Shown: positions 1 through 64,000 of the stretch, piece by piece | Numbering within the stretch: the first letter of the stretch is position 1 | How the letters are laid out: each line of letters starts with the position of its first letter | Source: an uncultured cyanobacterium | GTDB taxonomy: Bacteria > Cyanobacteriota > Cyanobacteriia > Cyanobacteriales > Cyanobacteriaceae | Direction of reading: 5' to 3' | NCBI GenBank assembly: GCA_963749915.1 | Contig: CAVVOP010000021.1 | Location: forward strand, 672,001 to 736,000 | DNA length: 64,000 nucleotides | Notes under the pieces: generated by a model | Told to the model about the DNA's origin: nothing | The model's database searches: none | What the model saw: only the letters and a program-made list of their open reading frames with translations | Translations under genes and position numbers: made by a program

Positions 1-45
1 TATAGGAAAAAAACTTCTCCAACATAGAATTATAGAATTTATGAG

Positions 46-350
46 CTGTGGGGGCGACAAAGTGGTCATAAAGCTGACTGAATCAAGGATATAGCCCTTA
101 GTCCTCGAAGATAATGACTCTTTTTCTGGGGAAATTAGGAAACCAAACTTGCTCTATAGTCCATTTTTTCAGGCTCAAAAATCTTTGTAACTTTTTAATT
201 CTACTTGTTAATTTTATCGGATATGGGAAACGACAAGCTATTTAGGACTGCTATAGTATTACAATAGTCTGAATAAGATGATCTTTTTTGAGGGTAACGT
301 CTTTAATCCCTTGTTATATCTTATATTGAAGAGTATTGTCGCCCCCACAG
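46..350. mobile_element. MITE-like element with 15-bp perfect terminal inverted repeats
   Basis: ctgtgggggcgacaa (46-60) and ttgtcgcccccacag (336-350); no ORF; contains an atttaggactgctata IS630-type MITE end at ~240-255. Confidence 0.65.
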
Positions 351-490
351 GGAGAGTATACAATCATTATACTCTTTTGATTATAGGAAGCGCGATCGCA
401 CTCACCTAAGATGCGGCTTCACCGAACGCACTTTGTACCCTAAAAGAGGTTTTGTGCTAATCTGTAATTACCGCAGTAAAAGAGGTTAAG

Positions 491-1144
491 GTGATGGTAC
501 AAATACAACAACCTTCTCAGTCAGCGGTTATCTATCCCGATAGTGATGGCAAACCAATGGCAGATAATACGAAACAGTTTCGTTGGATTGTGGTGATTCA
601 GCAGAATTTGGAGTGGCTGTTTGCAGATAATCCCAAGGTGTTTGTGGCTGGTGATTTACTTTGGTATCCCCTCAAAGGTGATAATAAGATGCGCACAGCA
701 CCAGATGTCATGGTAGTGTTGGGTCGTCCCAAGGGGGATAGGGGTTCTTACCGACAGTGGGAAGAGGAAAATATTGCTCCCCAAGTTGTGTTTGAAATTC
801 TCTCACCAGGAAACAGACGAGCTGAAATGAGCCGGAAGCTTTTATTTTATGATCGTTTTGGAGTAGAGGAGTATTATCTCTACGATCCTGATAAAAATGA
901 GTTGAGTGCTTGGGTTCGCCGAGAAGGATTTCTCGATTTAATCGAATCAGTGGCTGATTGGGTTAGTCCTCAACTACAAATAAAGTTTGATTTATCGGCA
1001 GAGGAATTACAAATTTTTCGCCCAGATGGACAACGGTTTTTGAGCTATGTAGAAATTGCTCAACGAGCAGAGAAAGCAGAAGCAAAGGTAAACCGCTTGG
1101 CAGAAAAGTTACGGGAGATGGGAATTGATCCCGAGCAGGTCTGA
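491..1144 (+). CDS. Uma2 family (DUF820) endonuclease
   Basis: YPDSDGKPMADNT, PDVMVV, PQVVFEILSPGN, GVEEYYLYDP motifs; C-terminal LRExGIDP tail. Confidence 0.92.
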   Translation: MMVQIQQPSQSAVIYPDSDGKPMADNTKQFRWIVVIQQNLEWLFADNPKVFVAGDLLWYPLKGDNKMRTAPDVMVVLGRPKGDRGSYRQWEEENIAPQVVFEILSPGNRRAEMSRKLLFYDRFGVEEYYLYDPDKNELSAWVRREGFLDLIESVADWVSPQLQIKFDLSAEELQIFRPDGQRFLSYVEIAQRAEKAEAKVNRLAEKLREMGIDPEQV

Positions 1145-1229
1145 GGAAGATTACTTGAGTTTGTTTGAGGTAGATCGTACTTCAAGCAGTGTAGAGTGCG
1201 ATCGCACTAATTGGGTTCACCAATAAGGA

Positions 1230-2541
1230 ATGAAGAGTTGGTGGAAGGATCAATACTGCGAAATCTATCGAGATTTATTTCCAGAAGTGAGAACATTTGA
1301 GTATTTTAAGTATCTGTATTTGGGACTAATATCAGATATAAAAAGAAAAAGTTTACCAGCAATCGCCAAGGTATTAGGGTTAGAAAATGCTGAGGGAGTT
1401 AAATCACTTTTTAACCGAATCACCTTGGTCAGTGGAAGAGCTAAAAAATAGAAGATTAGAGTTAATTTTACAAGTAATAAATGGAGAAGACATTATCGTA
1501 ATGAACTAGATGAAACAGGAGATAGAAAGAAAGGAAATAAAACCGATTATGTCACAAGGCAATATATTGGAAATTTAGGCAAAGTAGAAAATGGAATAGT
1601 AACGGTAACAGCTTATGGATTAGTTCGAGGAATTACATTTCCTTTACTCGAGGAAATTTATAAACCAAAAGAGAGATTAAAAAAAGGAGATCAATACAAA
1701 AGTAAGCCAAAAATAGGAGGAGAAATGATCAAAAAATTGAAAGAAAAAGGCTTTAAAATTAAGTTAGTGTTAGGGGATAGTGAATATGGAGAAAGTGAAG
1801 ACAATTTTGTCAGTATCTTAAATCAAGAAGAACTAAACTTCGTAAAGCGCAATAAGAAGTAACCATGGGATGTGGTTGCCTTCTGGACAAAGAGTGAGAG
1901 CAAATAAATGGAAAGAATTTGAGAGAATATTTTCCACACAAAAGAAAGAAAAAAGATATGTAAGGGAAATAATTTACGGCAAGAAAAGAGAAACTAGATA
2001 TTGGCAAGTAACAGATGATCAAGAAACATTACCCCCAAATTCAACCTGGTATATAATGACAAAAATACCGGGGATAAAATATCAAGAAGTAGGAAATTTG
2101 TACGGGTTAAGAAATTGGGTAGAATATGGATTAAAACAAAGCAAAAATGAATTAGGATGGGCTGATTTTAGGGTAACAGAATTTAGGAGAATTGAAAAAT
2201 GGTGGGAAATGGTAATGACTGTATACTTAATGGTAAGTTTACAGTCAGAACAATTAAATCAATCAAAAAAAGAAACTGTAGAAAAAGAAAAAAAATTACA
2301 AGAAGAAATGAAAAAACATCCGTGGTGGAATGAGGGAAAAGGCTGGAAAAATATCCTCAATAAATTAAGGCTATTTCTGCAACCATTGTCTTGTTTTAAC
2401 TTGCTAAAGCCTTGGTTATTAATGTTTTTTAAACCTAAGATAGTTGGCTCGTTTTGGCGATTATTTTCCCAAATAAATCAATTCATAAATTCTATGTTGG
2501 AGAAGTTTTTTTCCTATAGTTTTTGTTTCTCCTTTACCTAA
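1230..2541 (+). pseudogene. IS701 family transposase, frameshifted
   Basis: Fragments FPEVRTFEYFKYL, DETGDRKKG..TDYV.RQYIGNLGKVENG, YGLRNWVEYGLKQSKNELGWADFRV in different frames. Confidence 0.85.
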
Positions 2542-2559
2542 AGTTCCAGAAGAGCGTTA

Positions 2560-3195
2560 ATTAAATCCTCATTCCTTTGGACATCGTTCAACTTAATGGC
2601 CCACTTGCGTCCCCCCACCCAAATCAAATGCACGGACTGAAAACATTGCAGAACCCAGCGTAGGGTTGGGCGCTCTGTCTGCTTACCCTTTTGATTAGGA
2701 ATCGTTTCTGAGGCGATCGCCAAAGAGGAACTTGTCGCTGTCCGATGCTGTAGACCAGCAAACATAGCCCCATAATCATGGCCAAGGCAGCCACTCGTTG
2801 CGGTAACTTGACAAAGACCCGAGAAGCAAAAAAGAGGGGGTCTTTGAGGAAGCGAAAACCTCCCTCACAGGACTGCTGATTTTTGTACTCTTGCAGCACT
2901 GTACCATTGGACCACAGCTTATCATCAAGTAAGAGCGTAAGTGCTACATACTTCGGCTATGGCGTAGTTGTTGTTCAAGGAACTGACAGTGAACATCTCC
3001 TGGGGGATAGTCTGCATTAACTGTTGCGCCTCGGCAATGGTGGCAGGGACGCGACTAATCCAAGGGGTCTGTCCTAAGGCTATCAGGTTTTCTTCATTGT
3101 AAAGAGCGGCATCAGCCACATAGACTTCCGGCTTGGCGGCTCTCCACTGTTGCTGAAATTGGGCGATTACTTCGGTGAGTACGGCTTGATCAGCA
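2560..3195 (-). pseudogene. IS1634 family transposase C-terminal remnant (GC-richer lineage)
   Basis: ADAALYNEENL..WISRVP, EYKNQQSCEGGFRFLKDPLFF, NQKGKQTERPTLRWVLQCF fragments, frameshifted. Confidence 0.8.
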
Positions 3196-4279
3196 TCGTT
3201 GCCTTTCTGCTCTTTTTTTAAATTCCTTTATTTTGGTTAAATCTGATTTTAAAACAGCACTAATTTGATAAAATTTTTCAAGTTTTTCTTCTTTCTTTTT
3301 TGTTTTTTTCTTTTGATTATTTAATTCAATGCAGCTAATTTTTATCTCGGTTATTTGATGATATTTTAACGTCTTATTCAGTCTCAATATTATTTCTTCT
3401 GCTCCTTCTGACGAGCTAAATTCCTCTTTCATCAATTTCTTCAATTTTTCTTCCATTTTTTCTTTTTCTTTCTCTATATTTTTTCTAAGTTTTTCAAGAT
3501 TTGATACTTTTCTTTTTTCACTTTCTACTATTAGACATCTCTGTTCAATTTTTGCATAATTATTCCTTACTTCATACCATGAATATCCCTCTAAACTACT
3601 AGGAATAAAATCAGATGATGGTAATTCTGAAACCAAATTGAGGGCATCTTTTATTGATAATGGAACTCTTGATAACCATTCCATTCCACTCATCAATTTC
3701 AGGTTATTCTCTGTATATAAAGCACTATCACCCACTATCATTGTCTCAAAATCTATCATTGATTTGTATTCAGAAGCTATTTTTCCGAAAACTGCTTTAT
3801 CATTTTCATTGCCCGAAGCTACTCTTAAAAATAGGGGAATATCTCCATCACTACTCACAATTAAATCCAGAATAAATTGTTTTAAATCTGGTCTATGGTC
3901 ACGGGAATAACCTCTAATTATCTTAATTGGAATTTGATTTATTAGCTCTTGTTGTGTATTTTCTTTAACAAAATTGCCGGTAATTTTTTCTTGACTATAT
4001 TTGCCCTCTACCGCAAAAGAAGTTGAATCCAATTCCGATTAAATGTTCTGTGGCTTTATCTTCAAAAAACTGTGGAAATAGATAAAGAGGGCGAGAAATA
4101 AATCCTAATCCATTAAGTATAATTGCTTTGACTATTTGACCAGCTGTGACAATTTCCCTCTCGTCAATCCCAAGGGCATCATTAATAATTTTTTCAAGGC
4201 CAATTTCATCTATAATTCCAGCGATTAATCCTAAATGATTAATAGTTTAAACTTGTATTTCTTCTGAGGAAATCATCAT
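3196..4279 (-). pseudogene. IS1634 family transposase N-terminal remnant (AT-rich lineage)
   Basis: HLGLIAGIIDEIG, DSTSFAVEGKY, GYSRDHRPDLKQF, GDSALYT; frameshifts, fused to previous remnant; element end gacgtgcggaatgtggg at ~5829-5845. Confidence 0.85.
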
Positions 4280-4347
4280 CAAAATTCCATTAAAAACTTA
4301 ATTTAATTATCCCTTTAATAGGCTTAGTTTTCTAATAATTTATCTAG

Positions 4348-5701
4348 GAGTCTGTCGGACTTAAGTGGCAGGGAACAAGATATAATACTTTTGCACTGTC
4401 GAATCTATCAGGAGAAGACTCATTAGTAACAAACCCCCTAAAGTTGATAATCCGACAATGGAACCTCCTTGGCATAAGCTTCAGGAAGCATGGTTTCGGA
4501 AATTACTGTTAACATAGCCCCTGCGGCATAGACTCTAAGATAGAAATCGGGACTCAGGGGCATCGGCAAAAAGTTGACTGCCTAATGCTGCCAATATACC
4601 TGTGACAACCATGATCGATGTCCACATTAGCAAAATTCGGGGAATGGAAACTCCTTGTTGTTTCATTCCTTGGGAACTGGATAAGGCTTCAGGATAATTG
4701 GAGATAAACAATCCAGCCAGTAAGGAACTACTGATGGGATTAGTTATTATATGCGCTCCAATAGTAAGGGCTTCAGGAATTCCATCCATTAACAGTCCTA
4801 GCCAAATAGCCACTGGTGCATCTTTATGCTCTGCCATCATGGAACTCATCCGAGTTGCAGAAGGAATTAATTTTCCTTGATTCATGCTTTGGAGAGATTC
4901 TTGTACCCACTGTGCCGCTTTCTGGGAATCATAATGTTGTCGGGTTTGTAGATAATCCTTAAGTTGGGTTGCTCCAGAAAAGTTTTGACACTTTCTTCCA
5001 GAGGAGGAGACTGGTGTAACATTTCTTCAAAGTCCTGTTTTATGAAACTCCACACTTAAACATCAGTTTTGGCGATCGCTGTTACTCGTATGAGAAGCAC
5101 CGGTTACAAAAGTAATTGTCCAAAAGCATCTGCTGTGGTTAAAACCAGCGAGAAGTTGGCCAGGTGACGGGGATAGATAGATTTCTACTTCACCCTGGTG
5201 AATAATCTGAGACGATCGAGCAAAATCATCGGGCTGAAAAAACACAGTGATCATCTTCAAAGGAACTATAGACTAAGCGATCGGCTATATCTTCGTAAAT
5301 CTTCTCCAGGTAGAATAGCTAAATACTGGAAATCGACGAAATTAGCGGGCTAAATTTAAAAAATCACTTCGGCGTTCTGAATATTGTTTACTGCTGGAAC
5401 TTGTATTCTGCATTATTTGCCGGAGGTAACATGGGCTTAACTCGACCAATCTTTATTTGCTACGTGGATTTGAAGCAGTGACAGGGGAGTGGACACTGGT
5501 GTAGTATTGCTTTCAATTTGAAGCGTTTTTGTAGGCTTTCCAGTGTGTAACATAAGTATCGAAATCAGATTCCCCAAAATCGGACGGTCAAATGGAGCGC
5601 TCGCCATGACACGAAATTACCGGCAAAACGATACAATAGTACTATTTTTTTGTCCCTTCAGTTCTTTTTAATTTCAAAGAATTCCTAAGTTCGACAGACT
5701 C
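4348..5701. mobile_element. Non-autonomous TIR element with CTAG target duplication, nested in the IS1634 end
   Basis: gagtctgtcggactt (from 4348) / aagttcgacagactc (to 5701), flanked by ctag at 4344-4347 and 5702-5705. Confidence 0.7.
4385..5345 (-). pseudogene. cNMP-binding domain + ZIP-like membrane protein, degraded
   Basis: IWLGLLMDGIPEAL, FISNYPEALSSS, AGAMLTVISETMLPEAY; upstream IIHQGEVEI cNMP-like fragment; many frameshifts. Confidence 0.7.
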
Positions 5702-6161
5702 CTAGGTTCTCTTAATTATTTAGAGAACTAACTTGTAACTGAGTATTTTTACTTAAAAAACATACTGAGAGTTTCTTTTGATAGTCACTTTTCAGTCTCT
5801 AATTTCATAATCTGAAATTATACAGTTTGACGTGCGGAATGTGGGATTAAACTTCCAAGGTACAATTCATCAGTTTCTAGACCAAAGCCGCTTATTGCAT
5901 CCCAACGGCATGAAACACGAACTAACCAAACCTGCGATTAAAGCGATTTACGCAAATAGATTCCAACAGCGTAATCCATTCTTTTCCGATCAATATTATG
6001 CAGTAATTCTCAGGTTGTGCATTACAATAGTATTTCATTGTAAACACAAGGAACATTTTGCTTTTTTTGCGCAGCAGAAGTATTATTATCGTTTATTTTC
6101 GGCATTACGCGGCTCTTCGGGCGCACCCTGCGTGCGATCGCACTACAAGATGGCGATCGCA

Positions 6162-6542
6162 CTATAATAGTACTCGCAATTTAAAAGCTTCTTGAGAATT
6201 AAGTTGACGTTTTCCATTTAATATGTCTAAGATTGTCTGTTCTTGCTCAAAAATATTCAAAAAATCTGTTATGTTTAAATTATATTCTTCTATTAATGTT
6301 TGTAATAATTCTCTATCAGTTAATTTGGGAAGTTGCTCATTTTTTTCTTCATAATCATAGACCAACATACCTAATACTCTTAGATAGTCTTGATCATCTT
6401 GATTAAGATTTTTTCGATCTAATAGATCATTAATTCTTTTTTGAGTTGCTATTAATTCAGCTTCATTTGTGATAGGACGGGGAGCAAATTCTGTAATTAA
6501 ATTAAGATAATAAATACTAGGAGTTGTCAAACCAGTTGTCAT
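6162..6542 (-). CDS. higA: HigA-type antitoxin / HTH regulator
   Basis: FAPRPITNE..YLRVLGMLVYDYEE..ILNGKRQL; directly downstream of higB; start taken at MTTG. Confidence 0.8.
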   Translation of the reverse strand: MTTGLTTPSIYYLNLITEFAPRPITNEAELIATQKRINDLLDRKNLNQDDQDYLRVLGMLVYDYEEKNEQLPKLTDRELLQTLIEEYNLNITDFLNIFEQEQTILDILNGKRQLNSQEAFKLRVLL

Positions 6543-6828
6543 TTTTCCACTTCTCCTTATCATAATCTGGGTGGGTTAAAACAGCGCGAATAAAGATGAT
6601 TTGTGCTTGATAATCAATGTAAGTGATTAAGCGATAATTATTACCACTAATATTAAAAATAGTAAAATTGCTAACTAAATCAGCCGAGGAAAATAGTTGA
6701 CGCAATTGAGCAAAATTCTCAAGGGAAGATTTTGTAACTTTTTCATACCATAATAATAAGCTATTTCTAGCTTTTGGGTGCTTTTCCCAAAATTCTCGCA
6801 ATGTCCTCCGACTAATTACTCGCATCAT
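6517..6828 (-). CDS. higB: HigB family toxin
   Basis: MRVISRRTLREFWEKHP, FNISGNNYRLI, LTHPDYDKEKWK. Confidence 0.9.
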   Translation of the reverse strand: MMRVISRRTLREFWEKHPKARNSLLLWYEKVTKSSLENFAQLRQLFSSADLVSNFTIFNISGNNYRLITYIDYQAQIIFIRAVLTHPDYDKEKWKNDNWFDNS

Positions 6829-7130
6829 CTAAAAAGATAAACACTTTATTAATGATAACTCAATAAACTTAGGTTTATGGATAGCTACTAAGCAAGAATA
6901 AGACAGATAATCATCGATTATTGTAGGTTCTTAAGAGCGGGAAAGAGACGACAATGGTGTTGGGTTTCGCTTAATCAAATTGATAAGTTTTCTCAAAAAT
7001 ATTGATTCGCTCAACCCAACCTACGGGCGAGGCGCACCGCCGAAGGCGGATCTCTTCGAGATCGCACTATGGTGAGGTTATCGCCCGATAAAATAGATGA
7101 AGACAAAATTACGGTTAACTATCTTCCCCA

Positions 7131-7313
7131 ATGCCTAACTACAGACGAGTCAATCTTGCTGGTGGTACTTATTTTATAACACAGGTAACCTATCAGAGAG
7201 AACCTTGGCTGTGTCGTGAAGTTGGACGCAAGGCTCTCAGGGAAGCCATGGAAAAAGTACGAGAGAAATATCCTTTTTCGATTGATGCTTTTGAAGGAGT
7301 TTGGGATGAATGA
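7131..7313 (+). pseudogene. REP-associated tyrosine transposase (RAYT) N-terminal fragment
   Basis: MPNYRR..GGTYFITQVTYQR..YPFSIDAF, truncated before the HUH motif; REP-like palindromes nearby. Confidence 0.75.
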
Positions 7314-7364
7314 TGTGAAAGTGGGGTGGGTATAGCCTTCGGCATAGCTCCGCTAGAGCGACAG

Positions 7365-7441
7365 CGTAACCCACCGAAATATTATGGGATAGGTGGTGCG
7401 TCACATTTCATTAACGCACCCTACAAGATGGCGATCGCACT
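7365..7441. repeat. REP-like 77-bp direct repeat, copy 1
   Basis: cgtaacccaccgaaat...ggtgcgt-cacatttcatta-acgcacc-ctacaagatggcgatcgcact; near-identical to 8112-8188. Confidence 0.8.
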
Positions 7442-7459
7442 ACAAGATCCGCGATCGCG

Positions 7460-7654
7460 CTACAGGATATTTGATTGCAATTTTTCTCGTTGTAGTAACC
7501 TTGCTCGCTTCTGTTCACGCAATTGGGCATCAATTTGAGCGATCGCATCATCTAAAAACAAATTATATAATTCTAGTTGGTGATTACTTTGTCTTAATCC
7601 TTCCAAACAACGTTTTTTCGTTTCTTCGTCGGGGTAGAGATATTGCTTACTCAT
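7460..7654 (-). CDS. Small hypothetical helical protein
   Basis: ORF MSKQYLYPDEETKKRC..., start overlaps stop of upstream gene. Confidence 0.55.
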   Translation of the reverse strand: MSKQYLYPDEETKKRCLEGLRQSNHQLELYNLFLDDAIAQIDAQLREQKRARLLQREKLQSNIL

Positions 7655-7995
7655 GGTAAACTCCAACCTTTTTTGATTTCTTGAATACTAGCATGGGAAG
7701 CTTCTAAATTAGCAGACCCATTGTTAATTGCTTGAGTTAATAACTCAATCATAGCATTTGAGGCTATAGGCTGTGCTTCCAAAATTCTCAATGTTAAAGT
7801 GTTTAGGCGAGAATAGGATTGATTTAATCTTTCTTTGACATTTTGTAATTCTTCTAATTCATTAATTGTCTGAGTAGTTTCCCCGTATTTTTCAAAAATC
7901 ATCCATTCAGTTGCACCAGCATTTTCGATTTCCTCTGCTATTTGTCGCAAGAGGTTGAAAATATTGGTTAAGGCTTCAGGAGATAATTTTGCCAT
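7651..7995 (-). CDS. Hypothetical helical protein
   Basis: 114-aa ORF with ATG start, coupled to next ORF. Confidence 0.65.
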   Translation of the reverse strand: MAKLSPEALTNIFNLLRQIAEEIENAGATEWMIFEKYGETTQTINELEELQNVKERLNQSYSRLNTLTLRILEAQPIASNAMIELLTQAINNGSANLEASHASIQEIKKGWSLP

Positions 7996-8111
7996 TGTTG
8001 CTAAAAACTCTTTTTTTATTCATTTTCACATAATATCTGTTAAGTAGGGCTTGCTTAAAAAGACCAAAACCTTTACATATCTTAAGTCCAGTAGGGTAAG
8101 TTAGCGCTACT

Positions 8112-8188
8112 CGTAACCCACCGAAATATTATGGGATAGGTGGTGCGTTACATTTCATTAACGCACCCTACAAGATGGCGATCGCACT
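8112..8188. repeat. REP-like 77-bp direct repeat, copy 2
   Basis: One mismatch seen versus 7365-7441. Confidence 0.8.
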
Positions 8189-8248
8189 GCCGCTGCGCGA
8201 TCGAAAATGATATGGGTGCGGTTCTTTGATAAAATAAGAAGAACACAT

Positions 8249-9527
8249 GGGCACCTCGAAAAATTCAAACTACACTCATCAGGTCAGTCTCTGAGGCAAT
8301 TTTTTTGAAAAGCTGAATGTAACATAAATTCATAGCACGAGTCTCTGGGAATTAATTATCGGACTTGCCAACACTTGAAAGCTTTTAACTGAGCTGAATT
8401 CATCAATTTACCTTTCTGTTAACCTCCCTAAGCTGCACGAGTTTCTAGATACACGTATCGTTTCAAATTGTACGCCAGATTTTTCAAGCCTAGATTGGCT
8501 TTGGCTCGCTCAATCCCAATTGAGCGTATCAACTTACCTCCCATCTCATTGACGATAGCTCCAAACACATGCTCTACCTTGGCCCGAGTCTTGGACTTCT
8601 GGCGATTGTTCTCTTTCTGCTCTTCTGTTAACGGGTGATTGCGATACCCTCTCTCATTGATGTGAGAACACCAGTTCAATAACACTAAGAACCATTCAAT
8701 CAAGGCACTGCGATAGGCACTATCGGCCCAAACCCCATCTCCTTCATTATCTTCATCTAAGATCTCGGCTAAGGCTTGGGAATCATGTACGGCTGCATCG
8801 GTGACACTATAGTTACGCACAAAACCGTGTTCAACGTCCACATTGATGTGGTTCTTGTAGCCGAAATGACTCACGTTGTTTTTCTTGGTCCAGGTCGCAT
8901 CAATGTCCCGCTGGGACAGACGATGGGGGTTTTCCTGCCAATTTTGGGGAATTTCCCCTTGGTCTAATTGCTCCTTTTCCTCCTTGCTAATATGCTGCTT
9001 GGGAACCGGAACGATCGTCGCATCAATAATTTGCCCCCCCTGAGCTTGGTAGCCCTGAGCTATTAGGTAGCTCTCAAACTGCTCAAAGAGTGCTTCAATC
9101 AGACCAGCATCCGTTAACTGTTGACGGAACAACCAGACCGTTGTCCCATCTGGGACGGCATCAGCTAAGCTCAAACCGAGAAACTCCATGAAGGAAAGAC
9201 GATCATTGACCTGATACTCTAGTTGGTCATCGCTGAGGTTGTGCAGTTTTTGCAGAATTAGCAACTTGAACATCAACACCACATCGAAGGGCTTACGACC
9301 TGCGTTGCTTTTCCTCGGCTTCTGACGCACCCGCTCTAAAATGGGTCGGAACTCTTCCCAGGGAACAGTTTCGTTGAGTCGCCTCAAGAAGTTGTTCTTC
9401 TGGTTCAGTTTCTGGTATCGTTGAGTTAGTTCTGGTTGTCCGGCTACGTTCATGGTGCTTCACCTCCGTGACATCTAATCTCTAGGATTGCACTATTGAG
9501 GAACTAAATCAATTTTTCGAGGTGCCC
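8249..9527 (-). mobile_element. IS5 family insertion sequence
   Basis: 17-bp TIRs gggcacctcgaaaaatt / aatttttcgaggtgccc enclosing a transposase. Confidence 0.9.
8428..9453 (-). CDS. IS5 family transposase
   Basis: GRKPFDVVLMFK, IIDATIV, FGYKNH, ADSAY, RAKVEHVFG. Confidence 0.93.
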   Translation of the reverse strand: MNVAGQPELTQRYQKLNQKNNFLRRLNETVPWEEFRPILERVRQKPRKSNAGRKPFDVVLMFKLLILQKLHNLSDDQLEYQVNDRLSFMEFLGLSLADAVPDGTTVWLFRQQLTDAGLIEALFEQFESYLIAQGYQAQGGQIIDATIVPVPKQHISKEEKEQLDQGEIPQNWQENPHRLSQRDIDATWTKKNNVSHFGYKNHINVDVEHGFVRNYSVTDAAVHDSQALAEILDEDNEGDGVWADSAYRSALIEWFLVLLNWCSHINERGYRNHPLTEEQKENNRQKSKTRAKVEHVFGAIVNEMGGKLIRSIGIERAKANLGLKNLAYNLKRYVYLETRAA

Positions 9528-10200
9528 TAGAGAAAGAAAAAGAAAAAGCAGAAGAAACATTAACAAAGTTGATGAAAGAAGAATTTAGGTCATCAGAAGT
9601 AGCAGAGGAAATAGTTTTAAGACTGAATAAGACTTTAAAATATCATGAAATAACCGAGATAAAAATTAGAGAAAATGAGTTAAAAAAGCAGCAAAAAAAA
9701 TCTAAAAAGAAAGAAGACAAATGAAGTGCGTCGCTTATTAGAGGAGAGAAAAACGAGGATAAAAAATCAGCTAGGAAAACTAACGGAACGTCCAACGTTA
9801 AGATGGATATTTCAATGTTTTCAGGGGATTCATTTAGTAATAAATCAAGGAATAAAACAGATAGTAAATCTAACAAATGAACGAAAACTAATTTTAAGTT
9901 TTTTCCCGATTTCTTGTCATAATTATTATATTTTATCTGGATAACTTATGGGATTTAAGAGTCTAAACATTCTCAATTATAATATCATAAATAAAGAATA
10001 GAAAACTGATAGATTTGCTCTGTTTATTTATTCTCATTAAAGGTGAAGTTATTGACAATGAGATTTTAATTTGAGCAAAGTTCGCAAGTACAAAACGCGA
10101 ATAAAGAAGATATTGAGTATTATTACTTATATTTTGTCCAAAATAAGTTGCTTGGTTTTAATACTTTTATCATCTTACAAAGTGACGTGCGGAATGTGGG
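9528..10200 (+). mobile_element. IS1634 3' remnant with internal deletion and terminal repeat
   Basis: IKNQLGKLTERPTLRWIFQCFQGIH; 9528-9720 resembles 3280-3480; ends gacgtgcggaatgtggg like 5829-5845. Confidence 0.8.
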
Positions 10201-10402
10201 TTCAACCATTGTTCATCGGTGATATCAGTATCGTAACTTAGGCGCATCATAGAAGAGAATTTTTATCTAATTTTGAGTTCCTTGACTCATTCTAGGATTT
10301 TTCAAACACTCTCTCTAACAGACCCATTAATATTCTCTACTTCCGTCAAGATAGTCGTAATACATCCCACAGCTAAAGCAAGTGGGTCTTCTGAGAAGTT
10401 AT

Positions 10403-11194
10403 CTATCGTAAGTGCTCACATCTAAGTTGGTGATTGGGACTAAGAAGAGTGAGCCAAGCCAACAATACTACACCTAGAGTTCCTAAAGCACTTCCTGAGG
10501 CGATGGCAAAGACAATAACTATTTGATAACGCACTGCATCAATAGGACTAGCCCCTGCTAAAATTTGACCTGTCATCATTCCGGGTAAACTGACTAAGCC
10601 CATCACCATCATCGAGTTAATGATGGGTATCATCCCTGTTTTTACTGCCGCCTGAACTTCTCGGTGGGTGGCTTCCCAACGTGTTGCCCCTAATGCCAAT
10701 AAAGTCTCGATGGCACGACGGTTAGTCACTAATCCTTCCATAAATCGTTCTAAACCTAAAGAAATTCCCGTGAGGGTATTCCCCATTATCATCCCTAACA
10801 TTGGGATTAAATATTGGGGGTTGTACCAGGGTTTTACTTGAATAATTCCCGCTACTGATAAATTGGTAACGATAAAAGCTGCCACCAAAATTGATAGTAA
10901 ACTCTGCCAATATATACCCGGAAATCTGCGAGAAGTGCGATTCACGGCGGAAATTCCCGCTATTCCTGCCATTAATAGTGCGATCGCTAATACCAAAAAC
11001 GGGTCAGAAAGGGCAAATAACCATTCAAGGACATAGCCAATTAATAGTAACTGTACAACCATCCGTATTGATGCTATCAGCAAAGGGCGTTCTAACCCCA
11101 AACGCAACCGGAGGGAGAGGGCGACATTGATTAGAATTAACAAAAAAGAAATAGCAAGTTGTCCGTAACTCAAAGAAAGGTAATTATCCGACAT
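10403..11194 (-). CDS. fetB: ABC transporter permease, FetB/UPF0014 family
   Basis: RMVVQLLLIGYVL, MGLVSLPGMMTGQILAGASPIDAVRYQ; start taken at MSDNY. Confidence 0.88.
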   Translation of the reverse strand: MSDNYLSLSYGQLAISFLLILINVALSLRLRLGLERPLLIASIRMVVQLLLIGYVLEWLFALSDPFLVLAIALLMAGIAGISAVNRTSRRFPGIYWQSLLSILVAAFIVTNLSVAGIIQVKPWYNPQYLIPMLGMIMGNTLTGISLGLERFMEGLVTNRRAIETLLALGATRWEATHREVQAAVKTGMIPIINSMMVMGLVSLPGMMTGQILAGASPIDAVRYQIVIVFAIASGSALGTLGVVLLAWLTLLSPNHQLRCEHLR

Positions 11195-11834
11195 AGACAG
11201 AAAGCATAAGTTGTTGATTGGTGACTCGTTTAATTTGTCTGGGATCATGACTAGTCCAGATACAAGCCCTTCGGGAATCTTGGTCTAACCATGTGGCGAT
11301 GGCTAACTCCACTTGTTTTGTTGTTTCTGGATCTAAAGATGCCGTGCATTCATCTAATAATAAAACCATCGGTTCAAGTTGTAACCCCCGTATTAGTGCC
11401 ATAATTTGACTTTCTCCTCCGGATAAACTGGTAGCCTGTTTTTGAAGAAATTCTGGGGGACGCTTGAATATATCAAGTAGAGTCACAATTCGGTTGCCAT
11501 CGAAATGTCGATGACGGTGGACAGCTAGTTGATAAACGGCTTTCAAATTAGTTTCAACAGTTCCCTCAAACATAATCGGTTGTTGATGTAAATACATAAC
11601 TTGGGAACGGTACAGAGGCAGATTCCAAGCGGACAAGGGGCGATCCTGATAATTAATTTCTCCTTGATCTAAGGGATCAAGTCCGGCGATAGCTCTCAAA
11701 AGTAGGCTTTTGCCTGTTCCCGTAGCACCAATTAATCCTAACTGTGCTCCAGCAACTAAGGTAAAGGAGAGATCTCGCCATAACCAGCGAGAATCAATTT
11801 TACGCCCGATTTTTATGCCCTGAAGAGTGACCAT
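11184..11834 (-). CDS. fetA: ABC transporter ATP-binding protein, FetA-like
   Basis: Walker A GATGTGKS, LSGGE, LLLDE, SHD; overlaps fetB. Confidence 0.85.
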   Translation of the reverse strand: MVTLQGIKIGRKIDSRWLWRDLSFTLVAGAQLGLIGATGTGKSLLLRAIAGLDPLDQGEINYQDRPLSAWNLPLYRSQVMYLHQQPIMFEGTVETNLKAVYQLAVHRHRHFDGNRIVTLLDIFKRPPEFLQKQATSLSGGESQIMALIRGLQLEPMVLLLDECTASLDPETTKQVELAIATWLDQDSRRACIWTSHDPRQIKRVTNQQLMLSVYVG

Positions 11835-12238
11835 TTGTCTTAATTACGTGTTTAAAAATATAAAATTTGCCAATAATTGATTGTATTTTTTAGTAAAATT
11901 TGATGAAAATTAATTTCGTTAATTATAATAAATTATAGACTATAATAATAACAAAAATCAAGAAGAAAAATTCATATTATCAAGGGTAAAATATGAATAC
12001 TAAATGTTAAAGCTTAGGATAAAATACTATTTGTAAAAGAGTTATTTTTTAGTTAATAAATAGGTTTAAACAACTATATTTATAGTACTTATAAATCGAT
12101 ATTTTATTGTTATTGTTGCCAATTTAATTAGGAAAAATTCTTAACCTATTCTTAATATTAAACTTTTTTTATAAAACAGTTGCAAATATTAAATATCTGT
12201 GATATCCTGAGACACAATTAACATTTTTAAAGATAATT

Positions 12239-14647
12239 ATGGTTCAATCTTTACAAAAACCAAATACAAGTATTTTGGCTGAAGATGAGTTACAGAAAAT
12301 TAACGCTTATTGGCGTGCATGTAACTATTTAGCCGTGGGGATGATTTATCTACGAGACAATCCCTTACTGAAGGAATCTTTAAAGCCCGAACATATCAAG
12401 TATCGTTTATTAGGTCACTGGGGATCTAGTCCAGGTTTAAGTTTTGTTTATGTGCATCTTAACCGCTTGATTAAGAAATACGATCTTAACATGATATATC
12501 TAGCTGGTCCTGGTCATGGTGCCCCTGGTATTCTTGGTCCAGTTTATCTTGAAAATACCTATTCAGAAATTTACCCTGATAAAAGCCAAGATGAAGAAGG
12601 AATGCGCAAGTTTTTTAAACAGTTTTCCTTCCCTGGTCATATCGGTAGTCATGTAACCCCGGAAACTCCCGGATCAATCCATGAAGGTGGTGAGTTGGGT
12701 TATAGTTTATCCCATGGTTACGGTTCAATTTTAGATAATCCGGATCTCATTTCTGTGGTAATGGTGGGTGATGGTGAATCAGAAACAGGACCTTTAGCCA
12801 CTTCTTGGCATTCTAATAAGTTTATTAACCCTATCCGTGATGGTGCTGTATTACCGATTTTACACCTCAATGGTTATAAAATTGCCAACCCCACGATTCT
12901 CTCTCGTATTTCCCATGAAGAATTAGAAGCGCTTTTCATCGGTTATGGTTATGAGCCTTATTTTGTCGAAGGTGATGATCCCATGACAATGCACGAAAAA
13001 ATGGCGGCTACCCTTGAAGAATGCGTTAACAAAATTAAGGCAATTCAAGCAGAAGTGCGTAGTAGTGGTGTTCCTAAACGTCCTCGTTGGCCTATGATTG
13101 TCTTTAGGTCTCCTAAAGGTTGGACTGGTCCTAAAAATGTGGATGGGCATAAAGTGGAAGGTTTTTGGCGATCGCATCAAGTTCCCATGGGTGAAATGCA
13201 CAGTAATCCTGAACACGTCCAATTGTTGGAACAATGGATGAAAAGCTATAAACCCGAAGAATTATTCGACGAAAATGGTCGTTTAATCCCCGAATTAGCA
13301 GAATTAGCACCCGTTGGCGATCGCCGTATGAGTGCCAACCCCATTACGAACGGTGGTTTACTGCGTAAAGACTTAAACTTGCCGGATTTTCGAGATCCTG
13401 CCTATGCTATACCTGTGGACGAACCGGGTAAAATTGAGGTAGAAAATACTAAAATTATGGGGATCTTTTTACGAGATGTTATGGCTCGTAATATGACCAG
13501 TTTTCGAGTATTTGGTCCTGATGAAACCGCTTCCAACCGTTTAAATCCCATTTATGCCGTATCGAAAAAAGTCTGGATGGCGGATTATTTACCCGAAGAT
13601 GCAGACGGCGGCGAACTTTCCCCTGATGGTCGTGTCATGGAAATGTTGAGCGAACACACCTTAGAAGGATGGTTAGAAACCTATCTTTTAACCGGCAGAC
13701 ATGGTTTATTCCATACTTACGAAGCCTTTGCCCATGTTATCGATTCTATGTTCAACCAACACGCAAAATGGTTAGATATTTCTAAAAATCATGTGCCTTG
13801 GCGTGCACCTGTTTCCTCCTTAAATATTTTACTGTCATCTACCGTCTGGCGACAAGATCATAACGGTTTTTCTCACCAGGATCCGGGCTTTGTGGATCTG
13901 GTAACCAATAAAAGTGCAGATGTAACCCGTGTTTATTTCCCACCAGATGCCAACTGTTTATTAAGCGTCATTGATCATTGTTTACGCAGTAAAGACTATG
14001 TAAACGTCATCATTGCCGATAAACAAAACCATTTACAGTACTTAAATATCGATGATGCCGTCAAACACTGTACTAAAGGGATCGGTATTTGGGAATGGGC
14101 GAGTAACGATGATCAAGGGGTGTTACCTGATGAGCCAGATGTAATTATGGCTTGTTGCGGTGATGTACCGACCATGGAATCTTTAGCAGCGACAGAAATT
14201 CTACGCAAAGAATGTCCTGAGTTGAAAGTGCGTTTTATCAACGTGGTGGATATTTTTAAGTTACAAGATGAAAATGAGCATCCCCACGGCTTATCTCACC
14301 GAGATTTTGTTACCCTATTTACTGAAGATAAACCGATTATTTTCAACTTCCACGGCTATCCTTGGTTAATCCATAAATTAGCCTATCGTCATCCCAATGC
14401 TAACCGTCTCCACGTGCGCGGTTACAAGGAAGAAGGCAACATTAACACTCCTTTAGAGTTAGCCATTAAAAATCAAGTGGATCGTTTTAATCTCGTTATC
14501 GATGTAATCGATCGTGTCCCCAGTCTCGGATCTCGTGCTGCATACTTAAAAGAGCGTATGAAAAACGAAATTATTGAAAACCTCAACTATGCACATACTC
14601 AAGGTATTGATAAAGAGGAAATTACTAACTGGAAATGGAATGGCTAG
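12239..14647 (+). CDS. xfp: Xylulose-5-P/fructose-6-P phosphoketolase
   Basis: [42 protein letters not shown]. Confidence 0.97.
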
Positions 14648-14863
14648 TTGACAATTAACAATTAACAATTAATTAACAATCCCGTTGTTGAAGAGAAAGC
14701 ATAACCCACAGTATTTTGGTGTTTGGGAAACCAAAGGCTGACGCTGGGTTAAATGGCGGTAACTGATAGCCTAAAAAAGGGGAATCCCGTCTAGCAGACT
14801 GACCACGAGTAGGAAGACGAACTCTTATCTGAACCATGGTCACCACGAAATAGCTAAATAGGC

Positions 14864-14989
14864 CAGGGCAAACGCATCTAAATTCTGTAAGCCTTGCCCA
14901 GCAAGGATTTGAAATTTTAATCACAAAACAAAATAATGGCTGAAACCTTTGTCCACTAAGCCTTCTAAAAATAAGATGCGTTTGCCCTG
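14864..14989. mobile_element. 126-bp MITE (IS4-like ends) with 10-bp target duplication
   Basis: TIR cagggcaaacgcatct / agatgcgtttgccctg; ctaaataggc on both sides; same end recurs at 27600-27615. Confidence 0.88.
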
Positions 14990-15026
14990 CTAAATAGGCT
15001 GACAAGCTATACCAAAAGGTAAAAGT

Positions 15027-15266
15027 CTAAACCGGATTTCCGGCACTTTGAAACTCCTCAATGAGTCGATTGATGTTTTCAAATTGTTCATTTCTGTGAG
15101 GGTTACTGCCTGTAGCTTTTGTTTTCTGTGCCCGACGACGACGAAATTTATGCTGCTCTAGTAATTGGTCGATTACGGTTACACTAACTTTCATGTTTTC
15201 TTCATTCCATAGTAAATCAGCTATTTGCTGACAAGTTAAATAAGTCCATCTAATCTCTTCATCCAA
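15027..15266 (-). pseudogene. ISAzo13 family transposase internal fragment
   Basis: IRWTYLT..QKTKATGSNPHRNEQFENI..GNPV. Confidence 0.75.
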
Positions 15267-15299
15267 TGGACTAGAACGAAAGACCCAGAAGGAAAAGGA

Positions 15300-15405
15300 T
15301 GGTTTAAGGAAAGATTTTTACAGAGAGAAAGACTCTCAAAGGGGGAATAGTAAAGTGAGTTGTTCTCAAAATGAAAGACAAAGTTTTCATATTAGATTAT
15401 TGAAC
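15300..15405 (+). pseudogene. 3' remnant paralogous to ORF 18748-19110
   Basis: RKDFYREKDSQR..VSCSQNERQSFHIR versus RRDFYGEDESQRVTCSQNERQSVRIR. Confidence 0.65.
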
Positions 15406-15473
15406 TTTAGTCCTGAATACATAACCCTTTCAGAAAACTTTTTTTCTACCAAATCTGCCAATGGAAAGGCAAA

Positions 15474-16030
15474 TCTAACTTTTCACGGCATCTTTTTCGG
15501 TTGACAGGTGTTAGGTGTTAGGGGTTGGGTGTTAGGATTAGGGATTGAGGATAAGCTTTAATAGTTGAACAGTCAAAAAAAACACTTAGAAACTGATGGG
15601 AATACAATCCTATAGAGACTTAAAGGTTTGGCAAACAGGCATGGATTTAGCAGAAGAATGCTACTTAGTTACTCGCAATTTCCCCAAAGAAGAACTTTAC
15701 GGGTTAATTTCTCAGATTCGTCGAGCATCAGCCTCTATTCCCGCCAATGTCGCTGAGGGGCATGGTCGAAAAACCCGAAAAGAATATATACAGTTTTTAT
15801 ACATAGCACAAGGCTCTCTTAAAGAATTAGAAACTCATCTTTTATTGTCGAAAAGGGTAAAGTTAGGAGAGGGGAAAGTCATTGATTCTCTTTTAAATAG
15901 ATGTGAATCCCTCGGAAGATTATTATCAGCATTGATTCGTGCCCTCGAAAACAAAAACTGAATTTTCCCTATCACCCAACCCCTAACACCCAAACCCTTT
16001 CTCAGGGAAAAGATACCGTGAAAAGTCAGA
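15474..16030. mobile_element. 557-bp TIR element carrying a four-helix-bundle gene
   Basis: 23-bp TIRs (21/23) tctaacttttcacggcatctttt / aaaagataccgtgaaaagtcaga; 8-bp TSD aaggcaaa; empty sites in three downstream repeats. Confidence 0.85.
15596..15961 (+). CDS. Four helix bundle protein (23S rRNA IVP family)
   Basis: SYRDLKVWQ, FPKEELYGLISQIRRASASIPANVAEG, AQGSLKELETHL. Confidence 0.92.
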   Translation: MGIQSYRDLKVWQTGMDLAEECYLVTRNFPKEELYGLISQIRRASASIPANVAEGHGRKTRKEYIQFLYIAQGSLKELETHLLLSKRVKLGEGKVIDSLLNRCESLGRLLSALIRALENKN

Positions 16031-16071
16031 AAGGCAAATTAGTCCTGGAGTTAGAATTTTAATTTTATCGG

Positions 16072-16100
16072 GGAACTTTTTGCCAGACTTGTGAGTCCAA
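16072..16100 (+). promoter_or_regulatory. Putative ECF sigma promoter GGAACTT-N16-GTCCAA
   Basis: Matches sigmaE-type consensus; boxes conserved in 4 copies while spacers diverge. Confidence 0.6.
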
Positions 16101-16153
16101 ACAATAAATCAATTTAATTCTCCCTAAAAAAAAGAGGAGAAAAGGAAAAAACA

Positions 16154-16543
16154 ATGAAAAACTTATTTATCGCTTCGGGTTTAACTTTAGTTACCGCTTT
16201 GACTATGTCAACTTCTAGCGTATTGGGACAAACACAAATTGATACTGGTACAAAGGCACCAGCACCTGTAACTACTGGAGTAGGGGGTGATGATGGCACA
16301 GTGATCGAATCCGACATGGTCACCATTGTCACTGGAGATGGAAACCGCTCAACTCAAAGAGTTAATATCACTAGCTCCAGACAACGCTATTTTGACGCTC
16401 CGGGCAACGATGGAACCGTAATCCGTAGCTACGTTGATTGTGATGTTATGGGTAACGATAATGTCTGTGAACAATATAAAGTAATCAAGACTACCACGGT
16501 AAGAGGACAAAGACCCGTCAGAACTGACCGCAATAACCGTTAA
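16154..16543 (+). CDS. Secreted small protein with two curlin-like repeats, copy 1
   Basis: Signal peptide MKNLFIASGLTLVTAL..VLG-Q; repeats DGTVIESDMVTIVTGDGNRSTQ / DGTVIRSYVDCDVMGNDNVCEQ. Confidence 0.85.
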   Translation: MKNLFIASGLTLVTALTMSTSSVLGQTQIDTGTKAPAPVTTGVGGDDGTVIESDMVTIVTGDGNRSTQRVNITSSRQRYFDAPGNDGTVIRSYVDCDVMGNDNVCEQYKVIKTTTVRGQRPVRTDRNNR

Positions 16544-16711
16544 TTCCATAAATAAATGTCGGTAGAGGGAAAACTTTTTTTGTCAAGGGCATAAATGGCC
16601 TCTTTGACTCTAATTCCGAAAGACATCGACCTTTGGGAAAACTTTTCTCTCTGCTGAATCTGCCAATGGAAAGGCAAATTAGTCCTGAAATTAAAATTTT
16701 AATTTTCTGGG

Positions 16712-16740
16712 GGAACTTTTTGCCTTATGGGTAAGTCTGA
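16712..16740 (+). promoter_or_regulatory. Putative ECF sigma promoter GGAACTT-N16-GTCTGA
   Basis: sigmaE/AlgU-like boxes ~55 bp before ATG. Confidence 0.6.
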
Positions 16741-16794
16741 ACAACAAATCAATTTGATTCTCCATGTAAAAAAATAGGAAACAAAGAAAAAACA

Positions 16795-17199
16795 ATGAAA
16801 AACTTATTTATCGCTTCTGGTTTAGCCCTAGTTACTGCTCTTAGTCTGTCAACCCCTAGCGTACTAGGACAAACGGGAGGAAGTGATCCAGTGATGAAAC
16901 CCGAGGTCATGAACCCCGACCCCGACATGGGAAGAACAGGAGGAGATGATGGCACAGTGATCGAATCCGACATGGTCACTATTATCACTGGAGATGGAAA
17001 CCGCTCAACTCAAAGAGTTAATATCACTAGCTCCAGACAACGCTATTTTGACGCTCCGGGCAACGATGGAACCGTAATCCGTAGCTACGTTGATTGTGAT
17101 GTTATGGGTAACGATAATGTCTGTGAACAATATAAAGTAATCAAGACTACCACGGTAAGAGGACAAAGACCCGTCAGAACTGACCGCAATAACCGTTAA
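16795..17199 (+). CDS. Secreted small protein with two curlin-like repeats, copy 2
   Basis: Signal peptide; repeat domain near-identical to copy 1, different linker. Confidence 0.85.
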   Translation: MKNLFIASGLALVTALSLSTPSVLGQTGGSDPVMKPEVMNPDPDMGRTGGDDGTVIESDMVTIITGDGNRSTQRVNITSSRQRYFDAPGNDGTVIRSYVDCDVMGNDNVCEQYKVIKTTTVRGQRPVRTDRNNR

Positions 17200-17367
17200 T
17201 TCCATAAATAAATGTCGGTAGAGGGAAAACTTTTTTTGTCAAGGGCATAAATGGCCTCTTTGACTCTAATTCCGAAAGACATCGACCTTTGGGAAAACTT
17301 TTCTCTCTACTGAATCTGCCAATGGAAAGGCAAATTAGTCCTGAAATTAAAATTTTAATTTTCTGGG

Positions 17368-17396
17368 GGAACTTTTTGCCTTATGGGTAAGTCTGA
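17368..17396 (+). promoter_or_regulatory. Putative ECF sigma promoter GGAACTT-N16-GTCTGA
   Basis: Same as 16712-16740. Confidence 0.6.
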
Positions 17397-17450
17397 ACAA
17401 CAAATCAATTTGATTCTCCATGTAAAAAAATAGGAAACAAAGAAAAAACA

Positions 17451-17855
17451 ATGAAAAACTTATTTATCGCTTCTGGTTTAGCCCTAGTTACCGCTCTTAG
17501 TCTGTCAACCCCTAGCGTACTAGGACAAACGGGAGGAAGTGATCCAGTGATGAAACCCGAGGTCATGAACCCCGACCCCGACATGGGAAGAACAGGAGGA
17601 GATGATGGCACAGTGATCGAATCCGACATGGTCACTATTATCACTGGAGATGGAAACCGCTCAACTCAAAGAGTTAATATCACTAGCTCCAGACAACGCT
17701 ATTTTGACGCTCCGGGCAACGATGGAACCGTAATCCGTAGCTACGTTGATTGTGATGTTATGGGTAACGATAATGTCTGTGAACAATATAAAGTAATCAA
17801 GACTACCACGGTAAGAGGACAAAGACCCGTCAGAACTGACCGCAATAACCGTTAA
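17451..17855 (+). CDS. Secreted small protein with two curlin-like repeats, copy 3
   Basis: Protein identical to copy 2. Confidence 0.85.
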   Translation: MKNLFIASGLALVTALSLSTPSVLGQTGGSDPVMKPEVMNPDPDMGRTGGDDGTVIESDMVTIITGDGNRSTQRVNITSSRQRYFDAPGNDGTVIRSYVDCDVMGNDNVCEQYKVIKTTTVRGQRPVRTDRNNR

Positions 17856-18023
17856 TTCCATAAATAAATGTCGGTAGAGGGAAAACTTTTTTTGTCAAGG
17901 GCATAAATGGCCTCTTTGACTCTAATTCCGAAAGACATCGACCTTTGGGAAAACTTTTCTCTCTACTGAATCTGCCAATGGAAAGGCAAATTAGTCCTGA
18001 AATTAAAATTTTAATTTTCCAGA

Positions 18024-18052
18024 GGAACTTTTTACCTTATTTGTAAGTCTAA
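18024..18052 (+). promoter_or_regulatory. Putative ECF sigma promoter GGAACTT-N16-GTCTAA
   Basis: Fourth copy, diverged spacer, upstream of 18285. Confidence 0.55.
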
Positions 18053-18061
18053 CAATCAATA

Positions 18062-18243
18062 GGGCCTGCTGAACAAGTCCAAAATCCTTATAGGGAAAGG
18101 CTGTTAAAAAACGCCGCAAAATAGGATTTTCGGGAAAAAACGGACACTCAACACCAATTTATTTAGTAAAACACCAAAATTAAAAGGCATCAAAACTGTC
18201 TTCTATTCACCGTTTCCATGATAACACTTTTTTCAGCGACCGC
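18062..18243. mobile_element. MITE inserted in leader of ORF 18285
   Basis: Imperfect TIR gggcctgctgaa / ttcagcgaccgc flanked by TA; absent from the three homologous leaders. Confidence 0.6.
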
Positions 18244-18284
18244 TAAATAAATTTAATTCTCCATCCAAAAAAAAATAGCAGAGT

Positions 18285-18734
18285 ATGAACATGAATAAAA
18301 AAAAATTAACTCCATTTATTAGTATCCCCTTTATGGTAATGGGGATAAGTTCTTTCCTCCCACCTTCGGCTTTAGCACAAGGTTTAAGGCCGGGTAATAT
18401 TATTGTTACCCCTGATATCTGTGTTAATACTACGGGGGGGACTTGTACAAGTGGTACAATCATTGTCGATGATGGTACTTGTAAAAGAAATGTGGTTGTA
18501 CAATCTTCCGTTATTACGGCTACAGGGGACAGTAAAACGGATGCACGATCAACAAAGATTGTCAGTATCGGCGGTTGTGTTTCCGATGATGATGGTTCGA
18601 CTGCAACGGTAATTGCTAATCCTCAAATTATGGTCACACCAAGAAAACCATCGGTGATAGTACCACCAAAATCGCCGACTCCACCAACTATGGTCAGCCC
18701 TGAGGATGTTATGCCTCGTAATATGCCCCGCTAA
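18285..18734 (+). CDS. Secreted Cys-containing protein with Pro-rich tail
   Basis: Signal peptide ending PSALA-Q; 4 Cys; VVVQSSVITATGDS repeat-like segment. Confidence 0.75.
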   Translation: MNMNKKKLTPFISIPFMVMGISSFLPPSALAQGLRPGNIIVTPDICVNTTGGTCTSGTIIVDDGTCKRNVVVQSSVITATGDSKTDARSTKIVSIGGCVSDDDGSTATVIANPQIMVTPRKPSVIVPPKSPTPPTMVSPEDVMPRNMPR

Positions 18735-18747
18735 TGAGAAAATAATT

Positions 18748-19110
18748 ATGATACCGATAAAATCTCTAATTTTGGGAACGACTTTACTGGGATTGACTTG
18801 TTTAAATGTCAATGCTCAGATTAGAGTACAGTCTCCTAATAGTGGTATCAAAACTCATCCCTCTGGTGGGATGAATATTTATACTCCTAACTCGGCTGTA
18901 GATTTTCAGGGCGATCGCATAATTATCAGAAATGGAGATAATTTTTATTTTCATCCCAACAACCATCATCCAAGGAGTAATACAAGGAGAGATTTTTATG
19001 GAGAGGACGAGTCTCAAAGAGTGACTTGTTCCCAAAATGAAAGACAAAGTGTTCGTATTAGGGGATCTAATCAGCGAGTACAACAACGTATTTACTCTGA
19101 TTGTGAATAA
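18748..19110 (+). CDS. Secreted hypothetical protein
   Basis: Signal peptide MIPIKSLILG..VNA-Q; C-terminal CSQNERQSVRIRGSNQRVQQRIYSDC. Confidence 0.75.
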   Translation: MIPIKSLILGTTLLGLTCLNVNAQIRVQSPNSGIKTHPSGGMNIYTPNSAVDFQGDRIIIRNGDNFYFHPNNHHPRSNTRRDFYGEDESQRVTCSQNERQSVRIRGSNQRVQQRIYSDCE

Positions 19111-19152
19111 TATTCTTAATAATAAAGTGCTTATCTGAAGAGGTTAATTATC

Positions 19153-19635
19153 ATGTTTATTCTTAAATCATATTGGATGCCTAAACCACTCGTGATAAAA
19201 TCGATTGCTGGTGTTTTTCTGTCGTTAAGTCCATTTTTGCATAGTTCCGCCATAGCTCAAAGTACAAATTATCCCTTGATAAGTCAAAATAATGTGGTGC
19301 AACAAACCCAAGAAGATTATATAAATATCAGAGTTGCTGATTTAAGTAAAGTCAACACCCTCACTATCGCCAAAATCAATAATTTGAATGAGGGTAATTT
19401 GACAGGAGAAATAAAAATTAATGGCCAAAAAATTCAGGATCTAAAAGGTAATGAAACTAATATTAATTTATCTCCTCAACTTAAAAAAGGAATAAATAGA
19501 GTGGAGGTAATAGGACAGTATAATCCAGTTAGTTCCTCTGTCAAAATTGAATTTTCTGGTTCTTCCACTTCTATTAGTCAAGTTACTAGCGGTGGTGATG
19601 CATTAAATTATAATCTAGTTATCAGCGTTGAATAA
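19153..19635 (+). CDS. Secreted beta-rich hypothetical protein
   Basis: Signal peptide ending SSAIA-Q; RBS gagg; alternating beta-strand pattern. Confidence 0.8.
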   Translation: MFILKSYWMPKPLVIKSIAGVFLSLSPFLHSSAIAQSTNYPLISQNNVVQQTQEDYINIRVADLSKVNTLTIAKINNLNEGNLTGEIKINGQKIQDLKGNETNINLSPQLKKGINRVEVIGQYNPVSSSVKIEFSGSSTSISQVTSGGDALNYNLVISVE

Positions 19636-19695
19636 TAGTTGTAAAAACTTTATCAAAAAACTTTATCAAACTTATCAAAGTACGAGTTTTTAAAA

Positions 19696-19788
19696 AGGGA
19701 GTTGCATAAAAATAAAATACCAGTTAAAGAAGTTCTAGCCAAAATAGGGTAATAACTTAAATGGTATATTTTTCCGTTGCAAGTCCCT
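19696..19788. mobile_element. Possible small MITE
   Basis: agggagttgca / tgcaagtccct inverted ends. Confidence 0.4.
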
Positions 19789-19904
19789 AATTTTTTTCAG
19801 CATTTATGTTATATTTTTATTGATAATTACAAATTTTGATAAAAGTTAAGCTATCTTTTATGTTTATTATTAGTAATAAAAGATTAATTTAACTATCTTA
19901 CGCT

Positions 19905-22694
19905 ATGCCATTATCTCCAAAAGCCATTCCTCAATTAATTATTCAAGAAGTCGATATTCGTGATGGTATTGAAAATAATATTACTCAAACCATTAACCAA
20001 AATATCACTGTTTATGTGTTAAAATCCCCGTCTATTCCCGATATTAAGGGTGTTCAGGGATTTATTCAAACAGATACTGGCGATAATAATGAAGTTACTC
20101 AGGATATTACTCAAACAATGGGTAATTTTCCTTTATTTTCTAATTATTATAGTCTGGCTAGTTCTGATCCTATTGACACTCGAAATATTAGTTTAGACTT
20201 TCAAGAATTTATTAATAATGATGATATTTTAAGAACTCTTCAGTTTGAAAATCAGCGAGTATTTATCGAAGGAGATGAGGATGATGTTGATCTTTTTTCT
20301 GAGCAAATAATTTATGATCTTTCTTGGTATGAAAAATTGATTTCTGACCCAGATTATTATCTTGATAAAAATATTGATCTGGACTCGTTTTTAAAAGATT
20401 TTGTTGGTGATTTTTTAGTAGATGGTATTCAAGTTGCTGTTCAAGATTTAGTTGTAGATGGTAATAATAATGATATTGTTCAGTCCATAAATCAAACTTT
20501 TTCTACATTTATTTTTCTTGATGATAGTTTCACTTTTGAACCTAGTGATCTCTCTAATTTAGATCCGATTCAGTTTCTTTTTCAAGAAAGTTTCGCCGAT
20601 ACAGAAAATAATAGTATCAATCAAACCGTTAATCAAAATATTAACTTTAACTTTACCTTCGCTGATCCTAATCTTAATTCTTCATTAACCCAGTCTGATG
20701 GGGTCGAAATAACCGATCCTCAGTTCGATATTGATAATTTTATCTTCCCCATTTTAGATAATACTGTACCAGATTCGGATCTGTTTGAAAATCATCAAGT
20801 TTCGGCTAATACAAGAAGTTCGCAAATTACCGATATATTGGGGAATCAAAATACGGATACAAAATCTAGTAGCCAAATTATTTTACTTACCCCAGAAGGC
20901 ACAGCAGTTTTAGATGATCCTGATGACGATATTTTTGATGATTCTTTAAGTAATCTTTTTAGCGAACTTCAAACATTAGTTTTAACGGGAAATGAAAATG
21001 AAGTTACTCAAGATAATTTAGGTGATTTATTTGAGCAAATTCTTGACAGTCAACCTTCCCAAATTTTAGTTTCCAATCCCATAGTAAATGAAGCCGAAAA
21101 TGTTGTTGAATTTACCATCGAACGTTTTGGAGATTTAAGCCGATATGTAAAAATTCAGTATATTACCGAAGATGGTTTAGCTAAGGCTGGATTTGACTAT
21201 TTACCGATTGTTGGGCAAGTTATTTTTACTCCCAATGAAGTTACAAAAACTGTTCAAGTACCTCTTCATAATAGTTCTGAAAATTCGGGGGAATTTAATT
21301 TACTAACTAAAGTTATACGAGAAAGTAATGAAGTTGTTACAGGAGAGTTTAGTCTTTACGGAGATTCAGGCAATGGAGAAATTCCCGTGTGGAGTTATGA
21401 CAAATCTCTCACCGGAGATAGTTTAACTGATGGTTATTTAGGTTTTGATGTAACTACAACTGATAATATTATCGATGTTCAACTTTTTTTAGATGGTGTT
21501 AAAAATGTCAATAGTTATTTTATTTTTAATCCGGAAATTAATCAATATCAGGAGTTTATTTATGATGGTTTAACAGGGGCAAGATTTTTTACCGATAATC
21601 TAAATGATCAAGTTGAAGGGACTATTTTAAGATTAGAAAATGGCGGGAATGGGGATCTTGATTCTTCAGAAAATATCATTGCCAATAAAGGATTTTTTGC
21701 TCGTACAACTCCTGGATTATTTAGCAACAATGGACAGACATTCTTTATTCCTACTCCTTCTGATGGATGGTTACAATCACGCTTAATTAATGCCCCTAAT
21801 AATAGTTATGAGGTGGGTTTGATTGCTGTTGATGATGTTGATGGAAAAATCGGGTCGTTAAATCCCACTGATTTGGGTTATGAAGAGGCGGCGATGGCAC
21901 GAAAAACCATATTATTCGAAAATCAAGATTCTGCCGCAACCCAAGCATTAACTCAGGAGGTGGCAAGGCAAAGTTTTACCAATCCAACAGCATTGGCAGA
22001 AGGGGAAACTACTTTTTTCGGAGATTTACAAAATTCTACGCTTCCGGGTGACGGCTACTATATGCTTTATCTGGAAAATGACGGTGAAATAAGTTTTCCT
22101 GTGGATGCACCTTTAAATATCCTCAGTGAGGGTAGAGGTTATCATCAAATCTCTTTCAATGATTTAACCCTAGAAGTTTCCACGAATACACTGGTGACAC
22201 CATCTTCATTTAATCAGCCTGTAACTGTTAACATTAGTCGTGCAGGGACTTACAATAATATGTTAGCACTTTTTTCGGTAGATACTTTCGAGGGAGGAAT
22301 CGATACCAATGGGGATAGCTTGATTGACGTCAGACCTGGCGATGGAGATTACGCAAGGATAGCCTTAGAAAGGGCAAAAGATCCTTTGAAAGGAACAACT
22401 TTAACCATGCCTGACACTTTTTTGAGTACAACTACTCAAGAAATTACCCTTGAAGAAAACAGTATCTACGGATTTGCGTTAATTCCTAATGCCACTGTTG
22501 ATGATGTGTTGAATAACAATCCTAGCAACGATTTATTCTCAGATTTTGTGGCGTTATTTTCCTTTGGGACGGCTAATCCTGATGGAATAAATCACACAAC
22601 ACGATTAGGCAGTAATTTGTTTGGTTTTGAGGATATATTGGGGGGCGGAGATCTGGATTATAATGATGTAATCTTAGAGTTTAATTTTTCTTAG
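19905..22694 (+). CDS. Large acidic surface protein: N-terminal G-x-x-N-x-x-x-Q repeats, Calx-beta, C-terminal DUF4114
   Basis: VNEAENVVEFTIERFGDLS..TEDGLAKAGFDY..FTPNEVTKTVQV (Calx-beta); FSFGTANPDG..FGFEDILGGGDLDYNDVI (DUF4114). Confidence 0.85.
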   Translation: MPLSPKAIPQLIIQEVDIRDGIENNITQTINQNITVYVLKSPSIPDIKGVQGFIQTDTGDNNEVTQDITQTMGNFPLFSNYYSLASSDPIDTRNISLDFQEFINNDDILRTLQFENQRVFIEGDEDDVDLFSEQIIYDLSWYEKLISDPDYYLDKNIDLDSFLKDFVGDFLVDGIQVAVQDLVVDGNNNDIVQSINQTFSTFIFLDDSFTFEPSDLSNLDPIQFLFQESFADTENNSINQTVNQNINFNFTFADPNLNSSLTQSDGVEITDPQFDIDNFIFPILDNTVPDSDLFENHQVSANTRSSQITDILGNQNTDTKSSSQIILLTPEGTAVLDDPDDDIFDDSLSNLFSELQTLVLTGNENEVTQDNLGDLFEQILDSQPSQILVSNPIVNEAENVVEFTIERFGDLSRYVKIQYITEDGLAKAGFDYLPIVGQVIFTPNEVTKTVQVPLHNSSENSGEFNLLTKVIRESNEVVTGEFSLYGDSGNGEIPVWSYDKSLTGDSLTDGYLGFDVTTTDNIIDVQLFLDGVKNVNSYFIFNPEINQYQEFIYDGLTGARFFTDNLNDQVEGTILRLENGGNGDLDSSENIIANKGFFARTTPGLFSNNGQTFFIPTPSDGWLQSRLINAPNNSYEVGLIAVDDVDGKIGSLNPTDLGYEEAAMARKTILFENQDSAATQALTQEVARQSFTNPTALAEGETTFFGDLQNSTLPGDGYYMLYLENDGEISFPVDAPLNILSEGRGYHQISFNDLTLEVSTNTLVTPSSFNQPVTVNISRAGTYNNMLALFSVDTFEGGIDTNGDSLIDVRPGDGDYARIALERAKDPLKGTTLTMPDTFLSTTTQEITLEENSIYGFALIPNATVDDVLNNNPSNDLFSDFVALFSFGTANPDGINHTTRLGSNLFGFEDILGGGDLDYNDVILEFNFS

Positions 22695-23031
22695 TTTTAA
22701 GTTATAAAATCAGCTCTGAGTTAAACTATTTCCCATCTAAGTTATCCGTGAAGAAAGGTAATAGGCAACAGGCAAAAAAAATAAGAGGTTTAGCCTTTTT
22801 CAACTAATTCTGAATAACTAGTTTGAATGCGTCTATTCCCCCTTGAGAGGCAATTTTTTTGGTAATTACGAATTGTTGAGTAGGGTATTCCCCCTTAAAT
22901 ATTCCTAGTTAAAATTTTATAATAAATTGTGTTAATAAATGTAATTTTGCCCTCCTGAATTAAGTCAGATGAGTTAGGTATTTATTATTCACACTTATTG
23001 TATAGAATTATATAGGATTATATAGAAGAAA

Positions 23032-25650
23032 ATGCAGCCCACAAATCCACAACAATTTACAGAAAAAGCATGGGAGGCTATCGTTAAAACTCCCGATATT
23101 GCTAAACAAAATCAACATCAACAAATTGAAAGCGAACACCTGTTAAAATCTCTTTTGGAACAAGAGGGATTAGCGGTTAATATCTTTAATAAAGCCAATA
23201 TAAGTGTACCTCGTTTACGGGATAAAGTTGATGAATTTATTAATCGTCAGGCTAAAATAAAAAACATTAGTGATTCCGTCTATTTGGGCAAAAGTTTAGA
23301 TACCCTTTTAGATAGGGCAGATAATTATAAAAAACAGTTTGGTGATGATTTTATTTCTATTGAGCATCTTATCTTAGGTTATGCACAAGATACTCGTTTT
23401 GGCAAGAATTTGTTGCAAGAATTTAACTTGGATGAAAGTAAATTAAAAACTATTATTAAAGATATTCGAGGTAGTCAAAAAGTGAGCGATCAAAACCCTG
23501 AAAATAAGTACGAATCTTTGGCCAAATATGGGCGAGATCTAACTGAATTAGCCAGGTTGGGAAAACTAGATCCTGTCATTGGTAGAGATGATGAAGTTCG
23601 CCGTACTATTCAAATTCTTTCCCGTCGTACGAAAAACAATCCCGTGTTAATTGGGGAACCAGGTGTCGGTAAAACTGCTATTGTGGAAGGGTTAGCTCAA
23701 CGTATTATTAACCGTGATGTACCAGAATCATTACTAGATCGCACCCTCATCGCTTTGGACATGGGATCATTAATTGCCGGGGCAAAATATCGAGGGGAAT
23801 TTGAGGAAAGACTAAAAGCCGTACTTAAGGAAGTTACGGAGTCTCAGGGTAATATTGTCCTTTTTATTGATGAAATTCACACCGTTGTAGGGGCCGGGGC
23901 GACTCAAGGGGCAATGGACGCAGGAAACCTTTTAAAACCCATGTTGGCACGGGGAGAATTGCGTTGTATTGGGGCGACGACCCTTGATGAGTACCGCAAG
24001 TATATCGAGAAAGATGCGGCGTTAGAGAGACGTTTTCAATCGGTGTTTGTGGGTGAGCCTAATGTTATCGATACTATATCTATTTTACGGGGTTTAAAAG
24101 AGCGTTATGAAGTTCATCACGGGGTGAAAATTGCCGATACTGCTTTAGTAGCGGCGGCAATGCTTTCTAATCGTTATATTTCTGATCGATTTTTGCCTGA
24201 CAAAGCCATCGATTTAGTAGATGAATCTGCTGCTAAATTGAAGATGGAAATAACTTCAAAACCAGAGGAATTAGACGAAGTTGATCGTAAAATTTTACAG
24301 TTGGAAATGGAACGTTTATCTCTGAAAAAAGAGGAGGATCAAGCATCTGTTGAAAGACGAGAAAAATTGGAGCAAGAATTAGCAAATTTGAGAGAACAAC
24401 AATCAGCTTTTAATGCTCAATGGCAAAGTGAAAAAGATATTATCGATCAAATTCGTAATTTACGAGAATCTTTGGAGAAAATTAACGTCGAAATTCAACA
24501 AGCGGAAAGAGATTATGACTATAATAAAGCCGCAGAGTTACGGTACGGAAAGTTAACGGATATTCAAAGACAAATTAAAGATCAAGAAGGTTTATTATCG
24601 GAAAAACAAACCAGCGGAAAATCTCTTTTACGGGAAGAAGTTGAAGAAACAGATATTGCTGAAATTATCTCCAAATGGACGGGTATTCCTATTAGTAAAT
24701 TAGTGGAATCTGAGAAGGAAAAATTATTACATCTTGAAGATCAACTTCACGAGCGAGTAATTGGACAAAATGAAGCCGTTACCGCCGTTTCTGAGGCAAT
24801 TCAACGCTCTCGTGCAGGTTTAGCCGATCCCAATCGCCCTACCGCTAGTTTTATCTTCCTAGGGCCTACGGGTGTAGGTAAAACCGAGTTAGCTAAAGCT
24901 TTAGCCGGAATACTCTTTGATACGGAGGAGGCCATCGTGCGCATAGACATGTCAGAATACATGGAAAAACATACTGTTTCCCGTTTAATGGGTGCGCCGC
25001 CGGGATATGTTGGCTATGAAGAAGGAGGACAACTCACCGAAGCCATCCGCCGAAGACCCTATTCTGTGGTGTTATTTGACGAAATCGAAAAAGCTCATCC
25101 TGATGTATTTAACGTCATGTTGCAGATTTTGGACGATGGGCGCTTAACGGATTCTCAAGGCCGCACTGTTGATTTTACTAATACTATCATCATCATGACC
25201 AGTAACATCGGTTCTCAGTATATCCTTGATTTAGCAGGGGATAACTCGAAATATGAAGAAATGCGTGGTCGGGTAATGGAGGCGATGCGCGGTAGTTTTC
25301 GCCCTGAATTTCTCAACCGTATTGACGAGATTATCATCTTCCATAGCCTCGAAAAATCCGAACTCCGAGATATTGTTAAAATCCAAGTAGCATTTTTAGA
25401 AACTCGTTTAGATGAGCAAAAATTAGCCCTCAAAATATCTGATGGTGCCCTAGATTTTCTCGCTGAAATTGGTTATGATCCTGTTTATGGTGCAAGACCT
25501 TTGAAACGGGCCATACAACGATATTTAGAAACTGCGATGGCCAAAGCTATTTTAAAAGGGGAATTCAAGGATGGTGACACAATTTTTGTGGATGTGGAAG
25601 ACGAAAGATTGAGCTTGAAACGGCTTCCTGTAGAACTTTTGAGTAAATAA
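23032..25650 (+). CDS. clpB: ATP-dependent chaperone ClpB
   Basis: Two AAA+ modules ([16 protein letters not shown]), coiled-coil middle domain, [11 protein letters not shown]. Confidence 0.97.
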
Positions 25651-25698
25651 GAAGAGAGTGGGTATTGTCGAGTTTTCTCGATGATTGCCCACCTCGAA

Positions 25699-27312
25699 TT
25701 ATGTTTTTGTTTTTTCGTTGTCAATGGTTTTGAGATGTTTGCTCAAAGTTTCTTCTGTTAACGCTGTTTTTAGATGTTGCCAGGGCAAAATTTCTCCTAT
25801 TTGCCAATTTTCATGGACATAATAGTCTAAACTTGGTATTTCTCCTTTTAACTCTTTAAATGCCCGTTTATAACTGCCCAGGCTATCCCCATAATTACGG
25901 GTTAATTCTAACAACTTACTCAAACGGCGATCGCCACGGGAAATAAGAGCTTGAATAACTGACCAATTATAGCTTTCAGGACGAAAATTAACGTCTATTT
26001 TCCGCAAATTTTTCTCTAAATATTGCAATCTTTTTTTGCTGTGAGGGTTAACTCCAAACCATTGAAAGGGAGTATGAGATTTTGGGACAAAAGTACTGCA
26101 TCCGAGGGTTACTTTCAATTTCGGGGCGGCTTTTTTTACCTGTGCCATCATATCAATGGTAGCATCAATATCTTCTAAATCTTCTTGGGGTAAGCCTACC
26201 ATGCCATAAAATTTTATCGCCTTTAAACCCCCAGCTTGGGCATTGATAGCCGCTTCGATTATTTCATCATTTTCGAGCTTTTTATTGATTAATCGCCTAA
26301 TTTTAGCAGAGCCGCTTTCAATAGCTATGGTTATGGAGCGAGTATCCCGTTTTTTGAGAAATTCCGCCAATTTTGCCGTGACAGTATTAGTTCTTACGGA
26401 GGCGAGACTAACCCGTATATTATCGAATTTTGATTGAGATAAATAGTCGATTAAAGAGTCAAATTCAGGGTGTTGAGTGACGGATGCGCCCAATAAACCC
26501 AGGCGATTAGTAACTTTTAAGCCTCTTTCAATGGCAGGAATTAAAGAAGCCTCTAAACTAGCCGTGCGAAAGGGTAAAGTGAGATAACTAGCCAAACAAA
26601 AACGGCACATTTCCGGGCAACTTCTCACCACTTCCACCATATAGATGTTTTCCCAGGCAGCTTTTTCTGTAACTACCATTGAGGCAGATAAAACATTCCC
26701 CCTATAAGTTTGTTTTTCTACTCTGTCAGGAGTGGGATCATTAATAGGTTTAATATTGTTAATTTTGCCATCTTTTTCTTGATAGTTAATTTCGTATAAA
26801 CTAGGGATATAAATGCCTTTTGTTTGAGATAAATTATTTAATTTTGTTAGGCGATCATTTTGCCTAACTCGTTGGTAACTATCGATAAAAGTGCCGATTA
26901 AATTTTCCCCATCACCTAGTAAAATAACATCAAAAAAATCGGCAAAAGGTTCGGGATTAGCCGTAAAAACAGGACCGCCGCCAAAAATTAACGGATGATT
27001 TTCATTTCTATCTTTAGCATAAATAGGAACTTTTAAAAACTCTAGTAAATTGAGAATATTAGTATAATCTAATTCCCAAGAAAAAGAAAAACCTACCAAT
27101 TCGGGATCTCGTGGTAGACTTTCATGGATATCTGTAAATAAACGACTAACTACCACATCCTTTCTTAAGGAAAAATTAGCCCATACTAATTGATAACCTA
27201 AGCTAGTGATACCCACAGTATATTCATTAGGAAAAGCAAAAATTAAAGGGATGGGATTAAGGTTTTTTCGTACGGGGGTAAATAGTAATTTTTCTTGAGC
27301 AAAAAGATTCAT
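25699..27312 (-). CDS. B12-binding-like radical SAM protein
   Basis: RSCPEMCRFC CxxxCxxC; GGGPVFTANPEP. Confidence 0.9.
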   Translation of the reverse strand: MNLFAQEKLLFTPVRKNLNPIPLIFAFPNEYTVGITSLGYQLVWANFSLRKDVVVSRLFTDIHESLPRDPELVGFSFSWELDYTNILNLLEFLKVPIYAKDRNENHPLIFGGGPVFTANPEPFADFFDVILLGDGENLIGTFIDSYQRVRQNDRLTKLNNLSQTKGIYIPSLYEINYQEKDGKINNIKPINDPTPDRVEKQTYRGNVLSASMVVTEKAAWENIYMVEVVRSCPEMCRFCLASYLTLPFRTASLEASLIPAIERGLKVTNRLGLLGASVTQHPEFDSLIDYLSQSKFDNIRVSLASVRTNTVTAKLAEFLKKRDTRSITIAIESGSAKIRRLINKKLENDEIIEAAINAQAGGLKAIKFYGMVGLPQEDLEDIDATIDMMAQVKKAAPKLKVTLGCSTFVPKSHTPFQWFGVNPHSKKRLQYLEKNLRKIDVNFRPESYNWSVIQALISRGDRRLSKLLELTRNYGDSLGSYKRAFKELKGEIPSLDYYVHENWQIGEILPWQHLKTALTEETLSKHLKTIDNEKTKT

Positions 27313-27599
27313 ATAAATAATAAAAAGTCTATGTGTTAAGAAAACTTTTAATCATCTTAACAAAATTAAGCAACCTAAAGATCTATCCCAAAGCTAATTC
27401 AATAGAGTGGGAATTTTTGCCTTTTTCGAAGTTATTGGAGTCTATTCAGATTCCGATTTGTCACTTAAACAAGGACGAAAATAGAGATAAAATAAAGTAC
27501 CAATTAAAGGGGTAAAAGTTATTAAAAAATCTAAACTCATAACGCGAATAAATTTACAGGTAGAGATTTTTTCCAGAAAATTACCCTTACTGATTTTTA

Positions 27600-27615
27600 A
27601 GATGCGTTTGCCCTG
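27600..27615. mobile_element. Isolated IS4-like terminal repeat
   Basis: agatgcgtttgccctg, identical to MITE end at 14974-14989. Confidence 0.55.
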
Positions 27616-28184
27616 ACTGGATGGATGCTCTAGCTCCCAAGAGGAGAATATGCTAACTTTTCAGTCATGATGATTTGTCAAGGGGGTAACAGAAATTTTT
27701 TCTTGGGGATTAGGAATTAGGGATTGGGTGAGATGGAGATATTCCCGCTTCGAAGGTCTCTGTGAGCTTTGGCTAGCCTTCCGGGGGGCATGAATGTCTC
27801 AACCGCTTAGGAATTAACAGCCAAAAAACAGCAGCCTCTTTCCCCTATTTTCTATTTCTTTAAGAGAAAAAAGTTTTTGCCAAGTGAGAATCTCTCCCTC
27901 ATGTAATCATTTATAATCACATAATACCCCAAGAAGGGATATAATTCATATTTTAATCAACGAGCTAGTCACTTCCTCTCGAAGGCTATCTGCACTAGCT
28001 AGAGAAGATAGATTGAATAATCCGCAACTCTCAGTCATTCGTGGTCACAGCCATGGCGGTGCCACCTTTTTCTCATTCGGAGTGGATTTGGCTGCACCGC
28101 CAACACGGACGACGTGGTCTATGGTGCATAGCTCACAGAAAAGTCAACGCGGTTACAGCATGAACGCGATGTGCAACTAAGGAA

Positions 28185-28462
28185 TTAAGTGGGAATGTAA
28201 TTTAATCGAGTTTAATGGTGAATCAGACCATGTACATTTACTAATTGATTACAAGCCCGATATATCTTGATCTAAGTTGATTGCTAATCTTAAAACTGTA
28301 AGCAGTCGTTTGATTAGAGGAGATTTTCCTGAGTTAGCTAGTAAATATTTCTACAATAAACCTTATTTCTGGACAGGGGATTATTTTGTGGCAAGTTGTG
28401 GTGGTGTCACAGTTAATCAATTAAAAAAATATGTGGAGAATCAAAAAACTCCTCAAGAATAA
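28185..28462 (+). pseudogene. tnpA: IS200/IS605 TnpA 3' fragment
   Basis: EFNGESDHVHLL, LKTVSSRLIR, FWTGDYFVASCGG..KYVENQ; 5' truncated, internal stop. Confidence 0.85.
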
Positions 28463-28728
28463 GGATAAGCTCAGACGCACCTAAGCTGCGTTTGTATAAC
28501 CCACAATCCCTTTTTATGCCTAATCCAAGGATGTAAATAGCTTGAAATCGATCTATAAATATAAAATTTTAAAAAAGTTACACAAGATACTTGACTTTTC
28601 TTTAGACCAATATTAACATGTTCTAATATATGTTAAGCATTTTTACTTAATCATTGTTACTTATTAAATTAAAGTGCCTATGGCAAATCATTAAATATAG
28701 TCAGAAATAAGACGACTTGAAATAAAAA

Positions 28729-28804
28729 GGATAGACCTCGTGCAGCAAACATTTAGTCTATCCCCTTACCTTCCTTGCTTCCGAATCAAAATAAATCAAA
28801 AACA
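28729..28804. promoter_or_regulatory. Conserved non-coding leader element, copy 1 (upstream of FAAL)
   Basis: tcgtgcagcaaacat...ctatccccttaccttccttgcttccgaatcaaaataaatcaaaaaca repeated at 49931-50014; stem ggatagac/gtctatcc. Confidence 0.6.
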
Positions 28805-29134
28805 AGTTCGAAGTGTTTTCCTACCATAGCACTTAATGCATAATTGTGTCAAATTTTTGTGGATCTTTCGCAATTGTTAGATCTTTTGCTTGGGGGTCTC
28901 ATAAATTACCCCATAGCAGGTCATAAATTTTGACTTGAGGAATTTATTGGCATAATTTGGGATTTTTTTAGATTTTGGAGCAAGACTATCTTCCATTATC
29001 GTCTCCAAATGGCGATGACATCAAGATCCCCTGCTGAAAAGGGATCTCGTTTTAATTTATTACAGGTCTTAGCTTCAATTAGCTTAAAAAATGAACTTTG
29101 TAGTACTTATAGTTGCGAGGCTCGATTCACCTAA

Positions 29135-31027
29135 GTGGTGGGGTCAAATAGCAATCAATCCTTTAATTATCTTACTCATGAAACCATGTTGACTTATTTA
29201 GAGTCTTTCCTCAAGCTATCAGGAAAGGAGCTATCCTTTGTAGATCTCTTAAACCATCGAGTACAGAATCAACCCGACCAAATAGTTTATACCTTTCTTC
29301 ATCGTGGAGAAACAGAAGCGTATAAGCTGACTTACGGGGAATTAGATTTCAAAGCACGAGCCATCGCCGCTCGGCTACAATCTTGTCAAGCTCAAGGGGA
29401 ACGAGCTTTGCTATTATATCCCCCTGGACTGGATTTCATTACCGCTTTTTTGGGCTGTTTGTACGCCTCTGTCATTGCGGTTCCTGCTTATCCCCCTAGA
29501 CCTAACCAAAAATTGACTCGATTACAGGCGATTGTCGCCGATGCACAACCAAAAGTAATTCTTACCACTAGCTCCCTGTTAGATAAGATAGAGCATCGTT
29601 TTAATCTCGATAGTACCATAGCGGTAGATCACTGGTTGGCTACGGACAATCTTAACCATGAGTTGGCATCACATTGGCAGAAACCAGTGATCAGTAGCGA
29701 TAATCTTGCCTTTCTCCAGTACACTTCTGGTTCAACGGGAAACCCTAAAGGTGTAATGGTCAGTCATGGAAATCTGTTGCACAATTCAGAGACAATTTAT
29801 CAGGCCTTTGGGCATACCCCCGAAAGTCGAGGAGTCATTTGGTTGCCACCCTATCATGACATGGGCTTAATTGGCGGTATTCTTCAGCCTCTATATGGAG
29901 GTTTTCCAGTGATCTTTATGTCACCAGTGGACTTTCTACAGAAGCCTTTGCGGTGGCTCAAGGCAATTTCTCACTATCGTGCTACTACCAGTGGCGGACC
30001 AAATTTTGCCTACGATCTTTTGATTCGCAAAGTGACTCCCGAACAGTTGGAGAGCTTGGATCTCAGTAGTTGGGAATTGGCTTTTACTGGGGCTGAACCT
30101 GTCCGTGCTGAGACACTAGAAAAGTTTGCCTGCACTTTTGCACCCTGTGGCTTCCGTAAAGAAGCATTTTTCCCTTGCTATGGAATGGCAGAAACGACTT
30201 TAATAGTTAGTGGAGGATTGAAATCGGCTACTCCTGTCATTGAGCAAGTAGAAAAAATAGCTCTTGAACAAAAGCAAATAATAGTAACCAAAGACGAAGA
30301 AGATTCTCGCAAAATTGTCGGTTGCGGTCAGAGCCTCCCAGGTCTAAATATAGTGATTGTTGATCCCCAATCTTCGACCTTAGTTCCCCATAACCAAGTA
30401 GGAGAAATTTGGATATCTGGTTCTAGTGTCACTCGGGGCTACTGGAACAAATCGGAGGAGACCCAGGAATCTTTTCATGGTTATTTAGCCGATACTAGAG
30501 AGGGTCCGTTTCTGCGTACGGGGGATTTGGGTTGCTTACAAAATGGGGAGTTATTCATCACCGGACGAATCAAAGATACAATTATCATTGGCGGTCAAAA
30601 TTATTATCCCCAGGATATTGAACTAACAGTTGAGAACAGCCATCCGGCTCTGCGTCCGAATTGTGGAGCGGCGTTTGCTGTAGACATAAAAGGTTCAGAA
30701 AGACTCGTGATCGTTCACGAAGTCAAACGTAGCTACCTGCGAAAGTTAGACGTTAAAGAGGTAGTTGACAATATCCGTCAGGCTATCACCGCAGAATACA
30801 ATTTGCGAATCTATGCCACAGTTTTGGTCAAAACTGGGAGTATCCCTAAAACATCGAGTGGCAAAATTCAGCGTCATGCCTGTAAAGCTGGATTTCTTAC
30901 GGCTAGTTTGAATGTAGTGGGAGACTGGAGCGAAAATCCCCGCCACAAAACCTCTTTTTTGCATCTTCAAGCTGAAGTTGAATCTATCTTAAAAAAGCTT
31001 GAGATGGTCCAACAATCACCCAAGTAA
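29135..31027 (+). CDS. Fatty acyl-AMP ligase (FAAL)
   Basis: AFLQYTSGSTGNPKG, WLPPYHDMGLIG, CYGMAETTL, LRTGDLG, PKTSSGKIQR; start may be ATG 29186. Confidence 0.93.
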   Translation: MVGSNSNQSFNYLTHETMLTYLESFLKLSGKELSFVDLLNHRVQNQPDQIVYTFLHRGETEAYKLTYGELDFKARAIAARLQSCQAQGERALLLYPPGLDFITAFLGCLYASVIAVPAYPPRPNQKLTRLQAIVADAQPKVILTTSSLLDKIEHRFNLDSTIAVDHWLATDNLNHELASHWQKPVISSDNLAFLQYTSGSTGNPKGVMVSHGNLLHNSETIYQAFGHTPESRGVIWLPPYHDMGLIGGILQPLYGGFPVIFMSPVDFLQKPLRWLKAISHYRATTSGGPNFAYDLLIRKVTPEQLESLDLSSWELAFTGAEPVRAETLEKFACTFAPCGFRKEAFFPCYGMAETTLIVSGGLKSATPVIEQVEKIALEQKQIIVTKDEEDSRKIVGCGQSLPGLNIVIVDPQSSTLVPHNQVGEIWISGSSVTRGYWNKSEETQESFHGYLADTREGPFLRTGDLGCLQNGELFITGRIKDTIIIGGQNYYPQDIELTVENSHPALRPNCGAAFAVDIKGSERLVIVHEVKRSYLRKLDVKEVVDNIRQAITAEYNLRIYATVLVKTGSIPKTSSGKIQRHACKAGFLTASLNVVGDWSENPRHKTSFLHLQAEVESILKKLEMVQQSPK

Positions 31028-31116
31028 ATACAAACAATAAAAGCAGTTTAGCAAAACTGTCAATATTTTTTGGTTCTAAGCCATTATTAACCATTAACTT
31101 AAATCAAGGAGTAACT

Positions 31117-31386
31117 ATGAACCTTCAGACTCTTACTGTAAAAGACAAAGAGATATCTGCTACAGAGATTCAAGATTGGATCGTCACCTATTTAGGAGAA
31201 TTACTGGAAGTAGATCCCGACGACATTGATGTCACCATTCCTTTCGATCGCTACGGTTTGGATTCTTCAGCCGCAGTCGGTTTGACGGGCGACTTGGAAG
31301 ACTGGCTAGGCAAAGAGATAGATCCGACTCTACTCTACGATTACCCAACCGTTGAGGCTTTGGTTCAACATTTAAGTCAGCATTAA
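31117..31386 (+). CDS. Acyl carrier protein
   Basis: FDRYGLDSS, LYDYPTV. Confidence 0.92.
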   Translation: MNLQTLTVKDKEISATEIQDWIVTYLGELLEVDPDDIDVTIPFDRYGLDSSAAVGLTGDLEDWLGKEIDPTLLYDYPTVEALVQHLSQH

Positions 31387-31473
31387 GCTGTCTATCATCA
31401 AATTCTCACAAAATCAATACCCTAGATGAGGTTAATAATTCTCAATTTACGATGACACTTACAGGAGAACTTT

Positions 31474-32835
31474 ATGACGGTTACCATTAAACCATCTACG
31501 ATAAAACAACAATTTTCCACTTACAGTGAGAGAAAAACTAACAAACATCTCAAACTGATTGAAACCACTTATCGCAGTAATACATCTTCCGACTACACTG
31601 AAAAAATTGAGGAGTTGACCAATAACTTCAACTACAACAGTAATAGTGGTAGTTATTGGAGTGAGCCTAGGCAGTCAATGCTATATGGTAGTCCACTCTA
31701 CGAAGTGGCCTCTCCCTCACAGAAGTTAGCCCTCAATCACCTTCACTGGTTTGCCAACTATAACTATATCTCTAATTCCGAAGCGGAAACCGTTATTTTC
31801 AACCAGATCACATCTAGCGTTTTTGAAGCGATCGGCGGTTACCAAACTCTCTCTAAGGAGTTAGCCATGGAAACAGAACAAGAATATTGCCACATCAAAG
31901 CTTTTCGCAAAATAGGTTTAATGACGGCAAAGGCTCTTATAGGCAAGGAAGGACTTAATAAACTCCTCAAATGGAACTCCTACAAATTAGTTTTAGGACA
32001 AGATTCTTTACCTACCTATAAGTATTATGCCTTGCGCTCTATAGCAACAACGATGCTTAGTAAAAACAAACAACAATATTCCAGTTATTTACGGGAGTTA
32101 GAAGCGAAAAATCATTTCATTATCAAAGCACCTACTACGGGAATGCTAGGGCGATCTTTAAAATATTCCCTGCCCTTGCAAAGTTTTTTCAGCTTCAACT
32201 GGGGAGCAGGGTCGCCTTTCATGGCTTGCCAATTCTACGCAATACGTATCATAGCTAACTTGTATCTCAAAAATATGGAGCATTCCATCGCTAAGTATTT
32301 TCAGAAGTTGGAGAAGAAGGAGGAGTTTATCCCGGCTCCCACAGCGGTCTCTCGCTACCATTTTTTGGATGAATCTTTCCACACCACCATATCTCAATTA
32401 CTGGCGAAAGATATGTATAAACATTTCCCTAAGCCAACAGCATATGAGAAATTTGTAGCTAACATGGTAATTTACATGATGCAAAGTGGCACTTTAGGCG
32501 GGCTTTCTGGTGTGTTACCTCATCGTTATTTTGCCGATGACTACTCGATTATGGAGCTAATTTACCAGCTACTACAAGCCCCTTTATTTGGCATGTCCGC
32601 CCAGGAAGCACTTCACTGGCTAAATCAGTGCTTATGTTATGAACATGAAGGTTTTCATGGGGCACTGGAGAATCGCCAACGCCTTTTATCAGAAATGTGC
32701 CGATTCTTTGAAGATATTGATTATCTCTGGCCCATCAACCGAGAAATGCGTTTAATGGCCGCACGAGGTTCAATCAGCGAAGCCATCGGCAACAATATCA
32801 GGACCTTTGAGCATTTTTCTCGCTCGGTAACTTAA
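31474..32835 (+). CDS. CylC-type dimetal-carboxylate halogenase (AurF-like)
   Basis: EQEYCH and YHFLDESFH ExxH motifs; position between FAAL-ACP and PKS. Confidence 0.8.
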   Translation: MTVTIKPSTIKQQFSTYSERKTNKHLKLIETTYRSNTSSDYTEKIEELTNNFNYNSNSGSYWSEPRQSMLYGSPLYEVASPSQKLALNHLHWFANYNYISNSEAETVIFNQITSSVFEAIGGYQTLSKELAMETEQEYCHIKAFRKIGLMTAKALIGKEGLNKLLKWNSYKLVLGQDSLPTYKYYALRSIATTMLSKNKQQYSSYLRELEAKNHFIIKAPTTGMLGRSLKYSLPLQSFFSFNWGAGSPFMACQFYAIRIIANLYLKNMEHSIAKYFQKLEKKEEFIPAPTAVSRYHFLDESFHTTISQLLAKDMYKHFPKPTAYEKFVANMVIYMMQSGTLGGLSGVLPHRYFADDYSIMELIYQLLQAPLFGMSAQEALHWLNQCLCYEHEGFHGALENRQRLLSEMCRFFEDIDYLWPINREMRLMAARGSISEAIGNNIRTFEHFSRSVT

Positions 32836-32908
32836 TTGTTCTCGATAGCTAGAACTAGAAATAACTCCGACTATTGTTAAGTCTTTTTTCCCTAATTACT
32901 TTACTTTT

Positions 32909-35395
32909 TTGAATTTATTAAATATGGAACCCATAGCAATTGTTGGCATTGGTTGCCGTTTCCCTAAAGCAAAGAATCCCGAAGCCTTCTGGCAATTATT
33001 AAGAAATGGTGTAGATGCGATCACCGAGGTACCGTCAGAGCGGTGGGATATTGACAGATTTTATGAGCCTCAGCCAGCTACCCTAGGAAAAATGAATACT
33101 CGCTGGGGATGCTTTTTGGAACATGTAGATCAATTTGACCCTGGCTTTTTTGGTATTTCCACCCCTGAAGCAGAACACATGGATCCCCAGCAAAGATTGA
33201 TGTTGGAGGTAGCCTGGGAAGCTTTAGAAAACGCCGGAATAATACCAGAAACGCTGGGGGGTACCCAGACTGGGGTATTCGTTGGCATCACCAATGCTGA
33301 TTACAATAAACTTATCTACAAAGATGCTTACCAAGTCGGGGCATACAGTCCCACGGGGACCACCCAGTGCATTGCCGCTAATCGTCTGTCCTACTTGCTG
33401 AATCTGCGAGGACCCAGTATGGCCATCGATACGGCTTGTTCGTCGTCATTATTGTCAGTTCATTTGGCGTGTCAGAGTTTGAGGAGCTTAGAGTCGTGTT
33501 TATGCCTGGTCGGGGGAGTCAATCTGGTGCTGATTCCCGAACCAACTGTAAGTTGTTCCCAAGCTCAAATGCTGTCCTCTGAGGGTCGCTGTAAGATTTT
33601 TGATGCCAGTGCCAATGGCTATGTTCGGGGAGAGGGCTGTGGCGTAATTATCCTCAAGCGTCTATCTGATGCTGTTCAAGACGGAGATAATATCCTTGCC
33701 CTCATCAGGGGTACAGCAGTTAACCACAATGGGTTGAGCAACAGTCTGAGCGCACCCAATGGACTCGCTCAACAGTCTGTAATTCGCCAAGCTTTAGAAA
33801 ATGGAAACGTCAAACCCCCAGAGATTAGCTATGTTGATGCTCACGCTGTCGGTAGTGGGCTCGGAGACGCCATCGAGTTTAAAGCCCTTAAAGCAGTTCT
33901 CATGGAAGGTCGCGAGCCAGATCAACCCTGTAGGATAGGCTCGGTCAAAACCAATATCGGTCATTTAGAATCTGCTGCTGGGATTGCTGCTTTGATTAAA
34001 GTAGTCCTCTCGTTGCAACACGAAGAAATTCCTCCGCACCTACATCTTGAAGAGCTTAATCCTTATATTTCTCTGGAAGATACCCCATTTTCCATTCCTA
34101 CCAAGTTACAGCCATGGTCTCGTGGAGAAAAGAGTCGTTTCGCTGGGGTAAGTGCTTTTAGTTTTGGTGGCACTAATGCTCACATTATTTTAGAGGAAGC
34201 ACCCCGTTCAGTAAACACTCATCAGTTAGAAGTAAACAGTAATAAAGAAACCGAGCGTCCACTCCATCTATTAACCCTATCAGCTAAAACAGAAAATGCC
34301 TTATTAGAATTAGTTGGTAATTATCAAAACTATTTGGCAACTCATCCGCAATTAAAGCTTGCAGATATTTGCTTTACTGCTAATACTAAACGCACACATT
34401 TTAACCACCGCCTCTGTATAGTTGCTGAATCCATCGCCCAGTTACGGGAAAAGTTAAAGCCTATTATCGCTCAAGAAACAACTGCTAGAGTATTCAGGGG
34501 TAAAGTAAAGGGCAGAAAACGCCCTAAAATTGCTTTCTTCTTCCCCGAGAATGAATCGGCATCTCTGAGTATGGGGTATCAACTATATCAAACTCAGCCG
34601 ACATTTCGTCAAGCTTTCGATCGCTGTGCTGATTTTCTGCAACCCTACTTAGAAAAACCTCTCTTAGAAGAACTAGGAAAGAATTCTCAATCCCAAATCG
34701 ACCAACCTGCCTTATTTGCCCTGGAATATGCCCTTGCCCAACTGTGGTATTCCTGGGGTATTAAACCCAAAGCAGTTATGGGTTGTGGAATCGGAGAATA
34801 CGTTGCGGCTACCGTAGCTGGGGTATTTAGTCTAGAAGAAGCCCTTAAATTGATTGCCGAAAGAACTCGTCTAAAGCAAGCAAACTGTTCGCTGGAAGAA
34901 ACCCTCTCTGCTTTTGCACCAATAGCCGAACAAGTAAGCTACTCTCAACCAAAGATTGGCTTTATTTCCACTTCCAGTGGAGAATTGACAACAAAATCAA
35001 TAGCGACTCCCGAGTATTGGTGTCTTCATTTACAACAGTCGGAAATCTCTGCTGGTGGTATAGAAGCTTTAGCCGACTATCAAGTGGTTTTGACCATGGG
35101 TTCACAGGCGACTTCTTTATGCCAAGAAGTGGGAACTCACCTATTTAGCTTAGGTCAAGGACGAGATGATTGGCTAGAAATGCTTTCTAGTTTAGGAGAA
35201 TTATTTGTTCGCGGGATAGCCATAGACTGGTGTAGTTTTGACCGAGATTATCCCCGTCGTCGTCTCCAACTACCGACTTATCCATTTCAGCGACAGCGAT
35301 ACTGGTTTAAATCTACTGATAATGAGCAGCAATTATTGCCTCACCACAAAGATCTAGACTCTGACTTCGAAAAAGTTTTGGCCCTCTCATCTTAA
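32909..35395 (+). CDS. Type I PKS module, KS plus degenerate AT
   Basis: DTACSSS, DAHAVGS, GHLESAAG; AT motif GCGIG lacks the catalytic Ser; likely start ATG 32924. Confidence 0.9.
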   Translation: MNLLNMEPIAIVGIGCRFPKAKNPEAFWQLLRNGVDAITEVPSERWDIDRFYEPQPATLGKMNTRWGCFLEHVDQFDPGFFGISTPEAEHMDPQQRLMLEVAWEALENAGIIPETLGGTQTGVFVGITNADYNKLIYKDAYQVGAYSPTGTTQCIAANRLSYLLNLRGPSMAIDTACSSSLLSVHLACQSLRSLESCLCLVGGVNLVLIPEPTVSCSQAQMLSSEGRCKIFDASANGYVRGEGCGVIILKRLSDAVQDGDNILALIRGTAVNHNGLSNSLSAPNGLAQQSVIRQALENGNVKPPEISYVDAHAVGSGLGDAIEFKALKAVLMEGREPDQPCRIGSVKTNIGHLESAAGIAALIKVVLSLQHEEIPPHLHLEELNPYISLEDTPFSIPTKLQPWSRGEKSRFAGVSAFSFGGTNAHIILEEAPRSVNTHQLEVNSNKETERPLHLLTLSAKTENALLELVGNYQNYLATHPQLKLADICFTANTKRTHFNHRLCIVAESIAQLREKLKPIIAQETTARVFRGKVKGRKRPKIAFFFPENESASLSMGYQLYQTQPTFRQAFDRCADFLQPYLEKPLLEELGKNSQSQIDQPALFALEYALAQLWYSWGIKPKAVMGCGIGEYVAATVAGVFSLEEALKLIAERTRLKQANCSLEETLSAFAPIAEQVSYSQPKIGFISTSSGELTTKSIATPEYWCLHLQQSEISAGGIEALADYQVVLTMGSQATSLCQEVGTHLFSLGQGRDDWLEMLSSLGELFVRGIAIDWCSFDRDYPRRRLQLPTYPFQRQRYWFKSTDNEQQLLPHHKDLDSDFEKVLALSS

Positions 35396-35446
35396 TTATA
35401 CGGAAACTTAACAAAAAACTTGTGTTCTATTATTAGGTAAAAACCA

Positions 35447-35761
35447 ATGAAAGAAAAGATTTTAGAAGCCCCACAGCATCCGAGTACTCCATCGATGAGT
35501 GCAGAAGATATTCAAGATTGGTTGGCATCTCAAATTGCTGAACAGTTAGGAGTCGACCCCGATGAGATTGATATTCGAGTACCTTTCGATAGCTACAGCT
35601 TAGACTCTGTGCAGATCATGGCCATTGCGAGCCTAGGAAAACAATATTTAGGTCTGCAACTCTCTCCCCTGGTTATCTGGAATTATCCCAATATTGACTC
35701 TCTGTCTCACCACTTGGCTCAAGAATTACAAGCTTCGGAAATAGAGGTTTTAGAACTATGA
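35447..35761 (+). CDS. Acyl carrier protein
   Basis: FDSYSLDSV, IWNYPNI; acidic C-terminal docking-like tail. Confidence 0.88.
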   Translation: MKEKILEAPQHPSTPSMSAEDIQDWLASQIAEQLGVDPDEIDIRVPFDSYSLDSVQIMAIASLGKQYLGLQLSPLVIWNYPNIDSLSHHLAQELQASEIEVLEL

Positions 35762-37668
35762 AAACTATCCATGTATCAGAACTTTTGACAAATCTTAGTC
35801 AACAAGGGGTTCAGTTGTGGAGTGATCATGACAAATTAAAAATCAATGCTCCCAAGGGAACTTTAACCCCACAAATTCAGGCAGATCTAACCGCACGCAA
35901 AACAGAAATTCTCACTTTTTTGCGTGAAAGTAATGATTCTGGTTGCCAAACTTCTACTGGACTAAGTTTACAGACAATTGGTCGTTTAATTGGTGGATCT
36001 TGTCCTAGTTCTCCCATAGAGTTCAAATCACCCATTGTCGATCCCAAAGTAATGGCAAAACACCTCAAAGTTACCTTGAGACCATTGCCAAAAGGATTTG
36101 AGAATCAAGCTATTCTGAAGCTTGGCCAAGAATTAGAACTCAAGCTGCGAAACTACGGCGTGCAAATTATTTCTTGGGAAAAAGCAACCAGGGACTTTGC
36201 TTATGGAATTCCTATTCCCTTAACTAAATGGAAAAAAACGATTAAAACCAGAGTAGTTAAACCTGAAATTAGTGCGGTAATAGATGTTAGCAGACCGAGC
36301 AATAAAATTAAAAGTTTTATTGCCGAAAAATTCTATCAAATTTATTCTCAATTTTTCTTGAGAAATCAAAAAAAATCCCTTGCGACAATTACCAAGTTGA
36401 TTGCCTGGGCTGAAGATCATACAATGCAACGTCTCGAAGATCCTACCGCTACTCAAGTAATTATGTTGACACAGCTCGATCGAGATTTTGTTGACTCAAA
36501 AGTCCCCTATGAAAGGAAAATTGCTATTGGTGTAAATACTTTAGTAAAAAGCTTTGCTGAAATTGTGATCGGGGTATCTGAGAGCAAGATTTCTATCTTA
36601 AATATGAATCTTGCCGATTCTCTTTTTCCGAGAGAAAAGTTTGATGATTTCGTTTTGAAATCCTTAATTCCGAAAATTTACGTACCGATCGCACCTTTGC
36701 CCCTCAATCGCTTTGCCATAAGTAAATACAATCCCAAACAATCACTTTATGCAACTAAATTACAACAATTGAGTCAAGAATTGGCAAATACGGGACTTTT
36801 TCCTTCCGGCTTCAAACTCGGTGAGATAATTAAACGGCAATCCCATCGAGACATTGTTGATTCAATTGTCAATGGTAGAACAGGTGTTTCTTACGGTTTT
36901 GTTGCTTATGCCGAGCCACCACAGTATATTGGCGATCGCCAAATCACAGAAAGTCAGTGGCAAAGTCTCTCATCCGTAGAGGGATTTAGTAGCAAGGAAG
37001 TCCGTCAAAATGCCATGGGCAGACGGTATCTCAAAACCAAGATCAAGGATCGATACGCCTACAAACAAATTCCCGATATCTGGCTAGTATGTTCCCGTTC
37101 CGGTGCCAATAAGACAGATTTAAAGCTAGAGGGTGACATTCTTAGGATAGGTATGAAAAATAATTTATACCTTGAGATAGCAGAAGGTATCGATCCGACA
37201 CAAGTAGATGTCAAGCCTTCTTACGATACTTACGTGATGGTAGCGATCGCCCTCTCAGCAGCTCTGTATGCACCTGAATTAATAGAGAATGGTGCACCAA
37301 TGATTCATTTTCACGGCTATCCAGCCAAAGACTGGTTTGAGTCAAAGGAATTTTGGGCTGGAGTTGAGCATCCCTCTGTCCCCTGTGGAACTTATGAATC
37401 GGGAGTATTCAATTTTCTCAGTATTTATAATTTGGTCAACCAAAAGGACACCCCTATTGCCTTAGCCAGTCTAATCGAACCGGATCACGGCACGAATATT
37501 ATCACCAGCGATTCGGAGTATTTACTAGCAAGATTAGCAAGGGGAATCCAACAGCAACAAATCGAATTAGGTGGCAAGCATTTTGCTTCCCTTAGCGAAA
37601 GACCCTTAGCCGTGGCAAATCCGCAAGGATACACCGCCATTTGCCCTGACAAAAGTTTGAACATGTAA
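35758..37668 (+). CDS. TubC-N docking domain fused to unknown / class II aldolase-like domain
   Basis: ELLTNLSQQGVQLWSDHDKLKINAPKGTLT..RKTEILTFL; SRSGANK, KPSYD, HFHG, PDHG. Confidence 0.65.
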   Translation: MKTIHVSELLTNLSQQGVQLWSDHDKLKINAPKGTLTPQIQADLTARKTEILTFLRESNDSGCQTSTGLSLQTIGRLIGGSCPSSPIEFKSPIVDPKVMAKHLKVTLRPLPKGFENQAILKLGQELELKLRNYGVQIISWEKATRDFAYGIPIPLTKWKKTIKTRVVKPEISAVIDVSRPSNKIKSFIAEKFYQIYSQFFLRNQKKSLATITKLIAWAEDHTMQRLEDPTATQVIMLTQLDRDFVDSKVPYERKIAIGVNTLVKSFAEIVIGVSESKISILNMNLADSLFPREKFDDFVLKSLIPKIYVPIAPLPLNRFAISKYNPKQSLYATKLQQLSQELANTGLFPSGFKLGEIIKRQSHRDIVDSIVNGRTGVSYGFVAYAEPPQYIGDRQITESQWQSLSSVEGFSSKEVRQNAMGRRYLKTKIKDRYAYKQIPDIWLVCSRSGANKTDLKLEGDILRIGMKNNLYLEIAEGIDPTQVDVKPSYDTYVMVAIALSAALYAPELIENGAPMIHFHGYPAKDWFESKEFWAGVEHPSVPCGTYESGVFNFLSIYNLVNQKDTPIALASLIEPDHGTNIITSDSEYLLARLARGIQQQQIELGGKHFASLSERPLAVANPQGYTAICPDKSLNM

Positions 37669-37689
37669 TTTAATGCGGAACTGAGCGAC

Positions 37690-38559
37690 ATGACAACCAT
37701 AGCAGGTAAAACAGTACTTCTAACCGGTGCCTCCCGAGGTATTGGCCTATTTATCGCCCGTGAACTAGCCAAAAAACAGGCAACTATAGTGGCTGTAGCC
37801 CGTTCCCGAGAAAAATTGGATCGAGTCTGTGGGGAAATTAATAATAATTGGGGTGGGAAAGCTATTGGCATTTCTTTCGACCTAAGCCAGGTAGAACAAC
37901 TACCAACCTTGGTAGAAAAGATTGAAAAACAGGCTGGTTCGATTGACATCTTAATTAACAACGCCGGCAGAGAAATCTATCGAGCTTTCCCCGATTATTC
38001 CCTTGCTGAGCTTCAGTCAGTTTTATCAATTAACTTGCTGGCGGCGATGGAGTTGACCCGTTTACTATTGCCAAATATGTTAGAGCAACGCACCGGTCAC
38101 GTTGTCAATATTGCCTCTCTGGCTAGTAAAAAGGGACATCCTTACGACAGTATTTATTCTGCCAGTAAAGCCGGTTTGCTGATGTGGGCTGATGCCCTCA
38201 GACAAGAATTAGCGAATACTGGAGTAGGAATTTCTTCTATTTGCCCTGGATACATTTCCGACTTCGGACTGTTAGCCGATACTGGCGTGCCCTCACCGAG
38301 TTTGGCAGGCACCTCTAAATCACAAGATGTAGCCAAAGCAGTAGTGGGGGCGATCGAGAAAAACAAAGCGGAAGTCATAGTCAATGGTGGATTGCTTACA
38401 GAAAGTCTAACAAAGCTATTATTGGCGATCGAACAATTTTTTCCTCAACTGGGAGATTCGGTTAATCAGTTGCTAGGTGTAACTAGGCTCAATCAAATGC
38501 GCATTAAAGCTGTTGAGAATAATCAGAAAAATACTAAACAAGCGAGTTTAGTTAGATAA
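37690..38559 (+). CDS. SDR family oxidoreductase
   Basis: TGASRGIG, INNAG, YSASK. Confidence 0.93.
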   Translation: MTTIAGKTVLLTGASRGIGLFIARELAKKQATIVAVARSREKLDRVCGEINNNWGGKAIGISFDLSQVEQLPTLVEKIEKQAGSIDILINNAGREIYRAFPDYSLAELQSVLSINLLAAMELTRLLLPNMLEQRTGHVVNIASLASKKGHPYDSIYSASKAGLLMWADALRQELANTGVGISSICPGYISDFGLLADTGVPSPSLAGTSKSQDVAKAVVGAIEKNKAEVIVNGGLLTESLTKLLLAIEQFFPQLGDSVNQLLGVTRLNQMRIKAVENNQKNTKQASLVR

Positions 38560-38630
38560 ATTTTCCACAAAATAACCAAGATTTCAAGGCCAAAAAAAAC
38601 AACTTATCAGGTACAGGAGGTTTAATTAAG

Positions 38631-39785
38631 ATGAAAAAAGTATATTTCATGATTTACGACATGGGGGCAGGTCATCGTAGCACTGCCAATGCCTTGAAAG
38701 AAGTTATCGAACAGTACAAAATCCCCTGGAAAGTTGAAGTCGTTGAAGTTTTCAAAGAAGTCTTTGGCATGACTAGACCCCAGTTTGTCTATAACAATTG
38801 GGTATTGAAAAAAAAATGGGCAAAACTGATTAATGACCCCTTATCGGTTCCCTTATTCAAGCTGGAAATTCGCCTTCGACATCGAGCTTGGCAAAAACGC
38901 CTGAAAGATTATTGGCGGCAGCATCAACCAGATCTCGTCGTTTCTCTGATGCCACTAGTTAATCGGGTGCTTTCTGAAAGCTTACAGGAAGAGCTACCAA
39001 AAACTCCTTTTGTTACCTCGATCACGGATTTTGCTGACTGCCCTCCCCACTTCTGGATTGAACCCCAAGAACAGTTGCTAATTTGTCCTTCTGAGCAAGC
39101 AGTTAAACAAGCACAATCTTTTGGTTATCCCCTGGAAAGAATTTACCGAACCTCGGGAGTAGTTATTCACCCTCAGTTTTATGAGCCAGTGAAAATGGAT
39201 CGGCCGGTTGAAAGACAACGCTTAGGACTAGATCCAGATTTACCCACAGGCCTAGTTATCTTTGGCAGTAATGGCTCGAAGGAAATGATCGAGATTGCTG
39301 AGCGTTTAGAGAATTCATCCCTAAACCTCCAACTCATCTTTATCTGCGGCAGAAATGAAAAACTAGCCAAAGAGTTGCAAAATAGGCAAACTCGCTTCCC
39401 TAAGTATGTTGAAGGATTTACCACACAAATTCCCCACTATATGGATTTATGCGATTTCTTCATTGGTAAACCTGGCAGTGTTGGCGTTAGCGAGGCTGTA
39501 GGCAGAAAACTGCCAGTAATTACGGAGTGTAATAATCTCACAACTTTGTTTCAAGAACGAGCTAGTGCCCATTGGCTGACAGATAACGGATTCGGCATTG
39601 TTGTTGAGAATTTCCGCGAGATTAGCAAAGCCGTGGCAGAACTAATCCAGCCGGAAAACTTGTCTCGCTATCGGTCTAATGTGGAAGCTTATAACAATCG
39701 GGCTGTCTTTGAAGTTGTCGATATTTTAGAAAAAATCCTGGAAAACTCAACACTAGAAGCTGACCACAAATTAATTCAAGTGTAA
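38631..39785 (+). CDS. GT28 / MGDG-synthase-like glycosyltransferase
   Basis: GAGHRSTA, ICGRNEKL, FIGKPG..SEA. Confidence 0.88.
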   Translation: MKKVYFMIYDMGAGHRSTANALKEVIEQYKIPWKVEVVEVFKEVFGMTRPQFVYNNWVLKKKWAKLINDPLSVPLFKLEIRLRHRAWQKRLKDYWRQHQPDLVVSLMPLVNRVLSESLQEELPKTPFVTSITDFADCPPHFWIEPQEQLLICPSEQAVKQAQSFGYPLERIYRTSGVVIHPQFYEPVKMDRPVERQRLGLDPDLPTGLVIFGSNGSKEMIEIAERLENSSLNLQLIFICGRNEKLAKELQNRQTRFPKYVEGFTTQIPHYMDLCDFFIGKPGSVGVSEAVGRKLPVITECNNLTTLFQERASAHWLTDNGFGIVVENFREISKAVAELIQPENLSRYRSNVEAYNNRAVFEVVDILEKILENSTLEADHKLIQV

Positions 39786-39867
39786 AAAACGATGAGGCTT
39801 CACAGATCGCTGTGCGATCGCAACTATTACCAATTTTCGAGAAAACAATTTTGATGGAGAATTGAAC

Positions 39868-40701
39868 ATGAAAACTATAGCAAACAAAACAGTAGTTTTA
39901 ACTGGAGCTTCAGGGGGTATTGGTGCATTCGTTGCTCGTGCTTTAGCCCAAGAGGGAGCAACCGTAGTCGGGGTTTCTCGTTCTCAGGCAAATTTAGAAC
40001 AAATCTGTACTGAGGTTGAGACATTGGGGGGCAAAGGAATCAGCATTCCCTTCGACATCAGCCGCCTAGAAAAATTACCCGTCCTGGTAGAAAAGATTGA
40101 GGCAATTGCTGGTTCAGTTGATATTTTAATTAACAATGCGGCAATTGAAAAATTTCGACCTTTCCCAAACTACGCCTTAGAAGATATCCAATCGATCTTG
40201 ACGCTCAATCTTCATGCACCCATGGAATTAACCCGCTTGTTATTGCCAAGCATGATAGAGCGAAACAGTGGTCATATCGTCAATATTTCTTCGGGTGCTG
40301 GTAAAAAAGGAGCACCTTTTAACAGCGTCTATTCTGCCAGTAAAGCAGGTTTAATCACCTGGTCTGAGGGAATACGACATGAGTTAGCCAAGACCAATAT
40401 CGGAGTTTCGGTAATCTGCCCTGGATGTACCAATGCGGGAATGTTCCTCGCCCTAGATATTCCAGCACCTAGTGGAGCTCGCATTGCCGAACCATCAGAG
40501 GTGGCAGATGTGGTAATTCAAGCCATTAAGCAAAACCAAAAAGAAGTCATCCTCGATAGTTTTGCGGTCAAGGTTTTTTATGCCCTTTCCCAACTGTCTC
40601 CAGACTTTGGCGATTCGATGATTCAAAAATCTGGAGTGGTAGAGACGAACCAAAGTCTTGCTCAAAAGCAAATGCAGCTTAAAAGTCTCGTCCGCAATTA
40701 A
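39868..40701 (+). CDS. SDR family oxidoreductase (paralogue of 37690)
   Basis: TGASGGIG, INNAA, YSASK; start taken at MKTIA. Confidence 0.93.
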   Translation: MKTIANKTVVLTGASGGIGAFVARALAQEGATVVGVSRSQANLEQICTEVETLGGKGISIPFDISRLEKLPVLVEKIEAIAGSVDILINNAAIEKFRPFPNYALEDIQSILTLNLHAPMELTRLLLPSMIERNSGHIVNISSGAGKKGAPFNSVYSASKAGLITWSEGIRHELAKTNIGVSVICPGCTNAGMFLALDIPAPSGARIAEPSEVADVVIQAIKQNQKEVILDSFAVKVFYALSQLSPDFGDSMIQKSGVVETNQSLAQKQMQLKSLVRN

Positions 40702-40744
40702 ATTTTATCAATCATGACAAAATGTCCTGGAGTAGCAAATTAAG

Positions 40745-42322
40745 ATGAATAACAATCATTATGATGTCATAATTATCGGTACCGGTGCGGGTGGTGGCAC
40801 TCTCGCCAGAACTCTGGCCCCCAGCGGCAAGAAAATTTTACTTTTAGAGCGAGGAAATTTTCTGCCCAAAGAAAAAGCTAATTGGGATTCTCAAGAAGTT
40901 TACGGTAAAGACCGCTATCGCACTACTGACGAGTGGTATGACAAAGACGGCAATCCCTTTCAACCCTTTACTCATTATTTTGTGGGTGGAAACACTAAAT
41001 TTTACGGTAGCGCACTGTACCGTTTTCGTGAACGAGACTTTGAAGAAGTTCTGCATAAAGATGGTATTTCTCCAGAATGGCCCTTGAAATATCAAGATTT
41101 TGAACCTTACTATACTAAAGCGGAAAAACTCTATGATGTACACGGAAAAAGAGGTATTGACCCGACTGAACCCCCCAGTGATCAAGACTATCCCTTTCCA
41201 CCCATCAGCCACGAACCCCAGATCGAAAAAATCTGCCATAACCTTAAAGATAGGGGTTTTCATCCCTGTTATCAGCCCCTAGGGATCAAGCTTAATGAAG
41301 TCAATCGTTTTATAAGTACCTGTATTCGTTGTAATACCTGTGATGGCTTTCCTTGCATGGTTAATGCCAAAGCCGATGGCGATGTAAATGGCGTACGTCC
41401 GGCAATGGTCTATGAGAACCTAACTTTAATCACTGAAGCCAAAGTATTGTGCCTACACACCAGTCCCTCAGGACGGGAGGTGACAGGCGTGGAAGCAGAA
41501 ATTGCGGGAGAAAGACAAATTTTTTCGAGCGATATCGTAGTAGTTGCTGGGGGAGCGATCAACTCAGCTGTTTTACTACTTAAATCTGCTAACGAGCAAC
41601 ATCCTCATGGATTAGCCAATAGTTCCGATCTAGTAGGCCGTAACTATATGCGGCACAAGATTTCAGCCATTGTCGCTTTGGGAGTTAAACCCAATCCAAC
41701 GGTGTATCCGAAAACCCTTGCTGTAAATGATTTTTATTGGGGAGAGTCAGATTTTCCTTACCCGATGGGTCACGTACAAACTTTGGGTAATATCACCGAA
41801 GACCGTGCTGCGGCTAATAGTCCGCCTTTTGTTCCCAGTAAACTAATTCCTAGAGCGGTATTTAAAGCGATCGCAAATCGCACAACTCCCTGGTTTTTGA
41901 TGGCAGAAGACTTACCAGATCCCAACAATCGCGTACGCGTCGAGGGGGAGAAAATTTTTCTCGAATATACCAACAATAACGACGAAGCACTCAACCGTCT
42001 AGTTAAACGCTGGCAGGAAGTTCTGAGGTCGATTGAACCTTTATCGCTCTTTTTTACCACAGAGATGTCCATCAAAGACGTTGGTCATCAGTGCGGTACT
42101 TGTCTTTTTGGCGAAGATCCTGCGACTTCTGTACTCGATCTCAATTGCCGCACCCACGATGTCGATAACCTTTACGTTGTGGATGGAAGTTTTTTCCCTT
42201 CCAGTGCCGCTTTGAACCCAACGCTGACCATTATTGCCAATGCCATTAGGGTGGGAGAACACCTGCTCGACAGGATGCGTTGCTCCGAGCGTGCATCCCT
42301 AAATAACTATCAGTCCGTATAG
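40745..42322 (+). CDS. GMC family oxidoreductase
   Basis: GTGAGGG, VGGNTKFYG, HQCGT, NPTLTIIANA. Confidence 0.93.
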   Translation: MNNNHYDVIIIGTGAGGGTLARTLAPSGKKILLLERGNFLPKEKANWDSQEVYGKDRYRTTDEWYDKDGNPFQPFTHYFVGGNTKFYGSALYRFRERDFEEVLHKDGISPEWPLKYQDFEPYYTKAEKLYDVHGKRGIDPTEPPSDQDYPFPPISHEPQIEKICHNLKDRGFHPCYQPLGIKLNEVNRFISTCIRCNTCDGFPCMVNAKADGDVNGVRPAMVYENLTLITEAKVLCLHTSPSGREVTGVEAEIAGERQIFSSDIVVVAGGAINSAVLLLKSANEQHPHGLANSSDLVGRNYMRHKISAIVALGVKPNPTVYPKTLAVNDFYWGESDFPYPMGHVQTLGNITEDRAAANSPPFVPSKLIPRAVFKAIANRTTPWFLMAEDLPDPNNRVRVEGEKIFLEYTNNNDEALNRLVKRWQEVLRSIEPLSLFFTTEMSIKDVGHQCGTCLFGEDPATSVLDLNCRTHDVDNLYVVDGSFFPSSAALNPTLTIIANAIRVGEHLLDRMRCSERASLNNYQSV

Positions 42323-42355
42323 ACATCCACATCAACAATAGTCGGAGCAAAATTT

Positions 42356-43522
42356 ATGATATTTGATTGGTTAATTGTAGGAGCAGGATATTCAGCTTGT
42401 GTTCTAGCCGAGCGAATTGCGACTCAACTGGGACAGAGGGTATTGATCGTTGAACGGCGAGATCATATTGGTGGCAATGCTTACGATTATTACAATGAGC
42501 ATGGCATCCTGGTTCATAAATACGGTCCTCACATCTTTCATACCAAGTCTAAAAAAGTCTGGGATTATCTCTCTCAATTCACAGAATGGAGACACTACCA
42601 TCATCATGTATTGGGAGTAGTAGAAGGAAAGAAAGTTCCCATTCCTTTTAATCTCAATTCCCTATACGCCCTTTTTCCGCCAAAGTACGCAGAAAGGCTG
42701 GAAAATTTACTGCTAGAAAACTTCGGTTTTGGAGTAAAAGTACCTATTTTAAAACTGCGGGAAAGTACCAGTGGAGATTTAAGTTTTCTCGCTGATTACA
42801 TTTATGAAAATATCTTCCTTCGCTACACCATGAAGCAATGGGGAGTTAAACCAGAAGAACTGGATCGTGGCGTAACGGGGCGCGTACCAGTTTATCTCAG
42901 TCGGGATAATCGTTATTTTCAAGACCCTTACCAAGCAATGCCCAAGCTTGGCTACACGGAAATGTTCCGGCGAATGCTGGCTCATCCCAATATCAAGGTG
43001 TTGCTTAATACCGATTACCGCGAAATCATTAAAGATGTCAAGTTTAATCGGCTAGTTTGTACCGGACCAATCGATACTTTCTTCGACTATATGTATGGGG
43101 AATTGCCCTATCGCAGTCTGCACTTTCAATTCGAGACTTTAGATCAAGAGCAATATCAAGAAGTGGGTACAGTTAACTACCCCAATGACTACGATATCAC
43201 CCGCATTACTGAACAAAAGTATTTGTCAGGACAAACTTCTCCCAAAACTACCTTGGTCAGGGAGTATCCCCAGGCTTATGTACCGGGTCAAAATGACCCC
43301 TATTATCCCATCTTGAATGAGGACAACCGCGATCGCCTGAATCTTTACCTCAAAGAAGTAGAAAACCTCAGGGGTACGGTCTTGTTTGCCGGAAGACTGG
43401 CAGACTACAAGTATTACGACATGGATCAAGCCGTCATTCGAGCTTTAGGGTTGTTTGAAAAAGAAATAGCCCGGCCAACTCAGTTAGAACGAAGTAAACG
43501 AAGAGAGCTAATTTCTGTTTAA
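42356..43522 (+). CDS. glf: UDP-galactopyranose mutase
   Basis: HIGGNAYD, HKYGPHIFHT, LPYRSL, GRLADYKYYDMD. Confidence 0.95.
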   Translation: MIFDWLIVGAGYSACVLAERIATQLGQRVLIVERRDHIGGNAYDYYNEHGILVHKYGPHIFHTKSKKVWDYLSQFTEWRHYHHHVLGVVEGKKVPIPFNLNSLYALFPPKYAERLENLLLENFGFGVKVPILKLRESTSGDLSFLADYIYENIFLRYTMKQWGVKPEELDRGVTGRVPVYLSRDNRYFQDPYQAMPKLGYTEMFRRMLAHPNIKVLLNTDYREIIKDVKFNRLVCTGPIDTFFDYMYGELPYRSLHFQFETLDQEQYQEVGTVNYPNDYDITRITEQKYLSGQTSPKTTLVREYPQAYVPGQNDPYYPILNEDNRDRLNLYLKEVENLRGTVLFAGRLADYKYYDMDQAVIRALGLFEKEIARPTQLERSKRRELISV

Positions 43523-43571
43523 CTCGCCAAAACCTATCGAGATTTAACTATCAAGAATAAGAAAAACTGTC

Positions 43572-44489
43572 ATGAAACAACCACAAGCTATTTTAAATAA
43601 GCAACGTCTCGACTGTCCGATCTGTAATTATCACGTCGATCCGAACAATGAATCGGCATTTGTTACTTTCTCCTGCAACCTGAGAGCCTTTGCCGATGAA
43701 AAATTTAGGGTTTGGCGATGTCCCGATTGCCAGACAATTCACTGTTTAGATGTGGTCGATCTGGACTACTACTACTCAAAATACCCCTATGGTGAGTTAG
43801 CTTTAACACCACCATTACGTCTCGTTTATCAGAATCTATATCGACGGCTTGCCAAACATGGATTTTCCCAGAATCATTCACTGCTCGATTATGGCTGTGG
43901 CAAGGGCTTGTTTATTCAATATCTGCGAGAGCGCGGCTTTAAAAATTGCCACGGATATGATCCCTATGGACCCCCAGAAGATTTCGGCGATCCGTCAACT
44001 CTCCAATGGGGTCAATTTGATTATATATTACTTTCCGATGTAATCGAACACGTTGAAGATCCTTACTCCCTCTTAGCTAAGTTAGACGGTCTCCTCGCCC
44101 CTGGCGGTCAGATTCTGATTGGTACGCCCAATGCAGCCAATATCGACCTGTCCCAGCCCGACCTATCCGATTATTATAACGAAGTTCACGTTCCCTATCA
44201 CCTTCATATCTACACTCGCCAATCAATTGAAGCCCTGGGCAATGGCCAGGGCTGGAAGCCTATTGATTTCTTCGAGCGAGCCTACTACGACGTACCTTGG
44301 TTGGGTTTGAATGCTCGTGCCTGGAATCAATACCAACGCCTCTGCGATGGCACAATTAATGCCGTTGTCGAAGACGCGATCGAGCTAGGGAAAGCATTAA
44401 CTTCTTACAAGTTCATCTTTTATGCAATTTTCGGCTATTGGTTGAGTTTGCGAACGGGGATGGATATTGTGTTTCGCAAAAGTAATTAA
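43572..44489 (+). CDS. Class I SAM-dependent methyltransferase with N-terminal Zn ribbon
   Basis: CPIC/CPDC; LLDYGCGKG; DVIEHVEDP; PGG..GTPN. Confidence 0.9.
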   Translation: MKQPQAILNKQRLDCPICNYHVDPNNESAFVTFSCNLRAFADEKFRVWRCPDCQTIHCLDVVDLDYYYSKYPYGELALTPPLRLVYQNLYRRLAKHGFSQNHSLLDYGCGKGLFIQYLRERGFKNCHGYDPYGPPEDFGDPSTLQWGQFDYILLSDVIEHVEDPYSLLAKLDGLLAPGGQILIGTPNAANIDLSQPDLSDYYNEVHVPYHLHIYTRQSIEALGNGQGWKPIDFFERAYYDVPWLGLNARAWNQYQRLCDGTINAVVEDAIELGKALTSYKFIFYAIFGYWLSLRTGMDIVFRKSN

Positions 44490-44524
44490 TCAAAAGACTC
44501 TTAATTTAAATAAGGAATTTATTT

Positions 44525-45751
44525 ATGAACATATCCCAATCATCTCCTCCAAAAGAAAAATTTGTAATTAACGTCATCACCGGACAGGGTGGTGGCGGGC
44601 ATTACGCCAGCTATCATGCCATCCGCGCTATTGCCGAGCAACAAAAACTACCTTGGCATTTCCAAGTTACTGACATGGATGAAATCATCGCCAACTTAGC
44701 ACGACAAAATCAGGTGAAAAACGCTTATGAAATGTTGGGGTTTTCCGGGCATGACCTCTATAATCTGATGCAAAAAAGTGGTTGGACATGGCTTTGGCCC
44801 TTAAAGATGCGCCTGAATAAATTTTTGGTCAAACTCAATTACGATGTCGGTGTCAAGATTTTTGAGGAATACTGGCGTGAGCAACAGCCCGATTTAGTTG
44901 TCTCTGTAATGCCTTTATACAATAAAGGACTCTCGGAAAGTTTAGAAAAAGCAAAACCAGGAACTCCTTATGTAACTGTTCCCGTAGATTTTGCCGACTA
45001 TCCACCGGCATTTTGGCTCGAGCCAGAAGCTAATAATTACACGGTCTGTGGTACGGAAAAAGCTGTTGAGCAAGCGCGATCCCTGGGAGTAAAAGAGGAG
45101 CTAATCGTTCCATCTTCAGGCATGGTAATTCATCCTCGTTTCTACGAACCCCTAGAAGGCGATCGTCGTGGCGAAAGAGAACGTTTGGGTTTAGATCCTA
45201 ACTGTTTAACGGGAATTGCCATGTTTGGGGGTAACGGCTCTAAAACAATGTTAGAAATTGCCAACCGTCTGGAGTCCTTTGGGGACAAGCTACAACTGAT
45301 ATTCCTTTGCGGACGCAATCAAGAACTGGCGTCAACTTTACGCCAATATCAAGGTATTCAGAAACGGTTTATCACTACTTTTACCGCAGACGTCCCTTAT
45401 TATATGCACCTTGGTGATTTCTTTATCGGCAAACCAGGACCTGGGAGTCTTAGCGAAGCATTGGCAATGAAGTTACCAGTGATTACAGAATGCAATGCTT
45501 CGACCCTTATTCACGAGCGATATAACGCCGAATGGGTTCGGGAGAAAGGAGTAGGATTAGTTGTTCGCAATTTTCGCCAGATCGAAAAGGCGATGGCGCA
45601 GTTTTTAGAGCCAGAAACTTTTGCTCAATATAGAGCCAATGTTGCAGCATTGAACAACCGCGGGGTATTTGAAGTTGCTGCTTTTTTACAAAAGATTTTG
45701 GCTACTAGAGACAAAAAAATAAAAGTCACAGAACTCCTAAAGCAAAATTAG
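44525..45751 (+). CDS. GT28 / MGDG-synthase-like glycosyltransferase
   Basis: GGGGHYAS, LCGRNQEL, IGKPGPGSLSEA. Confidence 0.88.
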   Translation: MNISQSSPPKEKFVINVITGQGGGGHYASYHAIRAIAEQQKLPWHFQVTDMDEIIANLARQNQVKNAYEMLGFSGHDLYNLMQKSGWTWLWPLKMRLNKFLVKLNYDVGVKIFEEYWREQQPDLVVSVMPLYNKGLSESLEKAKPGTPYVTVPVDFADYPPAFWLEPEANNYTVCGTEKAVEQARSLGVKEELIVPSSGMVIHPRFYEPLEGDRRGERERLGLDPNCLTGIAMFGGNGSKTMLEIANRLESFGDKLQLIFLCGRNQELASTLRQYQGIQKRFITTFTADVPYYMHLGDFFIGKPGPGSLSEALAMKLPVITECNASTLIHERYNAEWVREKGVGLVVRNFRQIEKAMAQFLEPETFAQYRANVAALNNRGVFEVAAFLQKILATRDKKIKVTELLKQN

Positions 45752-45765
45752 TTAATTTAATCTCG

Positions 45766-46677
45766 ATGAATGATTTGAATCCATTAAACTCGTTTTTTTT
45801 CGATCATAAAGCTCCGACTTATTTGATAGCACTTATTCTGGAAGTAATTATTCTTTATCCTTTATTTGGTTTCTTTAAATGGTCTCTGCTTTCTAGAATG
45901 AAAATGCCTTTGACTGAACGAAAACTGATTTTCTCCAATCGCAGAAAATACTTTGAACTAAAATATTTTATTAATAGATATGGCGATAGAAATCTGAGAA
46001 TTGTAGATGGTCTTTCTCGCAAGCTGCTTCATATAGCCACAGGTCTTTGGCAGTTGGCAATCTTGAATTTATTGATTAAAGATACTTATGTAGCCTTTAA
46101 AGTTACATTGACTTATCAAATTACTATGGTTTTTCTGAGTATAGTCAGCTATTCATCCAACAAGATCATCGGCTTGGCTGGATTATTGTATGGTGCCTCC
46201 AGTCGAATTCGGGATGGGGTCTATGGTAGAAAAAATCTCTTAGTGGCTCGATTATCATTTCTGAATTTATTACCATTAATGTTCATAGACTCCCTGGCTA
46301 GAAACCAGGTGTCAGATCCAATTAACCTAGTATTTTTTTCATTTTTTATATTTTTGCCTTTAACCATTGGTGATGCTTTAGGTGAAATCATCGGAACTAT
46401 ATGGGGAAAGCAAAAACTCCACGTCTGGGGGGTAGGTGAAATTAATCGCAAATCTCTACTGGGAACAGCTTCTGTTTTTCTTGGGAGTTTATTGCCTCTG
46501 TTGTTAATAGTTTTTTTTAATGGTTTGCCTTGGTCATGGTGGCTAATGTGTCTGTCTATTGCCATCATAACTACTATAGTTGAACTGATTAGTCCCAGAG
46601 GAACAGATAACTTTTTTATCCCTTTAGGTAATGCTTTAGTTTGCCTAATTTTTGTCAATGGGTTCGCCGCTATATAG
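45766..46677 (+). CDS. CTP-dependent phytol/dolichol-kinase-like membrane protein
   Basis: SRKLLHI, IGDALGEIIG..WGK, KSLLGT, GTDNFFIP; multiple hydrophobic segments. Confidence 0.75.
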   Translation: MNDLNPLNSFFFDHKAPTYLIALILEVIILYPLFGFFKWSLLSRMKMPLTERKLIFSNRRKYFELKYFINRYGDRNLRIVDGLSRKLLHIATGLWQLAILNLLIKDTYVAFKVTLTYQITMVFLSIVSYSSNKIIGLAGLLYGASSRIRDGVYGRKNLLVARLSFLNLLPLMFIDSLARNQVSDPINLVFFSFFIFLPLTIGDALGEIIGTIWGKQKLHVWGVGEINRKSLLGTASVFLGSLLPLLLIVFFNGLPWSWWLMCLSIAIITTIVELISPRGTDNFFIPLGNALVCLIFVNGFAAI

Positions 46678-46729
46678 GGGCTAATACAATACTGCTCGGT
46701 TAGTTCCAAAAAGATTACTGTGAGGGAAA

Positions 46730-46776
46730 AGTAATAAGTAATAAGTAATAAGTAATAAGTAATAAGTAATAAGTAA
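46730..46776. repeat. Heptamer short tandem repeat (agtaata)x6
   Basis: Direct reading; STRR-like. Confidence 0.9.
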
Positions 46777-46813
46777 GTAGTATAAAAATCAGGCGTCCAT
46801 CGGGAATGAAAAC

Positions 46814-48049
46814 ATGACTATTGAAATCAAATCTAAACAAAAGTTTTTGATTAATGTTGTTACCGGCAAAGGTGGTGGTGGTCATTACGCCACTTATCAT
46901 GCCATCCGTGCCCTTACCCAGCAGAAACAACTACCTTGGCGTTTCCAAGTCACCGATATGGACGACATTATGGCAAGCATGACAGAGGAAAAAAAGGTAG
47001 TAAATGCTTACAGCCCATTGGGATTCTCTGTACATGACTTGTACAACCTAATGCTGAAAAGCGGTTGGACGTGGCTTTGGCCGTTGCAGATGCGCCTCAA
47101 TAAGCTCCTCGTTAAACTCAATTACGATGCTGGAGTCAAGTTTTTTGAGCAATACTGGTGCGAGCATCAACCTGACATGGTAATTTCCGTCGTGACTATG
47201 TGCAATCAAGTTTTATCAGACGCATTACAGAGAGTTAAACCTGGTACGCCTTATGTAACCATCCCTATCGATTTTGCTGATTATCCGCCGGGGTTTTGGT
47301 TTGAGCCAGCAACTAATAATTATACGGTTTGTGCCACTGAAAAGGCACTCGAACAAGCGCGATCGCTCGGGGTGAAAGAAGAGCTAATCTTCCCCACTTC
47401 CGGGATGGTAATTCACCCTCGTTTTTATGAACCGATGGATTGCGATCGCGCTACCGAAAGACAAAAATTGGGTTTAGACCCAGACTGTTTGACTGGAATT
47501 GTCATGTTTGGTGGTAATGGCTCGCAAGTAATGGTCAAAATAGCTAGGGTTTTGCAGCATTTTGGCGAAAAACTACAACTAATTTTTCTGTGCGGACGCA
47601 ATCAGGAACTAGCAGAAATTTTAGCTAACAATCAAGGTTGTCAAAAAAGATTTGTGGCTACCTTCACTACAGATGTTCCTTACTATATGCATCTTGCCGA
47701 TTTCTTCATCGGGAAACCAGGACCGGGAAGTCTTAGCGAAGCTTTAGCTATGAAGTTGCCAATAATCACCGAATGCAATGCTTCTACTCTAATTCATGAA
47801 AAATACAATACCGAGTGGGTTCAAGAAAAGCAAGTCGGTTTGGTACTGCCTAATTTTCGCCAGATAGATCATGCCGTCGAACAGTTTTTGCAGCCGGAAA
47901 CCTTTGCTCGTTACCAAGCTAATGTCGCTGATGTAAACAATCGCGCTGTGTTTGAGGTAGCCGATCTCTTACAGGAAATTCTTGCAAATCACTACCAGCC
48001 AGTATTGTCGGAAACCCTCAGGCAAATACTTCAAGTGGGCTACCCATGA
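46814..48049 (+). CDS. GT28 / MGDG-synthase-like glycosyltransferase (close paralogue of 44525)
   Basis: GGGGHYAT, KSGWTWLWPL, IGKPGPGSLSEA. Confidence 0.88.
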   Translation: MTIEIKSKQKFLINVVTGKGGGGHYATYHAIRALTQQKQLPWRFQVTDMDDIMASMTEEKKVVNAYSPLGFSVHDLYNLMLKSGWTWLWPLQMRLNKLLVKLNYDAGVKFFEQYWCEHQPDMVISVVTMCNQVLSDALQRVKPGTPYVTIPIDFADYPPGFWFEPATNNYTVCATEKALEQARSLGVKEELIFPTSGMVIHPRFYEPMDCDRATERQKLGLDPDCLTGIVMFGGNGSQVMVKIARVLQHFGEKLQLIFLCGRNQELAEILANNQGCQKRFVATFTTDVPYYMHLADFFIGKPGPGSLSEALAMKLPIITECNASTLIHEKYNTEWVQEKQVGLVLPNFRQIDHAVEQFLQPETFARYQANVADVNNRAVFEVADLLQEILANHYQPVLSETLRQILQVGYP

Positions 48050-48166
48050 TGACGTAATCGCTCCGGATTTTCCCCTCAAGTGCGTTGAGGTACTCGAACG
48101 AGATCCTTCCGTGGTCTTGTGTCACTTCCAGACAAATTGTGCTAGGACAAGTTTTTAGGTGTAACT

Positions 48167-49732
48167 ATGAAATCAATTCAAAAAAAACAAATCGAGAACC
48201 AAAAAACAATAACGCAGACCAAACAAAATCGTTTCAAAGTGCTCACGCTATCGGCGATGTGTTTGACACTTTTCATGACTAATCTCAATGATACGGTTAT
48301 GAATGTGGCACTTCCCCAAATTCAAATAATTTTGGGTTCTAATGTGTCGGGATTACAATGGATTCTCAACGCCTACACCCTAACGGCAGCTAGTCTCATG
48401 CTGCCAAGTGGAACCTTGGGAGATATTTATGGACGCAAGCGAGTTTTTCTGATGGGACTGGTAATTTTTACCATTGCTTCTCTAGCCTGCGGACTCGCTC
48501 CCAATTTGGCCACTTTGATTGTCGGACGAATGCTCCAAGGAATAGGTGCTGCTGCCTTAATCCCAACTTCTCTGGCCATCCTCACCGATACTTTCCCCGA
48601 ACCGACGGAGAAAACTAAAGCGATTGGTGTTTGGTCTGCGGTGTCAGGAATTGCTCTGGTTCTAGGTCCGGTGTTTGGTGGAGTCCTGGTAGATAATTTG
48701 GGATGGCAGAGCGTGTTCTTTCTTAATCTACCCCTAGGTGCGCTCGCTTTTTGGGTGAGTTGTCGTTTTGTTGGGAAAGGTAGACATCCCAGTCAGCAAA
48801 GTATAGATTTACTAGGTATCTTGCTGAGTGTCGGCTTACTAGCTTCGGTTACCTATGTTCTGACGGAGGGAAATACGTCGGTTGGGCGATCGCTCTGGCT
48901 ATTAGCAATTGCTATCTTTAGTTTGCTAGCATTTCTGTTGGTTGAGTCCCACAGTCGTCACCCGATGTTGCCCCTCAAGCTGTTCCAAAAACCAGCATTT
49001 GCTGTAGTTAATCTGGTCAATATTCTGGTATTTTTTACTTTCCTGAGCTTAATCTTCATTTTTAGTCTTTTCCTGCAGCAAGTACAGGGATATTCAGCTA
49101 CGGCAGCAGGAATGCGCTTTTTGCCCCTGAATGGAGCCTTTGTGAGCGCCTTGCTCGTTTCTGGATGGTTTGCAGCTCGGCTCGGCTGGCGTTTTACGAT
49201 CGCAGCAGGATTGATGCTGGCGAGCGTAGCGACCTTTTCTTTTATCCGCATCGGTGCCAATACCGAGTATGGAGTAATGTGGGCGGGGCTGGTTCTCTCA
49301 GGTTTTGGCGGTGGATTGACTCTGGCACCCTTAGCAACGGTAGCTTTAAGTTCTGTACTCCCAACTCAAGTGGGAATTGCTTCCGCCTTACTCAACGTCA
49401 CCACCCGTTTCGGTGGTGTTTTGGGAATTGCCCTCCAGGGCAAGATTCTTTCTCAAAGGCTCACCTTAGACTTGACCAGATCTCTCTCTGATTGGAACTT
49501 GCCCTCTACCTTGCAAGAGCGATTAATCGCCGCTGCTTTGCATGGCGGTTCCAAAGTTCCCAATGCCCTTCCCCTGAGCATTTCTCCCTCAGTTTGGCAT
49601 CAAGCCTTTAGTCAAGCATTTGTGTCGGGGTTACATGCTGCTATTTTAATCGCCAGTGTTGTTCTCTTAGTTGGAGCATTTTTAATTCTGGTGTTTGTAC
49701 CACCGATGCTGAAGGAGCGATCCCAGGTTTGA
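48167..49732 (+). CDS. DHA2 family MFS efflux transporter
   Basis: NVALPQI, WILNAYTL, GDIYGRKRVF, WQSVFFLNLP. Confidence 0.92.
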   Translation: MKSIQKKQIENQKTITQTKQNRFKVLTLSAMCLTLFMTNLNDTVMNVALPQIQIILGSNVSGLQWILNAYTLTAASLMLPSGTLGDIYGRKRVFLMGLVIFTIASLACGLAPNLATLIVGRMLQGIGAAALIPTSLAILTDTFPEPTEKTKAIGVWSAVSGIALVLGPVFGGVLVDNLGWQSVFFLNLPLGALAFWVSCRFVGKGRHPSQQSIDLLGILLSVGLLASVTYVLTEGNTSVGRSLWLLAIAIFSLLAFLLVESHSRHPMLPLKLFQKPAFAVVNLVNILVFFTFLSLIFIFSLFLQQVQGYSATAAGMRFLPLNGAFVSALLVSGWFAARLGWRFTIAAGLMLASVATFSFIRIGANTEYGVMWAGLVLSGFGGGLTLAPLATVALSSVLPTQVGIASALLNVTTRFGGVLGIALQGKILSQRLTLDLTRSLSDWNLPSTLQERLIAAALHGGSKVPNALPLSISPSVWHQAFSQAFVSGLHAAILIASVVLLVGAFLILVFVPPMLKERSQV

Positions 49733-49930
49733 ATTGAGATCATTGAGTATTGTGGATTAAACTCAGCAATTCTATAAAGTAAAGAGACAAACAAAATTGT
49801 TTGAGAAAAGGAGAAAATGTGACACAAAATACTTGACAAAACTTTCCGGAAGAATTAGTATTTAGTGAGTATTTTCACTTATTCCTCTAAACAACAAATT
49901 AAATATGGTTCCAACAGAAGAACTTTCACG

Positions 49931-50014
49931 AAAAGGAGATTAGAAATCGTGCAGCAAACATCTAATTCTATCCCCTTACCTTCCTTGATTCCGAATCAAA
50001 ATAAATCAAAAACA
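49931..50014. promoter_or_regulatory. Conserved non-coding leader element, copy 2 (upstream of beta-propeller gene)
   Basis: Homologous to 28729-28804; both preceded by acacaaRatacTTGAC (28580, 49822). Confidence 0.6.
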
Positions 50015-50457
50015 CATCCGGCAATTATGACACGTATCAGAAAATTTTATCGAACTTCGTAAAATTTCTTAACAATCAAAACAGCTACGAGAACACCGAT
50101 TCACTATTTAATATTTTCTTAATGTTATGCAATGAACAAGTGCTGAAACTCATATTTTTTGCGTTACATTCTTTGTTTTGTAGTATACAAAAATGTTTAT
50201 TTAATTGGTGTTCTAGAAGGTTTTATTAATCACCACTATGGTTAATTTTGGTACAAAATAATATTCTCCAAAAGTTGCCAAAGGACGAAAGGTACGTTAC
50301 TTATTTAGGGGCTCTTTAATCTTTAGAAAACCTCTTTTTTTAGTGCGGTAATGGGTGCACCCAGAAATCTTCCTTTCCCTCTTGCTCAACTTGGAGACTT
50401 TTTGTGCAACATTTTTCTGAAAAAAAATAGTAAAACATCTACAAAAAGTAAACAATA

Positions 50458-53367
50458 ATGGAAGAGCAAACTTTAAATGTCTCACTGCTGTCCCCTGTCA
50501 GTGATCTGATTTCGGGGGCAGGCACTGATCTCGATCTCATTTTCGGACGGGCCGGGAATGACGTTTTTTATCCGTTTGATCCGCTGGAAGATACTGATGC
50601 CCTGATCAATATTGACATTCTGTTTGGTGATATCTTTGACAACACACCAGAGGAATTTGAGGTCACGCTTGGCCTTGCAGGGGGCGACCCATTTGCCATC
50701 CTAAATGCGGATATTCCATCGATCGGAGCCGATCGATTTGTCCTAGGAGATGAATTTAGACCATATTATACAAGCTCCAATCCGCTCTCTCTGATAACCA
50801 CCAACTTCCTAGGGTTTAATGATTTTGCCCTCATTTATGATTTTGACCCTAATCAAGATACGATCCAACTTAACGGCGATAAAGATGACTACTTGTTGGT
50901 GAAAATAGATGCTCTCTCAGTTAGTGCGATCGCTGGGGGTGAGGCTGTCCCTGGCGACGTAACTGATTTCTCTGGCTATGCACTCTTTTCCCTGGAGTCT
51001 GGCGTCCCTGATGTGGTCAGTTTAATTGCCCAGAAGCCGGACGTGGAATTAAAGCTGGATGATGACGGGTTCCTATTTGTCGGTGATAAACCCGAGGACG
51101 ATCCTGAGGATAAGAAGATTGGCCAGTTTGGCACCACTGGCCTCGATTACGGCTATGCCGTGGCCACTGACACCTATGGCAACCTGTATGTTGCTGGCAC
51201 GACCAGCGGTTCTCTGAATGGCCCCAACCAAGGATCCTCTGATGTTTGGGTTACCAAATATAACTCCAGCGGCAATCAGGTTTTTGCCAAGCAGTTCGGG
51301 TCTGCGGCTGGAGAATCCGTCACCGAAATTATCACCGATAAGGATGGTAATTTCTATCTGGCGGGAAGTACCACCGGCAGCTTTGTTGACACCTTAAAGT
51401 CCACCAGAGGCTCAGATGCTTGGGTGGCTAAATATAGCAGCAACGGCACGATGCTGTGGGGGCGTCAGTTTGGCAGTAGTGCTGCTCAGACGCTGCCGGG
51501 AGATGAGTTTGGCTTCTCCACCAGTGCCTTTGGTTTGCAACTCGATGCCAATGGCGACGTCTATCTGTCTGGACTCACCATCAATGATAACTGGAAAGGA
51601 ATCCTAGACTTTCCGGTCGAGGATGATTCCTGGGTGATCAAGCTGGATGGTGCAACGGGTAACAATGAGTGGACCACCAGCACCAAAATTACGCCGCCGC
51701 CCCAAGATGTAGATCCCAACTTCCCCTTCTTAGCAGCCTTTAGTCCCTTCTTTGATGAAAGCTACGATCTCGCCGTTGACTCCCAAGGTAATTCCTACCT
51801 GGTGGGATGGTCCCAAGGTCTGACCACCATCTCCGACCCCAGTCGAGATTTACAAAAATACGATGTCTGGCTAGCTAAAGTGAACACCGCTGGCGAGATT
51901 GAGTGGGTGCGCCAATTTGGCAGTGCCGATCGGGGTTCAGAATTTGGTTGGGCTGTGGATACTGATGGCCAAGATAATGTCTACGTCTCCGGATGGACAA
52001 ATGGTAACCTAGGAGAACTGAGTGAGGATTTTAAGAAGGCGGCCGCGCGGGACATCTTCCTTGCCAAGTTCACCCCAGACGGTGAGATGGACTTTACCAA
52101 GCAATTTGGCTCTCCGGGCGATGATGGACAGTATTTCTCTGACATGTTCATTGATGCCTCTGACAATATTTTCTTGACGGGGTATACCGATGGTAAGTTG
52201 GGTGACGGCGACGACGACAAAAGCATCAATGCTTGGATCGGCCGCTTTGATACTGCTGGGAACAACCAATGGATTCAACAACTTGGCATCAAGGATAAAG
52301 CTGACTATGCTACCGGCGTGACCGTCAATAGTGGTGGTCAGCTGTTCGTAACTGGATTCACAGAAGGCCTATTGGGCACTAGCAGCAGTGGCAACGCGGG
52401 TTCTGCTGTCGATGCCTGGCTGGCTGAGCTCGATATCGAGAAAGGAAAACTGCAAGAATTTGAAGGGACTTCCGGAAATGTCATCAGCATCGCCGATCCT
52501 GGTGCGATCGCTGTAAGTGATGTAACTGCTCAGTTTCTAGTGGGGGATGACCTGCCTACTGGGACCAAAAATATTCCTAACCCTGGGGCCTATTACGGTG
52601 AGATTCTGGATGGCATGTCTCCCTTCTTTGACCCCAACTCCGCAAATTCCCTCCAGTCGTCCTTGATCGACGCCATGATGAATGATCCCAGTGTCTTTGG
52701 GGGCACCATGCCCAGCCTGAAGCTGGAGGGCTCTGATGGGGTCAATGATGTGCTCATGGGCTTTATGGGCGATGACGAGCTCAAAGGCAAGAAGGGGGAT
52801 GATGAACTCCATGGTCTTGCTGGTGATGACAAGCTGGAGGGCGAAGACGGCAACGATACACTTTTTGGCGGTGCCGGTGAAGATGAAGTCAAAGGTGGTA
52901 AAGACAACGATGAACTTCATGGCGATGCCGATGCTGACAAACTTAAAGGTGATGATGGTGATGACCTGCTCATCGGTGGTGCTGGTAACGATGAACTAGA
53001 GGGTGAAGATGACAACGATACGCTGATTGGTGTGAATCCGGACGCCGCTAAGGCTGGGTTTGGTGAATACGACAAATTAAAAGGCGGTAACGAAGCTGAT
53101 CTCTTTGTTCTTGGGGGGGCTAACCAAGCATACTATGTCGGTCAGGGTAATCTTGATTTCGCCCTAATCGATGACTTCAAGCTAGATCAAGGAGATATGA
53201 TTCAGCTTTACAGCAGTGCTAGCTACAGCCTGGGAGAAAATATATCTGGTCTGGAAAAGGGAACAGCTATCTTCTTTGAAGGCAATGACCTGATTGCTAT
53301 CGTCAAGGATGTCAAAGACCTCAGTCTCACTGATACCAGTGTCTTCTCCTTTGTATTAAGCGAGTAA
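50458..53367 (+). CDS. CylK/BrtB-like SBBP beta-propeller protein with RTX Ca-binding repeats
   Basis: N-terminal GRAGND/DILFGD/GADRFVLGD; repeated vatD..GN.Y..G.T..DaW..K blades; C-terminal GGxGxD-like nonapeptides. Confidence 0.75.
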   Translation: MEEQTLNVSLLSPVSDLISGAGTDLDLIFGRAGNDVFYPFDPLEDTDALINIDILFGDIFDNTPEEFEVTLGLAGGDPFAILNADIPSIGADRFVLGDEFRPYYTSSNPLSLITTNFLGFNDFALIYDFDPNQDTIQLNGDKDDYLLVKIDALSVSAIAGGEAVPGDVTDFSGYALFSLESGVPDVVSLIAQKPDVELKLDDDGFLFVGDKPEDDPEDKKIGQFGTTGLDYGYAVATDTYGNLYVAGTTSGSLNGPNQGSSDVWVTKYNSSGNQVFAKQFGSAAGESVTEIITDKDGNFYLAGSTTGSFVDTLKSTRGSDAWVAKYSSNGTMLWGRQFGSSAAQTLPGDEFGFSTSAFGLQLDANGDVYLSGLTINDNWKGILDFPVEDDSWVIKLDGATGNNEWTTSTKITPPPQDVDPNFPFLAAFSPFFDESYDLAVDSQGNSYLVGWSQGLTTISDPSRDLQKYDVWLAKVNTAGEIEWVRQFGSADRGSEFGWAVDTDGQDNVYVSGWTNGNLGELSEDFKKAAARDIFLAKFTPDGEMDFTKQFGSPGDDGQYFSDMFIDASDNIFLTGYTDGKLGDGDDDKSINAWIGRFDTAGNNQWIQQLGIKDKADYATGVTVNSGGQLFVTGFTEGLLGTSSSGNAGSAVDAWLAELDIEKGKLQEFEGTSGNVISIADPGAIAVSDVTAQFLVGDDLPTGTKNIPNPGAYYGEILDGMSPFFDPNSANSLQSSLIDAMMNDPSVFGGTMPSLKLEGSDGVNDVLMGFMGDDELKGKKGDDELHGLAGDDKLEGEDGNDTLFGGAGEDEVKGGKDNDELHGDADADKLKGDDGDDLLIGGAGNDELEGEDDNDTLIGVNPDAAKAGFGEYDKLKGGNEADLFVLGGANQAYYVGQGNLDFALIDDFKLDQGDMIQLYSSASYSLGENISGLEKGTAIFFEGNDLIAIVKDVKDLSLTDTSVFSFVLSE

Positions 53368-53371
53368 TTAT

Positions 53372-53493
53372 AAGTAGTCGAACATGAATAAACGGCTCTG
53401 GGTTAAGAACTGTTACTAAAGCTGAAACTCTTTTCGGTTCTCTGTTCCCCGTTCCCTGATCTCACAGTTAACTTGAATTGTGTCCAACTACTT
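53372..53493. mobile_element. MITE-like element
   Basis: aagtagtcgaaca / tgtccaactactt inverted ends with internal short tandem repeats. Confidence 0.5.
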
Positions 53494-53547
53494 GCTTTTA
53501 TAGGTTTTTGACCCTTTCCTAGCCCAGATTAATGGAGAAAAGTAAAC

Positions 53548-54861
53548 ATGGTTAGAAAAATAGATGTCAATGATACCCCATTCTTAAAGCCAGGAATTCC
53601 CTGGATTGTTGTCTTATCAATAGTGGGACTCCTGAGTATCGGGGCTAATATTGTCTATGGCCTTAGATCCACTCAGCCCCCCTCAACCTTATCAATTACC
53701 GCCTCGGAAAAGATTCCTGAAATTAAATCGGTTACGGCTCTAGGACGGCTGGAACCCCAAGGAAAAACGATCCAATTAGCACCTCCGCCAAACTTGGGGG
53801 GTGCTAAGGTCGTTGAATTGCTAGTGAAAGAGGGAGATCTCGTTAAGGCCAACCAGGTAGTGGCTATCCTCGAAAATCGAGATTTGCTCCAAGCTGCTGT
53901 GGAACAAACACAACAGGATGTTAAAGTAGCTCAAGCGAATCTGGCCATTGTCAAAGCTGGAGCTAAATCAGGGGAAATTCAGTCCCAAAATGCCACCATT
54001 AAAAGATTAGAAGCTCAGTTACAAGGAGAAAGTATCAGCTATCAAGCTAAAATCCTTCGTCTTCAAGAGAAATTACAAGGGGAAAAGGGGACTCAACAAG
54101 CAACCATTGATCGTTTGCAAGCAGAACTTCGTAATGCACAAAGTGAGTATCAACGTTATCAGCAACTTGCTGAAAATGGGGCTATCTCGGCCTCGGATTT
54201 GGATCGTCGTTCTCTGATCCTAGAAACAGCGCAAGAGAAACTAAAAGAAGCACAAGCTACTTTTAATCAAACCATTGCGACTCTAGAGCAAGATATCCGA
54301 GAGGCAAAAGCTAATGCCCAACAAGCCAAAGATACCGTATCTCAACAAATTCAAGAAGAAACAGCGGAACTCCATCGCATTACTGAGGTGCGGGATGTGG
54401 ATGTCTACAAAGCTCAAGCCGAAGTTGAAAGGGCGAAAGCTTCCCGACAAAAAGCTCGAGAAGAATTGGAATTAACCTATGTTAAAGCTCCCATAACCAG
54501 TCGCGTCCTCAAAATCTATACTTACCCTGGAGAGAGAGTGCCATCAGAGCAGAGTATTTTAGAGTTAGGCAATACAGACCAGATGATGGTAATTGCTGAA
54601 GTTTATGAAACTGATGTTGCTCAAGTAAAACCAGGACAAACTGTTAAGATTAAAAGCGAAAATGGAGCTTTTCCTGGTGAATTAGAAGGAACTGTAAGTG
54701 AGGTGGGTTGGCTCATTAACCAACAAGGAATTTTTGAAATCGATCCATCTTCAGATGTAGATAATAGAGTAGTTGAAGTTAAGATCAAATTAAATGAAGA
54801 AGAACGGGACAAATTCACCCGATTAACCTATTCACAGGTCATCGTCAAAATTTTTCTTTAA
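53548..54861 (+). CDS. devB: DevB family ABC exporter membrane fusion protein
   Basis: VTALGRLEPQG, VIAEVYETD, DVDNRVVEVKI. Confidence 0.92.
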   Translation: MVRKIDVNDTPFLKPGIPWIVVLSIVGLLSIGANIVYGLRSTQPPSTLSITASEKIPEIKSVTALGRLEPQGKTIQLAPPPNLGGAKVVELLVKEGDLVKANQVVAILENRDLLQAAVEQTQQDVKVAQANLAIVKAGAKSGEIQSQNATIKRLEAQLQGESISYQAKILRLQEKLQGEKGTQQATIDRLQAELRNAQSEYQRYQQLAENGAISASDLDRRSLILETAQEKLKEAQATFNQTIATLEQDIREAKANAQQAKDTVSQQIQEETAELHRITEVRDVDVYKAQAEVERAKASRQKAREELELTYVKAPITSRVLKIYTYPGERVPSEQSILELGNTDQMMVIAEVYETDVAQVKPGQTVKIKSENGAFPGELEGTVSEVGWLINQQGIFEIDPSSDVDNRVVEVKIKLNEEERDKFTRLTYSQVIVKIFL

Positions 54862-54872
54862 TTAACTCAAGG

Positions 54873-56039
54873 TTGAAATCTCTACTTATGATAAAAACTT
54901 CTTTAGCTTGGTTACAATTAAACCACCAAAAAACTCGCCTCTTAATCGCATTAGCAGGAGTCGGTTTTGCTGATATGCTGATGTTTATTCAGCTTGGGTT
55001 TCAAGCTGCACTTTTTGAAAGTAATGTCAGATTTCACAAAAGTTTTCGAGGAGATCTTTTTTTAATTAGTCCTGACTCTCGTTCTACTATATCGATGGAA
55101 GCTTTTTCTCGCACGCGGATCTATCAATCCCTAGCTATTGAGGGGGTTCAATCAACTACTACGGTCTATATGGATTTTGCTTCTTGGAAAAATCCCGTTA
55201 ATCGCAGTACCCGTACTTTACTTATTGTTGGCTTAAATCCTGATAGTAATCCTCTGAATTTACCAGGTTTATCAAAAACAATTGCTTCGATTAAACACAG
55301 AGATGTTTATTTATTTGATGCCCTATCTAGGGAAGAATTTGGACCTGTTCCCTCCTTACTTGAGGAGAAAAAGAGTGTTACAGCAGAAATAAACGATCAT
55401 CGCGTTAAAATTGGAGGATTATTTGCTTTAGGAGCTTCTTTTGCCGCTGATGGAAATCTCATCACTAGTGATATTAATTTTCATCGTCTTTTGCCTGACA
55501 GAGATCGAAGTTTGATTGATGTTGGGGTTATTCACTTAAATGAGAATGCTGATTTACAGTTAGTTCAAAAAGCTTTAACAGAGAAACTCCCACCAGATGT
55601 TAGAATTTTATCTAAGGAAGAGTTTATTGAGTGGGAGAAACACTATTGGAAAACTAGTACTGCGATTGGATTTATCTTTTCCATGGGAACCGGAATTGGT
55701 TTTATGGTTGGAGTTTTAATTGTTTATCAAATTCTCTATACTGATATCTCAGATCGCCTACCCGAATATGCAACTTTAAAAGCAATTGGTTATAAAAATC
55801 GTTACTTTATTTTGGTTGTTTTTCAAGAAGCAATTATCTTAGCAATATTAGGTTATATTCCAGGTATTTCAATAACAATGATACTGTACTCATTGGCAGC
55901 AGGTGCTACAAATTTACCGATTATTATGACTATAACTAGGGCTATTACTGTTTTAACCTTAACTATTATAATGTGTTCTGTGTCTGGACTAATTGCAATT
56001 CGTAGACTTAATGCTGCCGATCCATCTGACCTTTATTAA
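54873..56039 (+). CDS. devC: DevC family ABC exporter permease
   Basis: LAWLQL..LMFIQLGF, LGASFAADG, YQILYTDI..EYATLKAIGY; start may be ATG 54888. Confidence 0.93.
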   Translation: MKSLLMIKTSLAWLQLNHQKTRLLIALAGVGFADMLMFIQLGFQAALFESNVRFHKSFRGDLFLISPDSRSTISMEAFSRTRIYQSLAIEGVQSTTTVYMDFASWKNPVNRSTRTLLIVGLNPDSNPLNLPGLSKTIASIKHRDVYLFDALSREEFGPVPSLLEEKKSVTAEINDHRVKIGGLFALGASFAADGNLITSDINFHRLLPDRDRSLIDVGVIHLNENADLQLVQKALTEKLPPDVRILSKEEFIEWEKHYWKTSTAIGFIFSMGTGIGFMVGVLIVYQILYTDISDRLPEYATLKAIGYKNRYFILVVFQEAIILAILGYIPGISITMILYSLAAGATNLPIIMTITRAITVLTLTIIMCSVSGLIAIRRLNAADPSDLY

Positions 56040-56096
56040 GCAGTAATTTAACAGAACAAAAAGCCTTAATTAGACCAGTCATAAAATGTTTTAATC

Positions 56097-56681
56097 ATGA
56101 AAAAATTAGTCCTAGCTACGAGTAATGCTGGTAAACTCAAGGAAATCCAAGAACATTTACAAGTATTTGACCTTGAATTAGTTTTAAAACCTCCAGAATT
56201 GGAGGTAGAAGAAACGGGGATAACTTTTATAGAAAATGCTATCCTCAAGGCCTCACAAGTGGCCAAAGTATTAAAAGAATGGTCGATCGCCGATGATTCT
56301 GGTTTAATGGTTACAGCATTAAATGGTCGACCCGGCATTTTTTCGGCTAGATATGGTAAAACAGATCTCCATCGCATTCATCGCTTATTGCAAGAATTAA
56401 ATGGTCAAACTAATCGTAAAGCCCAATTTGTCTGTGCAGTGGCGATCGCAAATCCTCAAGGAGAAATAGTGATTAAAACCGAGGGTATTTGTGAGGGAGA
56501 AATATTGACAGAAATGAAAGGAGAAAGAGGTTTTGGTTATGATCCGATTTTTTTTGTGCCTGAATTTAAGCAAACCTTTGCACAGATGCCACCAGAATTG
56601 AAACGGAAAATAAGTCATCGAGGAAAAGCCTTTGCGTCCCTAACACCCTTACTAAAATCCCCAGAGTTCGGAGCTGGTTAG
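56097..56681 (+). CDS. rdgB: Non-canonical purine NTP pyrophosphatase
   Basis: ATSNAGK, ADDSGL, GFGYDPIF, SHRGKA. Confidence 0.95.
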   Translation: MKKLVLATSNAGKLKEIQEHLQVFDLELVLKPPELEVEETGITFIENAILKASQVAKVLKEWSIADDSGLMVTALNGRPGIFSARYGKTDLHRIHRLLQELNGQTNRKAQFVCAVAIANPQGEIVIKTEGICEGEILTEMKGERGFGYDPIFFVPEFKQTFAQMPPELKRKISHRGKAFASLTPLLKSPEFGAG

Positions 56682-56750
56682 TGTATGATTTCATGCAAAG
56701 TTTGACCCTTGTGCTAATCCGATCCGAGTCTGAATGCTCAATATTGAGTT

Positions 56751-56935
56751 TTAATAGGAAACTAAACGCATACTCAAATCTAACCAAGTAGAGCGGGTAA
56801 TCGGTGCGCTACTGGATATATAGTCTATTCCTGTCTTCGCCACTTCCCGAATATTGTCTAAGGTAATATTGCCCGATGCCTCGATTTTGATTTGACTGTT
56901 TTTACTGCAGATGAGTTTCACGGCTTCAGGAGTGT
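56751..56935 (-). pseudogene. nadC: Quinolinate phosphoribosyltransferase 3' remnant
   Basis: IEASGNITLDNIREVAKTGIDYISSSAPITRSTWLDLSM; 5' part absent, replaced by REP-like palindrome. Confidence 0.8.
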
Positions 56936-57079
56936 AGGTTGGGTTGCTCGATGGCAAAACCCAACAAAAACAACGGTTAAAATATTATGGCGAATGACCC
57001 GAAAGCCTTTCCCACAGATTTTTGTTTCACGACCTTTTAAAGTAAAAAATAAATAAGGATTTTATCTAATAAATGTATT

Positions 57080-57661
57080 TTACCAAATTGGACTTAAATC
57101 TAAAGTAAATTCAGGTAAAATATCTTCTCCCGATATAGTTTGTGGATAATCTAAAACCTCTTTTTTTTGCCCTTGACGATATATTTCTACTTGTTTTTTT
57201 TCAGGGTTAATTAACCATCCTAATTTCACTCCATTATCCATATATTCTTCCATTTTATCTTGAGTATTTTTTAATGAGTCAGTTTTTGACATTAACTCTA
57301 AAACAAAATCAGGGGCAATAGGTGAAAATTTCGTTTTTTCTTCCTCTGTTAATTCATCCCATCTTTCATTTTTTATATAAGCCACATCAGGAGACCGATT
57401 ACTGCCTTTTGGTAGTTTAAAACAAGTAGAAGAATCAAAAATTTTGCCTAATTTTTTCCTACGATTCCAAACAACAAAATCGGCATTTAACTCCGCATTA
57501 TAATTTCCAGTTTCTCCCCCCGTTGGTGACACAATAATAATCTCTCCTTTTTGATTTCGTTCTAAGTTTAGTTCGGGATTATGACGGCAGAGTTGATAAA
57601 ATTTTTCGTCATCAATTTTAGAAATTACATTCAAGTTAATAGTATAAGCATTCATTATCAT
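57080..57661 (-). CDS. Uma2 family endonuclease
   Basis: PTGGETG, FDSSTCFKLP..RSPDVAY, APDFVLEL, LGWLINP. Confidence 0.92.
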   Translation of the reverse strand: MIMNAYTINLNVISKIDDEKFYQLCRHNPELNLERNQKGEIIIVSPTGGETGNYNAELNADFVVWNRRKKLGKIFDSSTCFKLPKGSNRSPDVAYIKNERWDELTEEEKTKFSPIAPDFVLELMSKTDSLKNTQDKMEEYMDNGVKLGWLINPEKKQVEIYRQGQKKEVLDYPQTISGEDILPEFTLDLSPIW

Positions 57662-57707
57662 AATTCTCCCTTTGATCACCACTGTTCTCATGGTAACACA
57701 AACACCA

Positions 57708-57760
57708 AAAAACACCCCCTATTACTAAAAAACACCCCCTATTACTAGAGAGTGTTTTTT
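57708..57760 (-). terminator. Intrinsic terminator with a duplicated arm, downstream of the psbA remnant
   Basis: aaaaacaccccctattacta twice, then gagagtgtttttt complementary arm. Confidence 0.55.
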
Positions 57761-57799
57761 ATTATTATTTAGTTGTCATTATCACAACCAAGCTAATTT

Positions 57800-57859
57800 T
57801 TAGCCATTGATTACAGGAGCAGATACAGGTTCTGCACTTGCTAAATCTAAGGGGAAGTT
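57800..57859 (-). pseudogene. psbA: psbA (D1) 3'-terminal remnant
   Basis: Minus strand translates NFPLDLASAEPVSAPVING*, the D1 C-terminus with processing extension. Confidence 0.85.
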
Positions 57860-57936
57860 GTAGAAGTTGCTACCAATTTGCATCAATTAGCCGTAGAACA
57901 ATGTGAAAGACTAAACCTTGGTAAAATTTGTTGATT

Positions 57937-58122
57937 TCATTGGTTGGGATTATTGGGAAGTTCTCGACGAGGGAAATTTTGACATCCTTCCTGCCACCAG
58001 TCGTGCATCATGCCCCATCTACCCCACATCATGCCAGACATACCTAACAAGCCGATTAAAATAGTGAGAATCACACCAGATATAAAACCAATTGCTCCGT
58101 AAATTACAAGTTTATTGTTCAT
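57937..58122 (-). CDS. Small membrane protein, Met/Gly-rich
   Basis: MNNKLVIYG.. one TM then GMSGMMWGRWGMMH; RBS ggag. Confidence 0.6.
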   Translation of the reverse strand: MNNKLVIYGAIGFISGVILTILIGLLGMSGMMWGRWGMMHDWWQEGCQNFPRRELPNNPNQ

Positions 58123-58245
58123 AATTTTGTCTCCCTGAGTTAATTTACATTTTCTCCTTAGACTCGATGCGAATAATCCCTTGCAAACCAAACCAGTTAT
58201 AGCGTCGAATGCCCCATTTGCCTTTGACATAAAATTTGCTGCTTT

Positions 58246-59064
58246 TTAGGTCTTTTCGTCCTCAGTTAATCTTCTAGACTTCTTACCTAAGCGAGGCAAA
58301 AATGCTGGAGTCTGGGCAGCATAGCGATCGTATTGAGCAAAGACTTTTTCTAGACATTTATTCGCATCTTGGCGGAAGAAATTTAGCTTGACTGGTAAAC
58401 CAGCTTTGACAATAATTCTGGAGGGTTCATAGCCTTTTTTAACTTCAATATCCATTTCTTGAACTCCCTGATGTAAGATGGCATTTAGACTCATTTCATC
58501 TGTTTTTTCTGAAGGTTTATGAACATGATGATGATTAGTAGCAGGTATTTCTTGCTGATTAGAACCTTGTACTTTGACAACTCCTCTAAACATATTCATA
58601 CCACAGTGAAAAGTATATTCTCCTGCTTCTGTTGGCGTAAATTCGACAGAAGTTGTTTGATTGAGTTTTAATTCTACAGCTTTATGAAAATCTGGTAATA
58701 AAACTTTTTCCAGGCAACTACTGGGATCTTTTCTGAAGAAATTGAGTCTCACTAGTTGACCTGCCTGTACAACAATTCTATCGGGGTTATAGCCACCATC
58801 AACAGTTATTTCTAGTTCTTGAATTCCTTGATGTGATGTGGCTTGTTGAGATTTAGTTTTACTGAATAAAAACCACCAAACTTCAGCCCCAATTAATCCT
58901 AAGCCTCCTAATGTTACGAATAGTTTTAAAGGTAAAGGTTGCTCAATGCGAGAAAATTCATTGGTTGATTCTGTTGATTCTATTTTGGCATTAGAAGCTT
59001 GTGCCATACCAAATATTAAACCAAGACTTAATAGTAAAGTAAGAAATGCTTTTTGCTTGTTCAT
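58246..59064 (-). CDS. Cupredoxin-domain protein, second domain truncated/fused
   Basis: ITVDGGYNPDRIVV..SSCLEKV..FHCGMNMFRG; second copy breaks after CLEKV. Confidence 0.8.
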   Translation of the reverse strand: MNKQKAFLTLLLSLGLIFGMAQASNAKIESTESTNEFSRIEQPLPLKLFVTLGGLGLIGAEVWWFLFSKTKSQQATSHQGIQELEITVDGGYNPDRIVVQAGQLVRLNFFRKDPSSCLEKVLLPDFHKAVELKLNQTTSVEFTPTEAGEYTFHCGMNMFRGVVKVQGSNQQEIPATNHHHVHKPSEKTDEMSLNAILHQGVQEMDIEVKKGYEPSRIIVKAGLPVKLNFFRQDANKCLEKVFAQYDRYAAQTPAFLPRLGKKSRRLTEDEKT

Positions 59065-59089
59065 TTTTTTTGCTCCTGAGCAATCATAA

Positions 59090-59317
59090 TTAATAAAAAT
59101 TTCTTAATTTTTCGACAATAAATAAACAAGTAATTACCCCCACAACAGAACCCATAGCTAAACCGCAATTTAAAGCCCAACGAAACTTTTCCCAAGTATG
59201 ACCAGGGAATAACATAATTCCCCTGACAACCCAGTAAATAAATTCTAGTAATAAACTAAAAATTAAAGGAACAATTAAAGCGAATTGATATTGTTTGATA
59301 ATGTTTGTTTCTGACAT
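59090..59317 (-). CDS. Small membrane hypothetical protein
   Basis: Two hydrophobic segments, RBS gagg, in copper operon. Confidence 0.55.
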   Translation of the reverse strand: MSETNIIKQYQFALIVPLIFSLLLEFIYWVVRGIMLFPGHTWEKFRWALNCGLAMGSVVGVITCLFIVEKLRNFY

Positions 59318-59342
59318 TTTTTTGCCTTCCTCTTAATAATAA

Positions 59343-61616
59343 TTACAGGCTCAATTTAGGCTTAAATTTGCGTAATCTTAAGGCATTTGCCACTACTGAA
59401 ACTGAACTAAATGCCATAGCAGCACCCGCAATAATGGGATTGAGTAACCAGCCAAAGAAGGGATATAAAATTCCGGCGGCAATGGGAATACCAAGGCTAT
59501 TGTAAATATAGGCAAAAAAGAGATTTTCTTTAATATTTCTCATGGTGGCATGACTAAGTTGAATCGCGGTGACAATTCCCCGTAAATCGCCAGAAATTAA
59601 AGTTAAATCACTTGCTGCCATGGCCACATCCGTGCCTGTACCGATCGCTATTCCTACATCTGCCTGTGCTAAGGCGGGGGCATCATTAATACCATCACCT
59701 ACCATAGCCACAATTTTCTGTTTTTGTTTACGGCTTGGTCTTTCTTGTTGAATTTCTTGAATAATATTGGCTTTTTGGTCTGGACGTACTTGGGCGAAAA
59801 CTCTTTGAATACCGACTTCAGAAGCGATCGCTTCGGCGGTTTTTTGATTATCTCCTGTTAACATAACTACCTCTAACCCCATTTTTTGCAAGGATTTAAC
59901 CGCTTCAACGGAAGAAGGTTTGATGGCATCAGCAATACCGATTAAGCCCTCAATTTGTCCATCTACCGCTATTAGAGCAGTGGTTTTGGCTTCACTTTCC
60001 CATTGTTGACGGGTTGATTCTAACTGTTGAGAACCAATTTTTAAAGCATTCATCCAGTGTTGAGTACCAATTTGGACGAATTTACCTGAGACATTTCCTT
60101 GGACTCCCATTCCTGCAACAGCTTCAAAATTGTTTACATCGGGTAAAGGACTTGAAACTCCTTGAGATTTGGCATAGTTTACTACTGCTTCAGCTAAAGG
60201 ATGTTCGGAGTTTTTTTCGATCGCCGCCGCTATTGCTAAGAGTTCAATTTCATGATGATAGGCTACACCTTTAACGGTGATGTAGTTTGTCACACTGGGT
60301 TTACCTTCAGTAATAGTACCCGTTTTATCACAGACAATGGTATTGAGTTTATGGGCTAATTCCAGACTATCTGCCCCCTTAATTAACACTCCGTTTTCTG
60401 CCCCTTTTCCTGTACCAACCATAATTGAGGTCGGAGTTGCTAAACCCAAGGCACAGGGACAAGCAATAATTAAAACACCTACTGTGGTAATCATGGCGAG
60501 AGTTACATTGCCCATAGTATTAAACCAAATTATAAAAGTAAGAATGGCGATCGCGATTACTACAGGTACAAACCATCCCGTTACCTGATCTGCTAATTGT
60601 TGAATCGGGGCTTTACTACCTTGGGCATCTTTGACTAGCTGTACAATTTGAGCCAAGACCGTATCTTTGCCTACTTTGGTGGCTTTAAATTTAAAACTTC
60701 CAGTCTTATTAATGGTTGCCCCAATGACCTCATCACCAGCTCGTTTTTTAATAGGGATTGGTTCACCTGTTACCATAGACTCATCAATGGAAGATTCTCC
60801 TTCTACTACTTCTCCGTCTACAGGAATTTTTTCTCCAGGACGAACTAGAATGATATCTTCGACGACTACCTGTTTAATAGGAATATCTATCTCTTGTCCC
60901 TGACGAATTACCCTGGCGGTTTTTGCCTGTAAACCCATTAATTTACGAATAGCTTCTGAAGTTTGTCCTTTGGCTCGATTTTCCAATAATCTGCCTAAAA
61001 GAACCAGAGTAATCACAACTCCTGCTACTTCGTAATAAACCGCTACTTGAACGCCCTGAGATTCTAAAATGTTAGGAAAGATGGTGGCAAAAAAAGAGTA
61101 AAGATAAGCGACTCCCGTGCCTAAAGCGACTAAAGTGTCCATATTAGCAGAATGCCGCTTAAAAGCTTTCCAGCCGCCGGCAAAAAAGTCTTTCCCAACC
61201 CAAAACATTACGGGAGTTACTAACACAAACTGCACCCAAGAATTGTGTAACCATTGAGGAATCCAAGGTATTTCTAAACCTGTCATCATGGGTAAAACAC
61301 CGATAATTAATAAAACACTGATGATGCCACCTAAGATGACTTTGTGAGTTAATTCTTTTTGTTCAGCAATTCTGGCTTTTTTCTCGGCATCATGATCTTC
61401 TTCTGAGTCTAAAAAAGCCGAATATCCTGCTTCAGTTACTGCTTGTTGAATTTGAGTTAAATTAGTTATTTGAGGATTATAAGAAACGGTTGCTTGAGAG
61501 AGGGCAAAATTAACATTACATTCTTTTACTCCTGAAACTTCTTTAACAGCTTTTTCGATACTAGATGCACAACCAGCACAACTCATTCCTTGGAGTTGAA
61601 GACGAATATTTTCCAT
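59343..61616 (-). CDS. Copper-translocating P1B-type ATPase (PacS/CopA-like)
   Basis: [48 protein letters not shown]. Confidence 0.95.
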
Positions 61617-61785
61617 AACTTACTTCCTCATTATTTTAGATTCTTTTTTTGTCATTAAAGCGAGCCACTGCCGACAAATTTTGTACAGTTTTCTCGATAG
61701 TTTTGTCACAGAAATCACTCATCATCTTTTTCCCCGGACAACCACACTAAATATTTGATTATTTGCTAATTTGTTTGATTCAAAG

Positions 61786-62370
61786 TTAATTAGGCTGGCG
61801 TTGTCTCCAACCATGCCAAACTGGAAAACCGTTTTCATCCCTTAAAGTTAAGGTTTGATCACTCTTCTGTACCTTAGTAGTTATCATGGCAGATTGCCCA
61901 CTAAAGTTGACTCTTGATCCTGTGACCGTAATCTTATCTGAGGGCTGAATCTGGATATCCTGGTTTTGTAGATACCAGGCTGGTCCTAAATGGACGTCAA
62001 CTGTCTCACTATCTGTTGTCAAGCGCAGGTGCATTCCCTGAGACATGCCGCCCATTGGCGTAAAGGTATCTATGCTAACCACTTCCCCGCTGATAGTTTC
62101 TATACTATTGGGATCATACATTCTGCTATATGGGGAACGGTATCCCCAACCTCCACCTCCACAACATCCCGGGAAGCCTCCGGGACTATATTGAGCAATC
62201 AATTGATCGTTTTGATTTGATCTTTCCCCATAATGAGTAAAGTTAGAAGAGAAATTTTCTTTTCTTTCCTCATCAAGATTTGCTAAGGAAGGTGCTGCTG
62301 TTAGTGCCAACAGTCCGAACCCAAATAGAGCAATAACAATAAGAGTTTTGTAGCGCAAATTGTTAGTCAT
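61786..62370 (-). CDS. Exported OB-fold-like protein of metal-resistance loci
   Basis: Signal peptide; YDPNSIETISGEV..VHLGPAWY..TLRDENGFPVW. Confidence 0.75.
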   Translation of the reverse strand: MTNNLRYKTLIVIALFGFGLLALTAAPSLANLDEERKENFSSNFTHYGERSNQNDQLIAQYSPGGFPGCCGGGGWGYRSPYSRMYDPNSIETISGEVVSIDTFTPMGGMSQGMHLRLTTDSETVDVHLGPAWYLQNQDIQIQPSDKITVTGSRVNFSGQSAMITTKVQKSDQTLTLRDENGFPVWHGWRQRQPN

Positions 62371-62423
62371 TTTTTCTCCCCATTATTGATGGATATCTTT
62401 TACTTCCATGTTGCTACCCAAAT

Positions 62424-62439
62424 ATGAAATCAGGATGAA
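62424..62439 (-). promoter_or_regulatory. Putative CopR-type direct repeat TTCAT-N6-TTCAT
   Basis: Minus strand ttcatcctgatttcat ~55 bp upstream of the copper gene run. Confidence 0.5.
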
Positions 62440-62591
62440 TTTGTCCAAGTTGCTTAACAAATTGTTACTAATATCAAGAATTTAATCCAATCCATTAAGT
62501 TTTGTTAATTGATTATCTACTGATAAACCCAATCCCTAACCTCCTTTATCTCTAGCCGGTTATGATATGAAGTAAAAGCCTAATAAAGTTT

Positions 62592-62743
62592 ATGACTCTA
62601 GCAATTGCTCTTGAACCTGCACCTATAGAAACTGAGCGGAACGTCAACGTCAGGCAAATGTGATTCAGCAGGAGGCTGAACAACGTTTTAATCCCATTGG
62701 AATACGCGATCGCCTGCTTGCTAGGCGAAATCAATTCAGGTAA
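62592..62743 (+). pseudogene. DUF433-type antitoxin with internal deletion
   Basis: MTLAIALEPAPIET joined out of frame to ..RFNPIGIRDRLLARR*. Confidence 0.55.
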
Positions 62744-62749
62744 TCCAAA

Positions 62750-63178
62750 ATGGTTCGATTTCTAGCTGATGAAAATTTTAATCACCAAATTGTGCGAGGC
62801 GTTCTTCGTCAAAAACCAGATATTAATATTGTGCGTGTTCAAGATGTGGACTTATCGGGAGCAGATGACCCAGCGGTTTTAGCATGGGCAGCTCAAGAAG
62901 TACGAATTGTTCTGACTGATGATGTTGCTACCATGATAACTTTTGCATATCAACGCATCCAAGCAGGATTATCTATGCCGGGATTGTTTGAGGTGAGTCG
63001 TCGTGTTCCGGTAGGTTTAGTTATAGAGGAAATTATTTTGATTGATTGGATTTTGACCGATACAGTTCTCAACCCGCTATTATTAAGATATGAGTTGCCG
63101 CGCCTAGGTAAACTTTTTACTAAGGAAGGAAGAGATCTCTTTGTCTCTTCGACGCCCTGCTCGGTAAGCTTCAAATAA
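62750..63178 (+). CDS. DUF5615 PIN-like toxin, C-terminus apparently chimeric
   Basis: RFLADENFN, LSGADDPAVLAWAA, VLTDDVATM. Confidence 0.7.
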   Translation: MVRFLADENFNHQIVRGVLRQKPDINIVRVQDVDLSGADDPAVLAWAAQEVRIVLTDDVATMITFAYQRIQAGLSMPGLFEVSRRVPVGLVIEEIILIDWILTDTVLNPLLLRYELPRLGKLFTKEGRDLFVSSTPCSVSFK

Positions 63179-63205
63179 CCTAACAAAGTGAAGGAGAAGA
63201 TTAAA

Positions 63206-63370
63206 ATGCCACGTCAAGTCGGAGATCGTTATGTCTGCGAAAAGTGCGGAGCCCAGCTTGTTTATGAGAAGCCTTGTCCCTGTCCAGAAACTATGCCCCA
63301 TTCAGAAATATGTTGTGGAGAGCAGATGAAGCTTGTATCGGAACAGACTCCGGTAAAGACTGACAAATAA
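63206..63370 (+). CDS. Small Cys-rich metal-binding protein (desulforedoxin-like)
   Basis: GDRYVCEKCG..CPCP..H..CCGEQM; RBS aggag. Confidence 0.7.
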   Translation: MPRQVGDRYVCEKCGAQLVYEKPCPCPETMPHSEICCGEQMKLVSEQTPVKTDK

Positions 63371-63502
63371 GTTCTATGGCTCCCATAAATGTCCGCATTC
63401 TAAAATCGCTAATACGTTCTGGAATATTCAGTAGTAGGGACGTATTATCAAAAATGGCGGAACTTTCTACGATCGCAATCTTGTAGCTTGGGAGGTACCG
63501 TT

Positions 63503-63666
63503 ATGGCAGACTCCCACCTTCATCAAGACTGTTGTTGCCATGGTGGAAAACAAGCTCAAGTCATACCCCCTACAATTCCAGCTGATAACCATGGCGAATG
63601 TTGTGGTCAGAATCATGGTGATAATGGCAAGGAGTTTGACTTGTGGGGAGAAATGAAACTAATTAT
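63503..63666 (+). pseudogene. His/Cys-rich N-terminus of probable heavy-metal P-type ATPase, interrupted by IS
   Basis: MADSHLHQDCCCHGG..HGECCGQNHG..EFDL; RBS ggagg; cut by IS1634-like end at ~63667. Confidence 0.6.
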
Positions 63667-64000
63667 CTCATTCTCCGCACTTCAAAAAATAGTATAAAAC
63701 ACTACGCAGAAATCGCAAAGATTGCTGAGTATAAATACTCAAGAAATCTCGAGGAAAAAGCTGAGATAATAAACAGGTCATTAAAAAGATAAGAAAACAG
63801 AAAAAAGTGTCACCATTAGAAACAATAGAAATAAAAAATATAGACCATTTAGGAATAGTAGCAGGAATAATAGATGAGATAGGAATAGTCGAAGTAATAA
63901 ATGAAAGATTAGGTGTAGATAAAAGAGAAAAAATAACCAGTGGACAAGTAGTAAAAGCGATGATAATAAATGGATTAGGAATGGTCTCACGACCTCTATA
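63667..64000 (+). mobile_element. IS1634 family element, partial (transposase starts ~63807)
   Basis: End ctcattctccgcac; IEIKNIDHLGIVAGIIDEIG..GQVVKAMIINGLGMVSRPL. Confidence 0.85.

Follow-up and report, generated by a model that had tools for sequence, protein, structure and literature searches.

A nostochloroside-type gene cluster of an uncultured cyanobacterium with a predicted extension-free route to a chlorinated sugar-lipid

What product is assembled by a cyanobacterial gene cluster that combines the enzyme pair of cryptic halogenation with several glycosyltransferases, and whose proteins give zero Pfam or NCBIfam matches to a type III polyketide synthase (PKS), a DarB-type enzyme, an NRPS or a thioesterase? 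The question is raised by a locus within the window, the 64,000-nucleotide stretch of an uncultured member of the Cyanobacteriaceae analysed here (GCA_963749915.1, contig CAVVOP010000021.1, positions 672,001 to 736,000), to whose first letter all coordinates refer.

Layout and kinship of the cluster

The 19 co-oriented genes of the original prediction are real: all 19 ORFs lie on the + strand (29135..56039) with intact reading frames and intergenic gaps of -4 to 180 nt, except for 725 nt 5' of the propeller gene. The labels first given were borne out for most genes by Pfam and NCBIfam matches (FAAL, ACP, KS with AT, a second ACP, TubC_N, two SDRs, three MGDG-synthase/GT28 proteins, GMC, Glf, methyltransferase, MFS, SBBP with RTX, DevB and DevC; Glf (TIGR00031), DevB and DevC all exceed the family cut-offs), and three with no or partial family match, the diiron enzyme, the aldolase-like part and the kinase, were tested separately. 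The arrangement is not due to chance, as its order is kept in other genera. The absences noted at the outset had also been predicted; in addition, a presumed type III PKS from another genome (G463) used as query found no match across the genome at E 1e-8, and Pfam and motif searches found no condensation domain or HHxxxDG in the cluster. The cylindrocyclophane (cyl) and bartoloside (brt) clusters share with this locus the CylC/CylK-type pair for cryptic halogenation but, since type III PKS and DarAB are lacking here, no resorcinol is expected. Orphan CylC/CylK clusters are already known to be common, and the cluster type is in itself unsurprising.

Its gene content marks the cluster as a variant within the nostochloroside (ngl) type and not as a new kind. 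The ngl (pks3) cluster of Nostoc punctiforme ATCC 29133 (PMC10849952) has the same order, FAAL-ACP-CylC-PKS-NglG-SDR...GMC...MT-CylK(RTX)-DevB-DevC, and a PKS without TE domain. In the ngl-type reference locus (G557 L098-L099), whose gene content and residue numbering agree with those published, 11 of the 19 genes have same-order counterparts with 35-66% identity, and the ngl-type core (FAAL-ACP-halogenase-PKS-NglG-SDR plus a CylK homologue, no resorcinol synthase) is present here. The three PKS proteins of ngl contrast with one KS-AT0 protein and a free ACP; the elongating modules NglD (KS-AT-KR-ACP) and NglE (KS-AT-DH-ER-KR-ACP) are absent, no KR, DH or ER is found, and the NglD KR, NglE, NglI, NglK, NglM and NglR have no counterpart. 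The gulose set (NglI FAD oxidase, NglK epimerase, NglM group-1 glycosyltransferase) has no match inside the cluster, nor does NglI in the whole genome at E 1e-8. Conversely, three GT28 proteins, Glf, a second SDR, a kinase-like protein and an MFS protein are additional to ngl. Without the two elongating modules and the gulose genes, nostochlorosides cannot be made here. The original prediction of a different product thus holds, for neither a cyl, brt or cly compound nor a nostochloroside is expected, but it understated the kinship to ngl. No characterised cluster matches gene for gene.

Closer still in gene order are four orphan clusters, in Aliterella atlantica CENA595 (L016), Nostoc sp. B(2019) (L018), Nostoc sp. 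MG11 (L019) and Komarekiella atlantica HA4396-MV6 (L020), in which 16 of the first 17 genes recur in unchanged order (~45-93% identity) and for which no product was found in the literature searched. They differ in lacking the kinase-like gene, at whose place Aliterella has a fatty-acid hydroxylase, and in an extra ORF after the FAAL gene in three of the four, which encodes a desaturase in both that were scanned. The comparison loci were chosen by NglG or halogenase matches and many are closely related, so that the counts given below are not independent; one stretch (G486) covers chiefly the wrong side of its halogenase.

We consider it fairly likely that the cluster encodes an ngl-type pathway that dispenses with polyketide extension, every chemical step of which we infer from gene content, folds, catalytic residues and conservation. 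Its product is probably a chlorinated sugar-lipid different from the nostochlorosides and so far unisolated. It would likely be a chloro-alkane-1,2-diol, built from a fatty acid plus one carbon, that is glycosylated, O-methylated and then O-alkylated by chloride displacement.

Loading, chlorination and transfer of the acyl chain

The pathway would begin with the loading of a fatty acid onto ACP1 by the NglA-like fatty acyl-AMP ligase (29135..31027, +), which matches the AMP-binding and FAAL models and is 63% identical to the ngl-type FAAL; its start is probably near the ATG at 29186, as homologue alignments begin at residues 18-24. ACP1 (31117..31386, +), NglB-like with 64% identity to the ngl-type ACP and with a DSS serine motif, is the predicted carrier for halogenation. 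The latter would be carried out on the acyl chain by the CylC-type diiron halogenase (31474..32835, +), as CylC-family halogenases chlorinate acyl-ACPs. The family signature, QExxH plus HxxDExxH (PMC12101540), appears as QEYCH at 136 and HFLDESFH at 296, and both motifs are invariant in the 76 aligned homologues. The structural model (pLDDT 92) matches the ferritin-like AurF (Z 17.7, rmsd 3.8, 291 aligned) and CmlI (Z 17.3), which together with the motifs bears out the diiron label; Foldseek alone on this model returned nothing with E below 0.001. The protein is 50% identical to the ngl-type NglC and 51% to the halogenases of the four orphan clusters, and in a tree its subclade differs from those of NglC and of the nearest gene-order relatives, so that chain length and chlorination site are not transferable from ngl. 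Use of the halogenase tree to place the chlorination site was rejected, being impossible without named reference sequences.

A departure from ngl is the KS-AT0 protein (32909..35395, +), which is probably a non-elongating shuttle that would hand the unextended chain to ACP2. The claim of an inactive AT held up, as the domain lacks the catalytic Ser, with GCGIG instead of GHSxG, and is shortened by an internal deletion when compared with full ATs. In the KS, Cys177, His312 and His352 are intact and HAVGS replaces HGTGT; HAVG[ST] occurs in all 11 single-PKS clusters versus 0 of 61 other KSs, and the KS of the four orphan clusters has the same HAVG. A comparable shuttle, the KS0-AT0 protein ClyE, has been proposed for the chlorosphaerolactylate (cly/noc) cluster (PMC7923214), where FAAL, ACP and halogenase are likewise followed by a non-elongating KS-AT0 that passes on a chlorinated acyl chain; the acceptor there is ClyF, an NRPS-like protein with TE, in contrast to NglG here, and cly has two halogenases and a core without glycosyltransferases or CylK. 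The recipient ACP2 (35447..35761, +) has an acidic-hydrophobic C-terminal docking tail, corresponds to the ACP at the C-terminus of NglF and is 54% identical to the ACP of the third PKS in the ngl-type locus, versus 39% to the NglB type.

Alternatively, the KS might elongate once, with malonyl placed on ACP2 in trans by the transacylase of fatty-acid synthase. The substrate of NglG would then be a beta-ketoacyl-ACP2, converted for instance through oxidative decarboxylation or condensation, and the lipid would be two or three carbons longer or carry an extra oxygen. The intact Cys-His-His triad is consistent with this, as is the descent of the KS from first-module KSs: it groups with elongating first modules from related clusters and not with the NglF-type KS*. 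Class II aldolase folds also include decarboxylases and dioxygenases (2z7b, 8il8, 9m0a; Z 10-12). We nevertheless regard a single extension as rather unlikely, given the fixation of the HAVG change in single-PKS clusters, the His-to-Gln change of the module preceding NglG in 12 of 12 multi-PKS clusters and the existence of KS-free FAAL-ACP-NglG fusions that retain the full NglG site. A chimeric origin of KS-AT0, from a first-module KS and a last-module AT0, was rejected, as the AT identities fail to separate the two.

Chain release by the NglG homologue

In the favoured extension-free pathway, the C-terminal tail of ACP2 would dock the next protein, which would remove the chain and add one carbon as a ketol. 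The TubC/aldolase-like domain label first given to this protein (35758..37668, +; model pLDDT 83) was correct, and its identity is that of an NglG homologue, with 62% identity to the ngl-type reference; we regard it as the most useful component of the cluster. It comprises a beta-hairpin docking domain (1-59), a CoaB-like Rossmann domain (95-312) and a class II aldolase fold (325-605; Z 13.7, rmsd 2.9, 165 aligned). Of 186 homologues, 184 retain the metal-site residues D490, H517, H519 and H577 together with C543; one full-length homologue, and solely that one, lacks every site residue, and it is fused to a thioesterase. A role as chain-release enzyme adding one carbon is proposed on the grounds that NglG directly follows the docking ACP tail in 44 of 44 loci and that the site-dead homologue bears a TE, although the fusion was seen in one protein only and might also reflect a TE that ordinarily works downstream of NglG. 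The added carbon and the ketol are deduced from the nostochloroside structure, in which a C20 acyl becomes a C21 1,2-diol (PMC10849952); the same paper gives the role of NglG as a hypothesis only. The ketol would then be reduced to the chloro-alkane-1,2-diol by SDR1 (37690..38559, +), an adh_short protein with 66% identity to the NglH type and a probable ketol reductase, whose gene comes after that of NglG in 21 of 23 halogenase clusters.

Further likeness is found to the class II aldolase/epimerase superfamily (FucA, RhaD, AraD, MtnB, POD, TqaM), which shares the fold (Z 10-14) and the His3 plus acid metal site with the C-terminal domain, but at 10-15% identity and without the docking and CoaB-like domains. 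FucA has Phe131 at the position of the invariant Cys of NglG, a correspondence at motif level only, since hhalign of the NglG profile with the single E. coli FucA (probability 0.2) gave no usable alignment; S448, G449 and S488 suit a phosphate pocket, again at motif level. A profile of 38 NglG homologues found no relevant match among PDB sequences, ESM Atlas returned leads for the docking domain only (0.80), and prediction of the NglG-ACP2 complex gave a score of 0.14 (mark 0.32), to which no weight is given on either side.

It is conceivable that the backbone is right but that release and carbon addition are not the work of NglG. The protein would then supply or reshape a sugar phosphate, or act as a scaffold, and the chain would be freed by an SDR working as a thioester reductase or by some enzyme whose gene lies elsewhere. 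Aldolase folds normally act on sugar phosphates, the correspondence with FucA is of the limited kind just described, and NglH is listed as HetN-like in the nostochloroside paper's table (PMC10849952). Such a role for NglG appears improbable in view of its docking domain and the invariably preceding ACP tail, its natural fusion to FAAL-ACP, and several Pfa-type loci and one fusion locus (G267) in which no SDR1-type gene stands beside NglG.

With NglG taken as the release enzyme, we tentatively suggest, as a possibility that we hold in some doubt, that it represents an undescribed chain-release class in which a triose-phosphate enediolate sits in the metal site and the acyl chain on Cys543, with Claisen-type attack and cleavage yielding an acyl-CH2OH ketol. 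If this were true, a single family would produce odd-carbon 1,2-diol lipids in many cyanobacteria, starting from fatty acids, modular PKS products and Pfa/Hgl-type chains, with the present cluster as its simplest halogenase-linked form and with a CylK-type enzyme that uses a nucleophile new to its family. Should NglG have its proposed function, the products of the Pfa/Hgl-type PKS clusters that end in it (20 of the 44 loci examined) would be long-chain diol lipids of a class so far unrecognised. A link between NglG, whose phylogeny is a quick tree, and the 1,2-diol lipids of Thermus and Thermomicrobium would be speculative. Since only small soluble proteins stand between the free fatty acid and NglG, chain release could be reconstituted without giant PKSs. 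The short assembly line is thus a simple place to study the addition of one carbon to a fatty acid, and the natural FAAL-ACP-NglG fusion is a still simpler system.

Sugar tailoring, export and alkylation

Three GT28s, Glf, GMC/SDR2 and a methyltransferase would add and tailor at most three sugars, among them probably galactofuranose and an O-methyl hexose, the sugar identities being read from gene labels. The first MGDG-synthase-like GT28 (38631..39785, +; PF06925) is followed by SDR2 (39862..40701, +), a paralogue of SDR1 (52%) that travels with the GMC gene. The GMC oxidoreductase (40745..42322, +; PF00732/PF05199), only 22% identical to the NglL type, probably oxidises a sugar. The UDP-galactopyranose mutase Glf (42356..43522, +; TIGR00031 450 bits, cut-off 304), the predicted galactofuranose source, is accompanied by a GT28 in all 12 related clusters. 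The NglN orthologue (43572..44489, +; 65% to the NglN type) is a SAM methyltransferase that probably O-methylates a sugar. GT28 proteins 2 (44525..45751, +) and 3 (46814..48049, +) are family matches and 70% identical to each other. The membrane protein between them (45766..46677, +), with ~6 hydrophobic stretches, may add a phosphate. Its kinase label is the weakest of all, as it depends on ESM-Atlas features (0.93 to auto-named dolichol-kinase/CTP-transferase clusters) and on motifs that presumably resemble those of polyprenol kinases; the likeness to dolichol/phytol kinases is a lead only. No Pfam match was obtained even at E 10, and a homologue is present in 1 of 23 related clusters.

Candidate exporters are a DHA2-family MFS protein (48167..49732, +; TIGR00711 above cut-off), a DevB-type membrane fusion protein (53548..54861, +; TIGR02971, 40% to ngl-type) and a DevC-type ABC permease (54873..56039, +; TIGR01185, 47%). 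Membership of devBC in the cluster is less sure: both genes are missing right 3' of the propeller gene in the four orphan clusters, their GC3 is unlike that of the other cluster genes (devC at the 13th percentile of the genome), and no DevA ATPase gene is found in the cluster, a homologue lying at G000:C21:68864.

After export, a CylK-type enzyme would swap the chloride for an oxygen nucleophile, giving ethers, esters or oligomers. The candidate is the propeller protein (50458..53367, +), with a Ca-binding N-domain, a beta-propeller and C-terminal RTX repeats as in ngl, predicted from its residues to be an alkyl-chloride-using enzyme of CylK/NglO type. It matches CylK (7RON) over both domains (phmmer E 7e-84), and R31, E434 and Y468 align with R84, E428 and Y460 of the NglO-type protein of the reference locus; the reference residues of the alkylating family are the equivalents of CylK Arg105, Tyr473 and Asp/Glu440, and the Arg and Tyr are also seen in direct alignment to CylK. 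The nucleophile position is Glu, as in the O-alkylating NglO and BrtB, in contrast to Asp440 of CylK. Identity to the ngl-type protein is only 35%. Halogenase and propeller protein thus both fall inside their families, and the cryptic halogenation logic originally proposed agrees with published residues.

The nostochloroside paper leaves open both the odd-carbon vicinal diol chain end and the oxygen used by NglO (PMC10849952); the cluster bears on both, through the predicted release to an odd-carbon vicinal diol and through the nucleophile choice of an NglO-type enzyme. The mid-chain hydroxyl thought to serve NglO is out of reach of this cluster, and the propeller enzyme therefore needs another nucleophile and should give a different linkage; candidates are the hydroxyl at C2, one on a sugar, a phosphate and a free fatty acid.

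It could also be surmised that a chlorinated end product is stable, or that oxidation occurs instead, the propeller being a surface/RTX protein, or that the cluster is a silent recent import. According to a review, some CylC homologues might catalyse other oxidations. Cluster GC is 42.9% versus 37.5% for the genome, with raised GC3; an IS200-like remnant lies upstream; and full-length NglG is absent from the 6 same-genus and 16 same-family genomes searched. In 5 of 5 same-genus genomes the radical-SAM and RdgB genes that flank the cluster do not lie side by side, so an empty insertion site could not be demonstrated. These readings seem very improbable to us, because all 19 frames are intact, both halogenase motifs and all three CylK residues are kept, and a CylK homologue occurs inside the fetched stretch at 22 of 23 loci with halogenase and NglG, versus 1 of 21 NglG loci without halogenase, where the sole homologue lacks the Arg and Tyr. 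Knockout of nglO leads to accumulation of the chlorinated monomer.

A common leader before the FAAL and propeller genes also argues against these readings. It consists of a hairpin and a 48-nt tail at 28725..28804 (+), ~110 nt past a sigma70-like site (28591-28619) that is no better than shuffle expectation, and recurs at 49935..50014 (+), ~75 nt past another such site (49833-49861). Rfam gave zero matches in the window; a search of 400 other genomes brought no meaningful match to the element (best E 7e-4, short), nor did any turn up in 42 regions upstream of related clusters or in locus L159. Paralogue-based antitermination was rejected, since the genome has a single NusG. The two copies are the only ones in the genome and share 48 nt at 98% identity.

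Gene content and relation to the nostochloroside cluster

The co-oriented run of the original prediction is borne out by 19 intact ORFs on the + strand, from 29135 to 56039, with short intergenic gaps save for 725 nt 5' of the propeller gene. Family scans upheld 16 of the 19 gene labels directly, and the remaining three were checked separately. ORF 31474, labelled a diiron enzyme and halogenase, contains QExxH and HxxDExxH, the defining motifs of CylC-type halogenases (PMC12101540, in the part available), and its model matches AurF (Z 17.7), in agreement with the label; no second CylC homologue was found in the genome at E 1e-10. The TubC/aldolase-like call for ORF 35758, an NglG homologue, agrees with a predicted docking domain and two further domains, one CoaB-like Rossmann (Z 9.8), the other of class II aldolase type (Z 13.7), and that of a CylK/BrtB-type propeller for ORF 50458 with a CylK match at E 7e-84. 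The kinase label of ORF 45766 is tentative and comes from a language-model lead to dolichol-kinase-like proteins.

The available part of PMC10849952 gives the order of the nostochloroside cluster ngl (pks3) as FAAL, ACP, halogenase, three PKSs, NglG, SDR, FAD oxidase, SDR, epimerase, GMC, group-1 GT, MT, NglO, DevB and DevC. We took a locus of a compared genome, G557 (L098-L099), as its stand-in because gene order, propeller residues (Arg84/Glu428/Tyr460) and Gln344 in the third KS are all as published. Eleven of the 19 window genes have same-order counterparts there, with identities of 63% (FAAL), 64% (ACP1), 50% (halogenase), 61% (KS), 54% (ACP2), 62% (NglG), 66% (SDR1), 65% (MT), 35% (propeller), 40% (DevB) and 47% (DevC); the GMC gene reaches 22%, SDR2 duplicates SDR1, and the three GT28, Glf, kinase-like and MFS genes have no match in G557. 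Neither the elongating PKS modules of ngl nor its gulose genes occur in the window cluster. Taken together, the comparison places the cluster in the ngl kind and predicts another product for it. Nearer to it in order than ngl are the orphan clusters of Aliterella atlantica CENA595, Nostoc sp. B(2019), Nostoc sp. MG11 and Komarekiella atlantica, in which 16 of the present cluster's first 17 genes keep their order.

The literature searched, mostly without subscription papers (nostochlorosides/pks3, CylC+CylK clusters, NglG aldolase, heterocyte glycolipid clusters, cly, vicinal-diol glycolipids), describes neither this architecture nor its product nor NglG chemistry, although the supplement drawings of PMC8406957, which names Aliterella in its accessible portion, and the pair list of PMC8916777 may show such clusters. 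Nothing fitting on galactofuranosyl chlorinated glycolipids appeared among the papers listed, and the available portion of PMC11804610, on heterocyte glycolipid clusters, mentions neither TubC, aldolase nor nostochlorosides.

NglG and its proposed role in acyl-chain release

NglG has been proposed as the terminating enzyme, and several hundred homologues adjoin PKSs without release domains (PMC10849952, as far as available); its spread is thus prior knowledge. The addition made here is residue conservation: S448, G449, S488, D490, H517, H519, C543, E574 and H577 are all conserved in 184 of 186 NglG homologues of at least 450 residues, with identity down to ~25%. Of the two that differ, one is a truncated match and the other is P0255, a protein with a docking domain, an NglG domain that has lost every active-site residue, and a fused thioesterase. 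By eye, C543-G-T-x-E lines up with F131-G-T-x-E of E. coli FucA, a motif match that profile comparison of the two proteins did not confirm; Phe131 is named among the FucA binding-site residues in the available part of PMC11274987. This match suggests that NglG may form an acyl-Cys intermediate next to a metal enediolate. The conversion of a C20 acyl chain to a C21 1,2-diol in nostochlorosides (PMC10849952, same portion) is consistent with a net gain of one carbon and subsequent reduction by an SDR. That the release enzyme is something other than NglG appears improbable to us.

Distant NglG homologues occur beyond cyanobacteria, in Pseudomonas huaxiensis and a Woesearchaeota bin; the latter's protein (P0263) is a closer homologue than a distant subfamily of mostly metagenome proteins (P0270-P0308; 490-560 aa), which has the same metal site and cysteine and no docking domain. 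Homologues also lie on large plasmids (NZ_CP117772.1 of Nostoc sp. UHCC 0926, NC_014533.1 of Gloeothece verrucosa PCC 7822), by which the gene may have spread.

Up to 40 kb was fetched around 30 NglG matches and around 30 halogenase matches, the latter picked from 171 positive genomes among 360; full-length NglG is present in 44 of the 60 loci. In a quick maximum-likelihood tree, these 44 and the window form three groups, in step with the machinery encoded upstream. The first (SH-aLRT 100) comprises the window and the other single-PKS halogenase clusters, 11 in all; the second (SH-aLRT 96) has 12 multi-PKS halogenase clusters, the ngl-type among them; the third (SH-aLRT 98) unites 20 Pfa/Hgl-type clusters with the G488 locus. 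The G211 sequence is separate on a long branch. In all 44 loci the gene 5' of NglG encodes a C-terminal ACP whose tail is acidic-hydrophobic; we take this tail to form a SLiM/beta-hairpin docking pair with the NglG docking domain, and fold matches of the latter to docking domains of this type are in line with that label. Since the loci are kin and selected by match, counts describe rather than test: a CylK homologue in 22/23 halogenase loci (the exception, G466, being a short contig) versus 1/21 others, Glf in 12/23, always together with GT28, and the kinase-like gene in 1/23.

Pfa/Hgl-type clusters (L032-L033, L060-L061, L068-L069, L076-L079 and others) end PfaD-(PapA-type acyltransferase)-ACP-NglG-(NAD epimerase-type reductase); devBC frequently accompanies them. 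NglG is present in all eight genomes of genus g93 that were searched. The G488 locus (L132-L133, G488:C1) encodes KAS III-like, CylK-like and CylC-like proteins, a flavin halogenase, ACP, NglG, two PapA-type acyltransferases and GT2s, thus two halogenase types, with no FAAL adjoining the halogenase.

The AT of the KS-AT0 protein lacks the catalytic serine and part of the small subdomain. Its KS retains Cys177, His312 and His352 and reads HAVGS; HAVG[ST] is found in 11/11 single-PKS clusters versus 0/61 other KS domains, and the papers listed on HGTGT variants showed nothing specific to HAVG. The module 5' of NglG carries His-to-Gln in 12/12 multi-PKS clusters. The intact triad and the grouping of the window KS with first modules, apart from these NglF-type His-to-Gln KS domains, favour one trans-AT extension by the KS, the grouping being the main argument for residual elongation. 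We nonetheless regard such an extension as unlikely: two fusions, P0241 and P0242, join FAAL, ACP and NglG without any KS, so that NglG can evidently meet plain acyl-ACP. For ClyE, a non-elongating KS0-AT0 shuttle has been proposed (PMC7923214; PMC10088813, in the parts available).

The fusion locus (L162:14806-18660, - strand, G267:C51) has no docking domain, and a sulfotransferase gene comes after it. It is the most compact of the natural NglG systems, and its product may be a sulfated diol or ketol.

Proposed pathway and the alkylating nucleophile

We propose, as the probable course, that a fatty acid would become chloro-acyl-ACP1, pass to ACP2 through the KS, be converted by NglG to a ketol longer by one carbon and be reduced by SDR1 to a chloro 1,2-diol. 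Up to three sugars would be attached, with galactofuranose and O-methylation likely and redox tailoring by GMC/SDR2 and phosphorylation possible, before export and displacement of chloride. It is very improbable that the halogen is not cryptic or that the cluster is silent.

Residues R31, E434 and Y468 of the window propeller enzyme align with NglO-type R84, E428 and Y460, equivalent to Arg105, Asp440 and Tyr473 of CylK (PMC10849952, PMC8916777, in part). With Glu at the Asp440 position it resembles the O-alkylating NglO and BrtB, and like NglO it carries an RTX region at its C-terminus. For NglO, the available text favours the O6 hydroxyl, derived from the NglD ketoreductase, as nucleophile and leaves O2 possible (PMC10849952). 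The window cluster has no ketoreductase module, and from its gene content the enzyme would have to use a different oxygen from O6. The value of the cluster lies mostly in making NglG and the alkylating nucleophile testable.

Regulation, origin and surroundings

A leader element of ~68 nt precedes the FAAL gene (28725-28804) and the propeller gene (49935-50014), downstream of sigma70-like sites; the copies are 94% identical and both can form a hairpin, with differing stems and the same loop. No further copies were found in the rest of the genome, relatives or Rfam. The element may be a shared regulatory leader.

The cluster looks imported from elsewhere. Its GC of 42.9%, a level reached by 21 of 795 overlapping 27-kb windows, exceeds the 37.5% of the whole genome, and GC3 of 16/19 genes lies at the 78th-97th percentile, being lower in the kinase-like gene, devB and devC. 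No full-length NglG turned up in the 6 same-genus and 16 same-family genomes searched; within the order it occurs in 42 of the 401 genomes, the window's own among them.

Directly upstream, at 28200-28462, lies a fragment similar to an IS200/IS605 TnpA transposase. A heptamer tandem repeat separates the kinase-like gene from GT3 (46729-46782); short repeats of this kind are common in cyanobacteria. Elsewhere in the same genome are two more FAAL-ACP loci, of which one includes a PKS, as well as another devBC pair (G000:C22:589214-593890, C3:6846-10782, C19:146964-149557). At 57080-63370 a heavy-metal module unrelated to the cluster encodes a cupredoxin-domain protein, a CopA-type P-ATPase and small membrane proteins, and at 15596-19635 a run of seven ORFs of like size (121-160 aa, several of 134 aa) lies on the + strand.

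Follow-up and report, generated by a model that had tools for sequence, protein, structure and literature searches.

A docking-domain protein of the NglG type, with a predicted aldolase fold, as candidate chain terminator of a cyanobacterial lipid assembly line

A short assembly line without a thioesterase

The window, meaning the whole 64,000-nucleotide stretch analysed here (contig CAVVOP010000021.1 of an uncultured cyanobacterium), holds a stripped-down assembly line consisting of an FAAL (fatty acyl-AMP ligase), an ACP, a halogenase-like enzyme, a transfer KS, a second ACP, the enzyme under study and an SDR (Table 1). The stop codon of the terminal ACP gene and the start codon of the enzyme gene share four nucleotides (ATGA), and the ACP ends in the acidic stretch ...ASEIEVLEL. 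A sequence-only reading of this DNA had already described the translational coupling, the acidic tail and a TubC-N-like docking domain, and all three hold. It had also stated that no C, A or T domains follow the docking domain. As TubC_N is the sole Pfam match of the 636-residue protein at E ≤ 0.1 and NCBIfam returned no match, this is correct, and an NRPS identity was rejected since Pfam and NCBIfam show C, A and T domains to be absent. The database label 'non-ribosomal peptide synthase' appears to stem from the docking domain alone, whose model resembles the beta-hairpin docking domain of AerJ (8aqq; VIA-align Z 9.9, rmsd 1.8).

Table 1. Features of the NglG-type locus, in window positions.
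Feature	Position	Strand	Basis
Fatty acyl-AMP ligase (FAAL)	29135-31027	+	Pfam, NCBIfam
Loading ACP	31117-31386	+	Pfam
CylC-type dimetal-carboxylate halogenase, probable	31474-32835	+	weak AurF match (E 0.0046), ExxH motifs
KS-AT module, probably non-elongating transfer unit	32909-35395	+	domain matches, active-site motifs
Terminal ACP, Ser54 in DSV, acidic C-terminal docking tail	35447-35761	+	PP-binding, E 5e-13
NglG-type protein gene	35758-37668	+	ATG-start ORF, 636 aa, whole gene
TubC-type beta-hairpin docking domain, residues 6-57	35773-35928	+	Pfam PF18563, E 2.3e-19
Middle alpha/beta domain, residues ~96-312	36043-36693	+	best match CoaB/phosphopantothenoylcysteine synthetase fold
Class II aldolase-fold catalytic domain (predicted), residues ~324-603	36727-37566	+	AlphaFold model, structural and profile alignment
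SDR 1, in NglH-like position; candidate ketoreductase for forming the 1,2-diol	37690-38559	+	Pfam
GT28/MGDG-synthase-like glycosyltransferase 1	38631-39785	+	Pfam
SDR 2	39862-40701	+	Pfam
GMC oxidoreductase	40745-42322	+	Pfam
UDP-galactopyranose mutase (galactofuranose donor)	42356-43522	+	TIGR00031 above cut-off
Methyltransferase	43572-44489	+	Pfam
GT28-like glycosyltransferase 2	44525-45751	+	Pfam
Hydrophobic 303-aa protein	45766-46677	+	no family match
GT28-like glycosyltransferase 3	46814-48049	+	Pfam
MFS exporter	48167-49732	+	Pfam, NCBIfam
CylK/NglO-type beta-propeller and RTX-repeat protein	50458-53367	+	CylK PDB chains, E 5e-84
DevB and DevC lipid-export genes	53548-56039	+	TIGR02971, TIGR01185 above cut-off

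The lack of a thioesterase or reductase, on which the sequence-only reading relied, was confirmed: none of 24 cluster and flank proteins matched either family in Pfam or NCBIfam, and BLAST searches for TE and TR over positions 25001-57000 of the window found neither. We take the product of 31474-32835 to be probably of the CylC type from its position and its ExxH motifs; a PDB sequence search gave no match. In the KS, C177, H312 and H352 are kept and HAVGSG stands in place of HGTGT, and the AT carries a GCGIG motif and lacks the serine. Such a unit has a precedent in chlorosphaerolactylate assembly, where the non-elongating KS0-AT0 ClyE hands on its halogenated fatty acyl chain to a partner that carries a docking domain (PMC7923214). 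ClyE/ClyF and related FAAL-ACP-CylC-KS0/AT0 lines share the front end of the window, whereas their partner is an NRPS (C-A-KR-T-TE) and that of the window is an aldolase-fold protein without C, A or TE.

Relationship to NglG

The 636-residue protein is 62% identical over its full length (618 aligned residues, E 0.0) to ACC81789.1/B2J018 of N. punctiforme. We take the latter to be NglG (Npun_F3362), an indirect identification: the locus of its 90% cluster representative contains, in this order, a PKS of KS-AT-DH-ER-KR size, a KS, the gene and an SDR, and the Q found at residue 344 of this KS is precisely what has been described for NglF. NglG belongs to the nostochloroside (ngl/pks3) cluster of Nostoc punctiforme ATCC 29133 and has been proposed as a PKS terminator made of a docking domain and a putative aldolase, with several hundred homologues (Glasser et al. 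2024, PMC10849952, Supplementary Note 3). By what route an odd-chain vicinal diol arises from a PKS line that lacks a thioesterase was left open there. Nostochloroside has a C21 1,2-diol tail, palmitate and two modules account for C20, and the published scheme has NglG form a hydroxymethyl-ketone that NglH/J then reduce (PMC10849952). Because this product is known, the 'offloading or condensation' that the sequence-only reading had suggested can be narrowed to a net one-carbon (CH2OH) extension. In its 'possible new chain-release enzyme' the word 'new' goes too far, since the same hypothesis is in print for NglG (PMC10849952). The window protein is thus a new member of an already proposed, uncharacterised enzyme kind; in the literature searched, largely from outside the subscription journals, NglG is treated in the 2024 paper and otherwise just mentioned in passing, and no assay of it or of any other family member was found.

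The two clusters have FAAL, ACP, CylC-like enzyme, SDRs, glycosyltransferase, methyltransferase and CylK-like protein in common. Unlike ngl, the window cluster has no elongating modules corresponding to NglD/NglE; its KS is of the HAVG type, its AT lacks the serine and its ACP is free where ngl has KS(C-Q-H)-ACP, and it adds three GT28 enzymes, the UDP-galactopyranose mutase and the GMC oxidoreductase.

A predicted aldolase fold with an invariant cysteine

Outside the docking domain the protein had no Pfam, NCBIfam or PDB-sequence match, profile searches included, and the ESM Atlas gave no usable one. For the middle domain, folded alone (pLDDT 88.6), the top four VIA-align rows are all CoaB (Z 10.1-9.3, 146-164 residues aligned, rmsd 3.9-7.5 Å), with generic Rossmann and receiver folds at Z 8.3 and below, about 1-2 Z under CoaB. 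Foldseek was ambiguous, placing CoaB third (probability 0.96) behind two ribokinase-family chains ranked by E. The match to CoaB is moderate, at 8-13% identity and without a sequence-level match; the domain is a candidate for binding the pantetheine arm. Neither a separate middle domain nor Cys543, described below, figured in the sequence-only reading.

In the AlphaFold model of the whole protein (pLDDT 83.6), the 15 best VIA-align rows are all class II aldolase-fold chains (Z 14.1-10.7), headed by FucA (2opi; Z 14.1, rmsd 2.8 Å, 164 residues, model range 324-603). Such chains also lead in Foldseek (best E 9.8e-4, probability about 1), so that the fold suggested earlier from motifs is indeed the one predicted. 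The motifs named at the time, SRSG..K (446-452), KPSYD (486-490), HFH (517-519) and DHG (576-578), are all present, the first in the fuller form CSRSGANK. Their spacing agrees with class II aldolase/adducin metal sites: they align with FucA T43-G44, S71-S72-E73, H92/H94 and H155 in an hhalign profile-profile comparison with five aldolase-II proteins that is weak taken alone (probability 41%, E 2.8e-4). In this alignment H517, H519, H577 and D490 correspond to FucA H92, H94, H155 and E73, and the site as a whole comprises S448, G449, K452, S488, D490, H517, H519, C543, E574 and H577. As Pfam PF00596 had no match in the protein at E ≤ 0.1 (a search of its own genome returned only another gene), the protein is a remote structural relative of the class II aldolase/adducin superfamily and not a member of the Pfam family. 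In common with FucA, RhaD, AraD, OtnC/YgbL, MtnB/APIP, POD and TqaM it has its predicted fold (Z 10.7-14.1), the three His ligands, an acidic residue where FucA has E73, and some of the phosphate pocket. It differs from them in an identity of only 9-16%, Asp in place of Glu, an invariant Cys, an insertion of about 50 residues (386-436), the fused docking and CoaB-like domains and a presumed thioester substrate.

Of 444 aligned proteins with lengths of 440-700 residues, 441 keep D490, H517, H519, C543 and H577 together, the three exceptions being gapped there; the alignment takes in relatives down to 19-25% identity. The placement of Cys543 is ambiguous: at FucA F131, near the aldehyde pocket, by secondary structure, but at the cysteine in IPCA of FucA by hhalign. 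Conserved like the metal ligands, it is a candidate acyl relay. In the phosphate pocket the profile alignment retains S448, G449 and S488 and puts Y489 in place of S72; F381 occupies the N29 position by hand alignment only. As the FucA phosphate ligands N29 and S72 are thus apparently replaced, the donor may be other than a phosphate ester.

The three-His site could instead hold Fe(II). The last KS would then elongate, and the beta-ketoacyl-ACP would be hydroxylated at its alpha carbon with O2, hydrolysed and decarboxylated to R-CO-CH2OH. The aldolase-fold oxygenases POD and TqaM, which act on other substrates, match the model with Z 11.3 and 10.7, the carbon arithmetic for ngl likewise gives C21, the phosphate pocket is kept only in part, and the window KS retains its full Cys-His-His triad, so that a beta-ketoacyl substrate would be compatible with it. 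We nevertheless regard this oxidative release as unlikely: an acidic residue is still present where FucA has E73, and the neighbourhoods of the family argue against an elongating last KS, as follows.

Distribution and genomic context of the family

Members of the NglG type occur in 31 of the 401 genomes sampled from the phylum and in 27 of 46 in one family. Context was counted in 80 genome loci, taken as ±10 kb around the homologue and many of them truncated; a FastTree run served only for choosing subgroups. An ACP match occurs in 69 of the 80 loci and KS-containing proteins in 63, and a strict pattern detects a similar acidic ACP tail upstream in 64 of 81 loci. None of the 80 has a thioesterase by BLAST with a single TE query, and four have an ACP-reductase. 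An SDR or extended SDR is encoded in 58, and 60 encode a glycosyltransferase or a PapA-type acyltransferase.

Where the site of the last KS could be aligned (n = 30), His is exchanged for Gln or Asn in 12, HAVG is found in 16, and HGTGT and HATGT in one each; the AT serine is absent from all 25 aligned AT sites. By these motifs, the last KS before NglG-type genes looks non-elongating. A PUFA synthase line is present in 43 of the 80 loci, typically with a free-standing terminal ACP, and PUFA-synthase islands ending in NglG-type relatives match orphan 'hgl-like' islands. The exchange in NglF and 11 similar KSs, the serine-less ATs, the PUFA-synthase lines with their typically free-standing ACPs and the docking-less loci described below, in which neither a KS nor an ACP matches the window's proteins, all speak against oxidative release.

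Glasser et al. (PMC10849952, Supplementary Note 3, Fig. S22) proposed a variant in which other enzymes of the cluster join a sugar to the chain and the NglG-type protein performs only the retro-aldol C-C cleavage, the canonical reaction of the aldolase family. Yet the loci have no other C-C-forming candidate in common, as flanking genes vary widely on both sides, the docking domain suggests an ACP-bound substrate, and plain aldol chemistry would give the invariant Cys no role. We therefore consider this variant quite unlikely for the window.

The protein might also be a tailoring or scaffolding partner that docks to the ACP without releasing the chain, release being encoded elsewhere. Beta-hairpin docking domains are known on trans-acting tailoring enzymes such as the AerJ halogenase, and one homologue (P0133) has a fused thioesterase. 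However, in P0133 the Cys and SG..K are gone along with every one of the three His, which as a single case speaks for the proposed terminator role, and most loci show no other release enzyme within the ±10 kb covered, many of them truncated, which makes such a role very improbable.

Docking-less relatives mostly bear names of Patescibacteria, and in 62 of 71 loci the next gene after theirs encodes a 7TM histidine kinase. In 80 docking-less loci neither a KS nor an ACP matched the proteins of the window. Of 80 loci of distant relatives, 34 encode a PlsC-type acyltransferase nearby, eight an SDR and six an acyl-CoA ligase. These neighbours would fit an enzyme that joins the acyl chain to a whole triose or sugar phosphate (as O-acyl-DHAP or an uncleaved C-acyl product), which an SDR would turn into a lysophosphatidate-like or tetrol head. 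The sole known product of a cluster with this gene, nostochloroside, is by contrast ester-free and a plain 1,2-diol, the PKS product plus one carbon, and we hold this alternative to be improbable. Thermus, Thermomicrobium and Roseiflexus are known 1,2-diol-lipid bacteria and might carry a homologue; none appeared among the named matches listed (13 of 120 and 7 of 120 rows bore the name of a taxon or source), and a search of their plasmids gave no match.

Proposed role and mechanism

The best overall explanation, to which we assign a probability of roughly 0.5, is that a docked NglG homologue ends a lipid line by converting acyl-ACP to a 1-hydroxy-2-ketone one carbon longer (R-CO-CH2OH). That the window protein terminates the assembly line is very probable, and its net reaction is likely to be the addition of CH2OH. 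For condensation and cleavage both taking place on this protein via Cys543, the odds fall slightly short of even. The chain release from the ACP that the sequence-only reading proposed for an aldolase-fold protein is supported by the predicted structure, the metal residues, the docking pair and the place of the gene at the end of lines lacking a thioesterase.

In this scheme the FAAL would load a fatty acid, which the CylC-like enzyme probably chlorinates, and the KS-AT, judging by its motifs, probably only passes the chain to the terminal ACP. The acidic tail of the ACP would bind the beta-hairpin docking domain, as family precedent suggests; a predicted ACP-enzyme complex with Zn scored 0.20 against a mark of 0.32, with controls not folded, and is given no weight either way. 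The acyl group may then move to the invariant Cys543, with the pantetheine arm kept in place by the CoaB-like middle domain. Next, the three-His metal and Asp490 would convert a ketose-type donor, of which DHAP is the most likely, to an enediolate that would attack the thioester. This would produce a 2-hydroxy-1,3-dicarbonyl, to be cleaved into R-CO-CH2OH and a two-carbon acid (phosphoglycolate with DHAP); a decarboxylating hydroxy-acid donor could lead to the same net result. The chemistry of aldolase-II and OtnC-type enzymes is the basis for this donor and cleavage step. Finally, an odd-chain 1,2-diol would arise as an SDR reduces the ketone, and the three GT28 enzymes may then glycosylate it.

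A similar logic is found in alpha-oxoamine synthase-type release, as in serine palmitoyltransferase with its ketoreductase and the alpha-hydroxyketone synthases CqsA/LqsA: an acyl thioester and a small carbon nucleophile give a ketone, which is then either reduced by an SDR or sensed by a kinase. Those are PLP enzymes with a fold unrelated to aldolase-II, and the window protein had no match to the PLP fold.

Implications for the family

A wider joint reading, which we offer tentatively and consider doubtful, is that the family consists of cysteine-relay, metal-enediolate one-carbon extenders of acyl thioesters, built from a CoaB-like pantetheine-binding and an aldolase-II domain. The docked form would end cyanobacterial lipid lines, with the 'hgl-like' PUFA-synthase islands yielding odd-chain, very long 1,2-diol esters. 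The docking-less form of Patescibacteria, whose cells are thought incapable of making membrane lipids, would act on acyl-CoA and be co-transcribed with the 7TM histidine kinase; it might form a new alpha-hydroxyketone signal and sensor pair or, with PlsC, a glycerol-free route to diol lipids. If true, the family would be an alpha-hydroxyketone synthase unrelated to the PLP enzymes.

Having no elongation modules, the assembly line of the window is a simple system for testing the reaction; specific mutants can be made at Cys543, at Asp490 and at each of the three His. If the reading holds, it would add a new C-C-forming chain-release chemistry to the aldolase-II fold, predict the products of many cyanobacterial clusters, including the islands that match 'hgl-like' ones, and provide a first function for a conserved gene of Patescibacteria.

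Gene Cluster around the Query Protein

The query gene starts at an ATG that overlaps the stop codon of a 104-aa ACP gene, and TubC_N (residues 6–57, E = 2.3e-19) is the sole Pfam family match of its protein. NCBIfam gave no match, and C, A and T domains are absent. The cluster opens with FAAL, ACP, a probable CylC-type halogenase, KS-AT, ACP and the query gene, in that order. These are followed by SDR, GT28, SDR, GMC oxidoreductase, UDP-galactopyranose mutase, methyltransferase and GT28, and finally by a membrane protein without an assigned family, GT28, MFS, a CylK homologue, DevB and DevC. The halogenase candidate matches AurF weakly, and we take it to be of CylC type. The CylK/NglO homologue suggests cryptic-halogenation chemistry on the cluster product. 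Neither a thioesterase nor a thioester reductase was found in the cluster by family scan and sequence search. The 303-aa hydrophobic protein has no Pfam or NCBIfam match, and just two of the 80 related loci were found to have it; judged by eye, it may resemble a CTP-dependent lipid-alcohol kinase.

As a transposase fragment lies just upstream, GC content is higher in the cluster (0.41–0.48 at 30001–54000) than in the flanks (mostly 0.33–0.41), and the gene was found in none of six other genomes of the host's family in the phylum sample (27 of 46 in another family), the cluster is consistent with an acquired island.

Coordinates of features in the window and in related loci
Feature	Sequence	Coordinates	Strand	Remark
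IS200-type transposase fragment	window	28277–28462		
Gene cluster	window	29135–56039		co-oriented genes
KS-AT	window	32909–35395		
Query gene	window	35758–37668	+	636 aa
Hydrophobic protein	window	45766–46677		303 aa
CylK/NglO homologue	window	50458–53367		RTX repeats; CylK match, E = 5e-84
Recurrent neighbour	L079	14049–15428		
Recurrent neighbour	L072	6193–7491		
Docking-less homologue with kinase gene directly downstream	L096	8001–11254		example locus

Predicted Structure and Conserved Residues

The AlphaFold model of the query (111 sequences, pLDDT 83.6) has three parts. Residues 3–60 are predicted to resemble beta-hairpin docking domains. For residues 324–603 of the model, all 15 best of 48,161 VIA-align comparisons belong to the class II aldolase superfamily, led by FucA (2opi, Z 14.1, rmsd 2.8 Å, 164 aligned), with RhaD at Z 13.7, AraD at 11.9, POD at 11.3 and TqaM at 10.7; Foldseek concurs. 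When residues 96–312 were modelled separately (pLDDT 88.6), CoaB/phosphopantothenoylcysteine synthetase filled the four top VIA-align rows (Z 10.1–9.3, rmsd 3.9–7.5 Å). As generic Rossmann and receiver folds come close behind (Z 8.3 and below) and Foldseek ranks two ribokinase-family chains ahead of CoaB by E-value, we call this predicted domain CoaB-like with moderate confidence.

E. coli FucA, RhaD, AraD and YgbL, together with an aldolase-II protein of the host itself, served for a profile alignment. At a probability of only 41%, this placed S448-G449 on FucA T43-G44, S488-Y489-D490 on S71-S72-E73, H517/H519 on H92/H94 and H577 on H155. D490, H517, H519, C543 and H577 are all kept in 441 of 444 sequences (the query and fetched proteins, of which only those of 440–700 aa were used and two poor hits were dropped), and the three exceptions have gaps there. 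By our own reading of secondary structure, C543 would lie before helix 546–562 at the position of FucA F131, presumably a residue beside the aldehyde pocket, whereas hhalign sets it against a FucA cysteine at a different position; the sequence-only reading had not mentioned C543. In one 837-aa homologue (P0133), made up of the docking domain, a catalytically eroded NglG body and a fused thioesterase, the His triad, the Cys and SG..K are all missing. What the sequence-only reading had observed, namely a docking domain coupled to an ACP, aldolase-II motifs and no C/A/T domains, is confirmed.

Relation to NglG and Proposed Reaction

The query shares 62% identity with ACC81789.1 of Nostoc punctiforme ATCC 29133. 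The locus of this protein's 90% cluster representative has a last KS with Q at residue 344, as stated for the KS of NglF (Glasser et al. 2024, PMC10849952), and we therefore take ACC81789.1 to be NglG. The C21 tail of nostochloroside A derives from palmitate and bears a 1,2-diol whose O1 is glycosylated (PMC10849952). Supplementary Note 3 of that paper describes NglG as a docking domain plus a putative aldolase domain, with several hundred homologues in clusters without termination domains, and proposes NglH or NglJ as the reductase acting afterwards. The accessible text proposes that NglG terminates the line by C–C cleavage after possible sugar incorporation and reports no NglG assay; no follow-up was found in the open-access literature. 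By its sequence, the query is a further member of these NglG-type putative terminators. The earlier suggestion of a possible new chain-release enzyme is therefore supported as to chain release but not as to newness, since the same hypothesis was already printed for NglG.

Beyond domain anatomy, conserved residues, gene context and NglG homology, which we regard as established, the substrate would be plain acyl-ACP and the net reaction addition of CH2OH (in ngl, C20 + 1 = C21). In the reading that we favour, at a probability of about one half, the acyl chain would move from the ACP onto Cys543, where a metal-bound enediolate formed from a ketose-type donor, with DHAP as first candidate, would attack it; cleavage would give R-CO-CH2OH, which an SDR would reduce before glycosylation. 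However, two FucA phosphate ligands seem to be aromatic in the query, and both the donor and the Cys543 geometry are presumed. Hydroxylation–decarboxylation of a beta-ketoacyl chain by Fe/O2 has identical carbon arithmetic and is foremost among the alternatives, though unlikely. Cleavage only, as published for NglG, follows as a doubtful second; acyl transfer onto an intact triose is improbable, and a non-releasing role the most improbable of all. Under the favoured reading, we would expect the window product to be a chlorinated 1,2-diol of the fatty acyl chain plus one carbon, bearing at most three sugars, of which one might be galactofuranose.

Distribution and Gene Neighbourhoods

Among 7,996 scored candidates, 596 homologues were found (E ≤ 0.001), and the named proteins within the best 120 matches are cyanobacterial. 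The distribution is patchy (31 of 401 genomes of the phylum sample). Of 218 genome loci, the best 80 were used for neighbourhood counts within ±10 kb; many of these 80 are truncated at contig ends. An ACP match occurs in 69/80, and a carrier with an acidic C-terminal tail precedes the gene in 64 of 81 loci (window counted). Recurrent front ends are of three kinds: FAAL-ACP-CylC-KS/AT, a modular PKS, or a synthase of PUFA type (PfaD in 43/80). SDRs or extended SDRs lie near the gene in 58 of the 80 loci and glycosyltransferases or PapA-type acyltransferases in 60; ACP-reductases occur in four, and one TE query found no thioesterase within these often truncated ±10 kb regions.

The last KS before the gene usually looks non-elongating from its motifs (H→Q/N in 12/30; HAVG in 16/30, including the window), and the AT active-site serine is missing in 25/25 aligned AT sites; a KS0-AT0 precedent exists (Abt et al. 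2021, PMC7923214). The window KS retains the Cys and both His. Here and in 15 related loci, a KS with intact C-H-H and HAVG replacing HGTG has a serine-less AT partner, possibly a distinct non-elongating KS signature.

Fischerella and relatives (L028, L032, L033, L035–L037, L041, L048) have PUFA-synthase lines with a 305-aa protein lacking assignment and a KSIII-like protein. In some, CylK-like, CylC-like and flavin halogenase genes come ahead of the ACP and NglG homologue, and two or three genes for PapA-type acyltransferases follow the homologue; these lines appear to be orphan halogenated-lipid clusters. Two recurrent 430–460-aa proteins without Pfam or NCBIfam match adjoin NglG homologues, one in 10 copies at 8 loci and the other at 8 loci. 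In a cluster on the Gloeothece verrucosa PCC 7822 plasmid NC_014533.1 (L087), genes for an oxidoreductase and then a sulfotransferase come after the homologue, and a sulfated diol lipid is a possible product.

In all six genomes chosen from the phylum-sample hits, PUFA-synthase genes, a PapA-type acyltransferase, an ACP and the NglG homologue lie in a row. Divergent devBC lies upstream in five, the sixth region starting too near to judge. A fused KS-AT-ACP-KR-DH gene (~2,300 aa) is present in five of the six. Five loci (L168, L170, L172, L174 and L175, in genomes G071, G086, G020, G041 and G059) combine devBC and an hglEFG/hglC/hglA-like PUFA synthase with the last three genes of this row. An orphan 'hgl-like' island is described in a preprint that we take to be by Perez Gallego et al. 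It comprises hgdCB and hglEFGCA in 5 ORFs, with hglB not listed (bioRxiv 10.1101/2024.05.17.594646), and our PUFA-synthase loci match it by description rather than by genome. The words 'aldolase' and 'TubC' are absent from its main text, although its supplements may mention the gene.

Docking-Less Relatives

Relatives without the docking domain share 19–25% identity and keep every key residue. In one subgroup, all 13 taxon-named sequences among 120 matches are Patescibacteria; in the other (120 matches), six of the seven named sequences belong to Balneolaceae/Bacteroidota, and the seventh comes from a soil metagenome. Their neighbourhoods were taken from 80 of 306 metagenome loci (L088–L167), which are mutually related and hence non-independent. 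Of the 71 loci that extend far enough downstream, 62 have a gene of one kinase cluster directly after the homologue, and the four full-length members scanned all proved to be HisKA_7TM kinases. PlsC-type acyltransferases occur in 34/80 loci and adjoin the homologue on its upstream side in 19 of the 63 that reach far enough; SDRs are present in 8/80 and acyl-CoA ligases in 6/80, and none of the 80 has a KS or ACP match.

CqsA/CqsS combines an alpha-hydroxyketone product with a membrane kinase, and the docking-less homologue, with its presumed alpha-hydroxyketone product, recalls this arrangement. CPR bacteria are reported to be incapable of membrane-lipid synthesis (PMC7242380). The homologue and 7TM kinase, often with a PlsC-type acyltransferase upstream, are candidates for a lipid-signal synthase/sensor pair or a diol-lipid route. 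With an invariant Cys, a CoaB-like domain, a link to hgl-like islands and the kinase pairing in Patescibacteria, the chain-release hypothesis becomes more directly testable.
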